Origin: an uncultured virus (IMG/VR IMGVR_UViG_3300015360_000035) | Lineage: Duplodnaviria > Heunggongvirae > Uroviricota > Caudoviricetes | Virus record (IMG/VR): IMGVR_UViG_3300015360_000035 | Length of the DNA stretch: 64,000 nt | Direction: 5' to 3' (one strand) | Part shown: in pieces, positions 1 through 64,000 of the stretch | How positions within the stretch are numbered: position 1 is the first letter of the stretch | How the letters are laid out: each line of letters opens with the position of its first letter | The notes under the pieces: model-generated | Database searches by the model: none | Told to the model about the DNA's origin: nothing | The model's input: the letters and a program-made list of their open reading frames with translations, nothing else | Position numbers and translations under genes: made by a program

Positions 1-164
1 AATAGTCTTTCAAATTCCATAGTTAAATCAAAATCATCCCACGCAGACACTTCAATCTTTACCTCTTCTAATTCAATTTCCTTCTTGCAGCTAATACAGT
101 AGTAGTATTCAAACGTATTGTACTTGTGGTATTCCCCTAAACAATAACAATTAGTACAGATCAT
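1..164 (-). CDS. Partial small Cys-rich protein (MICTNCYCLGEYHKYNTFEYYYCISCKKE...), runs off the window start
   Basis: Translated by hand; ATG overlaps the stop of 164..841 (TAATG); two CxxC pairs. Confidence 0.5.
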   Translation of the reverse strand, partial: MICTNCYCLGEYHKYNTFEYYYCISCKKEIELEEVKIEVSAWDDFDLTMEFERL

Positions 165-841
165 TATTTTTTATCTTTCTTAAATAAATGTGGATTAGAT
201 AATCTAAAAGCTTTTCTATATACTTTTAATATATTCTTATATTCAATTTCAGTTTGCTTACTTATTGAAAATTCAGATAAATCACTATTTAACCATTCTT
301 TATAAGTCCTAGATTGACATCCAATATTAATTATATCTTTTAACATAGTAATAATATATGTTTCTAAATAAATAACTAGAATTTCTGAAGTCTTAGATAC
401 CTGAGCATTGCCATATACCTGAGCATTGCCATATACCCAAGCATTGTTATACACCTGAGCATTATCACACACCCAAGCATTATCACACACCCGAGCATTG
501 CCATATACCCGAGCATTGCCAGATACCTCAGCATTGCCAGATACCTCAGCATTGCCATATACCTCAGCATTGCCATATACCCAAGCATTATCACACACCC
601 GAGCATTGCCATATACCCGAGCATTGCCAGATACCTCAGCATTGCCAGATACCTCAGCATTGCCATATACCCAAGCATTGCCATATACCCAACAATATCC
701 TTTTTGGCTTAAGTTTGCTTTACTTTCGATATAGCCGCCTAATTCACCATTGCTAATTCTTTCTATTCTATATAGTGTTTTAGTTCCTAACTCTAATTTT
801 AAATCTAATCTCATTTTATATTTCATATTATCGTCCTTCAT
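164..841 (-). CDS. Hexapeptide-repeat (left-handed beta-helix-like) phage protein
   Basis: Many YGNAWV/SGNAEV/CDNAWV repeats after an N-terminal 'LYRI...GELGGYIES..NLSQ.G.CWV' segment typical of this phage family. Confidence 0.85.
   Translation of the reverse strand: MKDDNMKYKMRLDLKLELGTKTLYRIERISNGELGGYIESKANLSQKGYCWVYGNAWVYGNAEVSGNAEVSGNARVYGNARVCDNAWVYGNAEVYGNAEVSGNAEVSGNARVYGNARVCDNAWVCDNAQVYNNAWVYGNAQVYGNAQVSKTSEILVIYLETYIITMLKDIINIGCQSRTYKEWLNSDLSEFSISKQTEIEYKNILKVYRKAFRLSNPHLFKKDKK
400..690. repeat. 18-bp degenerate tandem repeat encoding the hexapeptides
   Basis: Repeated units such as GCATTGCCATATACCCGA / GCATTGCCAGATACCTCA. Confidence 0.9.
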
Positions 842-1298
842 TCATTGCTAAAAATACTTTAGCGGCATAGGTTCCAAACGTTAGTTTAGTTAGATGACCT
901 CTGTTGTAGGATATGACTGCCTTAGCCTTATGCCCTTGGGTTTTGGTAAGCCATCTTGCCAAATACTTAGCAGCAAAATATATATTCAATGGGGCGTACA
1001 TTAGGTCTTTAGATGATCCTTTAAAGCCCATCTCTTTCGCGGTTCTCATTTGCAGTTGGCATATACCATAACTAGGAGCGTTGTGATCCATTAGGACGAC
1101 CACGTTTGGGTTATGAGACGATTCAACGAAGCATACTGCTCTGAGCAGCTTGACGTCAATTCCAGTAGCCAGTGCGGCCTTCTCGAACGCCATAGATAGG
1201 TCTACTGTTTTATTCATCTCTTTAGCCTTGTAGTCAATCATATAAGCAATGGCAGAGTTGCTATATAACAGTATTAATAAACTGATTAGTATTTTCAT
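828..1298 (-). CDS. Lytic transglycosylase (SLT domain) with signal peptide
   Basis: 'LRAVCFVESSHNP' catalytic Glu, 'GICQL', 'NIYFAAKYL', 'SYNRG'; hydrophobic N-terminus. Confidence 0.85.
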   Translation of the reverse strand: MKILISLLILLYSNSAIAYMIDYKAKEMNKTVDLSMAFEKAALATGIDVKLLRAVCFVESSHNPNVVVLMDHNAPSYGICQLQMRTAKEMGFKGSSKDLMYAPLNIYFAAKYLARWLTKTQGHKAKAVISYNRGHLTKLTFGTYAAKVFLAMNEGR

Positions 1299-1314
1299 AT
1301 GTGCTCCTATTATT

Positions 1315-1343
1315 AAGTTACCATTGATTTATTAAATTAACAA
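1315..1343 (-). promoter_or_regulatory. sigma70-like promoter for the SLT gene
   Basis: TTGTTA-N17-TAACTT followed by AGGAG and ATG at 1298. Confidence 0.5.
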
Positions 1344-1364
1344 GTGTGTCTAATTCTACCTATG

Positions 1365-1553
1365 CTAACAAGCCGTAGATGACTGGTTAAGAATTGTTAA
1401 CTTAGGAGTTGTAAATGATATTCTATTAATTTTACAAAACGTAATGAAGTCTTGGATATCTTCTAGTGTGTCGAACCAAACTACATTCATTCCAGCATAA
1501 TTTGTGTGTATTACATATTTCATATATTTACCTCTTACACTTATATATTGCAT
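1365..1553 (-). CDS. Hypothetical small protein (true start probably the downstream MKYVIHT ATG)
   Basis: ORF track; GAGG just upstream of the internal ATG. Confidence 0.5.
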   Translation of the reverse strand: MQYISVRGKYMKYVIHTNYAGMNVVWFDTLEDIQDFITFCKINRISFTTPKLTILNQSSTAC

Positions 1554-1565
1554 CTATCATGCCAG
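1549..1565 (-). promoter_or_regulatory. sigma54 (RpoN)-like -24/-12 promoter
   Basis: CTGGCATGATAGATGCA, GG-N10-GC spacing, upstream of RBS and ATG. Confidence 0.6.
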
Positions 1566-1637
1566 GAAATAACTTAATAATATTATACTACGCGCTCTAA
1601 AAACTTGTATATCTTTTGTTCAATGTAAAGTCCTTAG

Positions 1638-1871
1638 TCAATCTAGTACTTCTTTTATGGATTGTTGCCATTTGTATTCAGATAGAAGCATAAAGTCATA
1701 ATGTAATTCATATTTACTTACAAGATACCCTTTACTATCATTATCTTTATTAAGTATAACTAAACTATGATATATACTTAGATGTGCTATTGTGAATATG
1801 CTTCCAATTTCTATGCTATTAAAATTATTATCTGCTTCTTTTATGTATATGATTTTGTCTTTATCTTTCAT
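1638..1871 (-). CDS. Hypothetical protein, paralog of 2001..2258; carries C-terminal tag (WQQSIKEVLD)
   Basis: Near-identical to neighbour at DNA and protein level. Confidence 0.75.
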   Translation of the reverse strand: MKDKDKIIYIKEADNNFNSIEIGSIFTIAHLSIYHSLVILNKDNDSKGYLVSKYELHYDFMLLSEYKWQQSIKEVLD

Positions 1872-2000
1872 ATACTTCTCCTAGTTAACATTTCTTAACT
1901 ACCATTTCTATTGCAGTAAACAACATTATGTGATACTAATAAGAATATGCATTTGGTTGAGTGTAACCAAAAGTGAAACTCAACACCTGTGTGATGATTG

Positions 2001-2258
2001 TCACGATTCTAATATCTCCTTTATGGATTGATTAAACTTAAATTCAGATAGAAGCATAAAGTCATAATGTAATTCATATTTACTTACAAAATACCCTTTA
2101 CTATCATTATCTTTATTAAGTATAACTATAACTAAACCAGGATATCTACTTATATGTACTATTGTGAATACATTTCCAATTTCTATAACATTAAAAGGAT
2201 TATCTATTTCTTTTATGTATATGATTTTATTATTTTTTTTCATAGTATTCCAATACAT
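2001..2258 (-). CDS. Hypothetical protein, paralog of 1638..1871; carries C-terminal tag (FNQSIKEILES)
   Basis: Shared 'ILNKDNDSKGY.VSKYELHYDFMLLSE'. Confidence 0.75.
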   Translation of the reverse strand: MYWNTMKKNNKIIYIKEIDNPFNVIEIGNVFTIVHISRYPGLVIVILNKDNDSKGYFVSKYELHYDFMLLSEFKFNQSIKEILES

Positions 2259-2400
2259 CTACATATCCTGAGAACAGAATATGTAAATTGTGGTTATGCG
2301 AAGTTACTTAATAGCTTCTTTATACTTTTATATAGTATAAAAATAAAACCCCCAGGAATTAGAAAGATAAGTAAATAAGTAATAGAATATTTTAATGTTC

Positions 2401-2541
2401 TCATGAGTTCTCCTGACAACCGTATACAATGAGTTCTCGTCTGGCTTTATGACGTACTCCTTCAAAACCCAGTTTAACTAACATACGACCTGTTTTGAAA
2501 CCAATAGGACTAAATAGAAGAGATATTAGTAAAAATAACAT
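2401..2541 (-). CDS. 46-aa protein (MLFLLISLLFSPIGFKTGRMLVKLGFEGVRHKARR...), not in ORF track
   Basis: AAGGAG RBS; paralogous to 2556..2705. Confidence 0.6.
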   Translation of the reverse strand: MLFLLISLLFSPIGFKTGRMLVKLGFEGVRHKARRELIVYGCQENS

Positions 2542-2555
2542 AGTGCTCCTTTTAA

Positions 2556-2705
2556 TTAGAAACCAACACCCATGCTCTTTAAATCGTCTATGAGCCTCTG
2601 AGTACGTTGCTTGTGACGACTACCCTTAAAACCTAACGAAACCAGCCTACGGCCTGTTCTGAAGGTTATGTGACCTAGTATGTATGGGTTGATTAAGTAT
2701 AGCAT
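2556..2705 (-). CDS. 49-aa protein (MLYLINPYILGHITFRTGRRLVSLGFKGSRHKQR...), not in ORF track
   Basis: AAGGAG RBS directly downstream of a sigma54-like promoter; paralogous to 2401..2541. Confidence 0.6.
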   Translation of the reverse strand: MLYLINPYILGHITFRTGRRLVSLGFKGSRHKQRTQRLIDDLKSMGVGF

Positions 2706-2743
2706 GTGATCTCCTTTTGGTTGACGTTACGGGCATATAGTAA

Positions 2744-2760
2744 TGCATTCAACATGCCAG
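2744..2760 (-). promoter_or_regulatory. sigma54 (RpoN)-like -24/-12 promoter
   Basis: CTGGCATGTTGAATGCA, GG-N10-GC. Confidence 0.6.
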
Positions 2761-2852
2761 AAATTCCCTAATGATATCGCATTGCATGCTCTGGAAAGTT
2801 GATTATCTTTTAGTCAGATGTTAAATCTTAAACAGCTAAATAGGATTGAGAC

Positions 2853-2868
2853 GTGTCAGAAATGACAC
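2853..2868. promoter_or_regulatory. Palindromic candidate enhancer/activator site
   Basis: GTGTCA-gaaa-TGACAC about 95 bp upstream of the sigma54-like promoter. Confidence 0.4.
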
Positions 2869-2929
2869 AGGATTACTGTAAATACAATATAAATGCTTTG
2901 AATATCAATGAGTAACAAATAGTAGTCCA

Positions 2930-3052
2930 TTATCGATACAATTCGCAATAGTGAACGCATTCTTGGTGCACAGAGCACTCGGTTTCGCAAGGGACACGTC
3001 GATAGGTAGCACAAGATGAAAGAAATAATAAAACAAGAATTAAGTATTTCAT
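2930..3052 (-). CDS. 40-aa Cys-rich lipoprotein (MKYLILVLLFLSSCATYRRVPCETECSVHQECVHYCELYR), not in ORF track
   Basis: Lipobox LSSC after hydrophobic core; TAATG coupling to hicA stop. Confidence 0.6.
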   Translation of the reverse strand: MKYLILVLLFLSSCATYRRVPCETECSVHQECVHYCELYR

Positions 3053-3252
3053 TAAACTACCATCCTTCGGTCATAGTGGTTAATACCAGTTTCAATAGTA
3101 CGCTTGATCTTATTTGCAAGGAATTTATTAACTTCGGTGTGATGTGGTATTGCAATGGTGTTGATACCATTTGTATACAACTTGTGTCCTGAGTTACGAA
3201 GGAAGCGATAACCTTTATCTTCTAACATTTTAATTAAATCTTTCGTTTTCAT
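3052..3252 (-). CDS. hicA: HicA-family mRNase toxin-like protein
   Basis: 'LIKMLEDKGYRFLRNSGHKLY...IAIPHH.EV' HicA pattern with conserved His. Confidence 0.8.
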   Translation of the reverse strand: MKTKDLIKMLEDKGYRFLRNSGHKLYTNGINTIAIPHHTEVNKFLANKIKRTIETGINHYDRRMVV

Positions 3253-3603
3253 ATATTCCCTTTCGGATCTATATATAGAATATCGTCTTTCGACTCATTT
3301 GTCTAGTGTGTAAATAATGACACATTTGTTTATTTTTCATTTAAATAAATATATAAATCGTCAATGCTATCGCCTAGATGGACCATGTGTAACTTGTATA
3401 CACGCTAAAGCTTAGTCACACTTGTTATTGAGTTTATGGATATGGTCTGTATGTGTTTACCAGTTGAGAAAATTAAAACCTTTGTGGTGGAAATAAAATC
3501 GGCATCCTTTATAAGTTCATTGATTGTTCATCTTGGCATTTAATAACCCAATGCTTAGTAACTTGAGAGTGCTGAATTTTCTTCCGATCGTAGGTAAAAA
3601 TAC

Positions 3604-5010
3604 CTACCCAGCTAGGCTAAAATACGGGCATCTGGACCAATCAATTTTATCTGATAGGAATTTCTTCAGGATATGCTGTTTGGGTAGACTACTCAGAAAT
3701 TCTGGAAGGGCCACCCGTAGTGCCTGAGCAGTAACTGCTTCAGATGGACTGATATCAGTGCGCATTGTTCGCAGCCAACTTCCAAATCCTTTCCAGATTT
3801 CTTCTCGAAATGTGATCGAAAGATATTGAAGCATCCCTTGCGCAATTAGGCCTAGCTGTATATGAAAATTATAAGCTGAGATTTTTCTTTTCACGCTTTC
3901 ACGATAGTCAGCTGATCTGTGATGCATGTATTGGTCTCCACTTCCACGACGAACCTTCTCCATTGTCTTCATCCAGAAGCGGTAGCCATATGCACCCAAC
4001 GTGTGCATTGCCTGCTTGAAGCTGACTTCAATTTTGAAACGAAGTCCGTAAAGCTCAATAATTTTTTGAGCCTGCAGAGTGAGATCCGTTGACATGAGAA
4101 TAATGCAGCCTCTCGTCGGGTGTACGACCCAAACAAATCTGATTTTTGATTGCAGCGGACGCAAAATCAAATCTAGGACAAAATATTGAATCTTGATTCC
4201 TCGTTCCCCATATATGGTGCTGTCAATCTTAGTAAAGGCCGTAAGATCTTTGAAAAACATTTTTAGTTTGATTTTTTTTCCGTAGAGTTGAGGGCGACCT
4301 CTTTTTCGCTTTCCTGAGAGGACGACAGCCTCCTCATAGGCAACTGCGTTTGACCGAACACGACTGATGAGGTGCCCACCTTGTGCCAGTAGACCTAGGC
4401 AGATCTTGCGACTCGAGTAGTAAGCGTCGGCAACAAGGTAAAACGAACGCTGAAGCTGAAGTCCTCCGATCATCAACAAAAGCTTGTCCAAAAGCGTTCT
4501 GGAGTCTCGATTCGAAAAAACAATTCCTTCATGAATTTGACTCGTCAACGGGACCGCGAAGTGAGAGCCCTCAGCCTGAACCAGCATGCTAACGGCCTGA
4601 CAGGAATGAGCCATAACATATTCGGGCTTGGAATTATTTGTCGACTCCTGATGGAGAAGCTTGACGCCTGGCATCCTCCGACCCTCTTTGGGAGCTTTTA
4701 TTCCGTCAGCCAGTAGGACGATCCGTCCATTACACATCACTAAATGAGCGGCGAATAATTTTAAGACAAGTTGTACCCAAAGAATCTTTAACCTTACTGA
4801 ATCGACCGATCGACTGTGAAAGGCGTCCAGCAGCCTACGATAGCAGGCTGGGACAAGCCAGTGGGACCGGACAAAACTGGTCACCCCGGCAAGATCAGTT
4901 CGAACAGAAAAGGAGGCCAGAATTACAACTACCCAGAGGAAGGTTTTTTCATGCCGAACCGAAGAGCGCAGTTGCCAAACCGCCCCAAGCCATGTCATCC
5001 ATAAAGTCAT
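3604..5010 (-). CDS. DDE transposase (IS4/IS701-like superfamily)
   Basis: 'LLADG', 'LVADAYY', 'GRPQLYGKK', 'IIELYGLRFKIEVSFKQ' (Y-x2-R-x3-E motif). Confidence 0.85.
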   Translation of the reverse strand: MTLWMTWLGAVWQLRSSVRHEKTFLWVVVILASFSVRTDLAGVTSFVRSHWLVPACYRRLLDAFHSRSVDSVRLKILWVQLVLKLFAAHLVMCNGRIVLLADGIKAPKEGRRMPGVKLLHQESTNNSKPEYVMAHSCQAVSMLVQAEGSHFAVPLTSQIHEGIVFSNRDSRTLLDKLLLMIGGLQLQRSFYLVADAYYSSRKICLGLLAQGGHLISRVRSNAVAYEEAVVLSGKRKRGRPQLYGKKIKLKMFFKDLTAFTKIDSTIYGERGIKIQYFVLDLILRPLQSKIRFVWVVHPTRGCIILMSTDLTLQAQKIIELYGLRFKIEVSFKQAMHTLGAYGYRFWMKTMEKVRRGSGDQYMHHRSADYRESVKRKISAYNFHIQLGLIAQGMLQYLSITFREEIWKGFGSWLRTMRTDISPSEAVTAQALRVALPEFLSSLPKQHILKKFLSDKIDWSRCPYFSLAG

Positions 5011-5044
5011 ATAGACCCCCCACGAGCCTCAGTGCCAGATTAAA

Positions 5045-5551
5045 ATGCGGTGCCGAGACATCCCATCAGAAGAGATGGACGTGGGTCAACAAGAGAGTAA
5101 AATTATGGCCAAAACTACGGCAAAAGTTGGAATATCAATATTATTTCTAATGGCAATTATTTTTGTCATGCCTTTTTTAGGATCACTTTTAGTGATCGGG
5201 GCAGGCTACTTATTGAACCTGATCGTGGGAATAGGGCATTTGCAGAGCTCGGTTGTTTTTATTGCTACTCTATTCACTGGCGTTCTGGCCATTGGATTGA
5301 CCTTTGTGACTGAGGAAATTAGAAAAAGTAATACCTTGCTCCAGAGGGATTTAGACATAGACGAAGATGATGAATGGGATGAAGAAGCAGAGGAAAGCGA
5401 AATGGATTGGGAGTCTCTACATCAGAAAATGGAGCCAGTAAGCCGCACTCCAAGAGTTGGTCGAAATCACCCCTGTCCCTGCGGAAGTAATAAAAAATAT
5501 AAGATGTGCTGCCTCAGAACTGACACTCAGGCAGAGGATATTCCGTTTTGA
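5045..5551 (+). CDS. IS passenger: membrane protein with acidic linker and C-terminal SEC-C Zn motif
   Basis: Hydrophobic helices; '[19 protein letters not shown]'. Confidence 0.8.
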
Positions 5552-5663
5552 GATCTATGCGGTTCGAAACTCCGCACTCTCAAGTTAGTAAATACATAGT
5601 TAATAAATAACTTATAACCAGAATGCAACATAATAATGGAATGATGTGTTTTTTAATTCCAGT

Positions 5664-5676
5664 AAATTAACAAGTA
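5664..5676 (+). promoter_or_regulatory. Late-promoter-like motif AAATTAACAAGTA with no downstream ORF
   Basis: Exact copy of the motif found upstream of structural genes. Confidence 0.45.
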
Positions 5677-5923
5677 ATAGTGTAACATACTTAAGCTGTA
5701 ATAGTCGCCACATATCGCACAAGGCCATCAAGGCAGTAACCAATGGTAGTTGGGTCCTTAAGTTGTTTATAGGGTGTTAAATACATAAGCTTTATCCTAA
5801 GAGCATATTCCCTATAGACCGAATACTAGCTAACGAGATAACTAGGTCACATTTAATGCATCGCGGGGACAAGGTCCTCTAAGAATATCTCGTCCAAATA
5901 TTTCCGTAAGTTAATAATATGTC

Positions 5924-5997
5924 GTATATTAAACACTTGCTCCCAGTGCTTCCGTAGTATTAAATACTTGCTCCCGTAGTATTAAATACTTGCTCCC
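5924..5997. repeat. Tandem 22-bp direct repeats in a non-coding region
   Basis: GTAGTATTAAATACTTGCTCCC at 5954-5975 and 5976-5997; degenerate copy at 5924-5944. Confidence 0.85.
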
Positions 5998-6276
5998 AAG
6001 AGTTAATAATATAGGGTCCTTCCCGACCCTTTTGAAACACAATGCTCTTCTGTTTCATTACTCTATAACATACTGTAACTATTAGGATATTAACTACAGT
6101 TAACACAGTGTATATAATACACATGAGCTAACTAGTTGATATTGTTGGATAGATAGGGGGGTAGGGGTATTATAAAAAGACGAAAGAACTCATATACATA
6201 CGACTACAAACGGTGCTATATTAACGTTGTTTACCGTGACAACATCAATTGATCGAAATAATAAGCAATTATGTTA

Positions 6277-6573
6277 TTAATTGAGCACTTTCTCCAAATC
6301 ATTATTAAAGTCTTCTAGCTGAATGGGATTTTTTACTATTTTTATTAACAAGGCATCATCTTCGTTTAATAAACTAATATTTACAGTTTTAATAAGCTCT
6401 ACATTAGGATAACAGGTTACTCCATTAATTTCAATGGTTCGTGTATTGTTTGGAGCATTTCCTCTACTTTGCAATAATTTATTATTCCTAAGGGTGAATC
6501 TCCAGGTTTCTCCATGCTGGGATGCATATAGCAACACAGGATGCCCGCGGTATTTCCAAGGGTTACGTTTCAT
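6277..6573 (-). CDS. Hypothetical protein with C-terminal tag (FNNDLEKVLN)
   Basis: ORF track; motif. Confidence 0.7.
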   Translation of the reverse strand: MKRNPWKYRGHPVLLYASQHGETWRFTLRNNKLLQSRGNAPNNTRTIEINGVTCYPNVELIKTVNISLLNEDDALLIKIVKNPIQLEDFNNDLEKVLN

Positions 6574-6700
6574 CTAATATTTCCTTTAGATTATCATTAA
6601 ACTTTTGTACTTTTAAAAATTCCTTAGCTTTAGTTATAATATGTTTGAATATTTTGTTCATTAATCGAGCTGCCTTTCCCATAGTAGGTTGATGTTTCAT
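6563..6700 (-). CDS. 45-aa protein (MKHQPTMGKAARLMNKIFKHIITKAKEFLKVQKFNDNLKEILDET) with C-terminal tag, not in ORF track
   Basis: Manual translation; ends in the tag motif; overlaps 6630..6917. Confidence 0.5.
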   Translation of the reverse strand: MKHQPTMGKAARLMNKIFKHIITKAKEFLKVQKFNDNLKEILDET

Positions 6701-6883
6701 AATGTTTAGAAATAGTTATATTTTTTAAATGTAAGCTATTGTTTGTTATGTATAAAATTTTATGTCTATTGCGAAAAAAATAATATTTCTTTTTGAGTTT
6801 TTTAAATAAATCAGTATCAAACAGTATAATAAAGGAATATAAAAAAAGAATTCCAGGAATAAATATATTAATTATATGAAGCA

Positions 6884-7219
6884 TTAGTCTAGCTCTTTCT
6901 TTAAGGATTGCTCCCACTTATGCTCTTTAATGAGAAGATTAATAACTGCCATAACGTCTTTAGAGTACTCCTTTCCAAAAGAACTTTTAATATGTTTCAA
7001 TAAAGCTCGTTTAGGAACAGTAACCAAAGGCGGCACATTGAAACAGAACCATCTAAATCTAACCCTAATCTTTTTAAATGAAGTAGGAACAATTATATAA
7101 TCAACTAATAGTTTTTCATCAATAATATCAGCATGATAGTAACACCCATATGCCCGGAATAATTTTAAGTTCCGGGGTTCTTCTATTGAATCATAGAATA
7201 GAATTAATGGCTTTGGCAT
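6884..7219 (-). CDS. Hypothetical protein with degenerate C-terminal tag (WEQSLKKELD)
   Basis: ORF track. Confidence 0.65.
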   Translation of the reverse strand: MPKPLILFYDSIEEPRNLKLFRAYGCYYHADIIDEKLLVDYIIVPTSFKKIRVRFRWFCFNVPPLVTVPKRALLKHIKSSFGKEYSKDVMAVINLLIKEHKWEQSLKKELD

Positions 7220-7827
7220 AAAGAACTACCCGCCGCCCAGCTGCTATAATTATTAGATCCAGCTTTCCAAAATGTTGTTAACCCTGCAATTGAACTAACA
7301 ACGGTAAACTTACATCCTGAAGAATCGGTATTAACATAGGTGCCGGGGGGTAAAATAGAAAGGCGCGTATAGCTACCACCAACATCCTGACTGAAGCTAG
7401 CAAGTAATGAGCCATCATATAAACATAGGATGACTTCTTTATAGGGTGATGAATTAGGACCGCAAGGTGTAATAATACTCATGGGTGTGCTGCCAGGTAA
7501 AGATGGCGATACACCAGAAGAACCGACAGGACCCGGAGATCCAGCAGGACCGACAGAGCCAATGGGTCCAGGACTTCCTACGTTGCCCGCAGCGCCATCA
7601 TTTCCTTGTGGGCCTGGCAATCCATCATAAACAGTTGCGGTGCTGCCATCTGGGCATCGTATGATCGATGTAGCTCCTGTTTTCATAACTACGCATGGTG
7701 AAGGTGTCGGAATAGGAACATAAACCTCTGGTGAGCATCCTAGGAGCACTATGAGCGAAATAATAACAGATACGGCCGATATAATCGAACTGATCCAAAA
7801 AGAAGAGGTAGCTAATAAGGGTTTCAT
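7204..7827 (-). CDS. Collagen-like (Gly-X-Y) probable lipoprotein
   Basis: Hydrophobic segment ending LLGC; GLPGPQGNDGAAGNVGSPGPIGSVGPAGSPGPVG; Cys-rich C-terminal domain. Confidence 0.75.
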   Translation of the reverse strand: MKPLLATSSFWISSIISAVSVIISLIVLLGCSPEVYVPIPTPSPCVVMKTGATSIIRCPDGSTATVYDGLPGPQGNDGAAGNVGSPGPIGSVGPAGSPGPVGSSGVSPSLPGSTPMSIITPCGPNSSPYKEVILCLYDGSLLASFSQDVGGSYTRLSILPPGTYVNTDSSGCKFTVVSSIAGLTTFWKAGSNNYSSWAAGSSLCQSH

Positions 7828-8012
7828 TTGGTTTCCTTTGGTTTTAAAGATAAATCGGTTTGGTCATTAGTTGTGTTATCAACAATAGAAGCAGACCATC
7901 CTAAAGAAAGACGAGCATGGGCTTCTAGTCGAATCTCGACTAAATCATTAGAGGTTACTACATAATCATTATGTCCAGTAGCATCTGCTCCAAAAAGAAT
8001 ATAACGGGTCAT
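7824..8012 (-). CDS. Hypothetical protein (leaderless start)
   Basis: ORF track; promoter -10 box 6 nt upstream of ATG. Confidence 0.6.
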   Translation of the reverse strand: MTRYILFGADATGHNDYVVTSNDLVEIRLEAHARLSLGWSASIVDNTTNDQTDLSLKPKETK

Positions 8013-8018
8013 AAATAA

Positions 8019-8047
8019 ACTGTAGCTTAGTTAATAAGGAAAGTCAA
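8019..8047 (-). promoter_or_regulatory. sigma70-like promoter, leaderless
   Basis: TTGACT-N17-TACAGT-N6-ATG. Confidence 0.65.
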
Positions 8048-8513
8048 GCTTCGTCCGGAGGCGGTAACGCCGACAGACTAAAGATTGTACTGACGACTAC
8101 GAAGTCTTCCATTCGGGAAGAGTCAATGTCGTTGATTATTAAACTATTGCCAGCAGAATTAACAGCTTTTATATACTGGCATTTCTTATTAGTTAAACTA
8201 AGAACATAATAGTATTCATTGAAGATGGTGTCTTTAATAATCACGCCAGGATGAATTATTTCAAATATTTTTTGATTTTGCATTTGATCACGTACCAAAG
8301 GGAAGGTTTAACAAAAATAGTTGATAGAATAATTCTTTCTTGTTCCCAGTAGAATAAATTTTGTCCAACAATATGAACATAGGCTTTATACTTATAGTCT
8401 TCATGCATACCAACCACATAAACATTAGTACCTAAATAGTTTCTAACTATTGTACCCTCGTCAGGAATGTTTTTTATTATTTGGTATTCTTCTATGATGC
8501 AGTTCATCAATAC

Positions 8514-8571
8514 ACTATATCCTAAAAAAGTTAATAAAGCAATTGACTTTTTAAAATGTCCATGTTATGTT
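8514..8571. promoter_or_regulatory. Back-to-back divergent sigma70-like promoters, both leaderless
   Basis: Minus: TTGCTT(8542-8537)-N17-TATAGT-N6-ATG(8507). Plus: TTGACT(8543)-N17-TATGTT-N7-GTG(8579). Confidence 0.6.
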
Positions 8572-8881
8572 GTTAACTGTGAATCAAGAAAATGTTTTTA
8601 TGATCCGACATCTTTATTTAACAAGTCAGTATTTAGTATTTCTTACTAGTGGAGATTATTATTTCACTGATGAATTAAACTTAAAAGATTTCTATTCCTA
8701 TAAGCATGATGGTTCTACTAACTATTATAATCTCAAACTTATAAATGAAATAGGTTTACCAAAAGTAAAAAAACTTCTTGGTCAATTCTATGCAGCAGAG
8801 AATTTTTATAGTCTAGACTTATGGATGAAGGACATAAAGATCCTACTGTTTGAAGTTGATTTGGATAAGGCGTTACATTGA
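8567..8881 (+). CDS. Hypothetical protein with degenerate C-terminal tag (FEVDLDKALH); probable start GTG 8579
   Basis: ORF track; promoter geometry. Confidence 0.6.
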   Translation: MLLTVNQENVFMIRHLYLTSQYLVFLTSGDYYFTDELNLKDFYSYKHDGSTNYYNLKLINEIGLPKVKKLLGQFYAAENFYSLDLWMKDIKILLFEVDLDKALH

Positions 8882-9111
8882 AACTTAAAGAAGCACTTAA
8901 TACAGGATATAGGATAACTCATCCAATTTGGATACAGAGACCACATTGGTGGTATAAAAAGATAAATGAACAAGAGTTTATAGATGGACGCGGAAGTAAA
9001 AAGCTCATTAATAAACACATTATGACAGGTATAATTAATTGGACCATTCATCCAGAAGATCAAAAGATAGTAGACTTTAATAACTCATTGAATCAAATCT
9101 TAGAGGAATAG
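8878..9111 (+). CDS. 'KEALxTG' paralog family member 1, with C-terminal tag
   Basis: MKLKEALNTGYRI...WYKKI...IHPEDQKIVDFNNSLNQILEE. Confidence 0.8.
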   Translation: MKLKEALNTGYRITHPIWIQRPHWWYKKINEQEFIDGRGSKKLINKHIMTGIINWTIHPEDQKIVDFNNSLNQILEE

Positions 9112-9112
9112 A

Positions 9113-9388
9113 ATGTATAAACGAACATGTAAAACTTGTGGCATTGAAAAGCATTACAAGTATTTAGCTTTGGATAATAGAAGCCGTAGTGTTTATAAAG
9201 ATGAAACAGGAAAGCTTTGGCATGGTAAGAAATGCGGAGATTGTCAGCTCACTGAAGTAAAACGTATTTTAGATAAACAACCATTGTCTGAAAGTGTGTG
9301 CAAAGTTTGTAGTAAGGAATTTAAGAAGAAGGCTATTAAACAAATAGTCTGCTCTTTAGCTTGCTACAAAATCCTGAGAAAGTCATAG
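9113..9388 (+). CDS. Zn-finger-like protein
   Basis: CKTC, CGDC, CKVC, CSLAC. Confidence 0.65.
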   Translation: MYKRTCKTCGIEKHYKYLALDNRSRSVYKDETGKLWHGKKCGDCQLTEVKRILDKQPLSESVCKVCSKEFKKKAIKQIVCSLACYKILRKS

Positions 9389-9679
9389 CTTCTTAAGTTC
9401 TGAATTAAACTTAATAGCAGCATGAAGCTTCTTCTTCTCTGCTTCTGAAACAAAAGGATCTGTGTCAATAGGGTTTCCATCCACCCAGTATTCAGATACA
9501 TCGTCTAGGTGTCTAATCACTGCTGGTCCTTCTAGGCTATGAAGGAACTCGATCATCTTGTGATGTAAACATAGTTCATGTGCAGTTAAAGTTTCAGGAT
9601 TAGGACAATCCTTAAGAAAAGATTTCTTAACAGTAATTGTAAATCGTTTATCTTTAGTTTGAAAGGTATGAGTATTCAT
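9383..9679 (-). CDS. Hypothetical protein (HSLEGPAV...EYWVDG) with short tag (FNSELKKL)
   Basis: 'H..EGPA....EYW..G' unit common in phage proteins; own promoter and RBS. Confidence 0.7.
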   Translation of the reverse strand: MNTHTFQTKDKRFTITVKKSFLKDCPNPETLTAHELCLHHKMIEFLHSLEGPAVIRHLDDVSEYWVDGNPIDTDPFVSEAEKKKLHAAIKFNSELKKL

Positions 9680-9740
9680 TTTAGTTCCTTATCTAGGTTA
9701 ACATTAAACTTATAAGTGTCAAGTAAAGTCTTAAAGATTT

Positions 9741-9950
9741 TTAATCTTTGTCATCTGTTAGCGCCTCTAGTTTTGCATTGAACTTAATAATGTCTATGTG
9801 CTTTTTTATAATATTAGCAAGGATTAGATTATCCTCAATGTCAAAGTATAATACTTGTTGGTTTTCTAAATCAGTAATGATAATTCTAATCTCTAAAGGA
9901 ATTTTATTGTACTCTTCTTGTAGTTCTTCTACATCTTTTTCTTTACTCAT
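9741..9950 (-). CDS. Hypothetical protein with C-terminal tag (FNAKLEALTDDKD)
   Basis: ORF track; coupled to the VWA gene. Confidence 0.6.
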   Translation of the reverse strand: MSKEKDVEELQEEYNKIPLEIRIIITDLENQQVLYFDIEDNLILANIIKKHIDIIKFNAKLEALTDDKD

Positions 9951-11275
9951 TTTAATTTATCCAGCTCAATGGTTTTTCCTAGGTGTTTTAAAGGATGGTT
10001 AGTGTTACCATTCTTAGAAATAATGAATATAACTTCTCCAGAAGGTTTAATGCTTGGAGCTTCAAAATATCCATCAGTAAGTACAATGCTGAGATTAGGA
10101 TTAGTCTTTTTAATATCTTCTAGAGCTTCAGTAATATCTGTACCACCAGATTCTAGTTGATTTTCTTTTAGACGTTCTTTAAGTTTATAAGGGCGCTTAT
10201 AATACATACTTGTGTGCCAAAGAGCCAATGTACAAGTTCTAGATCCTACTTTCAAAAATCCATCCATAATACTAAGGAATTCATTCAGCTCAGTGTGAGA
10301 AATAGACCCGGACGTATCTACGTAAAAATTTAATTTTGGGAAGTCCCCAGTTTTCGTGCCAGGAGAAAATACTCCATAACGTTTATTAGGTTTCTTCCAA
10401 GTACTTTCTCTATCTGATGTAGAAACTGTACGTTTAATTGCATTCTTTAGGATTTGTTTGTAGTTTAGAGCAGAACTCATAGTTTTTAGTTCTTGAAGCA
10501 TATCTTTTACTTCACCAGGAACAATAGTATGAGTGTGTGAACTCTTTTCAATGGTTCTTTGTAGAACCTTTTGAGCTTCATCAATCATTTTCTTCTTAGT
10601 TTCTTCATCTAGATCATCCCAGTTGTGCTCATCAAAAGAATTAGGAAACTTTTCTAGCATTTCATTTACGTTACCTTTAGTTTTCTTATTTCCCTTTTGC
10701 TTTTCAGCTTCTTTTTTAATAAGGTCATAATAACTTTCCATGGTCTGCAAAGTAGGAAAAGGAGAACCATTATCTAGCTTCCAATCCTTAACATCTACCC
10801 ATTTACCAGGACAAGAATCTTTTAATTCCTGACTTGAATGAAGAGCTTCCCATTCTTCTGGGGTTTTTGTATCTTTATCTTTACAAGCTTCACAACCTTT
10901 TGCGGTTAGATTAATATATTGATTAATAGCCATGTCGCCAGCTAGGTTATAAAGCATCTTTTCTTGATTAGATACTTCTTTATTAAGAAAAGGTAATCTA
11001 AATAAATGTTTATTAGTAAAGTGAAGCATCTCATGTTGAAATACTGAAACCTTTAGCTCATTATTTAGTCTAGTAATAAAGTAGTCAGGATTTACATACA
11101 TTTCATACTGAGTAGTCTTTTGATTAAAAGTAATCCCTGCAGTTGGCACCATGTATGTGTATTTAACTGTAAGGACCTGTAATAAGTTACCATAGAATGA
11201 TTCTTGTTCAGTTAATCTAAAAATAGTAGCTTGCAGAGCCAGCTTTTTCTCTTCAGTAGTAAATTTTTTTGTCAT
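9947..11275 (-). CDS. HExxH metallopeptidase-like plus VWA domain protein (DUF2201-like)
   Basis: 'HEMLH...NLAGDMAINQ'; MIDAS 'VDTSGS', 'GGTD', 'LTDGY'. Confidence 0.85.
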   Translation of the reverse strand: MTKKFTTEEKKLALQATIFRLTEQESFYGNLLQVLTVKYTYMVPTAGITFNQKTTQYEMYVNPDYFITRLNNELKVSVFQHEMLHFTNKHLFRLPFLNKEVSNQEKMLYNLAGDMAINQYINLTAKGCEACKDKDTKTPEEWEALHSSQELKDSCPGKWVDVKDWKLDNGSPFPTLQTMESYYDLIKKEAEKQKGNKKTKGNVNEMLEKFPNSFDEHNWDDLDEETKKKMIDEAQKVLQRTIEKSSHTHTIVPGEVKDMLQELKTMSSALNYKQILKNAIKRTVSTSDRESTWKKPNKRYGVFSPGTKTGDFPKLNFYVDTSGSISHTELNEFLSIMDGFLKVGSRTCTLALWHTSMYYKRPYKLKERLKENQLESGGTDITEALEDIKKTNPNLSIVLTDGYFEAPSIKPSGEVIFIISKNGNTNHPLKHLGKTIELDKLK

Positions 11276-11278
11276 GTA

Positions 11279-12340
11279 TTAAGCCTGTTTATATTTTCTT
11301 ACAGAATTAATAAGAGTTTTTAATTCAGGATTAGACTTTACTAGACGAGCTAGCATTGTTTCATCATCTCTTTTAATAGTTAGGTTTCTAATAAGAGGAA
11401 CTCCCTGCTCAACTGGAATAACTTTGAGTACTTCGACAAGAAGTTCATCAGCAATTGTTCCATCATCTGTAATATCTTTTACAGTTAAAGAAATAAGACC
11501 ATTTTTATAGTTATCGGGGTCAGAAAACTTAGCAAGTTTAGCCAAAGATTCAACTTTATGCTTCAAAATATGAGAATACATTACTGGACTTTCATTATGA
11601 AGGAAACTATAGAAGTCTTTCCCAACATTTCCACCAAGAATAGTGTCAAGAATCATCTGTTCTTCTTCATGACTGAAGCCAGCTCGTAATGCAGCATTAA
11701 GTTTAGAGAATGTGCGTGGACTGTTGTATTTAGCTCCAGGAGTGTTGCCGATTTGTTCAGGAAGTTGGTAAACCCAAGTACCAGATTCAACAAAATTACG
11801 AATGTCTTTATTCCATTCAGTTTCTTCCATGTATTCCATGAAGGATTTCTTATCATAAGAGACTGCAAACATCTCAAAACGGTCCTTAAGAGCAGGGTCC
11901 ATTGTAGTTACGTCACACAATCCTTCTTCAGCATTAACACTTGCTACAATAATCCAACCATCTGGGAGCTTATAGCCATCAAAACCACGTCTAGCATCAG
12001 CTAGGGCAAGAATACACTGCATAATACTAGGTTGAGATCTATTCATCTCTTCTAAAATGATAACCCCTTTACCTTCATCTGGCCAAAAGTATGGAGTTGC
12101 GAAGTTAAGACGTTGACGTCCTTTAACAATTTCAATATTTGGAAAGCCTTTAAAGTCTGGAGGATCAATAGTAGATAAAGATAGTGTAACTGATTCAAGA
12201 CCTCTAGATTTAGCCCATTGCTGAATAATCTCAGTCTTACCAAGCCCAGGAGCACCAACAAAACAAGGATTAAAAATATCCCCATTAGTTCTTGCTCGTA
12301 CCGTCATATCCAAAATACTATGAATTTTATTAGGCGTCAT
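11279..12340 (-). CDS. MoxR-like AAA+ ATPase
   Basis: Walker A GAPGLGKT; Walker B IILEEMNR; 'MDPALKDRF'; 'SPRT'. Confidence 0.85.
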   Translation of the reverse strand: MTPNKIHSILDMTVRARTNGDIFNPCFVGAPGLGKTEIIQQWAKSRGLESVTLSLSTIDPPDFKGFPNIEIVKGRQRLNFATPYFWPDEGKGVIILEEMNRSQPSIMQCILALADARRGFDGYKLPDGWIIVASVNAEEGLCDVTTMDPALKDRFEMFAVSYDKKSFMEYMEETEWNKDIRNFVESGTWVYQLPEQIGNTPGAKYNSPRTFSKLNAALRAGFSHEEEQMILDTILGGNVGKDFYSFLHNESPVMYSHILKHKVESLAKLAKFSDPDNYKNGLISLTVKDITDDGTIADELLVEVLKVIPVEQGVPLIRNLTIKRDDETMLARLVKSNPELKTLINSVRKYKQA

Positions 12341-12394
12341 TTCCTTCTCTCTTTCTTTTATAAGACTACACTTATTAAACTAAAAAAACAAGTA

Positions 12395-12646
12395 CTATTT
12401 TAATATTTCTTCTAAATTTTTGTTAAAATCTATTAATTTTTGATCTTCGGGATGTATAAACCAAGAAGTGCCTATATACATAAGAGTATCTATATATTCA
12501 ATAATAAGACGTTTCTTAGGTTCTAATGAAAATATAAATTCTTTTTCATTAATTTTTTTATACCAATAATTATTATAATCATCTACATAGGATAGATGGC
12601 CATTTTGTATTCTGCATCCAGTATCTAAGGCTTCTTTAAAGGTCAT
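12395..12646 (-). CDS. 'KEALxTG' paralog family member 2, with C-terminal tag
   Basis: MTFKEALDTGCRI...WYKKI...IHPEDQKLIDFNKNLEEILK. Confidence 0.8.
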   Translation of the reverse strand: MTFKEALDTGCRIQNGHLSYVDDYNNYWYKKINEKEFIFSLEPKKRLIIEYIDTLMYIGTSWFIHPEDQKLIDFNKNLEEILK

Positions 12647-12827
12647 CTAAAATACTTTCTAAATTATCATTAAATTCTTTAAGTTTAATCAAATCATCTA
12701 TATATTTCCGAGCAAGCATTATACTTCCATAAGTACAACCACAAAAAATGATATTTTCTGATTTATTATGAAATATATCCTTATTGGCTAAGAATGGATG
12801 AAACATTACTTCATATCCTCTATACAT
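12636..12827 (-). CDS. Hypothetical protein with C-terminal tag (FNDNLESILDDL)
   Basis: ORF track; motif. Confidence 0.65.
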   Translation of the reverse strand: MYRGYEVMFHPFLANKDIFHNKSENIIFCGCTYGSIMLARKYIDDLIKLKEFNDNLESILDDL

Positions 12828-12831
12828 TATA

Positions 12832-13092
12832 TTATTTATTATCCTTATGAAACATACTATCTCTTGTTAGCTGATGACTTCCATTTGGAAACTCAACTTC
12901 AACTTGTTCTTTACCCACATCAGCAACTAAAATTGTAGATTCTTTAGACAGTAAATACTTTTCTACATCTTTAATGGCTTGAGAATATCCTGCAAGGTAT
13001 GAATCTTTAGCTGCACAAATTACTTGCCAATCTTTATATTTATTAGTAAAATCTAAACATTTCTTTTCATAGGAATTCATTGTAACTTTCAC
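12832..13092 (-). CDS. Hypothetical protein
   Basis: ORF track, operon context. Confidence 0.55.
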   Translation of the reverse strand: MKVTMNSYEKKCLDFTNKYKDWQVICAAKDSYLAGYSQAIKDVEKYLLSKESTILVADVGKEQVEVEFPNGSHQLTRDSMFHKDNK

Positions 13093-13987
13093 TTATTCTC
13101 CTTAGCAGTTCTTTAAATTCAGAAGCAGAACACCCCAAATTTAAACGACCGTGTTCAATGTCTTCTCCAAAGTGATCACCAGATAAATAAGATATGTTTC
13201 TATCTTTAAAGTACTTAGACATATTCTTCTTTTTAAACCAAATAAAATGACCAGATGAATTTAGTATGTGAAGTTTTGTTTTGATCTTCTTTAATTGGTT
13301 CCATCTACTCAATAATACTTTACTGCCATAATCAAAGCAAGTATTTTTATTATTAAGTTGGGATTTTATTATCGCAACAGCTTTCTCTTGAGCCTCACCG
13401 CACACTCCACCACTATTTATTTCAATATATTGTGTCAAATCTTTGGCCAGTTTTGGATCTGATACGACACACCAACCAATTCTAGTACTAGCAAATCCTG
13501 TAGCTTTAGATATGGTAAAGACCATTATGTCTTGATTATATTCAATTGGATCAGTGTATTGTTTCCAATTATAGGATAAATCGAATATTTTATTAGGATG
13601 TTCGCTCCAGGATACAGAACCATCAGGATTATTAGGACTAGTTATGATTTGGTAACCATCGTATTGGTCAATACTCCAAGAAACACCAGCTTGAGCAGCA
13701 AGTAGAGGAAATCTACTAAAGTAGGGAGAATTACACCAGATGTTTTTTCCTAAAACGTGAAAAAGAGCCTGAAGTATTTGCGAAGCTCCATTTCCAACTA
13801 CAATATACTTATCTTCTACAATAGCATTCTTTTCTTGTTTATGGAGTTTTCTAATGCTTTCTTCTAAAGAGGGTAGAATTCCATAAATATAGGAAAATCT
13901 ATCCTTATGTTTAATATTTAATTTAATATTAGACCAATAGGGAGCCAAATAACGTGGCGAACCCCAAAGAAGATTAAGATTCTTCAC
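13067..13987 (-). CDS. PLP-dependent aminotransferase resembling plant TAA1/alliinase (Alliinase_C-like)
   Basis: 'KYIVVGNGASQ', 'TSPNNPDG', 'DLSYNWKQYT', 'DIMVFTISKATGFASTRIGW' with Schiff-base Lys. Confidence 0.8.
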   Translation of the reverse strand: MKNLNLLWGSPRYLAPYWSNIKLNIKHKDRFSYIYGILPSLEESIRKLHKQEKNAIVEDKYIVVGNGASQILQALFHVLGKNIWCNSPYFSRFPLLAAQAGVSWSIDQYDGYQIITSPNNPDGSVSWSEHPNKIFDLSYNWKQYTDPIEYNQDIMVFTISKATGFASTRIGWCVVSDPKLAKDLTQYIEINSGGVCGEAQEKAVAIIKSQLNNKNTCFDYGSKVLLSRWNQLKKIKTKLHILNSSGHFIWFKKKNMSKYFKDRNISYLSGDHFGEDIEHGRLNLGCSASEFKELLRRISESYNEFL

Positions 13988-14451
13988 TTTTTAAGTTCTC
14001 TTAATATTTGCCTTCTTACTTGTCGACTAACATTATCTAAGAAGAACTTTTGGGTAATATGCTCATACTCATGTTGAAATATTCTAGCTTCTTTTCCATA
14101 AAGAACAGCTTGTTTTCTCTCAAAGTTAGCGTCATCATACTCAACTGTAATTTGATCAGGACGAATAACGTCTAGAAATATACCCTTTAGGCTAAGACAA
14201 CCTTCTTTATCTAACACAGAGCCATGAGAATAGAGTATAGAAGGATTAATGAAGGGAAAGATTTGTCCTTTTTCTAAGGTAACAAGAAATAGTTGCTTTG
14301 AGATCCCCAGCTGGTTCGCAGCTATGCCCACGCCCCTATTTTCAATCATGATCTTTGTCATATCAGCAACTAAAGATTCGACATCATCCTCTTTAGTTAT
14401 AAGATCACATTTAGCTAGCAGAATAGGATTTGGGTATTGTACAAGTTTCAT
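13984..14451 (-). CDS. def: Peptide deformylase
   Basis: GVGIAANQLG, EGCLS, QHEYEH. Confidence 0.9.
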   Translation of the reverse strand: MKLVQYPNPILLAKCDLITKEDDVESLVADMTKIMIENRGVGIAANQLGISKQLFLVTLEKGQIFPFINPSILYSHGSVLDKEGCLSLKGIFLDVIRPDQITVEYDDANFERKQAVLYGKEARIFQHEYEHITQKFFLDNVSRQVRRQILRELKK

Positions 14452-14801
14452 TATTTACTTTTCTTTTTTAAAGTGTGAACAGGTCTACGATCATCTAAAT
14501 GAGCCAATCCTCTAGCATTATAGTCAAGAATAAACATAAGATTACATAAAGCGGCAGCGAGATGGTGACAGTTTGATTCAGGATCTATATCTTGTCTTTC
14601 TTCCCAATTAGCAATATGTCGTTTAGCTGCAGATATTACTCGACTATAGTGAAGGCCATTTGCCCAATTAAATGGCGCATATTTGCGCTGCCCGAAATCT
14701 AATACTTTTGCAAGTTCTTCCATAGCATAAGTACTAATTAAATAAAGAGGAGCTTTTCCACCATCATACTTTAAACCTTTAGACTTTTTCTTTTTCATCA
14801 T
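14451..14801 (-). CDS. dATP/dGTP diphosphohydrolase-like (DUF5664-type)
   Basis: 'GLKYDGGK', 'KYAPFNW', 'DPES..HHLA.A.CN..F'. Confidence 0.8.
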   Translation of the reverse strand: MMKKKKSKGLKYDGGKAPLYLISTYAMEELAKVLDFGQRKYAPFNWANGLHYSRVISAAKRHIANWEERQDIDPESNCHHLAAALCNLMFILDYNARGLAHLDDRRPVHTLKKKSK

Positions 14802-15003
14802 TATCCTCTAAATTCTTCTAGACTAAAATAAACATTTAAAGTTAAAGCTACTTCAACAAGAGCTACAATTAATCCCCCAACATCATACCCTTTGGTAAAT
14901 ATATAATAAGGTAAACCTAAATATAAAGCAATAATTATTAAAATTTTTGTAAAAAACCAACAAGTAGTTAATATATTTCTAAAAAATATTCTAAAGAAGC
15001 TTG

Positions 15004-15555
15004 TCATTTTAACCTCTTTAATAATTCTACATATAATAGGAAGGTAGCTTTAGCATCATTTGCTGCATCATGGGCAGGATGTGGAAAAGTTACTCCAAAT
15101 CTAGCACAACCCTTCTTTAATCCGCCCTGCATAGAAGATTTATTAGCTAATTGAATACTTTGTACTAAAGTTTTAGTATCTAAGCATCTATATCCAAATG
15201 CCCAATCTTCTTCTTTCATACCTTGAGCAATAAGTTGCTTCTTTAATTCGAGATGATCCCCTGATCCCCAAGTAATTAAGGATGTTTTTGCTTCATATTT
15301 TTGATGAACAGCTTTTAATTTATTATAGGCTTCTAATAAAGTAGTTCCTTTAGATTGAAGTTTATAATCAGTAATATGAGTCAGTTGTTCAATATAAGGA
15401 ATTAAAGGTTTATCGATCTTAACAAAGAAAGAATTGGTTTCTAGGATTTCTCCAGTATACACATTTCCTGTACAAGATCCCAATTGTATAATATCTGTAG
15501 TATGGGTATTTTCTTCGTTCTTATTGAGTTCTAGGTCGATTGCTGTAAATATCAC
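15004..15555 (-). CDS. DEDDh 3'-5' exonuclease
   Basis: 'IDLE', 'TWGSGD', 'HDAANDA'. Confidence 0.85.
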   Translation of the reverse strand: MIFTAIDLELNKNEENTHTTDIIQLGSCTGNVYTGEILETNSFFVKIDKPLIPYIEQLTHITDYKLQSKGTTLLEAYNKLKAVHQKYEAKTSLITWGSGDHLELKKQLIAQGMKEEDWAFGYRCLDTKTLVQSIQLANKSSMQGGLKKGCARFGVTFPHPAHDAANDAKATFLLYVELLKRLK

Positions 15556-15941
15556 GCATTAACTCTTTTCCATAGACCGAAGCTTTTCTTATCTATTTTA
15601 ACAGAAAGATTACTTTGAAATACATACTTGTGTTGTCTATCTATTATATTTACTTTAAGTTTTATATACTCAGGATTAGTGTATTGAACTTTAATAATTT
15701 CAAGATCAGTATCTAGGGTATAAGAATGTCGCCAATATTCATAAGGTCTAAACATTCTTTTTTACCGTAATATAAGATTCGATAAGCATTCTATCAATCT
15801 CTTCGACTTTAGTATCAATATATAATTCAGCAGCATTAGTTAATATAATGGTTGTAAAGTGGTTATCTTGATAGTAGTGACTAATATGTTGACTATTGAT
15901 TCTATGTTGAACTCCATGTATTGATTTTAATAATAAGAATG

Positions 15942-16367
15942 TCATAATTTAATCTTTCCCTTCAATAAATCTACAGTTACTATGTTAAAATCTTCACCAC
16001 CATATTTAAAATAGTCTTTTCCGCCATCAACATCACACCCGCCACAGGAACAAGTAGAATAATCGTGTCTGTAGGAGCTAAAGATGACTTCATTACAATT
16101 AAGACAATGAATACCTTTTCGATAACGCTCTGTTTCCATTTCCTTTGAGCTTCTTCCTCTAACTAGACCTTGTCCACCTTGTGTAATTTGAAGAAGCATA
16201 TACTTTTTATGCCCTTTGGATTTATCTGGTTTAGCTGCTTTATAAAGTGAAACTGGAAGATATTCTTCTCCAACGCAAAAACTATTAATGAAGGTTAATC
16301 CACCTGAAAATTTCTTATTAATGTATTCCAGATCAAAATTAAAATGATTCTTTATCTGAATTCTCAT
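15942..16367 (-). CDS. Zn-binding phage protein
   Basis: 'CLNCNEVIFSSYRHDYSTCSCG..VDGG.DY' motif common in phages. Confidence 0.65.
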   Translation of the reverse strand: MRIQIKNHFNFDLEYINKKFSGGLTFINSFCVGEEYLPVSLYKAAKPDKSKGHKKYMLLQITQGGQGLVRGRSSKEMETERYRKGIHCLNCNEVIFSSYRHDYSTCSCGGCDVDGGKDYFKYGGEDFNIVTVDLLKGKIKL

Positions 16368-16588
16368 GATCAGTCCTTTCTAAAAAATCTACAAAAACCT
16401 CAAATTCTTCAAACACTCCCGGAGCTAAAAGCCAACTTTCAGTTTTATAGGAAACTCGATCAGGTTCAATATGTAGTTTATTTAAGGAGTAGCTTCCATC
16501 TGAATATCTAACAAAATCATATTTAGGATAATCCCAAGACCAAGAGATCTCACCTAATAGTTCTTTGAATGATTTAATAGTAGGAATA

Positions 16589-16966
16589 TTAGCACTTGAC
16601 ACAAATACCTCCATCGATCAACCAAATAGCATCGCTCTCTTTAACGGTAGTACAGGAAATATGTAGATTATACTTTTTACCTTTATAAGCATAGTTCAGT
16701 ATTTCAAAATTATAAATATGTTTCATTCCTTTTGTATACATTCTAGTAAAAGTACAAGGAACTGCTTTTAAATTTGTAAGGGCTACTTCTCTACCAATCT
16801 TTTTATTAAAAACGTCTTTAGGAGATTTGATTGAAATACCTACAGGAAGTAAAATGTCTGTTGCATGAGATTTAATAAGAACCTCTTCAAAGAATTCTTT
16901 CTTAGGAAATTCAATAGCAATAGTAGAAATTAAGAGCGCTTGGTGAGTTGTATGATAAAATTGCAT
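16589..16966 (-). CDS. Hypothetical protein
   Basis: 'SPKDVFNKKIGREVA' resembles a common phage motif. Confidence 0.6.
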   Translation of the reverse strand: MQFYHTTHQALLISTIAIEFPKKEFFEEVLIKSHATDILLPVGISIKSPKDVFNKKIGREVALTNLKAVPCTFTRMYTKGMKHIYNFEILNYAYKGKKYNLHISCTTVKESDAIWLIDGGICVKC

Positions 16967-16988
16967 TTATTCTCCTTTATTTGTTTTT

Positions 16989-17219
16989 TCATTTTCCCTC
17001 CGGTAAAGAATACTCTCTAGATAGTTCGAATAGCTTACTTCTTGTAGCTTCATAAGCAGCATATTCATCTTCTTTAAGATTCTCATATTTAAGCTTAGCT
17101 CTTAAAAAGTTATCTAGTTCATGAATAACACTAGAATAATCAGGAGCAGATAGAGCTTGTCTAAAATAATACTTATCTTCTGTATCATCTAAATTAAAAG
17201 ACATATTTACTTTAGCCAT
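16989..17219 (-). CDS. Hypothetical phage protein
   Basis: ORF track; 'ELDNFLRAKLKY'. Confidence 0.6.
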   Translation of the reverse strand: MAKVNMSFNLDDTEDKYYFRQALSAPDYSSVIHELDNFLRAKLKYENLKEDEYAAYEATRSKLFELSREYSLPEGK

Positions 17220-17577
17220 AAAGGGTTACTCCTTTTGACATTTTTCCCATTTCTTCTTTAAAAGAATCATAAGATATTTTATCTTGTAGAAAATTATAAT
17301 AAAGTTTTGCAATTTTGAGTTTAAATGCCATAGACTTCTTACCAAGAATCAAGAAAGTTAATATATATTCTGGGAAAAACACTAGAAGTTTCACTAACAT
17401 TTGCTTTTTAAGCCATTTAATTTTCTTTACTTCTTTTACAATACGTTCTATATCAATATCTGTTTCTGACTCAAAAGTTGAATATAGTAAGGATTGTTCA
17501 TATTCAGATAGCTTTCTTCCTTGTGTTAGCATCGATAGTATCCAATTCTTATCTTCTAGGCTAAACTTTGCACTCAT
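17212..17577 (-). CDS. Hypothetical protein, first gene of the leftward block (leaderless)
   Basis: ORF track; promoter geometry. Confidence 0.6.
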   Translation of the reverse strand: MSAKFSLEDKNWILSMLTQGRKLSEYEQSLLYSTFESETDIDIERIVKEVKKIKWLKKQMLVKLLVFFPEYILTFLILGKKSMAFKLKIAKLYYNFLQDKISYDSFKEEMGKMSKGVTLYG

Positions 17578-17583
17578 ACACAG

Positions 17584-17612
17584 AGTTTAACAATTATTTT
17601 TATAAAATGCAA
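17584..17612 (-). promoter_or_regulatory. sigma70-like promoter, leaderless
   Basis: TTGCAT-N17-TAAACT-N6-ATG. Confidence 0.65.
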
Positions 17613-17614
17613 AT

Positions 17615-17627
17615 AAATTAACAAGTA
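17615..17627 (+). promoter_or_regulatory. Late promoter motif AAATTAACAAGTA
   Basis: At the strand-switch point, upstream of the packaging operon. Confidence 0.65.
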
Positions 17628-17739
17628 AGTATAAGATAGTGCGAGTAATGCAGATATCCTTATATAGGAAATAATCAATTAAAGCTGTTTACACTCTACA
17701 ATCTATTTTAATATTCGTACCCAAACAAAGGATCGAGTT

Positions 17740-18000
17740 ATGTCCAAATACTTGAATTTACCGTCTTTTTTACTTTCTTTCTTTCTAATCAGACTTTTAA
17801 TCACTGGTTGTGGCATTGGAGATTCTATAGCTTTAGTGGCTTTATCTTCTTTATATGGCTTTTATTGCTATTTGGATAGTAGAAAGGAACCCGAACTTAA
17901 TAAAGATTATAAAGATCGACTATTGGCATTAGAAGAACAAATTAAAACTACACGAGAGAAAGTAAACTCAATTACTTTAGGTTCTCATTTGAGAAAATAG
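17740..18000 (+). CDS. Small membrane protein with coiled-coil tail
   Basis: Two hydrophobic segments. Confidence 0.55.
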   Translation: MSKYLNLPSFLLSFFLIRLLITGCGIGDSIALVALSSLYGFYCYLDSRKEPELNKDYKDRLLALEEQIKTTREKVNSITLGSHLRK

Positions 18001-18001
18001 A

Positions 18002-18409
18002 ATGTCAGACATTACAACCATATTTAAAGAATTTAAAAGTGAAGCTGAGCGTAAAGCATTTCTATTTAAACAACATGAGGCCATCAGTAAGTTAGTAGAG
18101 CAAAATAAAGCTCTTCAGGATGAAGTTGATCATCTTAAGCATTTACTTACTCAATCTGTACCGTTGTTAGGTGAAAGTAAAATTGAGAAGGTTATCGTTT
18201 CTCCTGAACAAGGGCTATTAGAAGAACAGATTAGGCTTATACAAGACAGAAGTTATGGGCAGGAGCTTAACCTAGAAGATGTTAAGAAACTGGATCTACT
18301 TTTAAAAAATAAAGAGTTAATAAATAAGAATAAGCCAAAGACCTACGATGGTAAGTCAGATTTACTTATAGATAATATTAAACTTCTAGAAATTGCGAAG
18401 AAAAAATGA
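18002..18409 (+). CDS. Coiled-coil protein, possible terminase small subunit
   Basis: Position upstream of TerL only. Confidence 0.4.
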   Translation: MSDITTIFKEFKSEAERKAFLFKQHEAISKLVEQNKALQDEVDHLKHLLTQSVPLLGESKIEKVIVSPEQGLLEEQIRLIQDRSYGQELNLEDVKKLDLLLKNKELINKNKPKTYDGKSDLLIDNIKLLEIAKKK

Positions 18410-18559
18410 GCAGCACAGAAGAATATCTAAAAGATCATATATGCGAAAAATGTCATATATGTATTTTAGACGCTCATCCAGAAGAAAAGTTTGCTCTACA
18501 AGGTTACTTTAAATGCAACTGTTGTGGCTTTACTAAGAAAATAATCAAAGAAATAAAAC

Positions 18560-21154
18560 ATGGAAAATAATATATCTGTTGAATCAGCAAGAAAACTTCT
18601 TTGGCATCAAGGTATTCTTACTTGGATTTTACATTCAGTACAAAAAGAATTATATCAAAGCTATGTCAATTGTAAAGATAAAATTATTGTTTGGAACTGT
18701 AGCCGAAGATTAGGAAAAAGCTATACACTTTGTACAATAGCTATTGAAACCTGTTTAAAAACCCCTAATGCTCTAGTTAAGTATTGTTGTGCTAAACAAA
18801 AGGATGCCAAGGGCATAATTAGGCCATTAATTAGAGAAATTATTGAAACTTGTCCTGAAGAATTAAAGCCTGAGTTTAAGACCCAGGAAGGCGCTTGGGT
18901 ATTTCCTAATGGATCACGTATTGAACTCAATGGTTTGGATGGTGGTAGAGCTGAGTCAGTTCGAGGCGGTAGCTCACACCTATGCATTATTGACGAAGCA
19001 GGACTTGTTAATGATTTGCCTTACATTATTACTTCAATTATCTTACCTACAACGTCTACAACAAAAGGAAAAATAATCCTAGCTAGTACTCCTCCTAAAT
19101 CACCTAATCATCCTTTTATTACAAAATATTTAAACAAAGCTCGCATAGAAGGTAACTTAGTTACTAAAACTATTTATGACAATCCAAACATCGATAAAGA
19201 AGAGTTTGACAAGCTTGTAGAAGAATCTGGTGGAGTAGATAGTGTTGATTTTCAAAGAGAATATCTTTGCCAAATTAAAACAGATGAAGATTCTGCAATT
19301 ATTCCGGAATTTTCCAAAGTTAAAGCTAATATTGTAAAAGAATGGGAAAGACAACCTTTCTATGATTCTTATGTATCTATGGACGTTGGGATGAGAGATT
19401 TAACAGTTGTTCTCTTTGCTTGGTATGATTTTATTGCTTCTAAATTGATTATTGAAGATGAGTTTGTTATTAATGGTCAAAAGTTTAACACAAATACTTT
19501 AGCTGATGGTATTAAAAAGAAAGAAGAAGAGAATTTTACAGATAAGATTACAGGGGAAAAGAGAGAACCTTATTTAAGGGTGAGCGATAATAATCTGATT
19601 ATTATAAAAGACTTATGGGATTTACATGGATTGCGATTTATTCCAACTAGAAAAGACGATGCTGATGCCGCTCTTAATAAAGTTCGTATTATGATCCAAA
19701 ATGAACAAATTATTATTAATCCTCGTTGTAAAACTTTAATAATGCATTTAGAAGCTGGTATTTGGAATAAAGCTAAAACTAGTTTTGAACGTTCAGCAGA
19801 TATGGGCCATTTTGATGCTTGCTTCACTCCTGAAATGACAGTAATTACATCAGAAGGACCAAAAGAAATACAAAATATTAAAAAGGGAGATTTAGTTCTA
19901 ACGCATATGGGTAAATTTAAACCTGTAAAAGAATTACTTTTTAGAGAGTATGATGGGAGAATATTGGAAGTAAATCCTTCTGGTAGATTTTCTATAAAAT
20001 GTACTCCTGATCATAAATTTTGGGCATCAGAATTAGAAAGAGTTCAAACCAAACCATTTACGGGTCAATTGAAAGAAATTAAAACTGATTGGGTTGAAGC
20101 TCAGAATTTAATCATATCTGAACAAAATATAAAGAAAAGACACGCTTTAAATATCTCTATAGAAAATAATAGCGAGTACTTTAATGTGTCTAATGAGATG
20201 TGTTTTTTATATGGATATTATGTTGCAGAAGGTTCATTAGGCGGAAATGGTTCTCAAATTGAATTTGCTGGACACAAAAAAGAAATTAAAGTTTTAGATA
20301 TTGTTAATGAGGCTATACATAAAGAATATGGATGGGATAATAGTGGGTCCAGTAGAAAAACTATATATAGAAGAAAAAAAGGCATATTTAATCCAAGACA
20401 GTTTAAAAACTTTAAAATGTTTAATAATAAAACTAGCAATGGAAGAAAGATAGTAGGAAGTAATTCTTTATTGTATAAAGAACTTAAAAAGTTAGGAAAA
20501 TCTACTACTAAAAAATTTCCTGATTGGATTTATAAACTTAATGAACAACAGGCTTTTTATATGTTGTCTGGTTATTTATTTGGAGATGGGCATTTTTCTC
20601 CTACTGGCATTAAAACTAATACTATAAGTGAAAATATTTTATATGGTATAGAGGTTTTATCTCTAAAATGTGGAGTTTCTGGTAATTTTCATAAAGCTAT
20701 TAGAAAAGATAGATATAGATCATTTAATGGTTTTATTAAAAATGATACTTTTAATATTTCTTTCACAAAAGAAGTATCTCAAGCAATCATAGATAAAATA
20801 AACTCTCTTCCTTCATTAAATCAGATATTTACAGAAAAACTAATACATCCAATAAATATTAAATATTCTAGAAGTAAAGATTCAGATAAGAAACTTATTA
20901 AAGACATAAAAGAATTAAACTATAAAGGTTTAGTCTATTCTATGGAAGTAGAAGATGATCATAGTTACACCATAAATGGCGTAGCAGTCAAAAATTGTGA
21001 CTCACTTAAATATTTGATTAGAAACATCTTTTTCAATAAAAATCCCTTTCCAGCTAACTATCTTACTAAATACAATGACAGTACTTTTAAATATAAAACC
21101 CAGGATCATAAGGATTTGCAGAACTGGAAACAAATATTAAATATTAAAAAATAA
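18560..21154 (+). CDS. terL: Terminase large subunit with intein
   Basis: Walker A 'SRRLGKS', Walker B 'IIDEAG', 'ASTP', nuclease 'SMDVG', 'GHFDA|CDSLKY'. Confidence 0.92.
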   Translation: MENNISVESARKLLWHQGILTWILHSVQKELYQSYVNCKDKIIVWNCSRRLGKSYTLCTIAIETCLKTPNALVKYCCAKQKDAKGIIRPLIREIIETCPEELKPEFKTQEGAWVFPNGSRIELNGLDGGRAESVRGGSSHLCIIDEAGLVNDLPYIITSIILPTTSTTKGKIILASTPPKSPNHPFITKYLNKARIEGNLVTKTIYDNPNIDKEEFDKLVEESGGVDSVDFQREYLCQIKTDEDSAIIPEFSKVKANIVKEWERQPFYDSYVSMDVGMRDLTVVLFAWYDFIASKLIIEDEFVINGQKFNTNTLADGIKKKEEENFTDKITGEKREPYLRVSDNNLIIIKDLWDLHGLRFIPTRKDDADAALNKVRIMIQNEQIIINPRCKTLIMHLEAGIWNKAKTSFERSADMGHFDACFTPEMTVITSEGPKEIQNIKKGDLVLTHMGKFKPVKELLFREYDGRILEVNPSGRFSIKCTPDHKFWASELERVQTKPFTGQLKEIKTDWVEAQNLIISEQNIKKRHALNISIENNSEYFNVSNEMCFLYGYYVAEGSLGGNGSQIEFAGHKKEIKVLDIVNEAIHKEYGWDNSGSSRKTIYRRKKGIFNPRQFKNFKMFNNKTSNGRKIVGSNSLLYKELKKLGKSTTKKFPDWIYKLNEQQAFYMLSGYLFGDGHFSPTGIKTNTISENILYGIEVLSLKCGVSGNFHKAIRKDRYRSFNGFIKNDTFNISFTKEVSQAIIDKINSLPSLNQIFTEKLIHPINIKYSRSKDSDKKLIKDIKELNYKGLVYSMEVEDDHSYTINGVAVKNCDSLKYLIRNIFFNKNPFPANYLTKYNDSTFKYKTQDHKDLQNWKQILNIKK
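19820..20995 (+). mobile_element. Intein (392 aa) with LAGLIDADG homing endonuclease
   Basis: Starts CFTPEMTVIT...GDLVLTH; 'YGYYVAEGS' and 'SGYLFGDGH'; ends VYSMEVEDDHSYTINGVAVKN|C. Confidence 0.92.
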
Positions 21155-21163
21155 GAATTGAGT

Positions 21164-21176
21164 AAATTAACAAGTA
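21164..21176 (+). promoter_or_regulatory. Late promoter motif
   Basis: AAATTAACAAGTA 16 nt before the portal ATG. Confidence 0.65.
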
Positions 21177-21192
21177 TATTAGGAACCCTTAT

Positions 21193-23217
21193 ATGTCTGA
21201 TCAATACTTTGCAGCTAAATCCCCTTCTGATACTGCGTCTATTCTAATTAATAAATCTCAAGAATGGTCTCAATCAATTCAGTCTAATGGGTATTTGGAC
21301 AAACTTAGAAACTGTTATTTGGCTTATCATGGAGCCTATTATACAGATACTGGTAATGGACATCAGGTTACTTTTTCTGGTGAACAGGGAGAATTAGTTA
21401 ACTTTCCTGTCAATCAATGGAGAAACATTGCTCAGCACATGCTAACAATGACTACTTCTAGTAGACCAGCATTTCAAACCAGAGCAACAAATACAGATTA
21501 TAAATCTTTAATTCAAACCAAAATTGCTGAAGGCGTTCTTGATTACTATATGCGAGAAAAGAAACTCGATGTATATCTAAAAGATGCAGTTGAGTATGCA
21601 ATTGTTTATGGTAGCGGCTTTATCCTTATTGAGTGGGACTCTTTTAAAGGTGAAATGGTTGATTACATTGAAGAAACAAAAACTAAGATCTATGAAGGCG
21701 ATTTAGTATTTTCTAATCTAAGTCCTTTTGACGTAATGTTTGATGGAACTAAAGAAAGTCCTCATGACAATGATTGGGTTATGATCAGACGTTGGAAAAA
21801 CAAATTCGATCTAGCTGCAAAGTATCCAGAATATGCAGAAAAAATCAAAGGTCTACAAACTAAATCAGATACTCAACGGTTTCGTATTGGATTGGTTAAT
21901 CTTCTTGATGAAACTTCTGATGTTCAAGTTTTAGAATTTTATCATAAAAGAACTGAATCTATGGAAGATGGTAGATATATGATGTTCTTGACTTCAGAAA
22001 TCGTTCTACAAGATTTGCCCATGCCCTATAGAGAACTTCCTATTTTTAGAATTGCTCCTTCTAACATTCATGGCACAACTCATGGTTATACTCCAATGTA
22101 TGACCTATTACCTCTTCAAGAGCAATTAAATGCTCTATATTCAATAGTTTCAACCAATCAGAATGCTTTCGGTGTACAGAATGTCCTTGTTCCTAGAGGA
22201 TCTGACATTGCTATTAATCAATTAGCTGGTGGACTTAATGTTATTGAGTATAATGCTACCTCAGGCGATCCAAAACCTCTTAATTTAACTCAAACTCCTG
22301 AAGAAATATTTAGATATATTGAAATGATCGAAAGTAGAATGCAAATCCTTAGCGGTGTCAATAGTGTTGCTAGAGGAGCGCCAGAAGCTAGTTTAAAATC
22401 TGGTACAGCTCTTGCTCTTGTTCAATCTATGGCATTACAATTTATGTCAGGATTACAACAGTCTTATGTAGATCTAATCGAAAATACTGGAACTGCAATT
22501 ATTAAGATCCTTCAAGACTTTGCTTTTGCTCCTCGTATTATTGCCATTGCTGGTAAATCTAGCCGATATGAAATGAGAGAATTTAAAGGTGCAGACATTT
22601 CAAACATTTCTAGAGTGGTTGTTGATGTAGGCAATCCAATGAGTAAAACAGCCGCCGGACGTGTTCAAATGGCTCAAGAGCTTCTTCAATATGGTAAAGT
22701 TACTCCCGAACAATATATGCTTCTTATTAAAACTGGTAACTTAGACAGTATTACTGAAGATATTGTTAAAGAACAGCTTTTAATGAAAGATGAAAATGAA
22801 GTGTTAATTGAAGGTGAATCGCCTATGGCAGTATTTACCGAAAATCATAAAATGCACATTGAGTATCATAGATCAGTTCTTTTTGATCCTGAACTTAAGA
22901 AAGATGCAGGATTAGTAAATCGAGTTCAGCAACATATTCAAGAGCATATTGATCTATTAAGAAACACCGATCCAGCTATTCTCGCAATGATGAATCAACA
23001 ACCTTTAGCTCCTCTAACTCCTCCAGCACCACAATCTTCTGGGGTAGCACAACAAATGATGCCTCCACCTGAAGGAACGATGGGCGGAATGAATCAAGAG
23101 GGCGCTATTCAAGGTCCAGGATTGCCTGGTCCAGTTAATTTACCTTCGTTACCATCAGTTGATGCTAGTTTGTTACCAAATCCTGCAGCACAAGCCCCAA
23201 TGGGAAATTTAAAATAA
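21193..23217 (+). CDS. Portal protein (podovirus-type)
   Basis: Follows TerL; 674 aa; 'ILSGVNSVARG..SGTAL'; Pro/Gln-rich tail. Confidence 0.8.
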   Translation: MSDQYFAAKSPSDTASILINKSQEWSQSIQSNGYLDKLRNCYLAYHGAYYTDTGNGHQVTFSGEQGELVNFPVNQWRNIAQHMLTMTTSSRPAFQTRATNTDYKSLIQTKIAEGVLDYYMREKKLDVYLKDAVEYAIVYGSGFILIEWDSFKGEMVDYIEETKTKIYEGDLVFSNLSPFDVMFDGTKESPHDNDWVMIRRWKNKFDLAAKYPEYAEKIKGLQTKSDTQRFRIGLVNLLDETSDVQVLEFYHKRTESMEDGRYMMFLTSEIVLQDLPMPYRELPIFRIAPSNIHGTTHGYTPMYDLLPLQEQLNALYSIVSTNQNAFGVQNVLVPRGSDIAINQLAGGLNVIEYNATSGDPKPLNLTQTPEEIFRYIEMIESRMQILSGVNSVARGAPEASLKSGTALALVQSMALQFMSGLQQSYVDLIENTGTAIIKILQDFAFAPRIIAIAGKSSRYEMREFKGADISNISRVVVDVGNPMSKTAAGRVQMAQELLQYGKVTPEQYMLLIKTGNLDSITEDIVKEQLLMKDENEVLIEGESPMAVFTENHKMHIEYHRSVLFDPELKKDAGLVNRVQQHIQEHIDLLRNTDPAILAMMNQQPLAPLTPPAPQSSGVAQQMMPPPEGTMGGMNQEGAIQGPGLPGPVNLPSLPSVDASLLPNPAAQAPMGNLK

Positions 23218-23218
23218 T

Positions 23219-23791
23219 ATGCCAAATTACTTAGAACTAATGAGACAATTAGCAAAAGAAAAAGAAGCGAAAACTGCTGATTCAGATAATACTATGAAAA
23301 ATTTAGCGGGTAAAGCTGCTAGTATGATAGGTTATGAGGATGATAAAGAAACTGAAGATAGCATTCAACCTACAAATTTTCCACTTAATCTTATTTCTCG
23401 TTTTGTAAATGATAAAGAAACTGCCGATAGTATTGAACCTACAACTTCTGTAATTGATCTTCTTGCTGGTGCAGCTGGTGCCAAATTAGGGTCTGGAATG
23501 TTGTCAAATGCCGGTACTTTATTAGGAAATGAAATTGGTGCTGTTGGTTCTGATGTTGTATCTGGTGTTAAAACAAAAATTCTTCCTGGAAATCTTGCAA
23601 ATAAAGCAGCACAATCAGATCAAGCTTTAAATAGTGTTGTTAATTCTGGTGATAGCATGGATGAACTTAGAAGAGCAATGCAAATTGCTGGACGAGATAG
23701 ATCTTTTGCTCAAAGGCTTTCACAACAATCTTCTGATGTTGCTTCCGAAAAACAAAGATTTGGCGATTTAGTAAAGAAGTTAAGAAAATAA
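23219..23791 (+). CDS. Hypothetical virion-region protein with internal repeat
   Basis: DKETEDSIQPT / DKETADSIEPT. Confidence 0.6.
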   Translation: MPNYLELMRQLAKEKEAKTADSDNTMKNLAGKAASMIGYEDDKETEDSIQPTNFPLNLISRFVNDKETADSIEPTTSVIDLLAGAAGAKLGSGMLSNAGTLLGNEIGAVGSDVVSGVKTKILPGNLANKAAQSDQALNSVVNSGDSMDELRRAMQIAGRDRSFAQRLSQQSSDVASEKQRFGDLVKKLRK

Positions 23792-23929
23792 TGGCACAGT
23801 TAATATTTAGAAAACCTGGAGAAGCCTTCACAAAACGAAAAGCCCCGGCTTATATAGTATTTAAAAAGGCATTAATTGTTAGTGCTATTATTAATATTGT
23901 ATTATTAGGATTACTACTTTTAAAAATTT

Positions 23930-24151
23930 ATGGATAATTTTAAGTCTTCGACAGATTTATGGTTTTGTTCCTACTTAATGCTTAAAGGCTTTAAAGTTGC
24001 GAAATATGAAGTTATTTCCCGAGGTAAGGGAAAATACTTTTTTGCTATATCTGATGAAGATTGGTCCAAATACAAATTAGATTTTAATAATGAGGATGAA
24101 TTAAATAAATATAAGACATTTATTGAGCAGCTTAAAGATTTACTATATTAA
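23930..24151 (+). CDS. Small phage protein (DUF5659-like)
   Basis: 'TDLWFCSYLMLKGF...KYFF' pattern. Confidence 0.45.
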   Translation: MDNFKSSTDLWFCSYLMLKGFKVAKYEVISRGKGKYFFAISDEDWSKYKLDFNNEDELNKYKTFIEQLKDLLY

Positions 24152-24178
24152 TTGTTAAAGTAGTTACTGGTTATAAAT

Positions 24179-24739
24179 ATGGCACAAAATCCAAATATAG
24201 CACATCTAGACCAACATCAAATTGCTAATAGAGTTTATGATCCTTTAAATGACAGAATTCGCGTGGACGCCGAGATAACCGCTGTTATTCCTGGTCCAGT
24301 CGAAGTTGCAATTGATCATGTTACTGATAGTATTAAATTGGGTGATGGGACTACATTATTTACTAGTACTGCAGTAGGACCAGATACTGGATTAGATGTA
24401 AATGTTATTGGTGGTACCGTTACGGGTGAAATAACCGTAACTGGTCTTAAGATAGCAGGAAGAACCACAACAATGGATATTCCTGATACAGTAGTAGCAA
24501 TTCCAGCTTCACCATTAGCAAATAGAAATAGTTTGTCTTTAACAAATTTATCACCAACAGAAACTATTTACATTGGATTTAACCTTAGCGTAACTGCTAA
24601 TTCTGTTATTGGAACTACTTCTGGTTGGCCAGTTGGTCCTAGTGAAGGTTTCAATTTGGATGTTACCGCTAATATTATTATTTATGCCATCGCAGAAACT
24701 GGTAAAACTGTTAGAGTTAAGATATTAGAGTTAGCTTAG
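24179..24739 (+). CDS. Virion appendage/fibre-like protein
   Basis: N-terminal LDxxQI..YD motif; C-terminal beta domain shared with 25072. Confidence 0.6.
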   Translation: MAQNPNIAHLDQHQIANRVYDPLNDRIRVDAEITAVIPGPVEVAIDHVTDSIKLGDGTTLFTSTAVGPDTGLDVNVIGGTVTGEITVTGLKIAGRTTTMDIPDTVVAIPASPLANRNSLSLTNLSPTETIYIGFNLSVTANSVIGTTSGWPVGPSEGFNLDVTANIIIYAIAETGKTVRVKILELA

Positions 24740-24740
24740 T

Positions 24741-25058
24741 ATGAGTAATATAACAGGAACCATTAGAGCGAAAGCTACATTAGAACAATCACAATCGCCG
24801 CTCATATATAATGTTTCTTGTTTACTTGCTAATACTGAATATTCTCAAGCTTTAACTGTAGGGACTAAAATCTTTACAATAAGAGTCAGAGGGATATCAA
24901 GTTTAAAATTAGCATTCGAACCTGGTGAAAGTAGCATAAATTATATAACAATACCAGCAGGGGCAAATTATAGTGCTGATGGGTTAAATTTTTCAGGATT
25001 GTTATATTTTCAAACAACAAAGGCTACCCAAATAGTAGAAATACTAGAGTGGTCTTAA
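24741..25058 (+). CDS. Small beta-rich virion protein
   Basis: Context; ends VEILEWS like its neighbours. Confidence 0.5.
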   Translation: MSNITGTIRAKATLEQSQSPLIYNVSCLLANTEYSQALTVGTKIFTIRVRGISSLKLAFEPGESSINYITIPAGANYSADGLNFSGLLYFQTTKATQIVEILEWS

Positions 25059-25071
25059 AGGAATTTAGAAT

Positions 25072-26259
25072 ATGTCTTTAACAAAAGATAAATTGATTTT
25101 TGATCCAGCAGATACCGCTGATTCAGACAATATTGGAGCTTATTTACGAGCTGGTAGTGATGGTGACCTATTATCATCGACTAATGTTGGTGGTAAAGAA
25201 GGTTTAGATGTAAACCTTATTACCGCTTCTATAGCTGTAACTGCAACAGATTTAGATATTAGAAACATTTCCCAAACACAAGATTCAATTCTTGTATTTG
25301 GTTATGATGGTGCGGCTAACAAGCCTTTCAAATTAGCTGTAGATGGCGCAGTACAAGTAGGAGATAACGGCGGATCTCTTACTGTTGATTCTACTGATTT
25401 AGATATTAGAGATCTAAGTCATTCACAAGACAGTGTAAAAATTGGTGATGGTACTGATTTCTTAGCTGTTAATGCAGACGGTTCTATTAATGTTTTAGCT
25501 ACCGTAACTTCTGCTAGCCATTATGCTGAAGATAGTGCTCATGTATCTGGTGCTACCGGATCATTTTCTTTAGCTGTTCGTAATGATGCTGAAACTTCAT
25601 TAGTTTCTGCTAATGGAGATTATGCTCCATTTCAAGTTGATGCTACTGGACGTTTAAAAGTTCAGGCAGATCTTGACGTAGTATCTTCATTTGAAAAAAT
25701 CGAAGATAGTGCTCATGCTTCTGGAGATATTGGAGCATACATTCTTGGTGTAAGACAAGATGCATTAGCTTCTAGTACTTCAGCAGACGGTGATTATGGA
25801 AGCATTAAAACTGATGCCAGAGGCGCTGCTTGGGTAGCTCCTATTGGTACAGCTGCAGATGATGCTGTTGATACAGAAGCTCCAGTGAAAGTTGGATCTA
25901 GAGCTGTTTCTGGTGCATTAGCTGTTGTTTCTACATCTGGAGATAGAGCTGATTTACGTTCTGATATGTATCGACGTATTTGGATTAATGATAGTCCAAA
26001 CATTGGAGTTAGTACTCAAGCTATGACAGTAAATACAACTGAATCTGCTTTTCCTGCAGCTTTAGGTGGACGTAGAAGAATGATGATTCAAAATACCTCT
26101 AATAATGCTGTTTATGTAGGACCTAGTGGATTGGATACTACAATTGGTCTAAAAATTGAAAAAGGAGCAACTCTTTCTTTAGAAATTGGAGAAAATGTTA
26201 ATCTATTTGCAATTGCTGGATCTAATACAAACGTTATTCGTGTATTCGAATTAGCTTAA
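25072..26259 (+). CDS. Repetitive virion fibre-like protein
   Basis: TDLDIR x2, EDSAH.SG x2, DGDYA/DGDYG repeats; followed by terminator. Confidence 0.65.
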   Translation: MSLTKDKLIFDPADTADSDNIGAYLRAGSDGDLLSSTNVGGKEGLDVNLITASIAVTATDLDIRNISQTQDSILVFGYDGAANKPFKLAVDGAVQVGDNGGSLTVDSTDLDIRDLSHSQDSVKIGDGTDFLAVNADGSINVLATVTSASHYAEDSAHVSGATGSFSLAVRNDAETSLVSANGDYAPFQVDATGRLKVQADLDVVSSFEKIEDSAHASGDIGAYILGVRQDALASSTSADGDYGSIKTDARGAAWVAPIGTAADDAVDTEAPVKVGSRAVSGALAVVSTSGDRADLRSDMYRRIWINDSPNIGVSTQAMTVNTTESAFPAALGGRRRMMIQNTSNNAVYVGPSGLDTTIGLKIEKGATLSLEIGENVNLFAIAGSNTNVIRVFELA

Positions 26260-26271
26260 TTTAGGAGAATT

Positions 26272-26301
26272 GGAAGGGATGAAATACTCCCTTCCTTTTT
26301 T
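26272..26301 (+). terminator. Rho-independent terminator
   Basis: GGAAGGGA-tgaaatac-TCCCTTCC-TTTTTT. Confidence 0.8.
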
Positions 26302-26636
26302 AAATGTTATGATGTTAAACGATAAAGAAAAATTAGAGATTCAAAATTTATTAAAGCTTATTAGACGAGCTAAATACGATGATTTTCAAGGTTTAGAAGC
26401 ATTAGCTTTAGCTAGAGCCTATCATTGGTTAGAAAGTCTAGTTGCTCCACCAGCACCCCTTCCTCCAGTACCAAAAGCTCCAATAGCTCCTCCAGTAGCA
26501 ATGCCCTTAATTCCTATTGAAGATACAAAAATACAAATAATACCAAATACTGCTATAGTTGATGAACCAAAATCTTCAGAAGAATTAGTCCCATTAAAAT
26601 CTCCTATTAAAAAAATGGGCAAAAAGGCAAAATAAA

Positions 26637-27977
26637 ATGGCCGATTTAGCTGATAGCAATAGTACATCAATATTTGATAATACATTAGTAGAACTTAGAG
26701 CATCAGACAATACTGTTATTGGTAATGTTGCTGATTCTATTAAAACTAATGTTACTAATGCGGCTGGTGCTAGTGCAGTTAATATTCAAGATGGTGGGAA
26801 CAGTATTACTGTTGATGCTACAGCTCTTCCATTACCTTCTGGAGCTTCCACAAGCACACTACAAACAACTGGAAATTCTTCTTTATCTAGCATTGATTCT
26901 AAAACTCCTGCTTTAGGTCAAGCTTTAGCTGCTGCCTCTACTCCTGTAGTACTTACCGCTGCTCAATTAAATACACTTACTCCTTTAACCTCAGTTACGG
27001 TAACACAAGCAACTGGTACTAATCTTCATACTGTAGTTGATAGCTCTGCCTTACCTACAGGCGCAGCAACATCAGCAAATCAAACAAATGGTTCACAAAA
27101 AACTCAAGTTGTGGATGGTTCTGGAACAGTCCAAGGACCAATGCAGACTTTATCAGGAACAAATTATGCTCCTGTTGTATTGGCAGCATCAGTAATTTCT
27201 GGATCAGCTATAGCTGCTCAATCTGTACAAATTGCTGGTTCAGATGGAACAAATGCTAGAACAATAGCAACTGATACTACTGGCAAACTTAATATTAATA
27301 ATATATCTGGTGTAGTTTCTTTACCTACTGGCGCAGCGACTGAAGCTTCATTAGCTAAATTAACTTTAACGCAAGGATCTACAACAAGTGGACAATCTGG
27401 TCCTTTAATACAAGGTGCAGTCACTACAACAGCCCCTACTTATACTACAGCTAAAACAGCTCCTTTATCTTTAGATACTTCTGGAAATTTAAGAACTGCA
27501 CCTACTGTTCAAAATCCTTCATTATTATCGAATCAAATGTACTCTATGGGAGTAGTAAGAAATTCAGCCGCTGCAGATACTGATAATAATATTGTTTTAT
27601 TAAGAAATCCAAATGGCAGTGGTAAAACTGTTTATATTGTTAGCATTGTTTGTAATAATGTAACAACAAATGTTACAACTATTTTTAAAATATTCACTAA
27701 TCCAACGGTCACATTAAATGGAACGGCAGTAACTCCGGATTCTAGATTTATTGGTAATGGAGCTGCTGCTGCTATTACATTGATTAATACTCTACCTACT
27801 GCTACATTACCTACAGTTTCTCTTGTTGCTATAACTGCTGGTCAAAATAGTGCGGGAGTGTCTTTAATTCACCCTTATACTATAGGCATAGTAGCTAATA
27901 ACTCATTAGTAATAACTGCATCACCTAGTTCAAATAATCGAAGCGTTTCAATAACTATTAATTGGATTGAGGTTTAA
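26637..27977 (+). CDS. Ser/Thr/Ala-rich fibre-like virion protein
   Basis: DGGNSITVD and LPTGAAT modules shared with 36986..38326. Confidence 0.7.
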   Translation: MADLADSNSTSIFDNTLVELRASDNTVIGNVADSIKTNVTNAAGASAVNIQDGGNSITVDATALPLPSGASTSTLQTTGNSSLSSIDSKTPALGQALAAASTPVVLTAAQLNTLTPLTSVTVTQATGTNLHTVVDSSALPTGAATSANQTNGSQKTQVVDGSGTVQGPMQTLSGTNYAPVVLAASVISGSAIAAQSVQIAGSDGTNARTIATDTTGKLNINNISGVVSLPTGAATEASLAKLTLTQGSTTSGQSGPLIQGAVTTTAPTYTTAKTAPLSLDTSGNLRTAPTVQNPSLLSNQMYSMGVVRNSAAADTDNNIVLLRNPNGSGKTVYIVSIVCNNVTTNVTTIFKIFTNPTVTLNGTAVTPDSRFIGNGAAAAITLINTLPTATLPTVSLVAITAGQNSAGVSLIHPYTIGIVANNSLVITASPSSNNRSVSITINWIEV

Positions 27978-28512
27978 TATGGCAGCATTTACTATCAATA
28001 ATATATCAGGATCGACTGTTTCTTATCAAGGACAGAGCATACTTTCAGGAGTGTCTTACACTACCCCAGGAATATCTGTTAATTTTGCTGCTGATTCTGC
28101 TTTATGGGCCGATGTTTTACAAGGAAATATAACAATAACTGTAAATAATTTTACTTTTACTGGTCAATCTGCTGTTGATATGTTACGTACTTTAGCTGGT
28201 GTCATTACTTCAACTTATAGAAATATTACAGGTAATACTACAGTAACTGTTAAACCTTCAACTGGTATAATTAGAGGATTAAGTTTTAATAATGGTAATA
28301 CTGGAGGAGTAGTAACTCTATACGACAATACTACAGCTTCTGGCACAATTATAGGAACTTTTCAAATAGGAACACCTTCAGGTGGATTATTAAGTACTAC
28401 AGGATTAAATAGTCCTAATGTAATTCAATTAGGAGTTATTATTTTTTCTACAGGACTAACAATTGTTACTTCTGGTTCATCTAATAATGATATAACGGTA
28501 TATTATCTCTAG
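27967..28512 (+). CDS. Beta-rich virion protein
   Basis: Context; 'TLYDNTTASGT...FSTGLTIVT'. Confidence 0.55.
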   Translation: MRFNMAAFTINNISGSTVSYQGQSILSGVSYTTPGISVNFAADSALWADVLQGNITITVNNFTFTGQSAVDMLRTLAGVITSTYRNITGNTTVTVKPSTGIIRGLSFNNGNTGGVVTLYDNTTASGTIIGTFQIGTPSGGLLSTTGLNSPNVIQLGVIIFSTGLTIVTSGSSNNDITVYYL

Positions 28513-28584
28513 TTTTAAATACTTTATGTACAGGTTCTCCTATTATGGTGGAATCTTCTGATTATAAAATAATTGTTAGTCTTA

Positions 28585-28597
28585 AAATTAACAAGTA
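28585..28597 (+). promoter_or_regulatory. Late promoter motif
   Basis: AAATTAACAAGTA(AGTATAAG), extended identity with the 17615 copy. Confidence 0.65.
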
Positions 28598-28697
28598 AGT
28601 ATAAGAAAGAAAAATTTAAACAACTAAAGAAGAAACTTAAAAAATAACCAAGCATTCTACGTCTCGACATGAATGTTTTTTACCCGTAAGGATAAAT

Positions 28698-29594
28698 ATG
28701 AGTGATGCCCCAGAATCAATTGAAAGTAACCAAGAAACCTCCAATGCGCCCGAAGCTGCCGATCTTGAAACTATAGAAGCTAAACAAGATAGCGGTGAGA
28801 AGCTTTCTAAGAAAGAAGAAAAAGTTCTTAAAGAATATAAGCTTAAAGTTAACGGCAAAGAAAAAATAGTTAGATTTGATCCTTCAAATGATGAAGAAAT
28901 GATTAAACATCTTCAGAAATCTGAAGCAAGTGATGCTAAGTTCTCAGAAGCAGCAGAACTACGTAAAGCTGCAATGAACTTTATACATGAATTAAAAACC
29001 AATCCTAAGAAAGTACTATCTGATCCAAACATCGGTCTAGATATTAAAAAACTAGCTACAGAATGGATGAATGAACAACTTCTTGAAGCTGAAAAATCTC
29101 CTGATCAAAGAGAAAAAGAAAATCTCATCAAAGAACTTGAAGCAATGAAGAAAGAAAAAGAAGATGCGAAGAAAGTAAGTGAAGCAAAAGAATATGAAAA
29201 AATTCAGTTAGAATATGAGAAGAATTTTGAATCTGACATTTCTACAGCATTAGACATTAGCGGATTGCCTAAAACTGCTCGTACTGTAAAAGCTATGGCA
29301 GATTATATGATGATCGCTTTAAAAGGCGGAGTTGACATATCTTTTGCAGAAATTGCTCCTATGGTTAAAAATACTACTCTTTCTGAATTCAAAGAAGTAG
29401 TTAATTCTCTAACTGATGATCAATTAGAAGACTTTATCGGTAAAGAAGTACTAGGTCGCATTAGAAAACGTAGTATTGCTAAAGCTAAACCAGTAGAAAC
29501 ATCTTCATCAGTCAAGTCTATAGGTGAGTCTAAGAAGAAAGAAGAAGCAAAACCTGCTGTAAAAATGAGTATTAGAGATTTTCTTAAAGTCTAA
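28698..29594 (+). CDS. Capsid scaffolding protein
   Basis: Charged and helical; 'YKLKVNGKE'; upstream of capsid. Confidence 0.7.
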   Translation: MSDAPESIESNQETSNAPEAADLETIEAKQDSGEKLSKKEEKVLKEYKLKVNGKEKIVRFDPSNDEEMIKHLQKSEASDAKFSEAAELRKAAMNFIHELKTNPKKVLSDPNIGLDIKKLATEWMNEQLLEAEKSPDQREKENLIKELEAMKKEKEDAKKVSEAKEYEKIQLEYEKNFESDISTALDISGLPKTARTVKAMADYMMIALKGGVDISFAEIAPMVKNTTLSEFKEVVNSLTDDQLEDFIGKEVLGRIRKRSIAKAKPVETSSSVKSIGESKKKEEAKPAVKMSIRDFLKV

Positions 29595-29614
29595 CTAGCT
29601 AATTTTATTACATT

Positions 29615-29650
29615 AAAGCCCATAATAGAGAAATTTATTATGGGTTTTTT
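29615..29650 (+). terminator. Rho-independent terminator
   Basis: AAAGCCCATAATA-gagaaatt-TATTATGGGTTT-TTT. Confidence 0.8.
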
Positions 29651-29725
29651 ATTGTGGTAATTTATTTTGTTAATAATGCTTAATAATTTCAAGTACTTAT
29701 AAAATAATTAAAATAATTCTTGCAA

Positions 29726-29738
29726 AAAATAACAAGTA
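29726..29738 (+). promoter_or_regulatory. Late promoter motif (1 mismatch)
   Basis: AAAATAACAAGTA(AGT) upstream of the capsid operon. Confidence 0.55.
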
Positions 29739-29880
29739 AGTTTGTAGGATTATTGATTTTCATTGTCCTACGATTTATTTCCTATCCCAGGGAGATGCTA
29801 GCTATCCAACGGACGCTATCCTACCCCTCCTGCCGAGAGAAATAACAAAACAAACCTAAACCTTATATGGAGAATATAAA

Positions 29881-30321
29881 ATGTCCCATCGCGACAAAAA
29901 CTCGGCTGTTGAAGCATATAAACTAGCTGAAAAACGATTAGTAATCCCTTTTTCGATTACCTTTAATGCTGTACCCGCAAGTAAAGTTCATGCTGCTGAT
30001 TTATCAGCTCTTGTACTTGCAACTGAAGGAAAAACTGCAGTTGCTGCAGCTATCGATTCAGGAACCGCTTTCACTACTCCTGTTGATGCTACTGGAATTT
30101 TCGGAATTCTTGTATCTCAGCTTGGAACAGTTGAAAAGCTTCTTGATGCTCAGTTGGTAAATCTTAGTTCAGGAACTGCTGCTCTTTCAAGAAAGGGTGC
30201 ATCTTCTTCTGGCGTAACTGCTAGTGGAAATATTGCAGTTTCAATAGATTCAAGTTTGGATCTAAGTGCAGTCAGCTTGTCTGCTCACTTGGCTCTCGAG
30301 TATAGTGTTTCTAAAGCTTAA
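29881..30321 (+). CDS. Probable capsid decoration/cement protein
   Basis: Ala/Ser-rich, strong RBS, directly before MCP. Confidence 0.5.
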   Translation: MSHRDKNSAVEAYKLAEKRLVIPFSITFNAVPASKVHAADLSALVLATEGKTAVAAAIDSGTAFTTPVDATGIFGILVSQLGTVEKLLDAQLVNLSSGTAALSRKGASSSGVTASGNIAVSIDSSLDLSAVSLSAHLALEYSVSKA

Positions 30322-30344
30322 TTAATAAATAGGAGAATAATAAA

Positions 30345-31568
30345 ATGGCACAAAGTGTAAATACTTATGCAGATTCACTCAATGGTTTTTTCAAAGAAGT
30401 GTATGCTGCAAAATTGGAAAATTTAATCCCTGAAGGATTGAAAGTTTATAAAATGATCGAATTTAGCGCTAAGCAGAAGCTTGGTAACTATTTTCACCAA
30501 CCAGTGATTCTTGGACATGAACACGGTGTTACTTTCGCTGAAAGTGATGACGATGCTTTTAACTTGAATCCTCCAGTTGCTGGACAGACCAAAGACGCTC
30601 AAGTACGCGGTAACCCTGTAGTTCTAAGAGCTGCTTTAGGTTATTCTGCTGCTTCACGAGCTGCTGCTGGCGATGCTGTTGCATTCATGGACGCTACTAA
30701 ATACTTAGTTGCTAACATGCTACGATCTATCACCAAAAAGATGGAAATCGAACTTCTTTACGGACAGATTGGTTACGGCGCAGTTGCTTCTATTGCTGCT
30801 AACGTCATTACCATTGCTACTGCAGAGTATGCTCCTGGTATTTGGGTTGGCGCTGAACAGATGCCTCTTGAAATTCGTGACTCGACCGGTGCTACAAGCC
30901 GTGGTCAAGCTACTGTTGCTTCTGTAGATCTTTCTGCACGAACTGTAACTGTTGACTTGATGCCTGCTGGTGTAGTTGCTGGTGATATCATTTGGCACAA
31001 AGGTGCTTATGGTAAAGAATTTGCTGGTATTCACAAAATCTTGACCAACACTGGTACCTTGTTCGGAATTTCCGCTTCAAGTTACTCCCTTTGGGCTTCT
31101 AGCTCTTATGCTGTAGGTTCTGCTTCTCTTTCTCTTGCTAAAATTGAAAGAGCTCTTGCAAAAGCTGCTGCTAAAGGTTTGGACAGTGATGTTACCGTTC
31201 TTGTTAACCCAAACACATGGGCTGACTTGCTATCGGAACAAGCTGCACTCAGACGTTATGACCAATCCTATTCTGGCGAGAAAGCAGAAGGTGGCCATAA
31301 AGCTATTAAGTTCTACGGACAAACTGGAGCTATTAGCATTGAACCTTCGATTTATGTAAAAGAAGGTTATTCTTATGCTATCGATCCTAAAGACTTCATG
31401 AGAGTAGGCTCTGCCGATATTACTTTCAAACGTCCTGGGATGGAAGGTCAGTTTTTCAAGGAATTGGAAAACAGCGCCGGGGTGGAGCTAAGATGCTGGA
31501 GTGACCAAGCGTTATTTTGTCAAGCTCCTGGACGTCAGACAATCCTCAGCGGGATAGTAAATAGTTAG
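30345..31568 (+). CDS. Major capsid protein
   Basis: 407 aa after scaffold; AGGAG RBS; strongly biased codons; followed by terminator. Confidence 0.8.
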   Translation: MAQSVNTYADSLNGFFKEVYAAKLENLIPEGLKVYKMIEFSAKQKLGNYFHQPVILGHEHGVTFAESDDDAFNLNPPVAGQTKDAQVRGNPVVLRAALGYSAASRAAAGDAVAFMDATKYLVANMLRSITKKMEIELLYGQIGYGAVASIAANVITIATAEYAPGIWVGAEQMPLEIRDSTGATSRGQATVASVDLSARTVTVDLMPAGVVAGDIIWHKGAYGKEFAGIHKILTNTGTLFGISASSYSLWASSSYAVGSASLSLAKIERALAKAAAKGLDSDVTVLVNPNTWADLLSEQAALRRYDQSYSGEKAEGGHKAIKFYGQTGAISIEPSIYVKEGYSYAIDPKDFMRVGSADITFKRPGMEGQFFKELENSAGVELRCWSDQALFCQAPGRQTILSGIVNS

Positions 31569-31597
31569 TAGTTTCAATAACTTAGATTAAGTTTAAG

Positions 31598-31631
31598 ATG
31601 GAGAAGGTAGAAATATCTTCTCCATTTTTTT
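31598..31631 (+). terminator. Rho-independent terminator
   Basis: ATGGAGAAGG-tagaaata-TCTTCTCCAT-TTTTTT. Confidence 0.8.
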
Positions 31632-31698
31632 ATCTTTTATCACATAACAAAGCTCATTTAACCAACCTTTTAAAATTTCAATTAAACTTAAATAATAG

Positions 31699-31727
31699 TT
31701 GACTTAACTTATTATTTATATTATATT
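31699..31727 (+). promoter_or_regulatory. sigma70-like promoter, leaderless
   Basis: TTGACT-N17-TATATT-N6-ATG(31734). Confidence 0.65.
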
Positions 31728-31733
31728 GATAAT

Positions 31734-33137
31734 ATGATCACTAGCCCTAAAGATTATATTATTAATTTGTTTCCAGATAAAACTCTTGTAACCGAGTTTA
31801 TTAAAAAATACCATTATTCTAAAAGTTGTCCAATAGCTATCAATAAATGCTTTACCCTAGAGCATGATGGTAGGATTATAGGAGCTTGTGTATTTGCTGC
31901 TCCTTCTAGACAAACCATAGATGTTCCAGGATATATGAGCATTTTAGAACTATCTAGATTATTTGTACTAGACGAAACTCCTAAAAATACCGAATCTTAC
32001 TTTGTTGGTAAATGTTTACGTTGGCTTCAAGTAAATACTAATTATGAAGCTATCGTAAGCTTTGCTGATCCTACACAAGGCCATCAAGGTATTGTGTATC
32101 AAGCGACTAACTTCAAATTACTAAGCATTACTGTTCCAAACTATCACTATGAAGATCCTTTTGGAAATAGAATACATAAACGTAGAGTTTGGGATGAAGC
32201 TAAACGAAAGCATATTAAAGAAAAGGATGAAGCTGCGCATCAGAATCTAAAGTTAATAACAGAACTTCCTAAAAATAAGTATGTTTATTATCTCAAACCA
32301 AAAAAGCAAAATAATATTATTTATGGATTAATCGATCCTAGAACAGACGAATTAAAATATATTGGTAAAACTGAACAAGGTGTCCCTAGGTTTAAAGAAC
32401 ACTTAAAAGAAAGCTCTTTAAAAACAGGAAACAAAAAGAACAATTGGATTAAGTCTTTATTAAAACAAGATTTGCTGCCCGAATTTTATATTTTTGAAAC
32501 TCTAAAAAGACCCGAAGAACTATTTGCAGCTGAAGAATGGTGGTATGAGTACTTTATTGGTTTGGGTTGTACTTTATTAAATGAAACTAAATGTGGTGCT
32601 GGTACTAGAGGCTACAAACACAAAGAAAACACTATAGAAACAATGAAGAATAAGGCTTTAGTTAGAGACAAAACCCCTTATAAAGTTCCTCATAATGCAA
32701 GACAATCAGCAATAATTGGTGGAATAGATCACCTCTCTTGTTCTAAATGTCAAGAAGTTAAACCTTTAGATAGATTCAGTTTATTAACTAGAAATAATAG
32801 AAAATTCTATGATTGTTATTGTAAACTTTGTAGAGTTTCTTTAAACGAAGGCAAATACGAAAAGTATTACAAGAAGCTATGTGCATCAGACTATAAACAG
32901 TCTAGAATCGATGCTGCTAAGGCAGGAGCTGCTGCCCTGTGGTCTAAGCCTGAATCTAAAGAACGCGTCTCTAAAGCCAGATCTAAGCCTATACAAGGTA
33001 AGAGTATTACTACAGATGAAGTATTAACATTCACTTCTGCCTTAGAAGCAAAAGAATATGGATTTCAAAATAGCAACATTGGTCAAGCTATTAAGTACGG
33101 ACGACCCTATAAAGGCTACACCTGGTCTTTTGCTTGA
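31734..33137 (+). CDS. Fusion of Mom-like DNA-modification (GNAT-fold) domain, GIY-YIG endonuclease, Zn finger and NUMOD-like domains
   Basis: 'FIKKYHYS', 'LELSRL..PKNTESYFV', 'SFADPTQGHQGIVYQATNF'; 'IIYGLIDPR...YIGKT..RFKEH'; CSKC..CKLC; 'YKGYTWSF'. Confidence 0.8.
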   Translation: MITSPKDYIINLFPDKTLVTEFIKKYHYSKSCPIAINKCFTLEHDGRIIGACVFAAPSRQTIDVPGYMSILELSRLFVLDETPKNTESYFVGKCLRWLQVNTNYEAIVSFADPTQGHQGIVYQATNFKLLSITVPNYHYEDPFGNRIHKRRVWDEAKRKHIKEKDEAAHQNLKLITELPKNKYVYYLKPKKQNNIIYGLIDPRTDELKYIGKTEQGVPRFKEHLKESSLKTGNKKNNWIKSLLKQDLLPEFYIFETLKRPEELFAAEEWWYEYFIGLGCTLLNETKCGAGTRGYKHKENTIETMKNKALVRDKTPYKVPHNARQSAIIGGIDHLSCSKCQEVKPLDRFSLLTRNNRKFYDCYCKLCRVSLNEGKYEKYYKKLCASDYKQSRIDAAKAGAAALWSKPESKERVSKARSKPIQGKSITTDEVLTFTSALEAKEYGFQNSNIGQAIKYGRPYKGYTWSFA

Positions 33138-33191
33138 CAAATCAATCCAATAGTGATATTTATTAACTATGAACGTTAAAAAGGAGAAAAT

Positions 33192-33422
33192 ATGAAATTA
33201 GAAAAAGTAAAAGTTGGGGATATTTTAATTTGTAGTAAAGATGGAAAAATTAAATTAAAGATCCCAATGAAATATCATGGCATAAAGAAAGGTGATATTT
33301 TCGATGCTGAAATTCAATCAGATGCTGCATTTTTTAAGTCTACATATAAAGATAAAGAGTGTTTTGTTGATGTTTCACCAGAGCATTTTGAAGTTGTTCA
33401 ATTATATAAAGAATATAATTAA
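33192..33422 (+). CDS. Hypothetical protein
   Basis: AAGGAG RBS; upstream TTGACA. Confidence 0.6.
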   Translation: MKLEKVKVGDILICSKDGKIKLKIPMKYHGIKKGDIFDAEIQSDAAFFKSTYKDKECFVDVSPEHFEVVQLYKEYN

Positions 33423-33424
33423 CT

Positions 33425-33631
33425 ATGTCCAGATCTACTAAAAAACCCTACTTTACTGACCAACAAAAAGGCTCAGCTCAAAAATCCAAACGTAGTGCCA
33501 ATAAATCCATCAGACTGCTAAATAAAGAAGAATCTCCTGCCAAAGGTAAACAATACCGTAAATACTTCCAATCGTGGGACATTAGGGACTGGACTTTCTT
33601 TTCCAAAGATAAAAAGGCTACTAGAAAATGA
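33425..33631 (+). CDS. Small basic phage protein (MSRS.KKP...KR.ANK...SWDI.D)
   Basis: Pattern recurrent in phages, function unknown. Confidence 0.6.
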   Translation: MSRSTKKPYFTDQQKGSAQKSKRSANKSIRLLNKEESPAKGKQYRKYFQSWDIRDWTFFSKDKKATRK

Positions 33632-33704
33632 ATGATAAATATCCCGGAAACCTCAATAAGATCACTATACTTTACAAATTTATGAATGATAAGGTGAATG
33701 ATAA

Positions 33705-34127
33705 ATGCTAAAACAATACATTTCAGTTGTTGACTATTTAAAAGGACTATCTCTTTCTGACTTACCTGATGAGCACGTCAGGAACATCAACATCCTAATT
33801 CCTAAAATTAATGACCTACTAGACCTATTTGGTTCCTACAGACCATTAACTTCTGGCTATCGATCACCAGCAGATCAAATACGTATTTATAAAGAGAAGC
33901 TAGGCTCTTCTTTTAATATTTCTAAAGTGCCAATGGGTTCTGCGCATTTGGTTGGTTTAGCAATTGATTTGTCTGATACTGATTCAAAGCTAGGACATTG
34001 GTGTTTAATGAATATTAAAACGCTACAAGATTTGGGATTATATATGGAGGATAAAGCATCTACGCCTAATTGGATACATCTTCAATGTATTGCTCCTAAG
34101 TCTGGTAAGACGGTATTTATTCCTTAA
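33705..34127 (+). CDS. Endolysin, peptidase M15 family
   Basis: 'TSGYRSP', 'SAHLVGLAID', 'WIHLQ'. Confidence 0.85.
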   Translation: MLKQYISVVDYLKGLSLSDLPDEHVRNINILIPKINDLLDLFGSYRPLTSGYRSPADQIRIYKEKLGSSFNISKVPMGSAHLVGLAIDLSDTDSKLGHWCLMNIKTLQDLGLYMEDKASTPNWIHLQCIAPKSGKTVFIP

Positions 34128-34368
34128 GATATTCCTTTCGAATTTTATCAGCAACTGATTTACAAGAGGGTTTATCAAAATTAAATCCCACCATATTAGA
34201 AGCAGTTGGCTCTTCTCCTAACTCTTTAGCTAAATCATCATACTCTCGTTCAATCTTATCATATTCATGATCTTCTATGATAGGTCTATCTTGAATATAG
34301 TATCTGAACTTATGCTCTAGAATTTGCCAACTAAGTTTAATAAATCTTTGTTCTTTAGTCATTAACAC
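34117..34368 (-). CDS. Stand-alone NAD+-ligase domain Ia-like protein
   Basis: 'HKFRYYIQDRPIIEDHEYDKIERE' matches the LigA YY..D.P.I.D.EYD motif. Confidence 0.7.
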   Translation of the reverse strand: MLMTKEQRFIKLSWQILEHKFRYYIQDRPIIEDHEYDKIEREYDDLAKELGEEPTASNMVGFNFDKPSCKSVADKIRKEYLKE

Positions 34369-34843
34369 TATTTAATAATTGTAAATATTCTTCTTTTGTA
34401 ATAAATCCAGTAAGCTCATATCTTAGAAATTCTCCAGTTTCTTCGTCATAAACAGGTTGTTGATATAAGCTATTGAGCATCTCAAATTTGCCAGCAGTAG
34501 TTTTTGATAAAGGTTTCATATTTACTTCTTACGTTTGTTAATAAATCTAGCTATAGGTATTAAAATTACAGCAATAAAGACTAAACCTACTTCAGGTCCT
34601 AATTTTTCTACTATATACATTATACTCATATCTTCTCCTAAAAGTTGAGAGGCGGCCTCTCATTTATATCCTACATAATTCCCTAACAATAATCAACCTA
34701 ATTCTGTTCATAACGCTCTATTTTGACTTATAGGCCATTATTTTCATAATCTTAACCCATGAGGTCAAGTTTGACACATTATATTCTAAACCTAAATGGT
34801 TGTATTACCAATATTATTAAAAATTCCAATTATTTTATACAGT

Positions 34844-34856
34844 AAATTAACAAGTA
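34844..34856 (+). promoter_or_regulatory. Late promoter motif
   Basis: AAATTAACAAGTA upstream of the tail gene block. Confidence 0.65.
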
Positions 34857-34884
34857 ATATTGACGACCTCATAAAAGGAATTCA

Positions 34885-35358
34885 ATGTCCACTTCTGTAA
34901 TTATTAACGGTGAAAGCTTTTCCATTCCCACTCAAGGCGAGAATCCTCCCTGGGGTGAAGATCTATCTGCACTATTATTAGCTATGGTTAATAGTTTAAA
35001 TAGCGTTCAGGGGATATCAGACATCCTTTTAACCTCTTTTACTATAGTTAATAATCAATCTTCTGCTGCTAATGTGTTTGGTTGTTTATTTGATACCTCC
35101 ACAGTTAGGTCAGCAATTATTGAATATTCTGTATATCGATCCTCTTCTGTGTCTGAACTATCTGAAGTTGGTCATATCTATGTCACTTATAAATCTACTG
35201 CTGCATCTTGGGAAATTGTTCAAAACTATGCTGGTAGCAGTGAAGTAAATTTTACTATTACTTCTGGTGGTCAATTGCAATATACAAGCACAAATTTTGC
35301 TGGAACTGGCTATGTTGGTAAAATGAAATTTACTGCACGAGCTTTCTTACAAACTTAA
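34885..35358 (+). CDS. Virion structural protein, paralog of 38329..38718
   Basis: Shared 'NNQ..AANV.G.LF' and 'FTIT.GGQ.QYTSTN'. Confidence 0.65.
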   Translation: MSTSVIINGESFSIPTQGENPPWGEDLSALLLAMVNSLNSVQGISDILLTSFTIVNNQSSAANVFGCLFDTSTVRSAIIEYSVYRSSSVSELSEVGHIYVTYKSTAASWEIVQNYAGSSEVNFTITSGGQLQYTSTNFAGTGYVGKMKFTARAFLQT

Positions 35359-35383
35359 TTCTGGAAAATGAAGGAATAAAACT

Positions 35384-36817
35384 ATGAGTCAAAATTACTT
35401 CCGTATAAAAAAAGGTGAAAATCTTGAGCCACAAGCAGCTTCTGCTGTTTCTGATAGAGGGGACCTTGATGTTACCTCTGGTGACGGTAAATTAAACTAT
35501 CACAATGGAACTTCTGGTTCTCCAGTTCTTACTGAAACCCATGCTGCTACCATCTCTAATAAAGCCATTGATCAAAACAATACAATCACTGTAAAAGATG
35601 CCAGTTTAAGTATTATTGATGATGTTGATGGTACTAAAATTGCTAAGTTTCAAGCTTCTGGTATTGCTACGGCAACAACTCGTACATATACGCTACCAAA
35701 TGCAAGTGGTACTATTGTTTTAACTGATAATGCCCAAACTATTTCTAATAAAGCCATTGATCAAAACAATACAATCACTGTAAAAGATGCCAGTTTAAGT
35801 ATTATTGATGATGTTGATGGTACTAAGCAATTACAATTTCAAGCAACCGGAATTAGTACAGCAACAACCAGAACTCTTTCTTCTCCTGATGCAAGTGGAA
35901 CTATTGTTCTTAACGATAATCCAGCAACTTTAGCTAATAAAACTATTTCTAGAGGTTCAAATACCTTATCTGGATATACTGCTCGTGCTGTAGTCACTGC
36001 TGATGCTTCTGGTAATGCTGCAGTTGGAGTAGCCCCAAGTACACTAGGTAACATCCTAAAAAGTGATGGTACTGATTGGACAAGCGCAACAGCAAGTATT
36101 ACCAACATTTCTACTAAAACTACTACCTATTCAGCTTTAATTAGCGATCATATCATTCTTGCTGATGCCACAAGTGGTGCATTTACAATTACTCTTCCAG
36201 CTGCTTCTAATGCTGGCTTAGAAATTAAAGTTATTAAAGTTGATTCTAGTGCTAATGTGGTTACTATTTCAAGACAAGGTAGTGATACAATACAAGGCGC
36301 AACTAGTCGAACTTTACGTTATCAATACGAATCTTTAACTTTTGCTAGTGATGGCGGAGTTCTTTTCATCATTACTGATTCTCGTTTAGATAGTAACTTT
36401 GCTGCATACACAATTACTAGTTCTGGTTGGGGTGTAGCTGGAACCTATTCTGCTCAATGGAAGAAAATGGGCGATAGCGGAGTATTTACTGGAAGTATAA
36501 GATTAACTGCTGCTCCTACTGGAACTTTTGAGTTTTCTAATGCTGACTTTTTTGGTAACTTAAGCTTAACTTTAGATAGTGCTAGATTACCAGGACAAAC
36601 AGATACTCAACTTTCTATTGGCACTTGGGAAGGTTATGATAATGGTGTGGCTAACTATAGCGGTAATATTTACTGTGATACTAGTAATAGCAATCAAATC
36701 ATATTCCAAAATAATTTAGCAGGAACTGTAAATGCTACATCTCCTTTTATTTGGGGAAATACAGATAGTATTGGTTGGTCAACTTTTGTAATACCGATCA
36801 CTAATTGGAAATATTAA
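35384..36817 (+). CDS. Tail fibre-like protein
   Basis: 'TRTYTLPNASGTIVL' repeats; 'ILADATSGAFTITLPAA..KVDSSAN.VTI' module. Confidence 0.75.
   Translation: MSQNYFRIKKGENLEPQAASAVSDRGDLDVTSGDGKLNYHNGTSGSPVLTETHAATISNKAIDQNNTITVKDASLSIIDDVDGTKIAKFQASGIATATTRTYTLPNASGTIVLTDNAQTISNKAIDQNNTITVKDASLSIIDDVDGTKQLQFQATGISTATTRTLSSPDASGTIVLNDNPATLANKTISRGSNTLSGYTARAVVTADASGNAAVGVAPSTLGNILKSDGTDWTSATASITNISTKTTTYSALISDHIILADATSGAFTITLPAASNAGLEIKVIKVDSSANVVTISRQGSDTIQGATSRTLRYQYESLTFASDGGVLFIITDSRLDSNFAAYTITSSGWGVAGTYSAQWKKMGDSGVFTGSIRLTAAPTGTFEFSNADFFGNLSLTLDSARLPGQTDTQLSIGTWEGYDNGVANYSGNIYCDTSNSNQIIFQNNLAGTVNATSPFIWGNTDSIGWSTFVIPITNWKY
35555..35826. repeat. Exact 83-bp direct repeat inside the fibre gene
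   Basis: 35555-35637 identical to 35744-35826. Confidence 0.9.
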
Positions 36818-36984
36818 TGCCAGCAGTAAGTAAACAGCAGTATAAATTCATGAAATCGGTTGAGGGGGGATATATTCATCCTAAAGGTCTCTCAAAAGAA
36901 AAAGCTAAAGAATTTACTCAAGATGTAAAATCAAACAAACTTCCAAAATTTGCTTCTTTAAAAAAGAAATTAATGGGTAAATAA
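36817..36984 (+). CDS. 55-aa basic protein (MPAVSKQQYKFM...KAKEF...; DUF3008-like), not in ORF track
   Basis: Manual translation; MPA.SK.Q..FM pattern; fills the gap between two genes. Confidence 0.6.
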   Translation: MPAVSKQQYKFMKSVEGGYIHPKGLSKEKAKEFTQDVKSNKLPKFASLKKKLMGK

Positions 36985-36985
36985 T

Positions 36986-38326
36986 ATGTCAAGTCAATTA
37001 GATCCAGGCCAAATTATAAAGCAAGCATATGATGAAGCAAATCAAGCTCATCAAGTTAATATTGTTGCTGGTACGCTTACCGAAGGTGCAACTGTTGCGG
37101 ATGGTGGGGCTCTTCCTGCTGTAGTAAAAGTTGTTGGTGGATATGATGGTACTAATGTTCAGGTAATTAAAACTGATGCTGCTGGAGAATTACAAATCGA
37201 TGTTCTTTCTTCTGCTTTACCCACTGGGGCATCAACTGAAGTAAAACAAGATACTGGCAATACTTCCCTTTCCTCCATAGATTCTAAAACTCCTGCTTTA
37301 GGTCAAGCTCTTTCTGCAGCTTCTGTTCCTGTTGTGCTTACAGCTGCACAAATTTCAACTTTAACCCCTCTATCTTCAGTGACAGTAACTCAGGCTACTG
37401 GAACCAATTTACACGCTGTTATAGACAGTTCTGCTCTTCCTACTAATGCCTCTACATCAGCTTTACAATCTACTGGTAATACTTCACTTTCAAGCATTGA
37501 TGGTAAACTGGCTTCCTTAGGACAAAAAACATCTGCTGGATCTGAACCAGTAGTTATTGCTTCTGATCAATCTGCTATTCCTGTATCACAATCTGGTACT
37601 TGGCATATTACAAACGTATCAGGCACAGTATCACTACCAACTGGCGCATCTACATCTGCCAATCAAACCAATAAATCTCAATATGCTCGTATTACAGACG
37701 GTACTGATGATGCTTTAGTTACTGTAGCTGGAGAATTAAATGTTCTAGCCAGTGCTCAACCTGGAATAGACATTGGAGATGTAACAATCAACAATGCTTC
37801 AGGGGCAGCAGCAGTTAATATTCAAGATGGTGGAAATAGTATTACAGTAGATGCAACATCTCTTCCTTTGCCTACCGGTGCCTCTACAAGCGCATTACAA
37901 ACAACTGGCAATACTTCCCTTTCTTCTATAGATTCTAAAATTCCTGCTTTAGGGCAGGCTTTAGCAGCTTCTTCTGTTCCAGTGGTTCTTACTGCTTCGC
38001 AATTAACTACACTCACTCCATTAACTTCAGTAACAGTAACACAAGCTACTGGCACTAATTTACATACAGTTGTAGATAGTTCAGCTCTTCCAACTGGAGC
38101 AGCTACTCAGGCTACTTTATCTACTCTTAGCACTAATGTTGCTGCTAGATTAACAGGTTCTTTTGTACCTACAGCATTTGACGAAACTGCCATAACATAT
38201 GTACCTTCAGGTAATGGTGTTGGCCAAATTCAAACTGCTGTTTATAAATTAGCGACGGTTACAGTTAAGACATTAACTTTATCTTATGATTCTAGTAATC
38301 GTCTTTCAGGTGTGGTAGCGAGCTAA
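36986..38326 (+). CDS. Ser/Thr/Ala-rich fibre-like virion protein
   Basis: Modules shared with 26637..27977, duplicated internally. Confidence 0.7.
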   Translation: MSSQLDPGQIIKQAYDEANQAHQVNIVAGTLTEGATVADGGALPAVVKVVGGYDGTNVQVIKTDAAGELQIDVLSSALPTGASTEVKQDTGNTSLSSIDSKTPALGQALSAASVPVVLTAAQISTLTPLSSVTVTQATGTNLHAVIDSSALPTNASTSALQSTGNTSLSSIDGKLASLGQKTSAGSEPVVIASDQSAIPVSQSGTWHITNVSGTVSLPTGASTSANQTNKSQYARITDGTDDALVTVAGELNVLASAQPGIDIGDVTINNASGAAAVNIQDGGNSITVDATSLPLPTGASTSALQTTGNTSLSSIDSKIPALGQALAASSVPVVLTASQLTTLTPLTSVTVTQATGTNLHTVVDSSALPTGAATQATLSTLSTNVAARLTGSFVPTAFDETAITYVPSGNGVGQIQTAVYKLATVTVKTLTLSYDSSNRLSGVVAS

Positions 38327-38328
38327 TT

Positions 38329-38718
38329 ATGAGTACTAGTTATTCTTTTAATCCATTCACTTCCTCTTTAGATGCAGTTTCAACAGATAATTATATCTCT
38401 GAAACATCATTTTCTGCAGCAAATAATCAAGTTGCTGCTGCCAATGTTACTGGATTTTTATTTGCAAATGCTAGTATAAGATCTTTTGAAGCTTTGGCTT
38501 CTGTAACAATTGTTGCAACTAGTAATTTATACGAATCTTTTAAGCTTTATGGTATACAAAAAGGTGCTGCTTGGGAAATGAGTCAAACTGCAGTTGGGGA
38601 TACTAGTGGGGTTGTTTTTACAATTACTACTGGGGGACAAATTCAATACACATCAACTAACATTGCTGGATTTACCTCTGATACTATTAAATTTAGAGCA
38701 ATTATTACAAGCGTATAA
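38329..38718 (+). CDS. Virion structural protein, paralog of 34885..35358
   Basis: Shared motifs. Confidence 0.6.
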   Translation: MSTSYSFNPFTSSLDAVSTDNYISETSFSAANNQVAAANVTGFLFANASIRSFEALASVTIVATSNLYESFKLYGIQKGAAWEMSQTAVGDTSGVVFTITTGGQIQYTSTNIAGFTSDTIKFRAIITSV

Positions 38719-38730
38719 GGGATATATTTT

Positions 38731-39219
38731 ATGGGTTTAAATTTATCAACATCATTATTAGATAATGCACAAATCATAAAGAAAGTATTTGATAGTTCTA
38801 ATGATGCAGTAAGAACTGTACCAGCTGAAGTAACTAGTTTTGCAATAGAAGTAGATGCTGCTGATGGAGATAATATTGCCGTTAAAGGATTAAGTGGCTC
38901 AACAAAAGCTAGTATTACTAATACAAATACTGGTGTGATTATAGCTGCAGCTGATTGTTCTGGATATAGAAGCTTTAATCTTTATACAAATACTACTACA
39001 ATTATAGTAGGTCCTCAAGCCTGTACTGTAGAGGTTAGCCCTTCTGATACAGATAATGTTTGGAAAGCAACCACTTTAACAGTAACTCCTGATGCAACTG
39101 TTGGAAATGTAATTATGGGAACAGTAAATAGTGCTATTGTTGCTAGACGTATACGAGTATCAATCGCTGCTGCAATAACTTCAGGTGCGTTTGATATTTA
39201 TTTAGTGATGCAAGGCTAG
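38731..39219 (+). CDS. Virion appendage protein
   Basis: N-terminal LDNAQIIKKVFD..NDA.R motif. Confidence 0.55.
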   Translation: MGLNLSTSLLDNAQIIKKVFDSSNDAVRTVPAEVTSFAIEVDAADGDNIAVKGLSGSTKASITNTNTGVIIAAADCSGYRSFNLYTNTTTIIVGPQACTVEVSPSDTDNVWKATTLTVTPDATVGNVIMGTVNSAIVARRIRVSIAAAITSGAFDIYLVMQG

Positions 39220-39222
39220 AAC

Positions 39223-39630
39223 ATGGGTAGAATTTATCAAGGTCCAGCACATTTAATGGATAGTTATGAGAAGCCTGTTTCTATTATACAGGAATCTTTA
39301 CCCATTATTGCTGAATCTAAACTTATAGAAATAATCAAAGAAGTTCCAGTTGAAATTATTAAAGAAATCAAAGTTATTGAAGAAAAGATTATTCATGTTC
39401 CAGTTATTGAATATGTAATTAAAGAAGTTCCAGTTGAAATTATTAAAGAAATTAAAATAATTGAAGAAAAATTAGTTCATGTTCCTGTGATTGAATACGT
39501 CGAAAAGCACATTGAAGTTATTAAAGAAATTGAAAAGTTTGTTGATAAAGAAATAAAAGTTGTTCCTTTGTGGATAAAGGTAATAGCTATTATTGAAGCT
39601 TTATTAATAATTGGCCTGTTAATTAAATAA
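39223..39630 (+). CDS. VPV/charged-repeat protein with C-terminal membrane anchor
   Basis: IKEVPVEIIKEIK.IEEK..HVPVIEYV x2; hydrophobic tail. Confidence 0.65.
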   Translation: MGRIYQGPAHLMDSYEKPVSIIQESLPIIAESKLIEIIKEVPVEIIKEIKVIEEKIIHVPVIEYVIKEVPVEIIKEIKIIEEKLVHVPVIEYVEKHIEVIKEIEKFVDKEIKVVPLWIKVIAIIEALLIIGLLIK

Positions 39631-39646
39631 AATTGGAGAGATATAT

Positions 39647-40063
39647 ATGATGGATAAATTGATGAAATTGATGGAAAAGAAAAAAGCAGAAGGAAAAGGA
39701 CTTGATCCTATGCGAGCTAAAGCTAAAATGTCTATGCTAGAAGCACTTAAAGATGAAATGTCTGGTATGATGGCAGGCGATCTTCATGGTGAAAAAATGG
39801 CTAAAGCTGAAGTCATTGCTCCTGATAAAGAAAGTCTAAAAATTGGTTTAGAAAAAGCAAGTCAAATTGTTGATAAATCTAAAATGCCTGAATTAGAAGA
39901 TGAAGAAGAATCTCCAGAACATGAAGCTATGGAATCTTCTGATGAAGAAATGAAGGAACAAGATGAAGAAGCTCTTATGGATGCTTATAAAATGGCCCCT
40001 TCAAAAGAAAATCTAGAAAAATTGATGTTATGTTTAGAAGCTAAAAAAGAGAAAATGGCATAA
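39647..40063 (+). CDS. Met/Lys/Glu-rich hypothetical protein
   Basis: GGAG RBS; ORF track. Confidence 0.6.
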   Translation: MMDKLMKLMEKKKAEGKGLDPMRAKAKMSMLEALKDEMSGMMAGDLHGEKMAKAEVIAPDKESLKIGLEKASQIVDKSKMPELEDEEESPEHEAMESSDEEMKEQDEEALMDAYKMAPSKENLEKLMLCLEAKKEKMA

Positions 40064-40086
40064 AACTTTTCGAATAAGGAGTAGTT

Positions 40087-41091
40087 ATGGCCTCAACAGG
40101 TTACTTAACGAGTTCTTCTCTAATAGAAACAATCAAAAGAGAAGGGATGATACCCACATCTCAGAATACTTTTTCTGATAATGATTTCTTAGCTATGGCT
40201 AATCAAGAAATCAAAATTGGTTTAGTTCCTTCTATCATGCAATACCACGAAGAATATTTAGTAATTGACAGCGATGATATTACTCTTGTTGCTAATAAAA
40301 GCAATTATTCTATACCTTATCGGGCAATAGGAAACAAATTTCGAGAGGTCTTTTATAAAGATCAAAGTGGTAATTTACGGGCCATGAGCAGAATATCTCC
40401 TGATCATAGACCATTTTATCAACAGTCTGGTCTTCAATCTCAATTTGTCCACTTCTATATTAAAGGTAATGATGTTGTTTTAGTTCCTGATGTTGGATCT
40501 AATCCTGTCGGGTCTATTATTTTTAGTTATTGGTTTAAGCCTAATGATTTAGTATCTGAATCAAGAGTTTCTACTATTACCTCCATTTCCACTGGAGCAA
40601 GTACAACTACTTATGCTGTTGATTTTATACCCCAAAATCTACAAGCTTTTGTTCAAGATGGAGTAACTCTGACCTCATTCTCTAGTTTATCCAAATTAGA
40701 TTTATTACAAAGAAAACCTGGACATAAAACAGTAGCTTTTGATATTTATCCTACAAGTGTGGATACAACTAATAAAACTATTACATTTAGTAGTAATGAT
40801 GTTGATACTTCAGTTGTTGCTGGAGATTACGTAGCTTTTGCTGGTGAATGTATTATTCCTCAAATACCTTCTGATCTTCATGATGTTCTTGCACATAGGG
40901 TTATGATGCGAGCTGTACAGGCTCTAGGTGATACCAATGCCTATCAAATTGCTTCTACTAAGCTTAATGAAATGGAAAAGAACACAGGCATCCTAATTGA
41001 TAATAGAAGTGAAGGAAATCCACAAAAAATTAATAATATAAGAGGTCCATTAAGAGCTGCTAAATTTCAGTCTTATAGAAGAGTGCGATAA
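40087..41091 (+). CDS. Probable head-tail adaptor (tail tubular protein A-like)
   Basis: Size, position before the nozzle-like gene, 'PQIPSDLHDVL'. Confidence 0.55.
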   Translation: MASTGYLTSSSLIETIKREGMIPTSQNTFSDNDFLAMANQEIKIGLVPSIMQYHEEYLVIDSDDITLVANKSNYSIPYRAIGNKFREVFYKDQSGNLRAMSRISPDHRPFYQQSGLQSQFVHFYIKGNDVVLVPDVGSNPVGSIIFSYWFKPNDLVSESRVSTITSISTGASTTTYAVDFIPQNLQAFVQDGVTLTSFSSLSKLDLLQRKPGHKTVAFDIYPTSVDTTNKTITFSSNDVDTSVVAGDYVAFAGECIIPQIPSDLHDVLAHRVMMRAVQALGDTNAYQIASTKLNEMEKNTGILIDNRSEGNPQKINNIRGPLRAAKFQSYRRVR

Positions 41092-44000
41092 TGTCCCAGA
41101 ATTTATTATTAAAAGCATCTGGATTACATACTTTACCCAATCACTTAAGTTCTGTTCCTGAAGGGGCATTACTTAAAGCTAATAATGTAAATATCAATAG
41201 AGACAATATCGTCGAATCTAGACGTGGTTTTAAAGTTTATGGTAGTGAAATGGCTACCAGTGCCCATCAACTTATAAATTATAAAAATAGAATACTTAGG
41301 CACTCAGGATCTGTATCTGGTGAGATTTTAGATTATGATAGTGGGGCGGGAACCTTTGTCGCTTTTAAACTATCTCTGACTGGCGATATTATAAACGCAA
41401 ATCCTAATGTGTCAAATTTAATTAGTACCTCTCAGTTATTTATTGGCATGTTTGTTACTGGAACTGGTATTCCTATAAACACAACTATTCTTTCAATTAC
41501 GAATAATACATCAATTGTACTTTCTAATAATGCAACTGCTACTACTGTTGGAGTTTCTTTAACCTTTACTTTCAAAATACAAGAAGCAGTTGAAGGAACT
41601 CGTATAAAAAGCATTGAGCAAAATGGTAATCTTTATTTTACAACTAGTGAAGGTATTCAAAAGATCTCAGTTTCTTCAGCTTCACAATTTTCTTCTGCTG
41701 TAATTACAAATGCGGGAGGAGTTAAAGCCTTAGATTTCAAAGTTGATATTAATAATAATAGTGGATTTTTTAACAACAATTCAGTTCTTGCTTATAGGAT
41801 TGTTTGGGGAATTAAAGATGCCAATAATAATCTTATACTCGGAACACCTAGTGATCGAATTGTTATAAGAAATAGAACAGGTTCTTCTAAAACATTAGAT
41901 GTTCGCATTACTATTCCTAGAGAAATTACCACTGCTTATTTTTATCAAATTTATAGAACTAGTCTATTTCCTGATGTTTCTGGTAGCCAAGATCCAGGAG
42001 ACGAACAAAGATTAGTATATGAAGCCAATCCTACTACTGGAGATTTAACTGCTGGTTATGTTATTGTGCCTGATATAACTCCTAATGACTTTAGAGGAGT
42101 AGATTTATATACTAATCAAAATACTGGAGAAGGTTTTCTTCAAGCTAATGACGCTCCTCCATTAGCAACAGATATTACCACTTATAAAAATTATACTTTT
42201 TATTCTAATACTAAAACTAAACAAAGATTAAACTTATCCTTACTTTCAACATTAGCTGTTGGTACTTTAACTATCACTGATGGAACAACTTCTAATATGT
42301 ATACTTTTAGAACTCAAACTCTAACTTGCGATACGAACACCAGTACAACTGTAAGTAATATAAATACTACTAATTTAACTACAGGAGCTTCTATTTCTGG
42401 AGCAGATTTTGATTTAGGTACCTATATTATTAGAATCATTACTCCTGGGGTAACCGGAAGTATACAAATATCAAAAGCAGCAACAGCTACTACTGTAGGA
42501 ACTTTTCTTACCAGTGGTTATGAAAGCTCTAGTTTAAAATATATTGGCATTTCTCAGTTTGACAGCACGGGACAAAAGGTTGAAGAAACATCTAGATCCT
42601 TGATTAGAATAATTAATAGTCAAGATGACGGGCTAGTTAATGCTTCTTATATTTCTAAAATTGACGAAGTTCCAGGAGCTTTTTATCTAGAAGGTAGAAG
42701 CTTTAATCAATCAGCCTTCTATTTAAATGTTAATGATGTTCCAGCTGGAACCCAATTCAGTCCTAATTTACCCGTAGCAGGAAGTAGTGTAATTTCTACA
42801 AATGAAGTTTCTCCAAATAGAATTTATTATAGTAAAGTTCAACAACCAGAAGCTGTACCTCTTTTAAACTACTTAGACATTGGACCTAAAGATAAACAAA
42901 TCATAAGAGTCCTTGGATTACGAGATAGCTTATTCATTTTAAAAGAAGAGGGTATTTACCGTTTGTCTGGTTTTTCTGCTCCTTTCCAATTATTTCCATT
43001 TGATTTTAGCACAAACATTGTGGCAGTTGATAGTGCTGTTATTTTAAATAATCTTATCTATTTATTTAGTAATCAGGGAATTACTACGATTTCTGATAAT
43101 GGTGTTAATATTATTAGTAGACCAATTGAAGATCAAATTGTTAAGTTTTTAACTCCTCAATTTACTAATTTCAACAAAGCTACCTTTGGAATAGCTTATG
43201 AAAGTGATAGAGCTTACTATTTATTTACTGTAAAAAATATTTCAGATACCTATGCTACTCAATGTTATCGTTTTAATACCTTCACAAATAGTTGGACTAT
43301 TTATGATATTAGTAAAAGAAGCGGTATTGTTAATTTTGCTGATGATAAATTATATTTAGCAGCAAATGACATTAACTATATTGAACAAGAAAGAAAACTA
43401 TTTAATAGAACTGATTTTGCTGATCGAGAATATACTTTATCTTTACAAACTGCAAGTGTTAATAATACTTCAATTATTCTTCCTTCTTTAACAAATGTCA
43501 AAATATATGATGTTATGGTTCAAACTCAATATTTAACAATTAATCAATTTAATAGATTATTATCTAAATTAGATCGAGATATTTCTTTATCCGATAATAA
43601 TTATGTTTCAAGTGGTTTAGCTATTCCTGGTAATACTCTTAATACAAAATTAGATGTCCTCATTACTAAAATTGCTAATGATGCCGGTAGACTTGCTGTT
43701 GCTGGGGCAACTGCTGCTGGAACCTATACTGCTTTATCTCCAGTATCTAGTACTTTTTCAATATTACAAACCACCTTTAATAGTTTAATTACTTTATTAA
43801 ATAATGATTCTGGTGTATTTTATTCAAACTATAGTATGTCTTCTGGTACAGTGGATTATGAATTTCCAATATTAGAAATTGATAGTACTCTAAATACCAT
43901 AACAACTAGTTATAAGTTTCCCTTAATGACTGGTCCTATGATTTTGTATAAACACATTGCAACTGAACTTCAATTTGTTCCTCAAACATTAACAGATACC

Positions 44001-44333
44001 TCCATAACTAAGCAAGCAACAGAAGGTACGTTCATATTTGAGGATAGTAGTTTTACGTCCATTATTTCATCCTATTCTTCTGATCTAAGTGCAGACTTTG
44101 AAGAAATTATGATTTCTGGTAATGGTGCTGGATTATTTGGAACAGATAAATATGGTAATGGTTTATATGGAGGTAATGGGTCTGGTATTCCATTTAGAAC
44201 CTTTATTCCTAGAGAAAAACAAAGATGTCGTTATATCAATGCTCGTATGCAACATTTCTTTGCTAGAGAAGTTTTCTCTCTTTATGGATTATCAATTACT
44301 TTCCAACCTACTTCTACTAGAGGATGGAGATAA
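41091..44333 (+). CDS. Probable tail nozzle/stabilisation protein (tubular protein B-like)
   Basis: 1080 aa; beta-propeller-like 'NRIYYSK..PEA', 'LFILKEEGIYRL'. Confidence 0.65.
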   Translation: MSQNLLLKASGLHTLPNHLSSVPEGALLKANNVNINRDNIVESRRGFKVYGSEMATSAHQLINYKNRILRHSGSVSGEILDYDSGAGTFVAFKLSLTGDIINANPNVSNLISTSQLFIGMFVTGTGIPINTTILSITNNTSIVLSNNATATTVGVSLTFTFKIQEAVEGTRIKSIEQNGNLYFTTSEGIQKISVSSASQFSSAVITNAGGVKALDFKVDINNNSGFFNNNSVLAYRIVWGIKDANNNLILGTPSDRIVIRNRTGSSKTLDVRITIPREITTAYFYQIYRTSLFPDVSGSQDPGDEQRLVYEANPTTGDLTAGYVIVPDITPNDFRGVDLYTNQNTGEGFLQANDAPPLATDITTYKNYTFYSNTKTKQRLNLSLLSTLAVGTLTITDGTTSNMYTFRTQTLTCDTNTSTTVSNINTTNLTTGASISGADFDLGTYIIRIITPGVTGSIQISKAATATTVGTFLTSGYESSSLKYIGISQFDSTGQKVEETSRSLIRIINSQDDGLVNASYISKIDEVPGAFYLEGRSFNQSAFYLNVNDVPAGTQFSPNLPVAGSSVISTNEVSPNRIYYSKVQQPEAVPLLNYLDIGPKDKQIIRVLGLRDSLFILKEEGIYRLSGFSAPFQLFPFDFSTNIVAVDSAVILNNLIYLFSNQGITTISDNGVNIISRPIEDQIVKFLTPQFTNFNKATFGIAYESDRAYYLFTVKNISDTYATQCYRFNTFTNSWTIYDISKRSGIVNFADDKLYLAANDINYIEQERKLFNRTDFADREYTLSLQTASVNNTSIILPSLTNVKIYDVMVQTQYLTINQFNRLLSKLDRDISLSDNNYVSSGLAIPGNTLNTKLDVLITKIANDAGRLAVAGATAAGTYTALSPVSSTFSILQTTFNSLITLLNNDSGVFYSNYSMSSGTVDYEFPILEIDSTLNTITTSYKFPLMTGPMILYKHIATELQFVPQTLTDTSITKQATEGTFIFEDSSFTSIISSYSSDLSADFEEIMISGNGAGLFGTDKYGNGLYGGNGSGIPFRTFIPREKQRCRYINARMQHFFAREVFSLYGLSITFQPTSTRGWR

Positions 44334-44336
44334 TCT

Positions 44337-44750
44337 ATGTCTCGAATTCAGAATTTTAAAAGGATAATAACAGAAGATTACGAGGACGAGTATAAAAACT
44401 TAGTTTCTAAGTTAGGATCTTCTATTAATACCTTTGCAGATGAAGTTACTTCTGCTTTAGATAATAATTTATCTATTGATGATAACCTAAATATAGCTAA
44501 GAAAACCTTAACTGTAACAGTTGATGCTAGTGGGCTACCTTTATCCTCAACTTCTGTAAAATCCGGATTAAGCGGATCTTGCATAGGAATTCAAGTTATA
44601 GGAGCTATAAACCTAACAAATTCAACAACATCTCCAACTTCCACTCCATTTATTAGTTATGACGATAATGGTGGGGTAATAAAAGTTAACAAAATTACTA
44701 ACTTACAAGCTAATGATAAATATCAATTAAATTTGATTTTATACACTTAA
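44337..44750 (+). CDS. Virion protein
   Basis: Context. Confidence 0.5.
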   Translation: MSRIQNFKRIITEDYEDEYKNLVSKLGSSINTFADEVTSALDNNLSIDDNLNIAKKTLTVTVDASGLPLSSTSVKSGLSGSCIGIQVIGAINLTNSTTSPTSTPFISYDDNGGVIKVNKITNLQANDKYQLNLILYT

Positions 44751-44751
44751 A

Positions 44752-44764
44752 AAATTAACAAGTA
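44752..44764 (+). promoter_or_regulatory. Late promoter motif
   Basis: AAATTAACAAGTA 19 nt before ATG 44784. Confidence 0.65.
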
Positions 44765-44783
44765 TATTATAGAGGCATTCAAT

Positions 44784-46322
44784 ATGGCAACAGTACAAGT
44801 AAATGATCAGGACAAGTTTAATAAGCTTAAACTTGGAACAATACCTACTGATCCGCAAGCTGCCGCAACAAATACTTTTAATCCAAACGCTCCTACTTCT
44901 AGTGGTCGTTTTAATAATTTAAATCAATATTTACAAGCTAATAAATCTGCCAACATAGGTGGTAAAATTGTTAATAAAATTTCTGGACAGGCTACCAAAT
45001 TAGGTAGTCAATTTGCCAAAGTTGAAAAAGATGCTAAAGACGCAGCATTAGCTAATGCTGCTCCTACTTATGATCACAATTCTGTATCTAGTTTTTTAGT
45101 TAATCCTACTGAAGATATTAAAGATCCAAATAAAGTAGCATTGTTTAAAAAAATGAGGGACGCTGCTTATACAGGGGCAAATTCAATTGCTGGTATTCAG
45201 GCAATGAAAGACAACGCACGTAGTATAAGTGACTTAGCTTCTAAAGGACAAACTGAAGAAGGTCGTAACGTATTACTTAATAATTTATATGGTGGATCTG
45301 GAGAATATAGTTCAGGCCAAAGAAAATTAGATTCTTTATTAACGGGTGCTGATTCTTCTCAAGTTTCCGAATTAGAACAACTTGCTCCTTCTATAAAAGT
45401 TGGTGGACAAATTGATCAAGGTGAGAAAGATTTTACTGCTTTAGTCGACGCCTATAAAGCACAAGCTATTGATACTAAAGGAAAAACTAAAGCACTGTTT
45501 GGAGAGGTTCTTGGAAGTATTGATGCTCAAACCGTTAAAGATGTAAAAACTCAAAATGACGCAAGAGACGCTGAAGCTACTAAATTTATAAATAGTTTAA
45601 GTGCCCCAACAAGTGAGTTATTGTCTCAATTAGGATTAGATCCTACTACAAAAACTTATGGCATTAACGATTTAGCTAAGTATGCAAAGAAAAGTACTAC
45701 TCCTTTAACCGCTCAACAAGTTTTATCTCCGGAAAAATATGCTCAATTACAAGCGATTTCAAAACTAGCTGAAGGTTCTCTTGCTGGAACCTCAGCTCAA
45801 GATACTTTAACTAAACTAGCAGACCCTGCATACCAAGGCGGAGGAAAAGCTCCTGCGTATACTTTTGATTCTGGTGCATTGAGTGCAGATATTGCCGCAA
45901 ATAAAGATGAATGGGACCAAGGTTTTGGTACAGCTTCTAAAGAACAATTGGGATCTGTCAAAGATATTAAAGACGTCATGATTAAACATTTACCAACTAC
46001 TACTCCTACTCAAGTTACAGATAAATTTGGAAATACGGGTACTATAATGGGACCAGGACCAAATCCTGATGTAGTTTTCTCAAACTGGGTTGAACAATAT
46101 AAACAAAATCCTAAATCTTTTGCTGAAGATGTTATTGGGACTAACCAAGGTTATTCTGGACCTGATAGAGATGCTATTATGGCAGCTCTTAGTAAATATA
46201 TGACTCAACAAGGCTCATTAAATGCTTTAACTGCAAAATATAAACCAAGTTCATCACTAGGCTATATTGGATCTGATAAAGTCATAGCTCCTCCTTCTCG
46301 ACGTAGAAAGGTAGTTGGATAA
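44784..46322 (+). CDS. Probable internal virion/ejection protein
   Basis: Ala/Gln/Lys-rich helical composition; context. Confidence 0.55.
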   Translation: MATVQVNDQDKFNKLKLGTIPTDPQAAATNTFNPNAPTSSGRFNNLNQYLQANKSANIGGKIVNKISGQATKLGSQFAKVEKDAKDAALANAAPTYDHNSVSSFLVNPTEDIKDPNKVALFKKMRDAAYTGANSIAGIQAMKDNARSISDLASKGQTEEGRNVLLNNLYGGSGEYSSGQRKLDSLLTGADSSQVSELEQLAPSIKVGGQIDQGEKDFTALVDAYKAQAIDTKGKTKALFGEVLGSIDAQTVKDVKTQNDARDAEATKFINSLSAPTSELLSQLGLDPTTKTYGINDLAKYAKKSTTPLTAQQVLSPEKYAQLQAISKLAEGSLAGTSAQDTLTKLADPAYQGGGKAPAYTFDSGALSADIAANKDEWDQGFGTASKEQLGSVKDIKDVMIKHLPTTTPTQVTDKFGNTGTIMGPGPNPDVVFSNWVEQYKQNPKSFAEDVIGTNQGYSGPDRDAIMAALSKYMTQQGSLNALTAKYKPSSSLGYIGSDKVIAPPSRRRKVVG

Positions 46323-46699
46323 TGAATATTAGGAAGTATGAACGCTCAGATTATCCTATAGTATGTGAATGGTGGTCCATGCATAAATGGCCAAACATTC
46401 CGGCGTCTATGCTTCCAAGTACTGGATTTATTATTGACAAGGTTTGTGCTGGGTTTCTATATAAAACAGATAGTACAATAGGTATTCTTGAATTTATTAT
46501 TTCTAATCCTAATTCTGATGTACAAATTCGATCAAATGGGTTAAACTTATTGATTGAAACTCTTGTTGCAGAAGCAAAAGTTAATGGTATGAGTGCAATT
46601 TTTACATCAGTTAATAACAATAAACTTATCAACAGATATAAAGACTTAGGTTTTACAGAAAGTGATAAAAATATAACAAATATGGTGAGGGTTATCTAA
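46322..46699 (+). CDS. GNAT-fold protein in the ejection-protein cluster
   Basis: 'LEFIISNP...R..GL..LI..L...AK..G...Y..LGF'. Confidence 0.65.
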   Translation: MNIRKYERSDYPIVCEWWSMHKWPNIPASMLPSTGFIIDKVCAGFLYKTDSTIGILEFIISNPNSDVQIRSNGLNLLIETLVAEAKVNGMSAIFTSVNNNKLINRYKDLGFTESDKNITNMVRVI

Positions 46700-47718
46700 T
46701 GGCTATAGGAACAGCTGCTGCGCTTTTGGGTATTGGTTCTGCTTTAGCTCCGATTATTGGTGGTGCTATTGGTAATGCTGCCTCACAAGGGGATAGAGAT
46801 AAACAACGTCAATTAATGGAAAAGGCATTGGCAAACATTGCCGGTATTCCTTTACCTGACATTCAGGCTATGCAACTTGACTATGATTCTCCTGAACTTC
46901 AAGGTATATTACAACCTGAAATGATTAAACTTGTAAAAGCTGATCCGTCTTTAATGCAAGATATTAAAGTTGATCCTAGATTAAGAGATGCTCAAATGTC
47001 AGCATTATCTAAACTACAAGAAGTTGGTGCTTCTGGATTTAGACCTGAAGATGAAGCGATGTTAAATCGAATAAAATCCGAAGTAGCTCAAGATGCAAAT
47101 GCTAAAGATCAAGCTATTCTTCAAAATATGCAACAACGTGGAATTGGTGGAGCAGGAGCAGAATTAGCTTCTAGACTTGGATCTTCCCAAAGTGCTGCAA
47201 ATAGAGAATCTCAACAAGGATTAGATATTGCTGGACAAGCTTCACAGCGGGCTCTTGATGCTATTTTAAAAAGTGGATCATTCGGTCAATCTATGGAACA
47301 AACTCAGTTTGATCAAGAAGCTCGAAAAGCTACCGCTCAAGATGTTATTAATAAATGGAATACTGCCAATGCCCAGGATGTTGGAGCTAAAAATACTGGG
47401 ATTACAAATGATGCAGCAGCTGCAAATTTAGCTATGCAACAAAAAATTGCAGATCTTAAAGTTCAAATTGCTAATCAACAACAGGCTTATAATAAAAATT
47501 TACCACAAGTAAAATTTACTAATGCTTTACAGCAGGCTATTGCTGCATCTGGACAAACTAAAAATCTATCTGACTTAGCTGGGACAAACGCTACTCAAAC
47601 TCAAGCAACTGGTGCTGGTGTTGGGCAAGGTGTTGGACAAGCTTTTGCTGGTTTTGGACAGGCTGCTCAAAATCAAGATCTACTTGATATTTTGAAAAAG
47701 AATAAGGCTCAAGGATAA
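46699..47718 (+). CDS. Probable ejection (DNA transfer) protein
   Basis: Gly/Ala hydrophobic N-terminus; Gln/Ala-rich; 'MQQRGIGG'. Confidence 0.65.
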   Translation: MAIGTAAALLGIGSALAPIIGGAIGNAASQGDRDKQRQLMEKALANIAGIPLPDIQAMQLDYDSPELQGILQPEMIKLVKADPSLMQDIKVDPRLRDAQMSALSKLQEVGASGFRPEDEAMLNRIKSEVAQDANAKDQAILQNMQQRGIGGAGAELASRLGSSQSAANRESQQGLDIAGQASQRALDAILKSGSFGQSMEQTQFDQEARKATAQDVINKWNTANAQDVGAKNTGITNDAAAANLAMQQKIADLKVQIANQQQAYNKNLPQVKFTNALQQAIAASGQTKNLSDLAGTNATQTQATGAGVGQGVGQAFAGFGQAAQNQDLLDILKKNKAQG

Positions 47719-47721
47719 ATC

Positions 47722-48987
47722 ATGGCTCAATTAAAAGATGATAATGAAGAAGTATCTCCAGAACAACAACCAGAAGCTTCAGATTTTATTAAGCGATTAG
47801 CCACATTAGGTGGAGCTAAACCAGGAGCACCTTCTTCTTTGTCTAACTCTCTTAATACTTTATTAGGAAATGATGACCTAGCTGCAGCTCAGCAATCCCG
47901 AAACAACATGCAACTTCTTTCAATGCTAGGTAGAGCTGGTAGCACTGCTGGCGCAGCATTAGCTCCTATGTCCGGTGTAAAACCTTCTAATGAATTTTTT
48001 GATGTGCTCGATAAGCAAGCTCAACAACCTATTCAGGATGTGCAGGATAAACAAAATCTAGCTCAACAGAAAGTAAAGACTGCTTTAGTTCAAGCTGGAT
48101 TAACTAATGAATTAGCTAAAGAAGATTCTGCCAGTTCATTTTCGAAAATTACTAGAAAAATTGCACAAGACACTGCTGATAAAGCTGGTATGCATCTTAA
48201 AATTCCAGATACTATTTCTGCTAGTAATTTAGAAAAATTAATGCCCGGTATTACTTCTCAAGCCAACAGAAAAATTCAACAAGAAGGATTATCTGCAGGA
48301 CGCGAAGAAAAGGCTTCTAAGGACAAAGATAAAGAACTTACTAAATTATCTACTAAAATGGGTGAAGACTTAGATCCAAACAGATTTAGATCTGGAGAAA
48401 TGGGCAAAAATCAAGCTCGTATCAATAGTGCTGAACGTATTGAAGCTCTTATGAAACAGTTTCCAGATGGTAATATTCCTAAGATTCAAACTCGTGAGTT
48501 GGCTTCTTCTGTTGCTGCTTTATTAACCAGCGGTAATCAAACTGCTGTTTCTCAAATTAATGAATTAGTTCCTCATACTTTAAAAGGTAGCGGAGCCAGC
48601 ATTGCTGAATGGTTTACAGGAAATCCTACTGGGCTACAACAACAATCATTTATTAAAATGTTTGTGGACACGGCAGAACGAGAAAAACAAACTGCGGTAA
48701 GACAAGTTGCGCAAGCTCAGATTAAGAAAGCCTATAGCACCCATCATAAACTACTGGAGAAATCTCCTGATGATTTTTATACTATTTTATCAAGAGGCTC
48801 TGGATTAGATACAGATGAACTTAAAGCTATTGAAGCTCAACCAGGGTTTGCTAAAGGTAAATATGACCTTCCTGGATCTGCCCCTAAACAAGAAATATCA
48901 TCTGAAGATAAGCAAGCTATTGATTGGGCGAAAAGTAACCCTAGTGATCCTAGAGCTAAGAAAATCTTAGAAATGCATGGAATGTAA
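47722..48987 (+). CDS. Probable ejection protein
   Basis: Context and composition. Confidence 0.55.
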   Translation: MAQLKDDNEEVSPEQQPEASDFIKRLATLGGAKPGAPSSLSNSLNTLLGNDDLAAAQQSRNNMQLLSMLGRAGSTAGAALAPMSGVKPSNEFFDVLDKQAQQPIQDVQDKQNLAQQKVKTALVQAGLTNELAKEDSASSFSKITRKIAQDTADKAGMHLKIPDTISASNLEKLMPGITSQANRKIQQEGLSAGREEKASKDKDKELTKLSTKMGEDLDPNRFRSGEMGKNQARINSAERIEALMKQFPDGNIPKIQTRELASSVAALLTSGNQTAVSQINELVPHTLKGSGASIAEWFTGNPTGLQQQSFIKMFVDTAEREKQTAVRQVAQAQIKKAYSTHHKLLEKSPDDFYTILSRGSGLDTDELKAIEAQPGFAKGKYDLPGSAPKQEISSEDKQAIDWAKSNPSDPRAKKILEMHGM

Positions 48988-48989
48988 AA

Positions 48990-50594
48990 ATGGCGTTTAA
49001 TCCTGATAAGTACCTAGCTAAGAAGAGTGGATCAGAGTTCGATCCAGACGCTTACCTTGCCTCTAAGAGTGGTCAAAATGACTCTGATGCTTCTCCGCTA
49101 CAGTCCGCAGCAGAAGGCGCTGTAGAAGGGCTTACAGCTGGTTTAGCGCCTGTTCTTGGTGGTATATCTCTTACTGCTTTGGACACTTTGTCCGGAGTTA
49201 TTAAACCTCAAGACATACTTGAACGCTATAGACAATACAGAGATTCTGATAAAGCTAAATCTGAAGCTTTGAAAGAACAAAATCCTAAATCCTTTTTAGG
49301 TGGAGAAGTTGTTGGTACCATACTTCCTGCATTATTAACTGGTGGAGCAAGCTCTGTATCCTCTGCTGCTGAAGCTGGTGCTAAATATGGAGCAGCTCAA
49401 GCCTTAGGATCTACTCCTGCTGATATTTCAAAGGGCGAAATAGTTCCTGCTGCGTTGGATGTTGGAACTGGAGCTGCTGGTGGAGCATTGCTAGGTGCTG
49501 CTGGTGAGAAGTTATTAGGCGCTCTATCAAAAACTCCTGGAATGTTAAATAAATATGCAGCTAAGAAAGCGGTATCTGCAATTGGTTCAACTAAAGGTCA
49601 ATTGAAGAATCTTATTAAAGAAGATAAACTCATACCTCAAGGCGAAGAATTATTAAAGTCTGGTATTGTTTCTCCATTTAGAGGAACAGAAGGGATGCTT
49701 GATAAAGCTGAACAAACAGTTGAATCTTCTGGTAAAGAAATTGGAGATATTCTTTCTAAAATAGACAATGTCTCAATAAACGAAAATCCTGAATTAAAAC
49801 AACAGTTTTTCAATCCTCAATCTGTTGTCAATAGTATTAAAGAATTGCAACAAGGGTTTACTAAGAATGGTAGGATTTTACCAACATTTGAATCTGAATA
49901 CAATAAGCTAGATAAAGCGGTAGCAACTATTGAAGCTTTTGGATCTGAACCTATTTCCTTTAAAGAAGCTAATGAACTAAAATCTTTAATAAGTAAAACT
50001 GCTTATGGTGATCAAGGTAAATTAGAAGATAAATTGATGGGTCAAGTTCGAGGTATTATTAATGATAATATTGAGCAAGCTGCTGATAAAGTTGCTCAAG
50101 CATCTGGTGATACTGATTTACTTAAAAAATATATAGAAAATAAACAAACTTATGGAGCAGCTAAACAAGCAGTTAACTCCCTTACTGGTAAGGTTGCTAC
50201 TGACATTAAAGCTAATGATTTAGGGTTAACAGATTACATTGCTGGATCTGCTGCTGCTTTAGCTCATGGTGGACCAGGTGCAGTTGCTGCTGTTGGTCTA
50301 AAGAAACTAGCAAGTTCTTATGGTAAATCTTTACAAGCTACTGGAGCTAAAAGTGCAGCTAATGTAATGAGTTCTATTGCCACTGCAGCATCTAGAGCAC
50401 CAGAGGGTTTAAAGAACATTGGCGAACGTTTAATTAAAAGTGATAGTGACCTTGAGAATAAATTAGGAAATATCTTAATTGAAGCTGCGGGTCGAGATGA
50501 AACCGGTAGAAATGCTTTAATCTTCTCTTTAATGCAAACGTCGAAATACAGAGAATTAATGAAAGAAATATTTGATCATAATGTAGCAAAATAA
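48990..50594 (+). CDS. Probable large ejection protein
   Basis: 'FNPDKYL..FDPDAYL' N-terminus; Gly/Ala-rich segments. Confidence 0.6.
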   Translation: MAFNPDKYLAKKSGSEFDPDAYLASKSGQNDSDASPLQSAAEGAVEGLTAGLAPVLGGISLTALDTLSGVIKPQDILERYRQYRDSDKAKSEALKEQNPKSFLGGEVVGTILPALLTGGASSVSSAAEAGAKYGAAQALGSTPADISKGEIVPAALDVGTGAAGGALLGAAGEKLLGALSKTPGMLNKYAAKKAVSAIGSTKGQLKNLIKEDKLIPQGEELLKSGIVSPFRGTEGMLDKAEQTVESSGKEIGDILSKIDNVSINENPELKQQFFNPQSVVNSIKELQQGFTKNGRILPTFESEYNKLDKAVATIEAFGSEPISFKEANELKSLISKTAYGDQGKLEDKLMGQVRGIINDNIEQAADKVAQASGDTDLLKKYIENKQTYGAAKQAVNSLTGKVATDIKANDLGLTDYIAGSAAALAHGGPGAVAAVGLKKLASSYGKSLQATGAKSAANVMSSIATAASRAPEGLKNIGERLIKSDSDLENKLGNILIEAAGRDETGRNALIFSLMQTSKYRELMKEIFDHNVAK

Positions 50595-50607
50595 GATGAA
50601 GTGAGTT

Positions 50608-50898
50608 ATGAGTGATTTAGATTGGTTAAAAACTGCAATTGAAAAAATAGATGAAAAGATGGACAAATTAGATAATCGTTTGGATAATCAAAATGTTGTC
50701 CTTGCTGAACAAAAGACTATTTTAGAAGAACATCAAAGACGTTCATTAGCCAGTGAAGAAAATCTAGATATGCTCAGACAAGAATTTAAACCTGTTGAAA
50801 AGCATGTTCAAATTGTAAATTTTATATTTAAAGCTATTGGATTTATTGCAACCATTTCTGGTGGTATACTTGCAATTATTAAGTTCTTAGTTTCTTAA
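50608..50898 (+). CDS. Coiled-coil plus C-terminal TM protein (holin/XhlA-like)
   Basis: Heptads followed by a hydrophobic tail. Confidence 0.45.
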   Translation: MSDLDWLKTAIEKIDEKMDKLDNRLDNQNVVLAEQKTILEEHQRRSLASEENLDMLRQEFKPVEKHVQIVNFIFKAIGFIATISGGILAIIKFLVS

Positions 50899-51316
50899 TT
50901 TTTAGTTTATTCTTAATATCTAACAATCTTATTAAAGAATCTTCTGTTTTCATATTAACATTTTTCTCTTGCTCATTCATCATTTTCTTTTCGCCATGTA
51001 ATATTTTATTAGCTTTTGTAATTGAAAAGGCATCTCGGTTACGAGCATTATTAGCATCATTGATTTCTTTCTTACCTAAATCAAACTTTCTATACTTTCC
51101 AGTACTTTTAACTTTTCTATGAACAGTACGTTCTTTATGTAGACGTTCTCCAGGATGGTTGAATTCTCCGCTAATGTATTCTAAATTAAAATTATTAAGC
51201 CATTCTTTTTCTTTAGGGTTTAGTTTATGAACATAGTCTATTTCATATAACTCATGTCTTACTTTAATATCTCCGTTCTTTGTTAGGCCGGGATATTTAT
51301 CTTTACTCTTTCTCAT
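50879..51316 (-). CDS. Basic hypothetical protein
   Basis: ORF track. Confidence 0.6.
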   Translation of the reverse strand: MRKSKDKYPGLTKNGDIKVRHELYEIDYVHKLNPKEKEWLNNFNLEYISGEFNHPGERLHKERTVHRKVKSTGKYRKFDLGKKEINDANNARNRDAFSITKANKILHGEKKMMNEQEKNVNMKTEDSLIRLLDIKNKLKIKKLRT

Positions 51317-51636
51317 TTTACCTTGATCTTTAAATTATCGACTTTATTTAATAATTCTATGGGGTCATAGTTAAGTTTATAATATTTTATTGAGCTTTTG
51401 AATTCAGTAAACAATAATGCAAAATCATAAAAGAACATTCTTTGTTTTACTGGTTTACCAGACCATTGTTTATAAGCTTGAAAAATAATTCTCGGTCTGA
51501 TTCGGTTCTTACCTTTTTTAATATTTAAAGTTAGAACAAAAGTGTGTACATCATTAATACCTTTTCTAGATTTCTTACTGAGAACTTGTTTATTATCTTC
51601 TGCAATTCTAAGTAACTCTTTTATATCTATGGGCAT
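51313..51636 (-). CDS. Hypothetical protein
   Basis: ORF track. Confidence 0.55.
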   Translation of the reverse strand: MPIDIKELLRIAEDNKQVLSKKSRKGINDVHTFVLTLNIKKGKNRIRPRIIFQAYKQWSGKPVKQRMFFYDFALLFTEFKSSIKYYKLNYDPIELLNKVDNLKIKVK

Positions 51637-51827
51637 TATTCATCTAATATTTTATCAAATTCTTGATCAATTAATACAATTTCTATATGATTTCTAACAT
51701 CTCGTAAATGTCTAAAGTACTGAACTTTATTTTTAGTTTTAAATTTCCATCTACCTAAGATTTCATCATTTTCAATCTTAGGTTCAAATAACTCAAAAAC
51801 TTTAAAATGCTTATGGATAATCTTCAA
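51636..51827 (-). CDS. Hypothetical protein with degenerate tag (IDQEFDKILDE)
   Basis: ORF track. Confidence 0.55.
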   Translation of the reverse strand: MKIIHKHFKVFELFEPKIENDEILGRWKFKTKNKVQYFRHLRDVRNHIEIVLIDQEFDKILDE

Positions 51828-52315
51828 AAGGAAATTCCTACAGAAGCACCCACATCAGTACTCTTATAAACAAAAGCACCTAAATGGAAGGGTCCAAGTA
51901 TTCTTCTTTGAACTTGTAGTCCATAATCTGGTACTGGGTTATTTATGTTAGCTTTAACAACTACAGACAATAGCCATTGATCATGACTAGATTCAGTAGT
52001 TTTTTCTGTTTCTTTAGTTATTTCTGTTTCCTTAACTACATCAACTTTACCATTTTCAGAAACAATCATCTCGCCTTTATCTACAATTTTAGTCTCAATT
52101 GTTTTGGTGCCATCAGGTTTAATAGTTACAAGCTTAATAGTAATCTTATCATTCTTTTTAGTTGTATCTTTTTCGTATATTTTCTTTACAACAACACGAT
52201 CTTTATAAACAAGCTTTTCTTTTTCCACAACCTTAGTAGGAACAGTATAGCGTCCAACAGCAAAAGCAGATAGAATAACTACTGAACCAATAATAACTTT
52301 ATATTTAGTATCCAT
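51824..52315 (-). CDS. Membrane-anchored protein with beta-stranded C-terminus ending in Phe (spanin candidate)
   Basis: N-terminal TM, K/E/T-rich linker, 'YGLQVQRRILGPFHLGAFV..VGASVGISF'. Confidence 0.5.
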   Translation of the reverse strand: MDTKYKVIIGSVVILSAFAVGRYTVPTKVVEKEKLVYKDRVVVKKIYEKDTTKKNDKITIKLVTIKPDGTKTIETKIVDKGEMIVSENGKVDVVKETEITKETEKTTESSHDQWLLSVVVKANINNPVPDYGLQVQRRILGPFHLGAFVYKSTDVGASVGISF

Positions 52316-52317
52316 AA

Positions 52318-52968
52318 TTACCTTAGTTTGGGGAATATGCCGAAAAAACCTTGAAGAGGAGTTACTTGCACTGAATTATCTCCTATAGAAGAAATAATTG
52401 CTACTGCTTGTCCAGTTACTGTATCGATTACTGGACCACCACTCATACCATGAAAAAATAATCCCTTACCATCAATCTTATCATATGTATTTGATTTAAC
52501 ATAGAAAACATTACAAATAACTTGAGAATCGCCTCTAGGATATCCGCAAGCTATAAAATCTGGGTGACTAAATAAATAATCATCATAGAAATTAGGTACA
52601 AGGGATTTGAAGTCGCTAAAGTTGCCAGTTAATAAACCAATATCACTAGAAGAGTCATATCCAACCGCAAGAACCTCTACATAACTATTAGAGTTATTAT
52701 AGTAAGCTTTTAATTTATGCTTAGTCAATTCTCCAGATACATTTATACAATGAGCTGCAGTGAGTGCATAGGTATCATCAATTACAAAAGCAGAACAAGA
52801 AAGCATATTAACATCGTCAACAAGCCTAAGTCCTGGATTATTGCCAGTTAATTTAAATGTTCCTATTTTCTTAGATAAAGGAAGAACATCAAAGTCTTTG
52901 GTAGTACAAGCCTTATAGCTCATACTACCAACAATAATCAATAATACTGCTAAAATGAAACGTCTCAT
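52318..52968 (-). CDS. Exported trypsin-like serine protease
   Basis: TAAHC, SDIGLL, GMSGGP; signal peptide. Confidence 0.85.
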   Translation of the reverse strand: MRRFILAVLLIIVGSMSYKACTTKDFDVLPLSKKIGTFKLTGNNPGLRLVDDVNMLSCSAFVIDDTYALTAAHCINVSGELTKHKLKAYYNNSNSYVEVLAVGYDSSSDIGLLTGNFSDFKSLVPNFYDDYLFSHPDFIACGYPRGDSQVICNVFYVKSNTYDKIDGKGLFFHGMSGGPVIDTVTGQAVAIISSIGDNSVQVTPLQGFFGIFPKLR

Positions 52969-53711
52969 TCAGATACCAAGTCAAAATATCGTTTTTGATC
53001 GCTGAAATTCATTACTTCTGGGGCAGGTTTGGCATCAGTCTCAACATCAACTAGCTCATCAACAAAATGATATTCTTTTGCATCTTCAGCATCGATCCAT
53101 TTCTGAGAAACAATTTGCGTTTTAAATTCGAGAAAGGAAATACCAGAACGTTTGGCAATATAAGCATCGGCTTTATCTACATAACGAATGATTGTACCTA
53201 GTTGTGACTGCATCTCTTCTAAAGAGCCTCGTACACCACCAGCAGCTGGGTGTGCCATAAGCATACTTCGATCTACAGCTAAGCGAGTTGCTCCATACTG
53301 ATGAATGATGAACGCCATACTTGCACAAAGTCCCATACATACGGTGTGAACTTTAGCAGGAGAAGCTTCCATTGCAGATACAACAAGGGAACCATCGAGC
53401 ACACTACCGCCAGGACTATCGATAAGAAGATACAAATCTTTCTCTGATTTAGCTTTACGATGAATCTCTTCAATAAAATCTTGAGAATTAGATCCAATGG
53501 GTCCTCGTACAAAAATAATTTGTGATTCTTTAAGAATCAAGCGTCTAATCTTCTTTTCAGAAGAAACTTCTTTGGTAACTGAAGGAGCTATGGTTTTATC
53601 AATGATAGCTGGGGTTACATTTACAGATGTTGTGCCTTTTGTTCCTAGAAACACACTAGCACCTACAGTAGCAATTAAACTTGACAATACTATCAATACT
53701 TTTAAATTCAT
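52965..53711 (-). CDS. ClpP-like protease with N-terminal signal/TM segment
   Basis: 'IDSPGGSV', 'CASMA', 'MAHP', 'WIDAEDAKEYHFVD'. Confidence 0.85.
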   Translation of the reverse strand: MNLKVLIVLSSLIATVGASVFLGTKGTTSVNVTPAIIDKTIAPSVTKEVSSEKKIRRLILKESQIIFVRGPIGSNSQDFIEEIHRKAKSEKDLYLLIDSPGGSVLDGSLVVSAMEASPAKVHTVCMGLCASMAFIIHQYGATRLAVDRSMLMAHPAAGGVRGSLEEMQSQLGTIIRYVDKADAYIAKRSGISFLEFKTQIVSQKWIDAEDAKEYHFVDELVDVETDAKPAPEVMNFSDQKRYFDLVSE

Positions 53712-53911
53712 TCTTTATCCTTACCTGTTAATACAGGGGTTTTCATTTTCGTAAAGTACTCTGCGCTATTGCCTAATACAAACGTAAAGTAAATTACTTC
53801 CATAAAATTTGTAAAGTTTGTAGGAATATCACCTTTTAATAGTGTAATGACTGTTGCAATTACCAACAGTACTAAAGCTCCTATTAATTTTCTGGCACTT
53901 GTATAATGCAT
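53708..53911 (-). CDS. Two-TM holin-like protein (leaderless)
   Basis: 'RKLI' then two hydrophobic helices; 'GNSAE'. Confidence 0.5.
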   Translation of the reverse strand: MHYTSARKLIGALVLLVIATVITLLKGDIPTNFTNFMEVIYFTFVLGNSAEYFTKMKTPVLTGKDKE

Positions 53912-53917
53912 AATAGT

Positions 53918-53946
53918 ATAATATAAGTTATAATAGATTTAGTCAA
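53918..53946 (-). promoter_or_regulatory. sigma70-like promoter, leaderless
   Basis: TTGACT-N17-TATTAT-N6-ATG. Confidence 0.65.
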
Positions 53947-53949
53947 CTA

Positions 53950-54195
53950 TTATTTTAAAATATCTTCTAGATTTTTATTAAAATTATAAAGTTTTTCATC
54001 GTCTGGATAAATAAACCAATCGGATGATTGAGTACTCAAATAACTAGAGTGATCTTTTATAGAATGAGTAAAACCTTGGGTATCAATGAATGTGACTTCC
54101 GATATTTTTTTATACCACCAATAGCCTATTGAGTTGTACATCCAAGCAGCACTTTGTATTCTCATTCCAGTATCTAATGCTTCTATAAACGTCAT
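53950..54195 (-). CDS. 'KEALxTG' paralog family member 3, with C-terminal tag
   Basis: MTFIEALDTGMRI...WYKKI...IYPDDEKLYNFNKNLEDILK. Confidence 0.8.
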   Translation of the reverse strand: MTFIEALDTGMRIQSAAWMYNSIGYWWYKKISEVTFIDTQGFTHSIKDHSSYLSTQSSDWFIYPDDEKLYNFNKNLEDILK

Positions 54196-54617
54196 TCTAG
54201 TACTCTATCTAATTCTTTATTAAAGTTCTCAGACTTAATAATATTATTAACATCTAATAATGTTCCTCTAAATATTACTTCATAACTATCCCTATTTAGA
54301 GAATGAGTGATATCACCATAAAATATTCCGGCATAGTTATTAGATTTAATATTAAAAAAAGCTTTAAAATTTTCAAAATTATCAAGAGCTCCTTTATTAA
54401 TTTCTTTTAATAAATACTTATCTGGTAAATAAATTACATAAAAAATAGATTCTGCTAATTTAGAGAATTCTATAATAATTTCTTTATTATTAACATTAAT
54501 CTTGCTTTTTAGATAATAATCCCACCAATACTCTACCTTATCAATTTTATGAGGTATTTGATTATTGATTTCTTTTATTAATCCTTCAAGATGTTTTTGT
54601 AATTTTTCAATCTTCAT
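54192..54617 (-). CDS. Hypothetical protein with C-terminal tag (FNKELDRVLE)
   Basis: ORF track; motif. Confidence 0.7.
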   Translation of the reverse strand: MKIEKLQKHLEGLIKEINNQIPHKIDKVEYWWDYYLKSKINVNNKEIIIEFSKLAESIFYVIYLPDKYLLKEINKGALDNFENFKAFFNIKSNNYAGIFYGDITHSLNRDSYEVIFRGTLLDVNNIIKSENFNKELDRVLE

Positions 54618-54985
54618 TTCTTTTTCTTCTTATTGAAATGTCTTTGATTTTGATTATTTAAACTCTTTTTTTCATGGCATGAGAGGCAAAGTGTTTGAAA
54701 GTTTTCTTCATCGCATAATAATCTAGGTATATAATTATTCCAATCAATAAAACCTTCATTACCTATAACTTCTATAATATGATCCATTTGCTTTTCTTTG
54801 CTAGTCAAATCGGCTTTGCCACAGGATTCGCAAGTCCATGAAACTCTTTTTACCTGAGTTCCTTTTTTAGATGTTATATAAAATTCTTTTTTTGTTCTAT
54901 TAAGAGCTTTTAATCTAGGTCCCCATTTTAAAGACAAACGTCTTAACTGATGCAAGATCCAGTTGCGCTTATGTATCTCATTCAT
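54614..54985 (-). CDS. HNH endonuclease-like protein
   Basis: CESC...DHI...N.QTLCLSCH.KK. Confidence 0.8.
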   Translation of the reverse strand: MNEIHKRNWILHQLRRLSLKWGPRLKALNRTKKEFYITSKKGTQVKRVSWTCESCGKADLTSKEKQMDHIIEVIGNEGFIDWNNYIPRLLCDEENFQTLCLSCHEKKSLNNQNQRHFNKKKKK

Positions 54986-55255
54986 TTCTGCACTTTCCTA
55001 TAGCCACAATTACAAATTATTAACTTCTTAATACCCAAATCAATAAGCTCAAGTTCATTATCACAATTAGGGCACAAATTTTTTCTAGTCTTTCGTCTAT
55101 CTTCTATTTCTTCTTTAACAAACTCTTCCGATTGATCATCAACACTTGATTCATATAGATGTTTTCTTTTTTCGCTTCTAGATAAGCTTTTCCTAAGTTT
55201 TCGAAGTTCAGAACGCAGATGCTCAATTTCTTTACTTTTAGATTTAGACAAGATA

Positions 55256-55690
55256 TTATTTACCGCTCGCTCCCCATCCTCTATCATTTCTACTACTTGT
55301 ACCAATGTCATCAACAAGTAGCGGTTCTGGTGTAATAATAGGATAGATGACCGCTTGGGCAATTCGATCATACTTATTGATGCTTAAAACCTGATTAGAG
55401 ACGTTTTGTAGAGTTACTGATAGTTCTCCCTTATAAGGTGAATCAACTACTCCTCCAAGAACAGCCCAGCCTGCTAATGCCATGCTAGATCTGGTATGAA
55501 TGTGTAAATAATATCCTGAAGGGATGTTTGCTGCAATGCCTGTGCTGAATCTAAACCGTTCTCCAGGATGAACTTCTGTATATCCATTAATGGTGTATAA
55601 GTCTAAACCAGCATCTTGATCATTAGACCTAGTAGGCAGCTTAGCATCTGGGTGTAGTTTCTTAATAGGAAGGTATTGTCTTTCAATCAT
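55256..55690 (-). CDS. dut: Trimeric dUTPase
   Basis: AGLDL, RSS, GVVDSPYKGE, RIAQ, RGWGASG. Confidence 0.92.
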   Translation of the reverse strand: MIERQYLPIKKLHPDAKLPTRSNDQDAGLDLYTINGYTEVHPGERFRFSTGIAANIPSGYYLHIHTRSSMALAGWAVLGGVVDSPYKGELSVTLQNVSNQVLSINKYDRIAQAVIYPIITPEPLLVDDIGTSSRNDRGWGASGK

Positions 55691-55701
55691 AAGTATTCTC
55701 T

Positions 55702-56028
55702 TTATAGTTTATTTATAAAAAAGTTAAAAACTTCATCACTTTTATCAGTGAGTTCTTTGCAGTACTTTCCCATTAATGATGCTGCAGTTTCTTCTATTTG
55801 ATCCTTTGATAAGAAAGCTGATTCTGTATGGGTACTATCAAAATAGCAATGAAATAACTCATGTCTAATAGTTTCAATTGTGAATCTATCTTTTCTTAAG
55901 TAAACATTATAAGTGTTAGTATCAGTCACACCATCGGCAGCTTTAAAAGATTTACCATTTACTTTAAGAAATTGTCTGGGTCCTAATAAATGAATAGTCC
56001 ATACTGTATTTACTATCTGAATCTTCAT
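55702..56028 (-). CDS. Small HExxH metallopeptidase-like protein (leaderless)
   Basis: 'TIRHELFHC...EE'. Confidence 0.6.
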   Translation of the reverse strand: MKIQIVNTVWTIHLLGPRQFLKVNGKSFKAADGVTDTNTYNVYLRKDRFTIETIRHELFHCYFDSTHTESAFLSKDQIEETAASLMGKYCKELTDKSDEVFNFFINKL

Positions 56029-56034
56029 AAAACT

Positions 56035-56063
56035 ATGTTACCCTATGCTTAATAATTAAGCAA
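56035..56063 (-). promoter_or_regulatory. sigma70-like promoter, leaderless
   Basis: TTGCTT-N17-TAACAT-N6-ATG. Confidence 0.6.
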
Positions 56064-56064
56064 C

Positions 56065-57699
56065 TTATAATTTCCATTTTCCTCTAATAGAGTTAATAAG
56101 TTGTCTCATTCCATTTTCGTATAGTACCACAGAACTGTGTACCCAAGCACTAGCTCCAGTATTGTAACTTAGCTTTAGATAGCTTGATGTTCCAACAGAC
56201 CAAGCTCCTCTAAGAATTTCAGGAACATGACTGTGACCACTAATACTAAACCCATAAGCCTTTTCCATTGATTTAAGGCTACCTCGTGCTCCATTGGCAC
56301 CTTTATCTCCATGACATCCTAATTCAATGCCAGCAATCTTATAATCGACATCTCTGTCTAGCCAAGTAACTTTTTCAGGGTTGTCTAATCCGATTAGGGT
56401 TTCAATTGCATATTTTAAAGGTTCTTTACCTTCAAGGGCAGCAGTTACTAATTTAGAAGCAAATAAGTAGTTATGTGGATCTTCAATATACTTGGATTCT
56501 CGTAAGTAATAATCTAGGAAGTCATCATGATTGGATCTAACAATAGTCACTTCACATTTCTTAGTCATCTCATTCAAATCTTTAGCATATCCTCTAAGCT
56601 CAGCTTCTAGGCTTAGTTTATTTTGTGCAGCAAGCTTTGCTCGTAATATGCGATTCTTTTGCTCATGGTGATTAATAGAGCTACCATCAAACCCATCATG
56701 AATAATAAGCTTAGGAACCTTAAGAGTTTTAACTACTTTATACCAAGACTTCTTAGCTGTAGGATCTGTAGCTCCGCTATGCCAGTCTCCTAGAATAAAT
56801 GCAGCGGGTGCAACATCTTCAACGCTACTACCTTTATAGAACTTACCAAGGTCAATAAAATGTCCTACTCGGTTGGCTTGGATTTGTCTAAAGTGAAAGA
56901 TTGTATTATCTTGAATCTCTACAATAATACCACCAAGCACATGGTCATTCTTGGCAATATAGGAAGTACGTTCGCTCATAAACTTAGTGCTAACATAATT
57001 AGACTTAGTAATTGCTCCTGTAGTCATAATAACATTAGGAATTTTAGTATTTGAGTTAGCTACTGGTTTCATACGCTGTTTAGGAGAAGCATAGATGAAT
57101 GATCCATTCTTTTGTCCAATGCGGTCTAGTCCAGTGAGGGGATCAATTTGCTTAGCTCCTAGTTTAATATTACTAAGAAATAGATTTTTATTAAGTGACA
57201 TTTCAGATAAGATAATATTTCTACCATCAAGTTGTTTATCTAAAGCATTACCTCCAGCACTGCCAGGATCTGAGGTAAGAAGGATAAGTAAGCAAGCATC
57301 ATTTACTTTACAGTAGTTATCCAAGCTTTCTAGAAAACCTTTATGCACGATGCTTCCAGTTACTGCTGTAGTGATTATAAAACGTTTATACTTAGTAAGT
57401 TCTTTGCTTAAAGTCTTAATGCGCTTCTTAGCAAATAGTTCATCATCAATAACGCTTTTAAGTTCTAGGGGATAGTTGTCTTTAACAAAGCTCTTAAGTT
57501 TAGAGAAGTTACCAAAATGATCTCTAATTCGATCTCGGCTTATTCCAGATTGAACTAGTTGAGATCTTGTAGGATGGAACTTATTCTTTTTTGCTAATTG
57601 TAAATACTTATCAACAATGGGCTTTTGAGTTTTCTTAATTTTCATTCTTTTTTCCTTTAGATTTCTTGATAGTTTCATTCTCTTCTTTGTAACTTTCAA
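56065..57699 (-). CDS. Calcineurin-like metallophosphoesterase-domain protein
   Basis: GDWH, HDGFDG, SNHD, CHGD, GHSH. Confidence 0.8.
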   Translation of the reverse strand: MKVTKKRMKLSRNLKEKRMKIKKTQKPIVDKYLQLAKKNKFHPTRSQLVQSGISRDRIRDHFGNFSKLKSFVKDNYPLELKSVIDDELFAKKRIKTLSKELTKYKRFIITTAVTGSIVHKGFLESLDNYCKVNDACLLILLTSDPGSAGGNALDKQLDGRNIILSEMSLNKNLFLSNIKLGAKQIDPLTGLDRIGQKNGSFIYASPKQRMKPVANSNTKIPNVIMTTGAITKSNYVSTKFMSERTSYIAKNDHVLGGIIVEIQDNTIFHFRQIQANRVGHFIDLGKFYKGSSVEDVAPAAFILGDWHSGATDPTAKKSWYKVVKTLKVPKLIIHDGFDGSSINHHEQKNRILRAKLAAQNKLSLEAELRGYAKDLNEMTKKCEVTIVRSNHDDFLDYYLRESKYIEDPHNYLFASKLVTAALEGKEPLKYAIETLIGLDNPEKVTWLDRDVDYKIAGIELGCHGDKGANGARGSLKSMEKAYGFSISGHSHVPEILRGAWSVGTSSYLKLSYNTGASAWVHSSVVLYENGMRQLINSIRGKWKL

Positions 57700-57870
57700 T
57701 TATGCTCTTTTGTTCTTTAATTACAACTAAAACTCTGGCTACTGGTACATAATAATTAAAAGGCTTTAAAGATCTTTCGGTTAAATCTAATACTTTTAAT
57801 ATTGCTATTAGATGAGGAAGTACTATTTTAGATTGTTTATAGTCTTTAAGATTATGAATGCTCATTAAAC

Positions 57871-58311
57871 TTAATCCCATTTATAACAAAGATTATTAAG
57901 ATCTTTTTTTAATTGTTTAGATTTAAGTCTGGTAACAAAATGAATACAATCATCCCAATTAAATCCAACTAAAGGACATTCTACTTTTGTATAGAATTTT
58001 TCTGAATAAAAATCTAAATTATTAACAAAATCATATTTAAATAATCTAAATTTTCCATTAGCATAAAAAGAGGCATAATATTTATCTTTTTGTATAGAAA
58101 GTATTTTACTATAGTCTGCGCCACTATAAGTAACACAATCTCCTACTTTAAACTTATGCTCAACTTTATTTGGAATTAATGAATAAATAAAACCCGCGGT
58201 TACTATTACAGGAAGAATGCTTATAAAAACAAACTTAAATACCTTTTCTGTTAACGTTACTTTTTTCTTCATACTTCTTCTTTCACTTGCTAATTTTTCT
58301 TTAAGTTTCAT
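57871..58311 (-). CDS. Membrane-anchored hypothetical protein (KFKVGDC motif, similar to 59695..60018)
   Basis: TM followed by 'KF.VGDC'. Confidence 0.55.
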   Translation of the reverse strand: MKLKEKLASERRSMKKKVTLTEKVFKFVFISILPVIVTAGFIYSLIPNKVEHKFKVGDCVTYSGADYSKILSIQKDKYYASFYANGKFRLFKYDFVNNLDFYSEKFYTKVECPLVGFNWDDCIHFVTRLKSKQLKKDLNNLCYKWD

Positions 58312-58343
58312 CTAACACATTCTCCAATTTTTATGTTGTATTC

Positions 58344-58541
58344 TTAATCCGGTATCAAATTCTTCCTAGCCTTGATTTTTAAAATATCTTCATCGACCAA
58401 TCTGATATTGATTCGAGTAATTTTTTTTGCGGCTGCTTTAAAAGCGCCTTCTAACCGGAGTTTTTCAGTGGAGGACACTTCTTGATAATCTCCCCGGTCA
58501 ATGCTTCTCTTGATTTCTTGTTCTTCTTTACTTAATTTCAT
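58344..58541 (-). pseudogene. Truncated antitoxin-like (BrnA/CopG-type) fragment
   Basis: 'MKLSKEEQEI..S...G.....RINIRL...D...IKAR' then an abrupt end, lacking the usual GIPYQT segment. Confidence 0.5.
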
Positions 58542-58596
58542 CGCTCTTCCTTCTTTCTTAGGTATTTCTTTTTTAGCTTTCGATTTTCTTTAAAGG

Positions 58597-59664
58597 TCAT
58601 GATTTCTTCCCATGCGCTCTATTTTCTAATATGCCGGCATTAGTTATTTCTACTAGCTCAGCTTCTTCTTGAAACTCCTGAATAGTACTTGCTCCAACAT
58701 AAGACATTGCACTACGTAGTCCAGCGTCTAATCTTTCAATAGTGTGTTTAACTGGTCCAGAGTAAAGAACAGTAAATGAATCTCCTTCTGGTGTTCTATG
58801 AGGAGAAGTCTTACCTTGGACATCATAGGATGCTTGTGAGGCTGATCCTCTGTATTGTTTGTATTTAGTTTCTCCAATAACTAGTACATTAGGAGCTTCT
58901 GTTGCTCCTGCTAACAATTGGCCGCACATAACTGCCGTAGCTCCAGCTGCCAAAGCTTTTGCATAATCCCCAGATTCTTTAATTCCACCATCCATAATTA
59001 ATGGTTCGCCAATAAACTTAGCTTCATCTACATACATAGAAGCACTAAGAACTTTATTATGAGTTTGGATATCCAGCAATGAGGCTAATCCAGGGTAACC
59101 GCATCCTGTAACTACTCGAGTAATACAAGCAGATCCTCCACCTATGCCCAATTTAAATGCGTCAACTTTATGTTCTTTAAGATGTTTCTTAAATTCTACA
59201 ATAGACTGAGCTGTAGCAAAATTACCAGCAATAATGTAAATAGAACTTTCAAACCACTCACGTAACTTAATAACTTGCTCGACTGCTTGAATACTAGCTC
59301 CATGGGCAATATCCAAAACAAGATGTCTAGCTCCAGATTCAACTAAAGCTTTAGCTCTGCTTAGTTCCTTTTCTCCTACTCCAATAGACACCATCGTATA
59401 AGCTCCAGAATGCTTCACTGCATCAAATGCTTGTGCATTAGCCTCTATGTCCCAGAAGCGATGTAAACAGCTCATAGCGCCTGCTTCATACATTGCCTTG
59501 GCCATATCTACGGTAGTAACAGTGTCCATATTCGAAGAGATGATTGGAATGATGTTTAAACCTAAAAAGTTTACTTTACTATGTACTTCTGATCTAGATC
59601 TAATGGTACTGAATTTAGGTGTGATTAAAATGTCATCAAAGCTCAAAAGTTTTTTCATACGCAT
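58597..59664 (-). CDS. IMP dehydrogenase/GMP reductase family enzyme (no CBS domains)
   Basis: SNMDTVT, DIAHG, AGN, GIGGGSACITR, DGGI..GD.AKALAAGA, YRGSAS. Confidence 0.9.
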   Translation of the reverse strand: MRMKKLLSFDDILITPKFSTIRSRSEVHSKVNFLGLNIIPIISSNMDTVTTVDMAKAMYEAGAMSCLHRFWDIEANAQAFDAVKHSGAYTMVSIGVGEKELSRAKALVESGARHLVLDIAHGASIQAVEQVIKLREWFESSIYIIAGNFATAQSIVEFKKHLKEHKVDAFKLGIGGGSACITRVVTGCGYPGLASLLDIQTHNKVLSASMYVDEAKFIGEPLIMDGGIKESGDYAKALAAGATAVMCGQLLAGATEAPNVLVIGETKYKQYRGSASQASYDVQGKTSPHRTPEGDSFTVLYSGPVKHTIERLDAGLRSAMSYVGASTIQEFQEEAELVEITNAGILENRAHGKKS

Positions 59665-59694
59665 CTCCTCTAAGGATTATAACTTTATTAATTA

Positions 59695-60018
59695 TTAAAG
59701 ACAAGGTGTTTTTTTATTATTTGCATCTATAAGCTCAATTGATTCATCCTTCAATTTCCTAGCTTTAACCTCAGAAACTCCCGAGTAGCTAATCTTTGCA
59801 TTTAAAGGACATTCGAATAGGTATTTGCGTTTGCCTATCTTCTTAATCTCACAAACTTTATCTAAATCCCATTCTTCAGCTTCTTTATCAATGAAACAAT
59901 CACCTACTTGAAACTTATATTGATTATCAATAACTATTGTAATAGAAACTAAACTGGCTAATAATAGGCATCCAAATATAAATTTAAACATCGTCATCAT
60001 CCTCATTTGGAGCAGCAA
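59695..60018 (-). CDS. Membrane-anchored hypothetical protein
   Basis: TM followed by 'KFQVGDC'. Confidence 0.5.
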   Translation of the reverse strand: MLLQMRMMTMFKFIFGCLLLASLVSITIVIDNQYKFQVGDCFIDKEAEEWDLDKVCEIKKIGKRKYLFECPLNAKISYSGVSEVKARKLKDESIELIDANNKKTPCL

Positions 60019-60079
60019 GCATTAATTCCATAACAATAAACAACATAAATATAAAAATAACTAATGCCATACTAAAATC

Positions 60080-60364
60080 CTACTCTTCTTCTAATAGTTT
60101 GTCTAGATTATTATTAAAAGCTAATACTTTTTTATGTGTTACATAAGCAGGACTTAAAAGAAAGGTAGGAAAAATCTCAAATATGCTTCTATAGTAATTA
60201 GTATCTACGTGATAATAATGTGTATATAGTTTAGACAGTTCAGGTAAGTACTTTTTATTTACATCAAATATGAAATAAGTTGTATATTTATTAGTAGTAT
60301 TATTTTCTAAAATAAAGAAATCTTGAATAAAATATGTATGCCCTTCAACTTCATAAAACTTCAT
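60080..60364 (-). CDS. Hypothetical protein with C-terminal tag (FNNNLDKLLEEE)
   Basis: ORF track; motif. Confidence 0.65.
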   Translation of the reverse strand: MKFYEVEGHTYFIQDFFILENNTTNKYTTYFIFDVNKKYLPELSKLYTHYYHVDTNYYRSIFEIFPTFLLSPAYVTHKKVLAFNNNLDKLLEEE

Positions 60365-62590
60365 TTATTTAGCCTCGTCCCAACTATAAGCAATCAATGG
60401 GTCTGCTTTTAAGGGTACAGATAGTTTGACTGTATTTTCCATACAAGCTTTTAAAATAGGTTTTGCTCGTTCAGCATCTTCAGCTTTAATAATACAGCTT
60501 AATTCATCGTGAACCATGGTAACAATGCATCCCTGAATTCCTGCTGCTTTAAAACCTCTATTTGTAGCTATCATAGATCTATTGACTACATGAGCAGCAA
60601 CTCCTTGAATAGGAAAATTCTTAGCTAAATTTAACATGTTCTTAAACTTCCAACGTAGTTCATCTAGTCCATTTGCTTGAGCCCATTTTCTATCTAATAG
60701 TTTAAACCCATAAGCTTTGTATAATCGTTTCGCTTCTGGCAAGTGTCTAATTCTACCAAACTTTGTTTTCATAAATCCATTTAAGCATACAAACTTATCA
60801 CAATCAGACATATATTTTTTTAGTCCAGGATAAGCATCCAAATAGTCATCAATAATTTTTTGAGCTTCTTTATATTTAATTTTCATTAGTTTGGATATAC
60901 GTCCTGCTTCTGCTCCATAGACGACAGCTAATGCGACCACTTTTGCTTTCTGTCTATATTCTGGATACTTCTTCTTAACTTCATTTGCAGTACAATCTAA
61001 GTTCCAAATATTTTTAGCAATAGAACCATATAGATCTTCATTTTTAATAAATACTTGTTGTAATAGGTAATCTCCACAAGCCTCAGCAAATGCTCTAGGT
61101 TCCAATTGGCTATAATCTGCATTTAGGATTAGGTTTCCTTTACCTGCCACAAAACCTTTTTTTATCCCATTAACATATTTTAGTACTGTTTCTGACAACC
61201 CGCTATCTTCTTCTTTTACTCTAGGAAGGTTTTGAAGATTGGGGTCTCGACTAGAGTAGCGTCCGCTATCTGTTCCAAACTGAAGCATACTTCCATAAAT
61301 AACGCCATCAATATGACGTTCTAATAGACCTTCGATATAAGTTGTCTTAAGTTTAATAAGTTTTTTAAAGTCCAATAGAGTATTAATCCATTCATACTTA
61401 GATTTAATACTTTCTAAAAAATCTTCATCTACTTGAGGTTGATTACCCTCAGTAAAAGTTAAAGGCTTTTCTTTTAGTTTTTCAAAGAATAGCCATTTTA
61501 AATCATATACAGATTTTAAATTAAAGATGTAACTACTCTCATTTTCAAGATGATGCCAATACTGTTGAGTTTTAATAATTAAATCTAAATTTAAATCTTC
61601 TTCTTCTTTTAGCCAATGTAAGAAATTTCTATGCTCTTCTGTTTCAGGTTCTTGTATTTTATCAATTTCTTTTTTAGCTAAAGTTACTTTTCCATTCTTT
61701 TCTGGTAGAGTAAATCCAATCAATGTTGCAGCATGTTTAGGAAATAAGCCTGATCGCTTTGGGGGATGTTGTTCTTTTAATAATTCAGCTACATATTGTC
61801 TAGTTAATGGAGCAAGGTCTTCTTGTGTTTTCTTTTCTAAATTCTCAATCTCTTTGGAAATATTAAAGTTTAGATCTTTAAAATACTCAACATCAATTGG
61901 AAACCCCTGAATCTTCATAGGAATAGTTACTTCTTTATATAAAGGCATAATTTCATCAACATAAAAAAGTTTATCTAAATTTTCTAATTTAAGCTTTGGT
62001 TCAAATAGATTAAACAGCTTCATTGTGAGAATAGTATCATATGCACAATATTCGCCTAGAACCTCTAGGTCAGCTTTATACATCTCTACATTGTCTTTAT
62101 TTGTCTTACCGCCATTGTCTTTAATGTTTTGATATAGTTTATCCTGAGCTTTATCTGCCCATGCACCTAAATACTTTACTGCAGTTTCTTTTAAACCATG
62201 AGGACGATCTTCATTTAGAGTATGCTTTTGTAAAATAGTATCAGCATAAATATGATCGGTAAGATTAATATTCCAATTATAGAGTAGCACAAGAATATCA
62301 TAAATAATATTATGTCCTACTAGTTTTTTAGATAGGGATTGTTTATAAATCCAATCTTTAATAGATTCTTCTTGTTCAGCTGTCCAGTATTTGGTTGTAT
62401 CTTTATGCCTAATGGGAATGTAGAAAGCTTCATTTTCTTCAAAGCATAACCCTACGCCATATAGTTTAGCTTTCTTTTCAATCACACTATCTGTTTCAGT
62501 ATCGAGAGCTAGAAAACTATAAGTATTAATATCAACATATTCCTTTAACTGATGAAACTCTTCAATAGTTTTAATAATATGATGTTCCAA
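60365..62590 (-). CDS. polA: Family A DNA polymerase with 3'-5' exonuclease
   Basis: LDTET, HN..YD, YCAYD; DYSQLEPR, RQKAKVVALAVVYG, NFPIQG, VHDE. Confidence 0.95.
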   Translation of the reverse strand: MEHHIIKTIEEFHQLKEYVDINTYSFLALDTETDSVIEKKAKLYGVGLCFEENEAFYIPIRHKDTTKYWTAEQEESIKDWIYKQSLSKKLVGHNIIYDILVLLYNWNINLTDHIYADTILQKHTLNEDRPHGLKETAVKYLGAWADKAQDKLYQNIKDNGGKTNKDNVEMYKADLEVLGEYCAYDTILTMKLFNLFEPKLKLENLDKLFYVDEIMPLYKEVTIPMKIQGFPIDVEYFKDLNFNISKEIENLEKKTQEDLAPLTRQYVAELLKEQHPPKRSGLFPKHAATLIGFTLPEKNGKVTLAKKEIDKIQEPETEEHRNFLHWLKEEEDLNLDLIIKTQQYWHHLENESSYIFNLKSVYDLKWLFFEKLKEKPLTFTEGNQPQVDEDFLESIKSKYEWINTLLDFKKLIKLKTTYIEGLLERHIDGVIYGSMLQFGTDSGRYSSRDPNLQNLPRVKEEDSGLSETVLKYVNGIKKGFVAGKGNLILNADYSQLEPRAFAEACGDYLLQQVFIKNEDLYGSIAKNIWNLDCTANEVKKKYPEYRQKAKVVALAVVYGAEAGRISKLMKIKYKEAQKIIDDYLDAYPGLKKYMSDCDKFVCLNGFMKTKFGRIRHLPEAKRLYKAYGFKLLDRKWAQANGLDELRWKFKNMLNLAKNFPIQGVAAHVVNRSMIATNRGFKAAGIQGCIVTMVHDELSCIIKAEDAERAKPILKACMENTVKLSVPLKADPLIAYSWDEAK

Positions 62591-62599
62591 GAGCTTCCT

Positions 62600-63505
62600 T
62601 TATTCTAGTTCTTCTAACCTTTTAAGTACTGCTTCAGTTTGAGCGATTACGTCCCTTTTGTCAACAAAATAGGATATTGATTCAAGTAGCTTTCCCATTG
62701 CATCTGCTGTAGTCCAAAGTACTCCCATTGTAATCAATCCTTGAAAGAATGAAGGAGCAAGTAGTGCAAAAGGTAGAATAGCTGATATTTGACCAAACCC
62801 GCTTTGAAAGAAGCCTAGAACCTTATTTCTATAGGCCAAGTGTAACCAATTGAGTTTAACTTGCTCAAGGGATGGAATTTCTGTGTCACTCTTGACAAAG
62901 GTGATTAATTCTCGATTTAGATCCCCTTCCCGGCTCTGCTGTTCGTAGTCTAGCTTCACCAAAGGGTTGGCTAGGTACTTAGCTAATAAAGACCCTACAA
63001 TCGAGTATACAAGGGAGAATAGAGCGGTTTTAAAGCCTGCCACGCTTACTAGGATGTATAGGAAAATAGGGAACTGGATTAAGGATGTAACTAGTCCTAC
63101 AAGTAGGTTAATAGATAGTTGTGAGATTTGGATAGTGTCCCAAAGCAGACGCTGCTCAGGCACTGTACAATGAATAGTCTCTCTATTCGTCTTAAAATGA
63201 AGAGTGAAATGGTTATAAAGCAGTTCTCGCCAATGAAACTCTGTTTTTCTAGACCAGAAGCTGCTATAGCCTTTAAGAATAACTCCAGTCATTGCCAAGC
63301 CTGTAAAGATAAGCATAGCATTAATCCATTGTTGAAAGTTGTTCTTTTGGAAGGAGTCAATGAAATAGGTTCTCCAGTAAGTAATACCTGCTCCAAGGAG
63401 TACCGTAATAATAGTTGCACCAAGAACTAAGGAGATTAACTTTTTAGTTTCTTTTGTTTGCCATACTGGTTTTAATAATTTAAGTAGTCGTTTTAAAAAA
63501 TTCAT
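62600..63505 (-). CDS. SbmA/BacA-like transporter membrane domain (no NBD)
   Basis: Multiple TM helices; 'PEQRL..D', 'QSREGDL.REL', 'PF.LLAP.FF.G.IT.G'. Confidence 0.75.
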   Translation of the reverse strand: MNFLKRLLKLLKPVWQTKETKKLISLVLGATIITVLLGAGITYWRTYFIDSFQKNNFQQWINAMLIFTGLAMTGVILKGYSSFWSRKTEFHWRELLYNHFTLHFKTNRETIHCTVPEQRLLWDTIQISQLSINLLVGLVTSLIQFPIFLYILVSVAGFKTALFSLVYSIVGSLLAKYLANPLVKLDYEQQSREGDLNRELITFVKSDTEIPSLEQVKLNWLHLAYRNKVLGFFQSGFGQISAILPFALLAPSFFQGLITMGVLWTTADAMGKLLESISYFVDKRDVIAQTEAVLKRLEELE

Positions 63506-63732
63506 TCTAACACCTTTTCGAGCTCTTTATTGAAATCTATGATCTTTTGGTCATCAGGATGTATTCTATAATTAGAACCAGTACAATGCTTTATTAAATA
63601 AGATAATGAAAGTCGTATATTATTATGGAACAGTACTGTTTTTTTATCAATCTTTTTATACCATCTTAAATCAGTATTTGGTCTAGATGCCGTAATTCTA
63701 TAACCAGTATCTAATGCTTCTTTGAATGTCAT
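63502..63732 (-). CDS. 'KEALxTG' paralog family member 4, with C-terminal tag
   Basis: MTFKEALDTGYRI...WYKKI...IHPDDQKIIDFNKELEKVLE. Confidence 0.8.
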   Translation of the reverse strand: MTFKEALDTGYRITASRPNTDLRWYKKIDKKTVLFHNNIRLSLSYLIKHCTGSNYRIHPDDQKIIDFNKELEKVLE

Positions 63733-64000
63733 ATTAAACCTGAAAAATTATGATTATAGATTCTATCAACCCATTTTAAAAATACTTCTTGAGTTAATTG
63801 ATGCTTTGCTTGATTACAAATAAAACATGCTGTTACGCAATTAGAGGTTTCATAACCTAAATCATTATTAACTCTATCGATACCATTACAAAGTATTTGT
63901 TCTGGTTTATGCATACTATTATTTTGTCTAATATTTTGAGGTTTAGTTCCACAATAATGACAAGAGTTAAAAATTAACTGTTTAAATTCTTCTTTGTCTA
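63729..64000 (-). CDS. Partial HNH-type endonuclease, continues beyond the window
   Basis: Frame open to the window edge: EEFKQLIFNSCHYCG...NGIDRVNNDLGY..SNCVTACFICN.AK. Confidence 0.8.
   Translation of the reverse strand, partial: DKEEFKQLIFNSCHYCGTKPQNIRQNNSMHKPEQILCNGIDRVNNDLGYETSNCVTACFICNQAKHQLTQEVFLKWVDRIYNHNFSGLI

Follow-up and report, generated by a model that had tools for sequence, protein, structure and literature searches.

A C-terminal helix shared by small phage proteins is probably an address label for a phage-encoded ATPase–peptidase pair

In an uncultured phage, about 16 small and for the most part unrelated proteins share one short helix at their C-termini. This tag is probably an address label for a machine formed by the phage's MoxR-type AAA+ ATPase and zinc-metallopeptidase-VWA protein, because among related phages it is abundant only alongside this gene pair. 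The tagged frames and the pair in the analyzed stretch of 64,000 nucleotides (the window) are compiled in Table 1. The pair itself has been published (Iyer et al. 2021, PMC7824862); no publication on this tag was found in the literature.

Table 1. Tagged frames and the ATPase–peptidase pair of the window (bar, 8 bits in the out-of-sample profile)
Position	Strand	Length (aa)	Feature	C-terminal tag	Remarks
1638..1871	-	77	ORF, paralogue of 2001	WQQSIKEVLD (variant)	
2001..2258	-	85	ORF, paralogue of 1638	FNQSIKEILES	above bar
6277..6573	-	98	ORF	FNNDLEKVLN	above bar
6563..6700	-	45	ORF, little beyond helix	FNDNLKEILDET	above bar
6884..7219	-	111	ORF	WEQSLKKELD (variant)	leave-one-out 18.7; below bar
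8567..8881	+	104	ORF	FEVDLDKALH (weaker)	leave-one-out 10.9; below bar
8878..9111	+	77	Tad2-like body	FNNSLNQILEE	above bar
9383..9679	-	98	family X	FNSELKKL (shortened)	third conserved gene of module
9676..9750	-		start-less 24-codon frame	FNVNLDKELK (good)	23.2 bits
9741..9950	-	69	ORF directly behind peptidase-VWA gene	FNAKLEALTDDKD (atypical)	leave-one-out 7.1; out-of-sample profile 9.5 bits
9947..11275	-	442	zinc-metallopeptidase-VWA, DUF2201_N + DUF2201, PHROG 1314		
11279..12340	-	353	MoxR-type AAA+ ATPase, PHROG 1297, Pfam AAA_5		
12395..12646	-	83	Tad2-like body, upstream of ATPase	FNKNLEEILK	
12636..12827	-	63	ORF	FNDNLESILDDL	above bar
51636..51827	-	63	ORF	IDQEFDKILDE (weakest copy)	leave-one-out 9.3; below bar
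53950..54195	-	81	Tad2-like body	FNKNLEDILK	above bar
54192..54617	-	141	ORF, no known family	FNKELDRVLE	above bar
60080..60364	-	94	ORF	FNNNLDKLLEEE	above bar
63502..63732	-	76	Tad2-like body	FNKELEKVLE	above bar

Form and statistical support of the tag

A preliminary description of this DNA had listed 16 open reading frames (ORFs) with a common C-terminal motif. All its coordinates and strands were correct and the shared tag itself was confirmed, but just 4 of the 16 conform to the motif as literally written, [FW]NxxL[ED]x[IVL]L[DE]. The tag is an amphipathic C-terminal helix of ~10–14 residues with its hydrophobic face at positions 0, +4, +7, and +8, a mean hydrophobic moment of ~0.6, and a mostly negative net charge. 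The tail past the last hydrophobic residue is 1 to ~5 residues long. In the structure model of the 63502 protein, the tag forms the C-terminal helix (residues 59–75).

The relaxed core [FW][NEQ]xx[LIF][DEKN]xx[LI] was searched in 9,301 six-frame segments of the window and matched 23 times. Thirteen matches end listed ORFs, 1–3 residues before the stop; the others are 6 internal matches, 3 ends of very short frames, and the start-less frame. With a profile whose 12 input tags came from two phages other than this one (G017 and G019) and a bar of ≥8 bits, the C-termini of 11 of the 99 window genes reached the bar, compared with 2 of 17,003 internal windows. When the last 20 residues were shuffled (1,000 shuffles), a mean of 0.35 and a maximum of 4 genes did so; the comparison with shuffled ends that the preliminary description had proposed therefore came out in favor of the tag, which is confirmed as real. 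The five weaker listed copies (1638, 6884, 8567, 51636, and the truncated 9383) fell under the bar, and leave-one-out scores ranged from 7 to 29 bits over the 15 full-length copies. Among small genes, 11 of 46 outside the structural block but 0 of 20 inside it carry the tag (Fisher p = 0.026), in agreement with the earlier claim that the block holds no tagged gene.

Constraint acts on the peptide

In the window, 129 of 250 same-residue tag pairs have identical codons, whereas 128.9 are expected from genome-wide usage. The corresponding observed and expected values are 768 and 816 in G016, 130 and 149 in G017, and 394 and 393 in G020. The synonymous codons of the tag are randomized; therefore, the peptide and not the DNA is conserved, as had been proposed, and this holds in all four genomes. 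Together with the out-of-sample profile, this codon test supports a label at the peptide level.

That the tag is a DNA-level artefact, an in-frame reading of the following gene's ribosome-binding site, can be given next to no probability. A start codon does lie close to the stop in 7 of the window's 15 tags and, in G016, in 21 of 22, and in the different tag of G003 the Glu codon is GAG in 10 of 10 cases. However, 8 of the 15 window tags have no start codon within 38 bases, and the conserved F-N lies ~30 bases upstream of the stop. The tag codons, moreover, follow genome usage, with no shared DNA repeat beyond codon-level likeness. For the window, codons and start-codon spacing thus largely refute the possibility, raised in the preliminary description, that conservation tracks the next gene's ribosome-binding site.

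The tag is carried by unrelated bodies

The protein bodies had been described as mostly unrelated, and this held: 15 tested proteins fell into 11 clusters, including one pair and one family of four. The tag is a separable module: the bodies that carry it are of three unrelated kinds or more (Tad2-like, KOW/SH3-like, and a beta-hairpin repeat). The body of the four-member family may resemble Tad2/AcrIIA7 (Pfam PF11195; PDB 8kbi, 9eib) in the fold of residues 1–59; the family differs from it by the extra C-terminal tag. AcrIIA7 and ModTad2 were the top two rows of the fold search (Z 4.7, rmsd ~3 Å, 56–57 aligned residues, 11–14% identity; next row 3.5), all under the caution level of 8. This body had a TM of 0.5–0.57 to Atlas clusters with PF11195, Foldseek E was above 1, and there was no Pfam match. 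Tad2-like relatives of 63–67 aa align only to residues 1–63 of the tagged family.

The body encoded at 2001..2258, putatively KOW/SH3-like from its sequence pattern, matches the tagged G016 gene 59813. Family X consists of one LHNPxGPA beta-hairpin repeat unit and a shortened tag. The tag ends 6 of 7 family-X proteins but 0 of 25 other LHNP-repeat proteins, and two homologues with three repeats are without it.

The tag co-occurs with the ATPase–peptidase pair

The ATPase matches Pfam AAA_5 above the cut-off and PHROG 1297 (E 9e-42), and its motifs (Walker A GxPGLGK, Walker B EE, DRF, and SPR) are kept in 4 orthologues. The peptidase-VWA protein matches DUF2201_N (E 5e-15) and DUF2201 (E 1e-13); its conserved HExxH (H81 E82 H85) and MIDAS (D320-x-S-x-S, T379, and D401) are intact in 30 of 30 homologues checked. 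Its fold search gave weak matches only, to vWA domains and zincins, and no solved structure of a relative was found by sequence. With Walker A, Walker B, and arginine-finger motifs in the ATPase and an adjacent HExxH and vWA/MIDAS gene, the window has the hallmarks of a MoxR AAA+/metallopeptidase-vWA pair. The pair is flanked by five tagged frames in the window, and in G016 the 10 kb on either side of it hold 16.

Helix tags were found in 7 of 7 lineages with the pair, in many copies in 5, and were abundant in 0 of 11 records without it (tag-rich, 5/7 vs 0/11; nominal Fisher p = 0.0025, which overstates independence because the genomes are related and G016–G018 were found through the tag). When the 99 window genes were compared with 16 other records, tag presence was matched by just three of them, the ATPase, peptidase-VWA, and family X genes: all three are in G009, G016, G017, and G018, and the 11 tag-less records have none of them (G013 and G014 being 76% and 64% complete). 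Scans of viral contigs by the tag DNA pattern alone yielded four contigs with tags, all of the same family; three encode the ATPase and the fourth is a 9.6-kb fragment. When the peptidase-VWA gene alone was used to find further genomes of the family, the three that emerged all had helix tags, 18–19 in G020, 6 in G022, and 1–2 in G021. Family X was ruled out as the tag reader, since G020 is tag-rich without it.

It counts against the link that G009 and G021 hold the pair with only 1–2 tags. At 40 loci of more distant peptidase-VWA relatives, this tag was found in number at none within the 10 kb around. Pair-less G002, G003, and G005 have other, different shared C-termini; therefore, shared ends can arise in this family without the machine. 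In favor of the link, the pair has a patchy distribution on trees of the capsid and portal proteins (3 changes, of which at least 2 are forced), and G001, sister to the window's clade, has neither pair nor tags.

The preliminary description had named several possible hubs for an address label. Of these, the data single out the AAA+/VWA pair, through the presence match over the 16 records and, weakly, the complex model (below). ClpP does not follow the tag: its homologues are in tag-less G001, G005, G007, G013, and G014, whereas none was found in G016 and G022, which are tagged. Although a ClpP-like gene (52965–53711) and a trypsin-like gene (52318–52968) adjoin three tagged genes, it is very improbable that the tag is a C-terminal degron read by a protease of the Clp type or another kind. 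End-anchored degrons of the ssrA type have fixed last residues and are read at the free carboxyl end, whereas the last residues and tail length of the tag vary.

Each genome has its own tag dialect

The tag is uniform within a genome and sharply different between genomes. G016 has M at +4 in 19 of 22 tags and K at +3 in nearly all, the window has L at +4 in 13 of 15, and G020 has F at +8. Orthologous bodies wear the dialect of their genome, as seen for family X and for window 1638/2001 compared with G016 59813. The dialects have no invariant acidic residue in common and so do not show classical MIDAS ligation by the tag. G016 and G022 are sisters in both the VWA and capsid trees; therefore, the dialects are not attributable to the VWA tree over the capsid tree.

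Docking between proteins commonly relies on short acidic amphipathic helices, and the tag is such a helix. It might therefore dock on a host protein (chaperone, protease, polymerase, or divisome surface), with the pair co-occurring through a shared host group. We consider this improbable: the sharp dialects are better explained by a reader that is encoded by the phage and evolves fast, tagged genes cluster round the pair, and binding in the complex model depends on the peptidase-VWA chain. Somewhat less probable still is that there is no reader, the helix self-associating or stabilizing its carrier after spreading among accessory genes by old gene-end recombination. One donor end could give within-genome dialects, and other shared ends occur in small proteins of G002, G003, G005, G009, and G022, which may be diverged paralogues. 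Yet the residues are retained although their synonymous sites are saturated, orthologous bodies bear each genome's own dialect, and the match with the pair would be coincidence.

A complex model weakly implicates the peptidase-VWA chain

In a three-chain model scored for the tag peptide only (P0005 residues 48–79, a paralogue outside the window), the tag scored 0.49 and the best control 0.01; in calibration, a job of another kind, 116 of 157 solved and 2 of 215 mismatched pairs reached the mark, but those that did so with 0.60 or less were only 18 solved pairs along with both mismatches. The score fell from 0.49 to 0.01 when the peptidase-VWA chain (chain 1) was replaced, a change that could also disturb a site on the ATPase. 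Contact agreement between runs was at least 86% and partner pLDDT at least 59; the model gave no interface. This weakly suggests that the tag helix binds a complex requiring the peptidase-VWA chain.

Proposed mechanism and relation to known systems

The reading that we find fairly probable is a docking helix for the phage's own ATPase and peptidase, with the tagged proteins as adaptors or substrates. The helix would dock its carrier on the two proteins, the peptidase-VWA protein being the most likely, though putative, reader and the ATPase a candidate motor. As in other MoxR-VWA pairs, the ATPase may pull on or release the docked protein, and the HExxH domain may cut it. We tentatively favor adaptors, whose small, fast-changing bodies would bind host targets, e.g., defense proteins, that the tag delivers to the machine. 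That the tagged proteins are the machine's own substrates, matured, released, or destroyed on schedule, is more doubtful. A bolder form of the adaptor role, possible but rather unlikely, is programmable protein removal by one ATP-driven unfoldase-peptidase with up to ~25 small interchangeable adaptors, each for another host target. All would dock via one helix co-evolving with the reader, giving each lineage a private address code.

Clp adaptors with tethering tails (SspB and MecA) and F-box-type receptors likewise combine a variable body with a constant short dock on an ATP-dependent proteolytic machine. Here, in contrast, the machine would be a phage-encoded MoxR/zincin-VWA pair and the adaptor role is putative. 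We know of no client of a MoxR/metallopeptidase-vWA pair.

In group 2.2 jumbo phages, a MoxR AAA+ ATPase accompanies a vWA co-chaperone fused to an N-terminal metallopeptidase, and the pair was proposed to act in virion assembly (PMC7824862). The two-gene architecture is the same here, with HExxH and MIDAS intact; the passages of that report on the pair mention no tag or adaptor set. Unlike the published pair, the present one occurs in an uncultured family of 70–95 kb, with 5–25 accessory proteins bearing a genome-specific C-terminal helix. N4 gp25-like proteins of N4-like phages are related, and identity to the N4-like homologues is 21–32%. In ternary conflict systems, the vWA protein is described as capturing a peptide and the MoxR ATPase as remodeling the bound protein, and variable effectors likewise share a module around a MoxR-vWA core (Kaur et al. 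2020, PMC7159879). As described there, these are cellular defense operons using folded domains, homotypic contact, and VMAP or a similar third component, whereas here a 10–14-residue tail is carried by phage proteins. No VMAP and no Pfam family of the effector-associated-domain type was found on the tagged proteins or the pair's neighbors.

The capsid targeting sequence of T4 IPI–IPIII, as described in PMC9026906, is also a short signal shared by small, diverse, non-conserved phage proteins and read by a phage-encoded structure, as the putative reader here would be. Loading of the tagged proteins into the head, as the preliminary description had suggested from T4, and their injection would suit their small size, diversity, and position outside the structural block. 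We nevertheless regard it as quite improbable, on a par with the absence of a reader. The T4 signal is an N-terminal propeptide of 10–19 residues that targets the head core and is cut by the prohead protease (PMC9026906), whereas the tag is C-terminal, helical, linked to the pair, and split into genome-specific dialects. A shared N-terminal propeptide was not found on the tagged proteins, whose N-termini are alike only among paralogues. Furthermore, every genome of the family has major capsid, portal, and scaffold-like genes, but tags occur only alongside the pair. The earlier address-label interpretation is therefore partly supported: the label is supported, the AAA+/VWA pair is the favored hub, and T4-style loading via a head protein is not supported. 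Since virion assembly was proposed for the pair (PMC7824862), loading via the pair is possible and would overlap with the docking reading.

Many phages have the pair (N4-like, jumbo, and the uncultured ones here). With a tail that tracks it, the probable clients can be named from sequence alone, and dozens of orphan genes per genome become a set open to testing, with the dialects as a built-in specificity test by tag swaps between genomes. If the tagged proteins are adaptors, they may form a modular counter-defense or host-takeover platform and possibly an orthogonal tool for targeted protein removal in bacteria.

A start-less tagged frame

The 24-codon frame at 9676–9750, which had been overlooked in the preliminary description, is probably a decayed or frameshifted mini-gene. 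A Logan contig from the probable source run, which may not be independent, matches positions 2099–13500 without any difference. It has the same letters at 9676–9750, and this assembly therefore does not speak against a frame without a start.

Identification of the C-terminal tag

The C-terminal tag is real. All 16 C-termini that the preliminary description had assigned to a shared tag were found where it had placed them. Its literal consensus fitted only 4 of the 16, whereas a relaxed core fitted 13. Because circularity had to be avoided, the scoring profile for the window was derived from two other phages (12 tags). The C-termini of 11 of the 99 window genes passed with this profile, as did 2 of 17,003 internal windows, while 1,000 shuffles of the ends gave a mean of 0.35 and a maximum of 4. 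The copies in 1638, 6884, 8567, 51636, and 9383 (genes are named by their start coordinates), which are variant or truncated, remained below the bar. The earlier placement of the tag outside the structural block was borne out, with 11 of 46 small genes passing outside it and 0 of 20 inside.

The constraint had been claimed to act on the peptide and not on the DNA, and the codons agree with this, as they are shared as often as usage predicts. Among same-residue tag pairs in the window, 129 of 250 codons were identical (128.9 expected from genome-wide usage); with the small-gene codon background, the numbers were 113 of 211 and 101.4 (p = 0.13). Codon sharing was also at the expected level in three other tagged phages (G016, G017, and G020), and no DNA repeat family common to the tag copies was found. 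The next start overlaps or abuts the tag in 7 of 15 window copies, and a ribosome-binding site may overlap some of them. An origin of the motif as a by-product of such sites, the least probable of the rival explanations, could draw on these copies, but 8 of the 15 tags neither overlap nor abut the next start and codon sharing is at the usage-expected level; such sites do not account for the motif.

The tag as a module on different protein bodies

Sequence comparisons indicate that the tag is a separable module. The bodies are mostly unrelated, as described before, with 15 tested proteins falling into 11 clusters. Pfam and PHROGs assigned no family to any of the 16 tagged proteins, and the Atlas leads for 54192 were all below 0.9. 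The four-member family (8878, 12395, 53950, and 63502; a fifth member, P0005, lies on the same contig beyond the window) gave a high-confidence model, in which a tag-bearing helix comes after a small mixed domain. In the predicted structure, residues 1–59 resemble Tad2/AcrIIA7 with modest scores, and the Atlas lists untagged look-alikes of 63–67 residues. Foldseek (E 0.001) returned no match for this model or for the mediocre model (pLDDT 63) of the peptidase-VWA protein introduced below, and no relative turned up in a metagenome scan that used the Tad2-like alignment. A big protein library, in which a tag-only profile was too weak, was searched with the family profile. The 31 matches, biased to tagged proteins because this profile includes the tag, comprised 28 single-domain proteins with a tag-like helix end (at least 10 bits in 26), 2 three-repeat proteins without the helix, and 1 unrelated protein.

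Gene 9383 (family X) encodes a single unit of the common LHNPxGPA repeat. The helix ends 6 of 7 family-X proteins versus 0 of 25 other LHNPxGPA repeat proteins. The paralogues 1638 and 2001 match a tagged G016 gene. The product of 6563, with 45 residues and little beyond the helix, could be a competitor or a regulator. A structural helix that is read by no partner ranks third among the rival explanations. A look-alike helix ends one phage protein family, with one copy per locus.

Co-occurrence of the tag with an ATPase and a peptidase-VWA protein

Two adjacent window genes encode an AAA_5/MoxR-type ATPase and a protein that combines an HExxH peptidase domain with a vWA domain whose MIDAS is intact. 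When the 99 window genes were compared with 16 records, 11 of these tag-less, only this pair and family X were present in G016, G017, G018, and G009 and in 0 of the 11. G009 has the trio and one tag, carried by the family-X gene. As a forward test, an alignment of four peptidase-VWA sequences alone was used as query, which returned 48 loci and three new genomes of the family, with 18–19 (G020), 6 (G022), and 1–2 (G021) tags; family X was not matched in G020 or G021. ATPase-based scans, with a single protein or a two-sequence alignment, found nothing new. All 7 pair-bearing lineages have one helix tag or more, and 5 of the 7 have many, whereas 0 of 11 records without the pair rise above 2 chance-level matches (nominal p 0.0025 for tag-rich versus pair, ignoring kinship and ascertainment). 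The pair has a patchy distribution on the trees for capsid and portal, and both pair and tags are missing from G001, the sister of the window's clade. Within 10 kb of distant peptidase-VWA homologues (40 loci), the helix tag was not seen in number.

The DNA pattern of the tag alone was scanned against 2.9 million viral contigs. The scans gave 88, 10, and 29 matches, most of which were isolated chance matches, and the strictest tag pattern gave 0. Repeated tags were found on L102, L299, and L301, of which the last has a near-copy, L298. All 4 contigs belong to the window's phage family, and the AAA+ ATPase of the window is encoded on each of the three long contigs. Among the matches listed from a metagenome pattern scan, 0 of 123 scored loci had two or more tags, which is not evidence of absence.

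A protease hub had also been proposed; ClpP does not track the tag across genomes. The same distribution speaks against a degron that would deliver the carriers to Clp, the fourth-ranked rival.

The tag register is constant, but its letters are genome-specific, and the dialect of the own genome is found on orthologous bodies; no acidic residue is common to all dialects. To judge from these sequences, the pattern fits a phage-encoded reader that evolves with its ligands. The most probable rival would place the docking site on a host component. G016 and G022 group as sisters whether the tree is that of the VWA protein, the capsid, the portal, or the scaffold, and the dialects therefore do not single out the VWA protein.

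Proposed binding of the tag

The pair is known from jumbo phages, where Iyer et al. 2021 (PMC7824862) propose a role in virion assembly; N4 gp25-like proteins are homologues. Loading of the carriers into the capsid, the second-ranked rival, would agree with such a role; relatives found through the capsid lacked the tag in number in 10 of 10 cases. In the general MoxR-vWA mechanism, as outlined by Kaur et al. 2020 (PMC7159879), the vWA protein captures a peptide, while remodelling and release of the bound protein are the task of the ATPase.

A three-chain model combined the peptidase-VWA protein and the ATPase with the C-terminal 32 residues of P0005, the partner having been chosen beforehand from co-occurrence. 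The score was 0.49 versus 0.01 for the best control and was abolished when the peptidase-VWA chain was replaced. At least 86% of contacts agreed between runs, and partner pLDDT was at least 59; the result is a score, without an interface. In calibration, 116 of 157 solved pairs reached the mark, compared with 2 of 215 mismatched pairs. At 0.60 or under, only 18 solved pairs and both mismatches reach it, so the score gives weak support to a predicted tag binding that depends on the peptidase-VWA chain. No solved relative of the peptidase-VWA protein was found by sequence.

In the most probable mechanism, the peptidase-VWA protein would be the docking site of the helix and its carrier, and the ATPase would act on the docked complex. 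We favour adaptors over substrates as the inferred role of the tagged proteins, because their bodies are small, are quickly replaced, and resemble binding modules. Neither the enzyme pair itself nor short address tags on diverse phage proteins are new, the latter having been described for T4 (PMC9026906). The literature searched, with subscription papers thinly covered and supplements outside its scope (that of Iyer et al. 2021 may bear on the neighbours of the pair), described no tag of this kind and none read by the pair.

Other shared C-termini

Pair-less family members (G002, G003, and G005) have different shared C-termini, and shared ends are hence not confined to phages with this machine. 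The Glu codon of the G002 and G003 end doubles as a ribosome-binding site. The arrays in these three genomes interleave with amidoligase, glutamine amidotransferase, ATP-grasp, and COOH-NH2 ligase genes, and their ends are possibly tags for a peptide-ligase system. Second-class shared ends coexist with the pair in G009 and G022, beside the helix tags. Two whole genomes with a sister-clade peptidase-VWA gene, G025 and G028, which are larger phages of another family, have shared ends of their own.

Phage genome and host leads

The window covers most of the genome of an uncultured tailed phage (full contig 73,918 bases; 34% G+C) and encodes terminase, portal, major capsid protein, and DNA polymerase; no tRNA genes were found in it. 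It probably comes from a microbial mat metagenome. A capsid-protein search retrieved viral contigs of 70–95 kb as relatives. The INPHARED host lead is a single match, to a Silvanigrella prophage record (27%). Genome matches are contigs binned into three unrelated phyla. A G+C-rich segment of the accessory region is likely an insertion from a host and hence a host lead. Further window genes are listed in the table.

Features of the window and of compared phage records
Record	Position	Feature	C-terminal motif
Window	11279-12340 (-)	MoxR-type AAA+ ATPase
Window	9947-11275 (-)	Peptidase-VWA protein
Window	9383-9679 (-)	Family X
Window	9676-9750	Start-less 24-codon frame ending in an extra tag copy
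Window		Tag dialect	FNxxLExIL[DE]
G017		Tag dialect	FNxKLExLINE
G016, G022		Tag dialect	HxxxFNxKMExLLK
G019		Tag dialect	FNxTLDxxL
G020		Tag dialect	LKxKLKxVFND
L092, L100, L101, L103, L105, L106, L109, L125, L130, L139, L148, L149, L156, L160		Look-alike helix	GFNACLDEIL[KN]
G003 (L044)	7446-15700	Array, 45-140-aa proteins	F[KR]LEL[IV]Y
G002 (L040)	245-1592	Array, 45-140-aa proteins	F[KR]LEL[IV]Y
G005 (L054)	2564-15012	Array, 45-140-aa proteins	K[KS]H[HW]xP
G009	1619-3097, 17055-21531	About ten proteins	W-rich
G022 (L401-L405)		23 mini-proteins	[IV]L[ERTK]Y[EK]
G025 (L406-L413)		6 genes	D[FY]SxLPxE[LI]xAKF
G028 (L414-L423)		At least 6 genes	YxE[WY]LxDxAIEEE[IV]L
Window	52318-53711	Adjoining trypsin-like and ClpP-like protease genes
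Window	3604-5551	G+C-rich DDE transposase gene and SEC-C-motif gene
Window	62600-63505, 13067-13987, 13984-14451, 58597-59664	Host-like genes, in this order: SbmA/BacA-type transporter, alliinase-type aminotransferase, peptide deformylase, dehydrogenase
Window	18560-21154	864-aa terminase with probable intein (internal stretch matches other intein-bearing genes)
Window	31734-33137	Mom-like DNA modification gene with endonuclease-like parts, behind capsid gene
Window	164-841	YdcK-type beta-solenoid repeat protein; 18-base tandem repeat
Window	3052-3252	Small gene matching a bacterial toxin-antitoxin toxin family
Window	5927-5998	Intergenic; three 19-base direct repeats; 9-base deletion there in a second run
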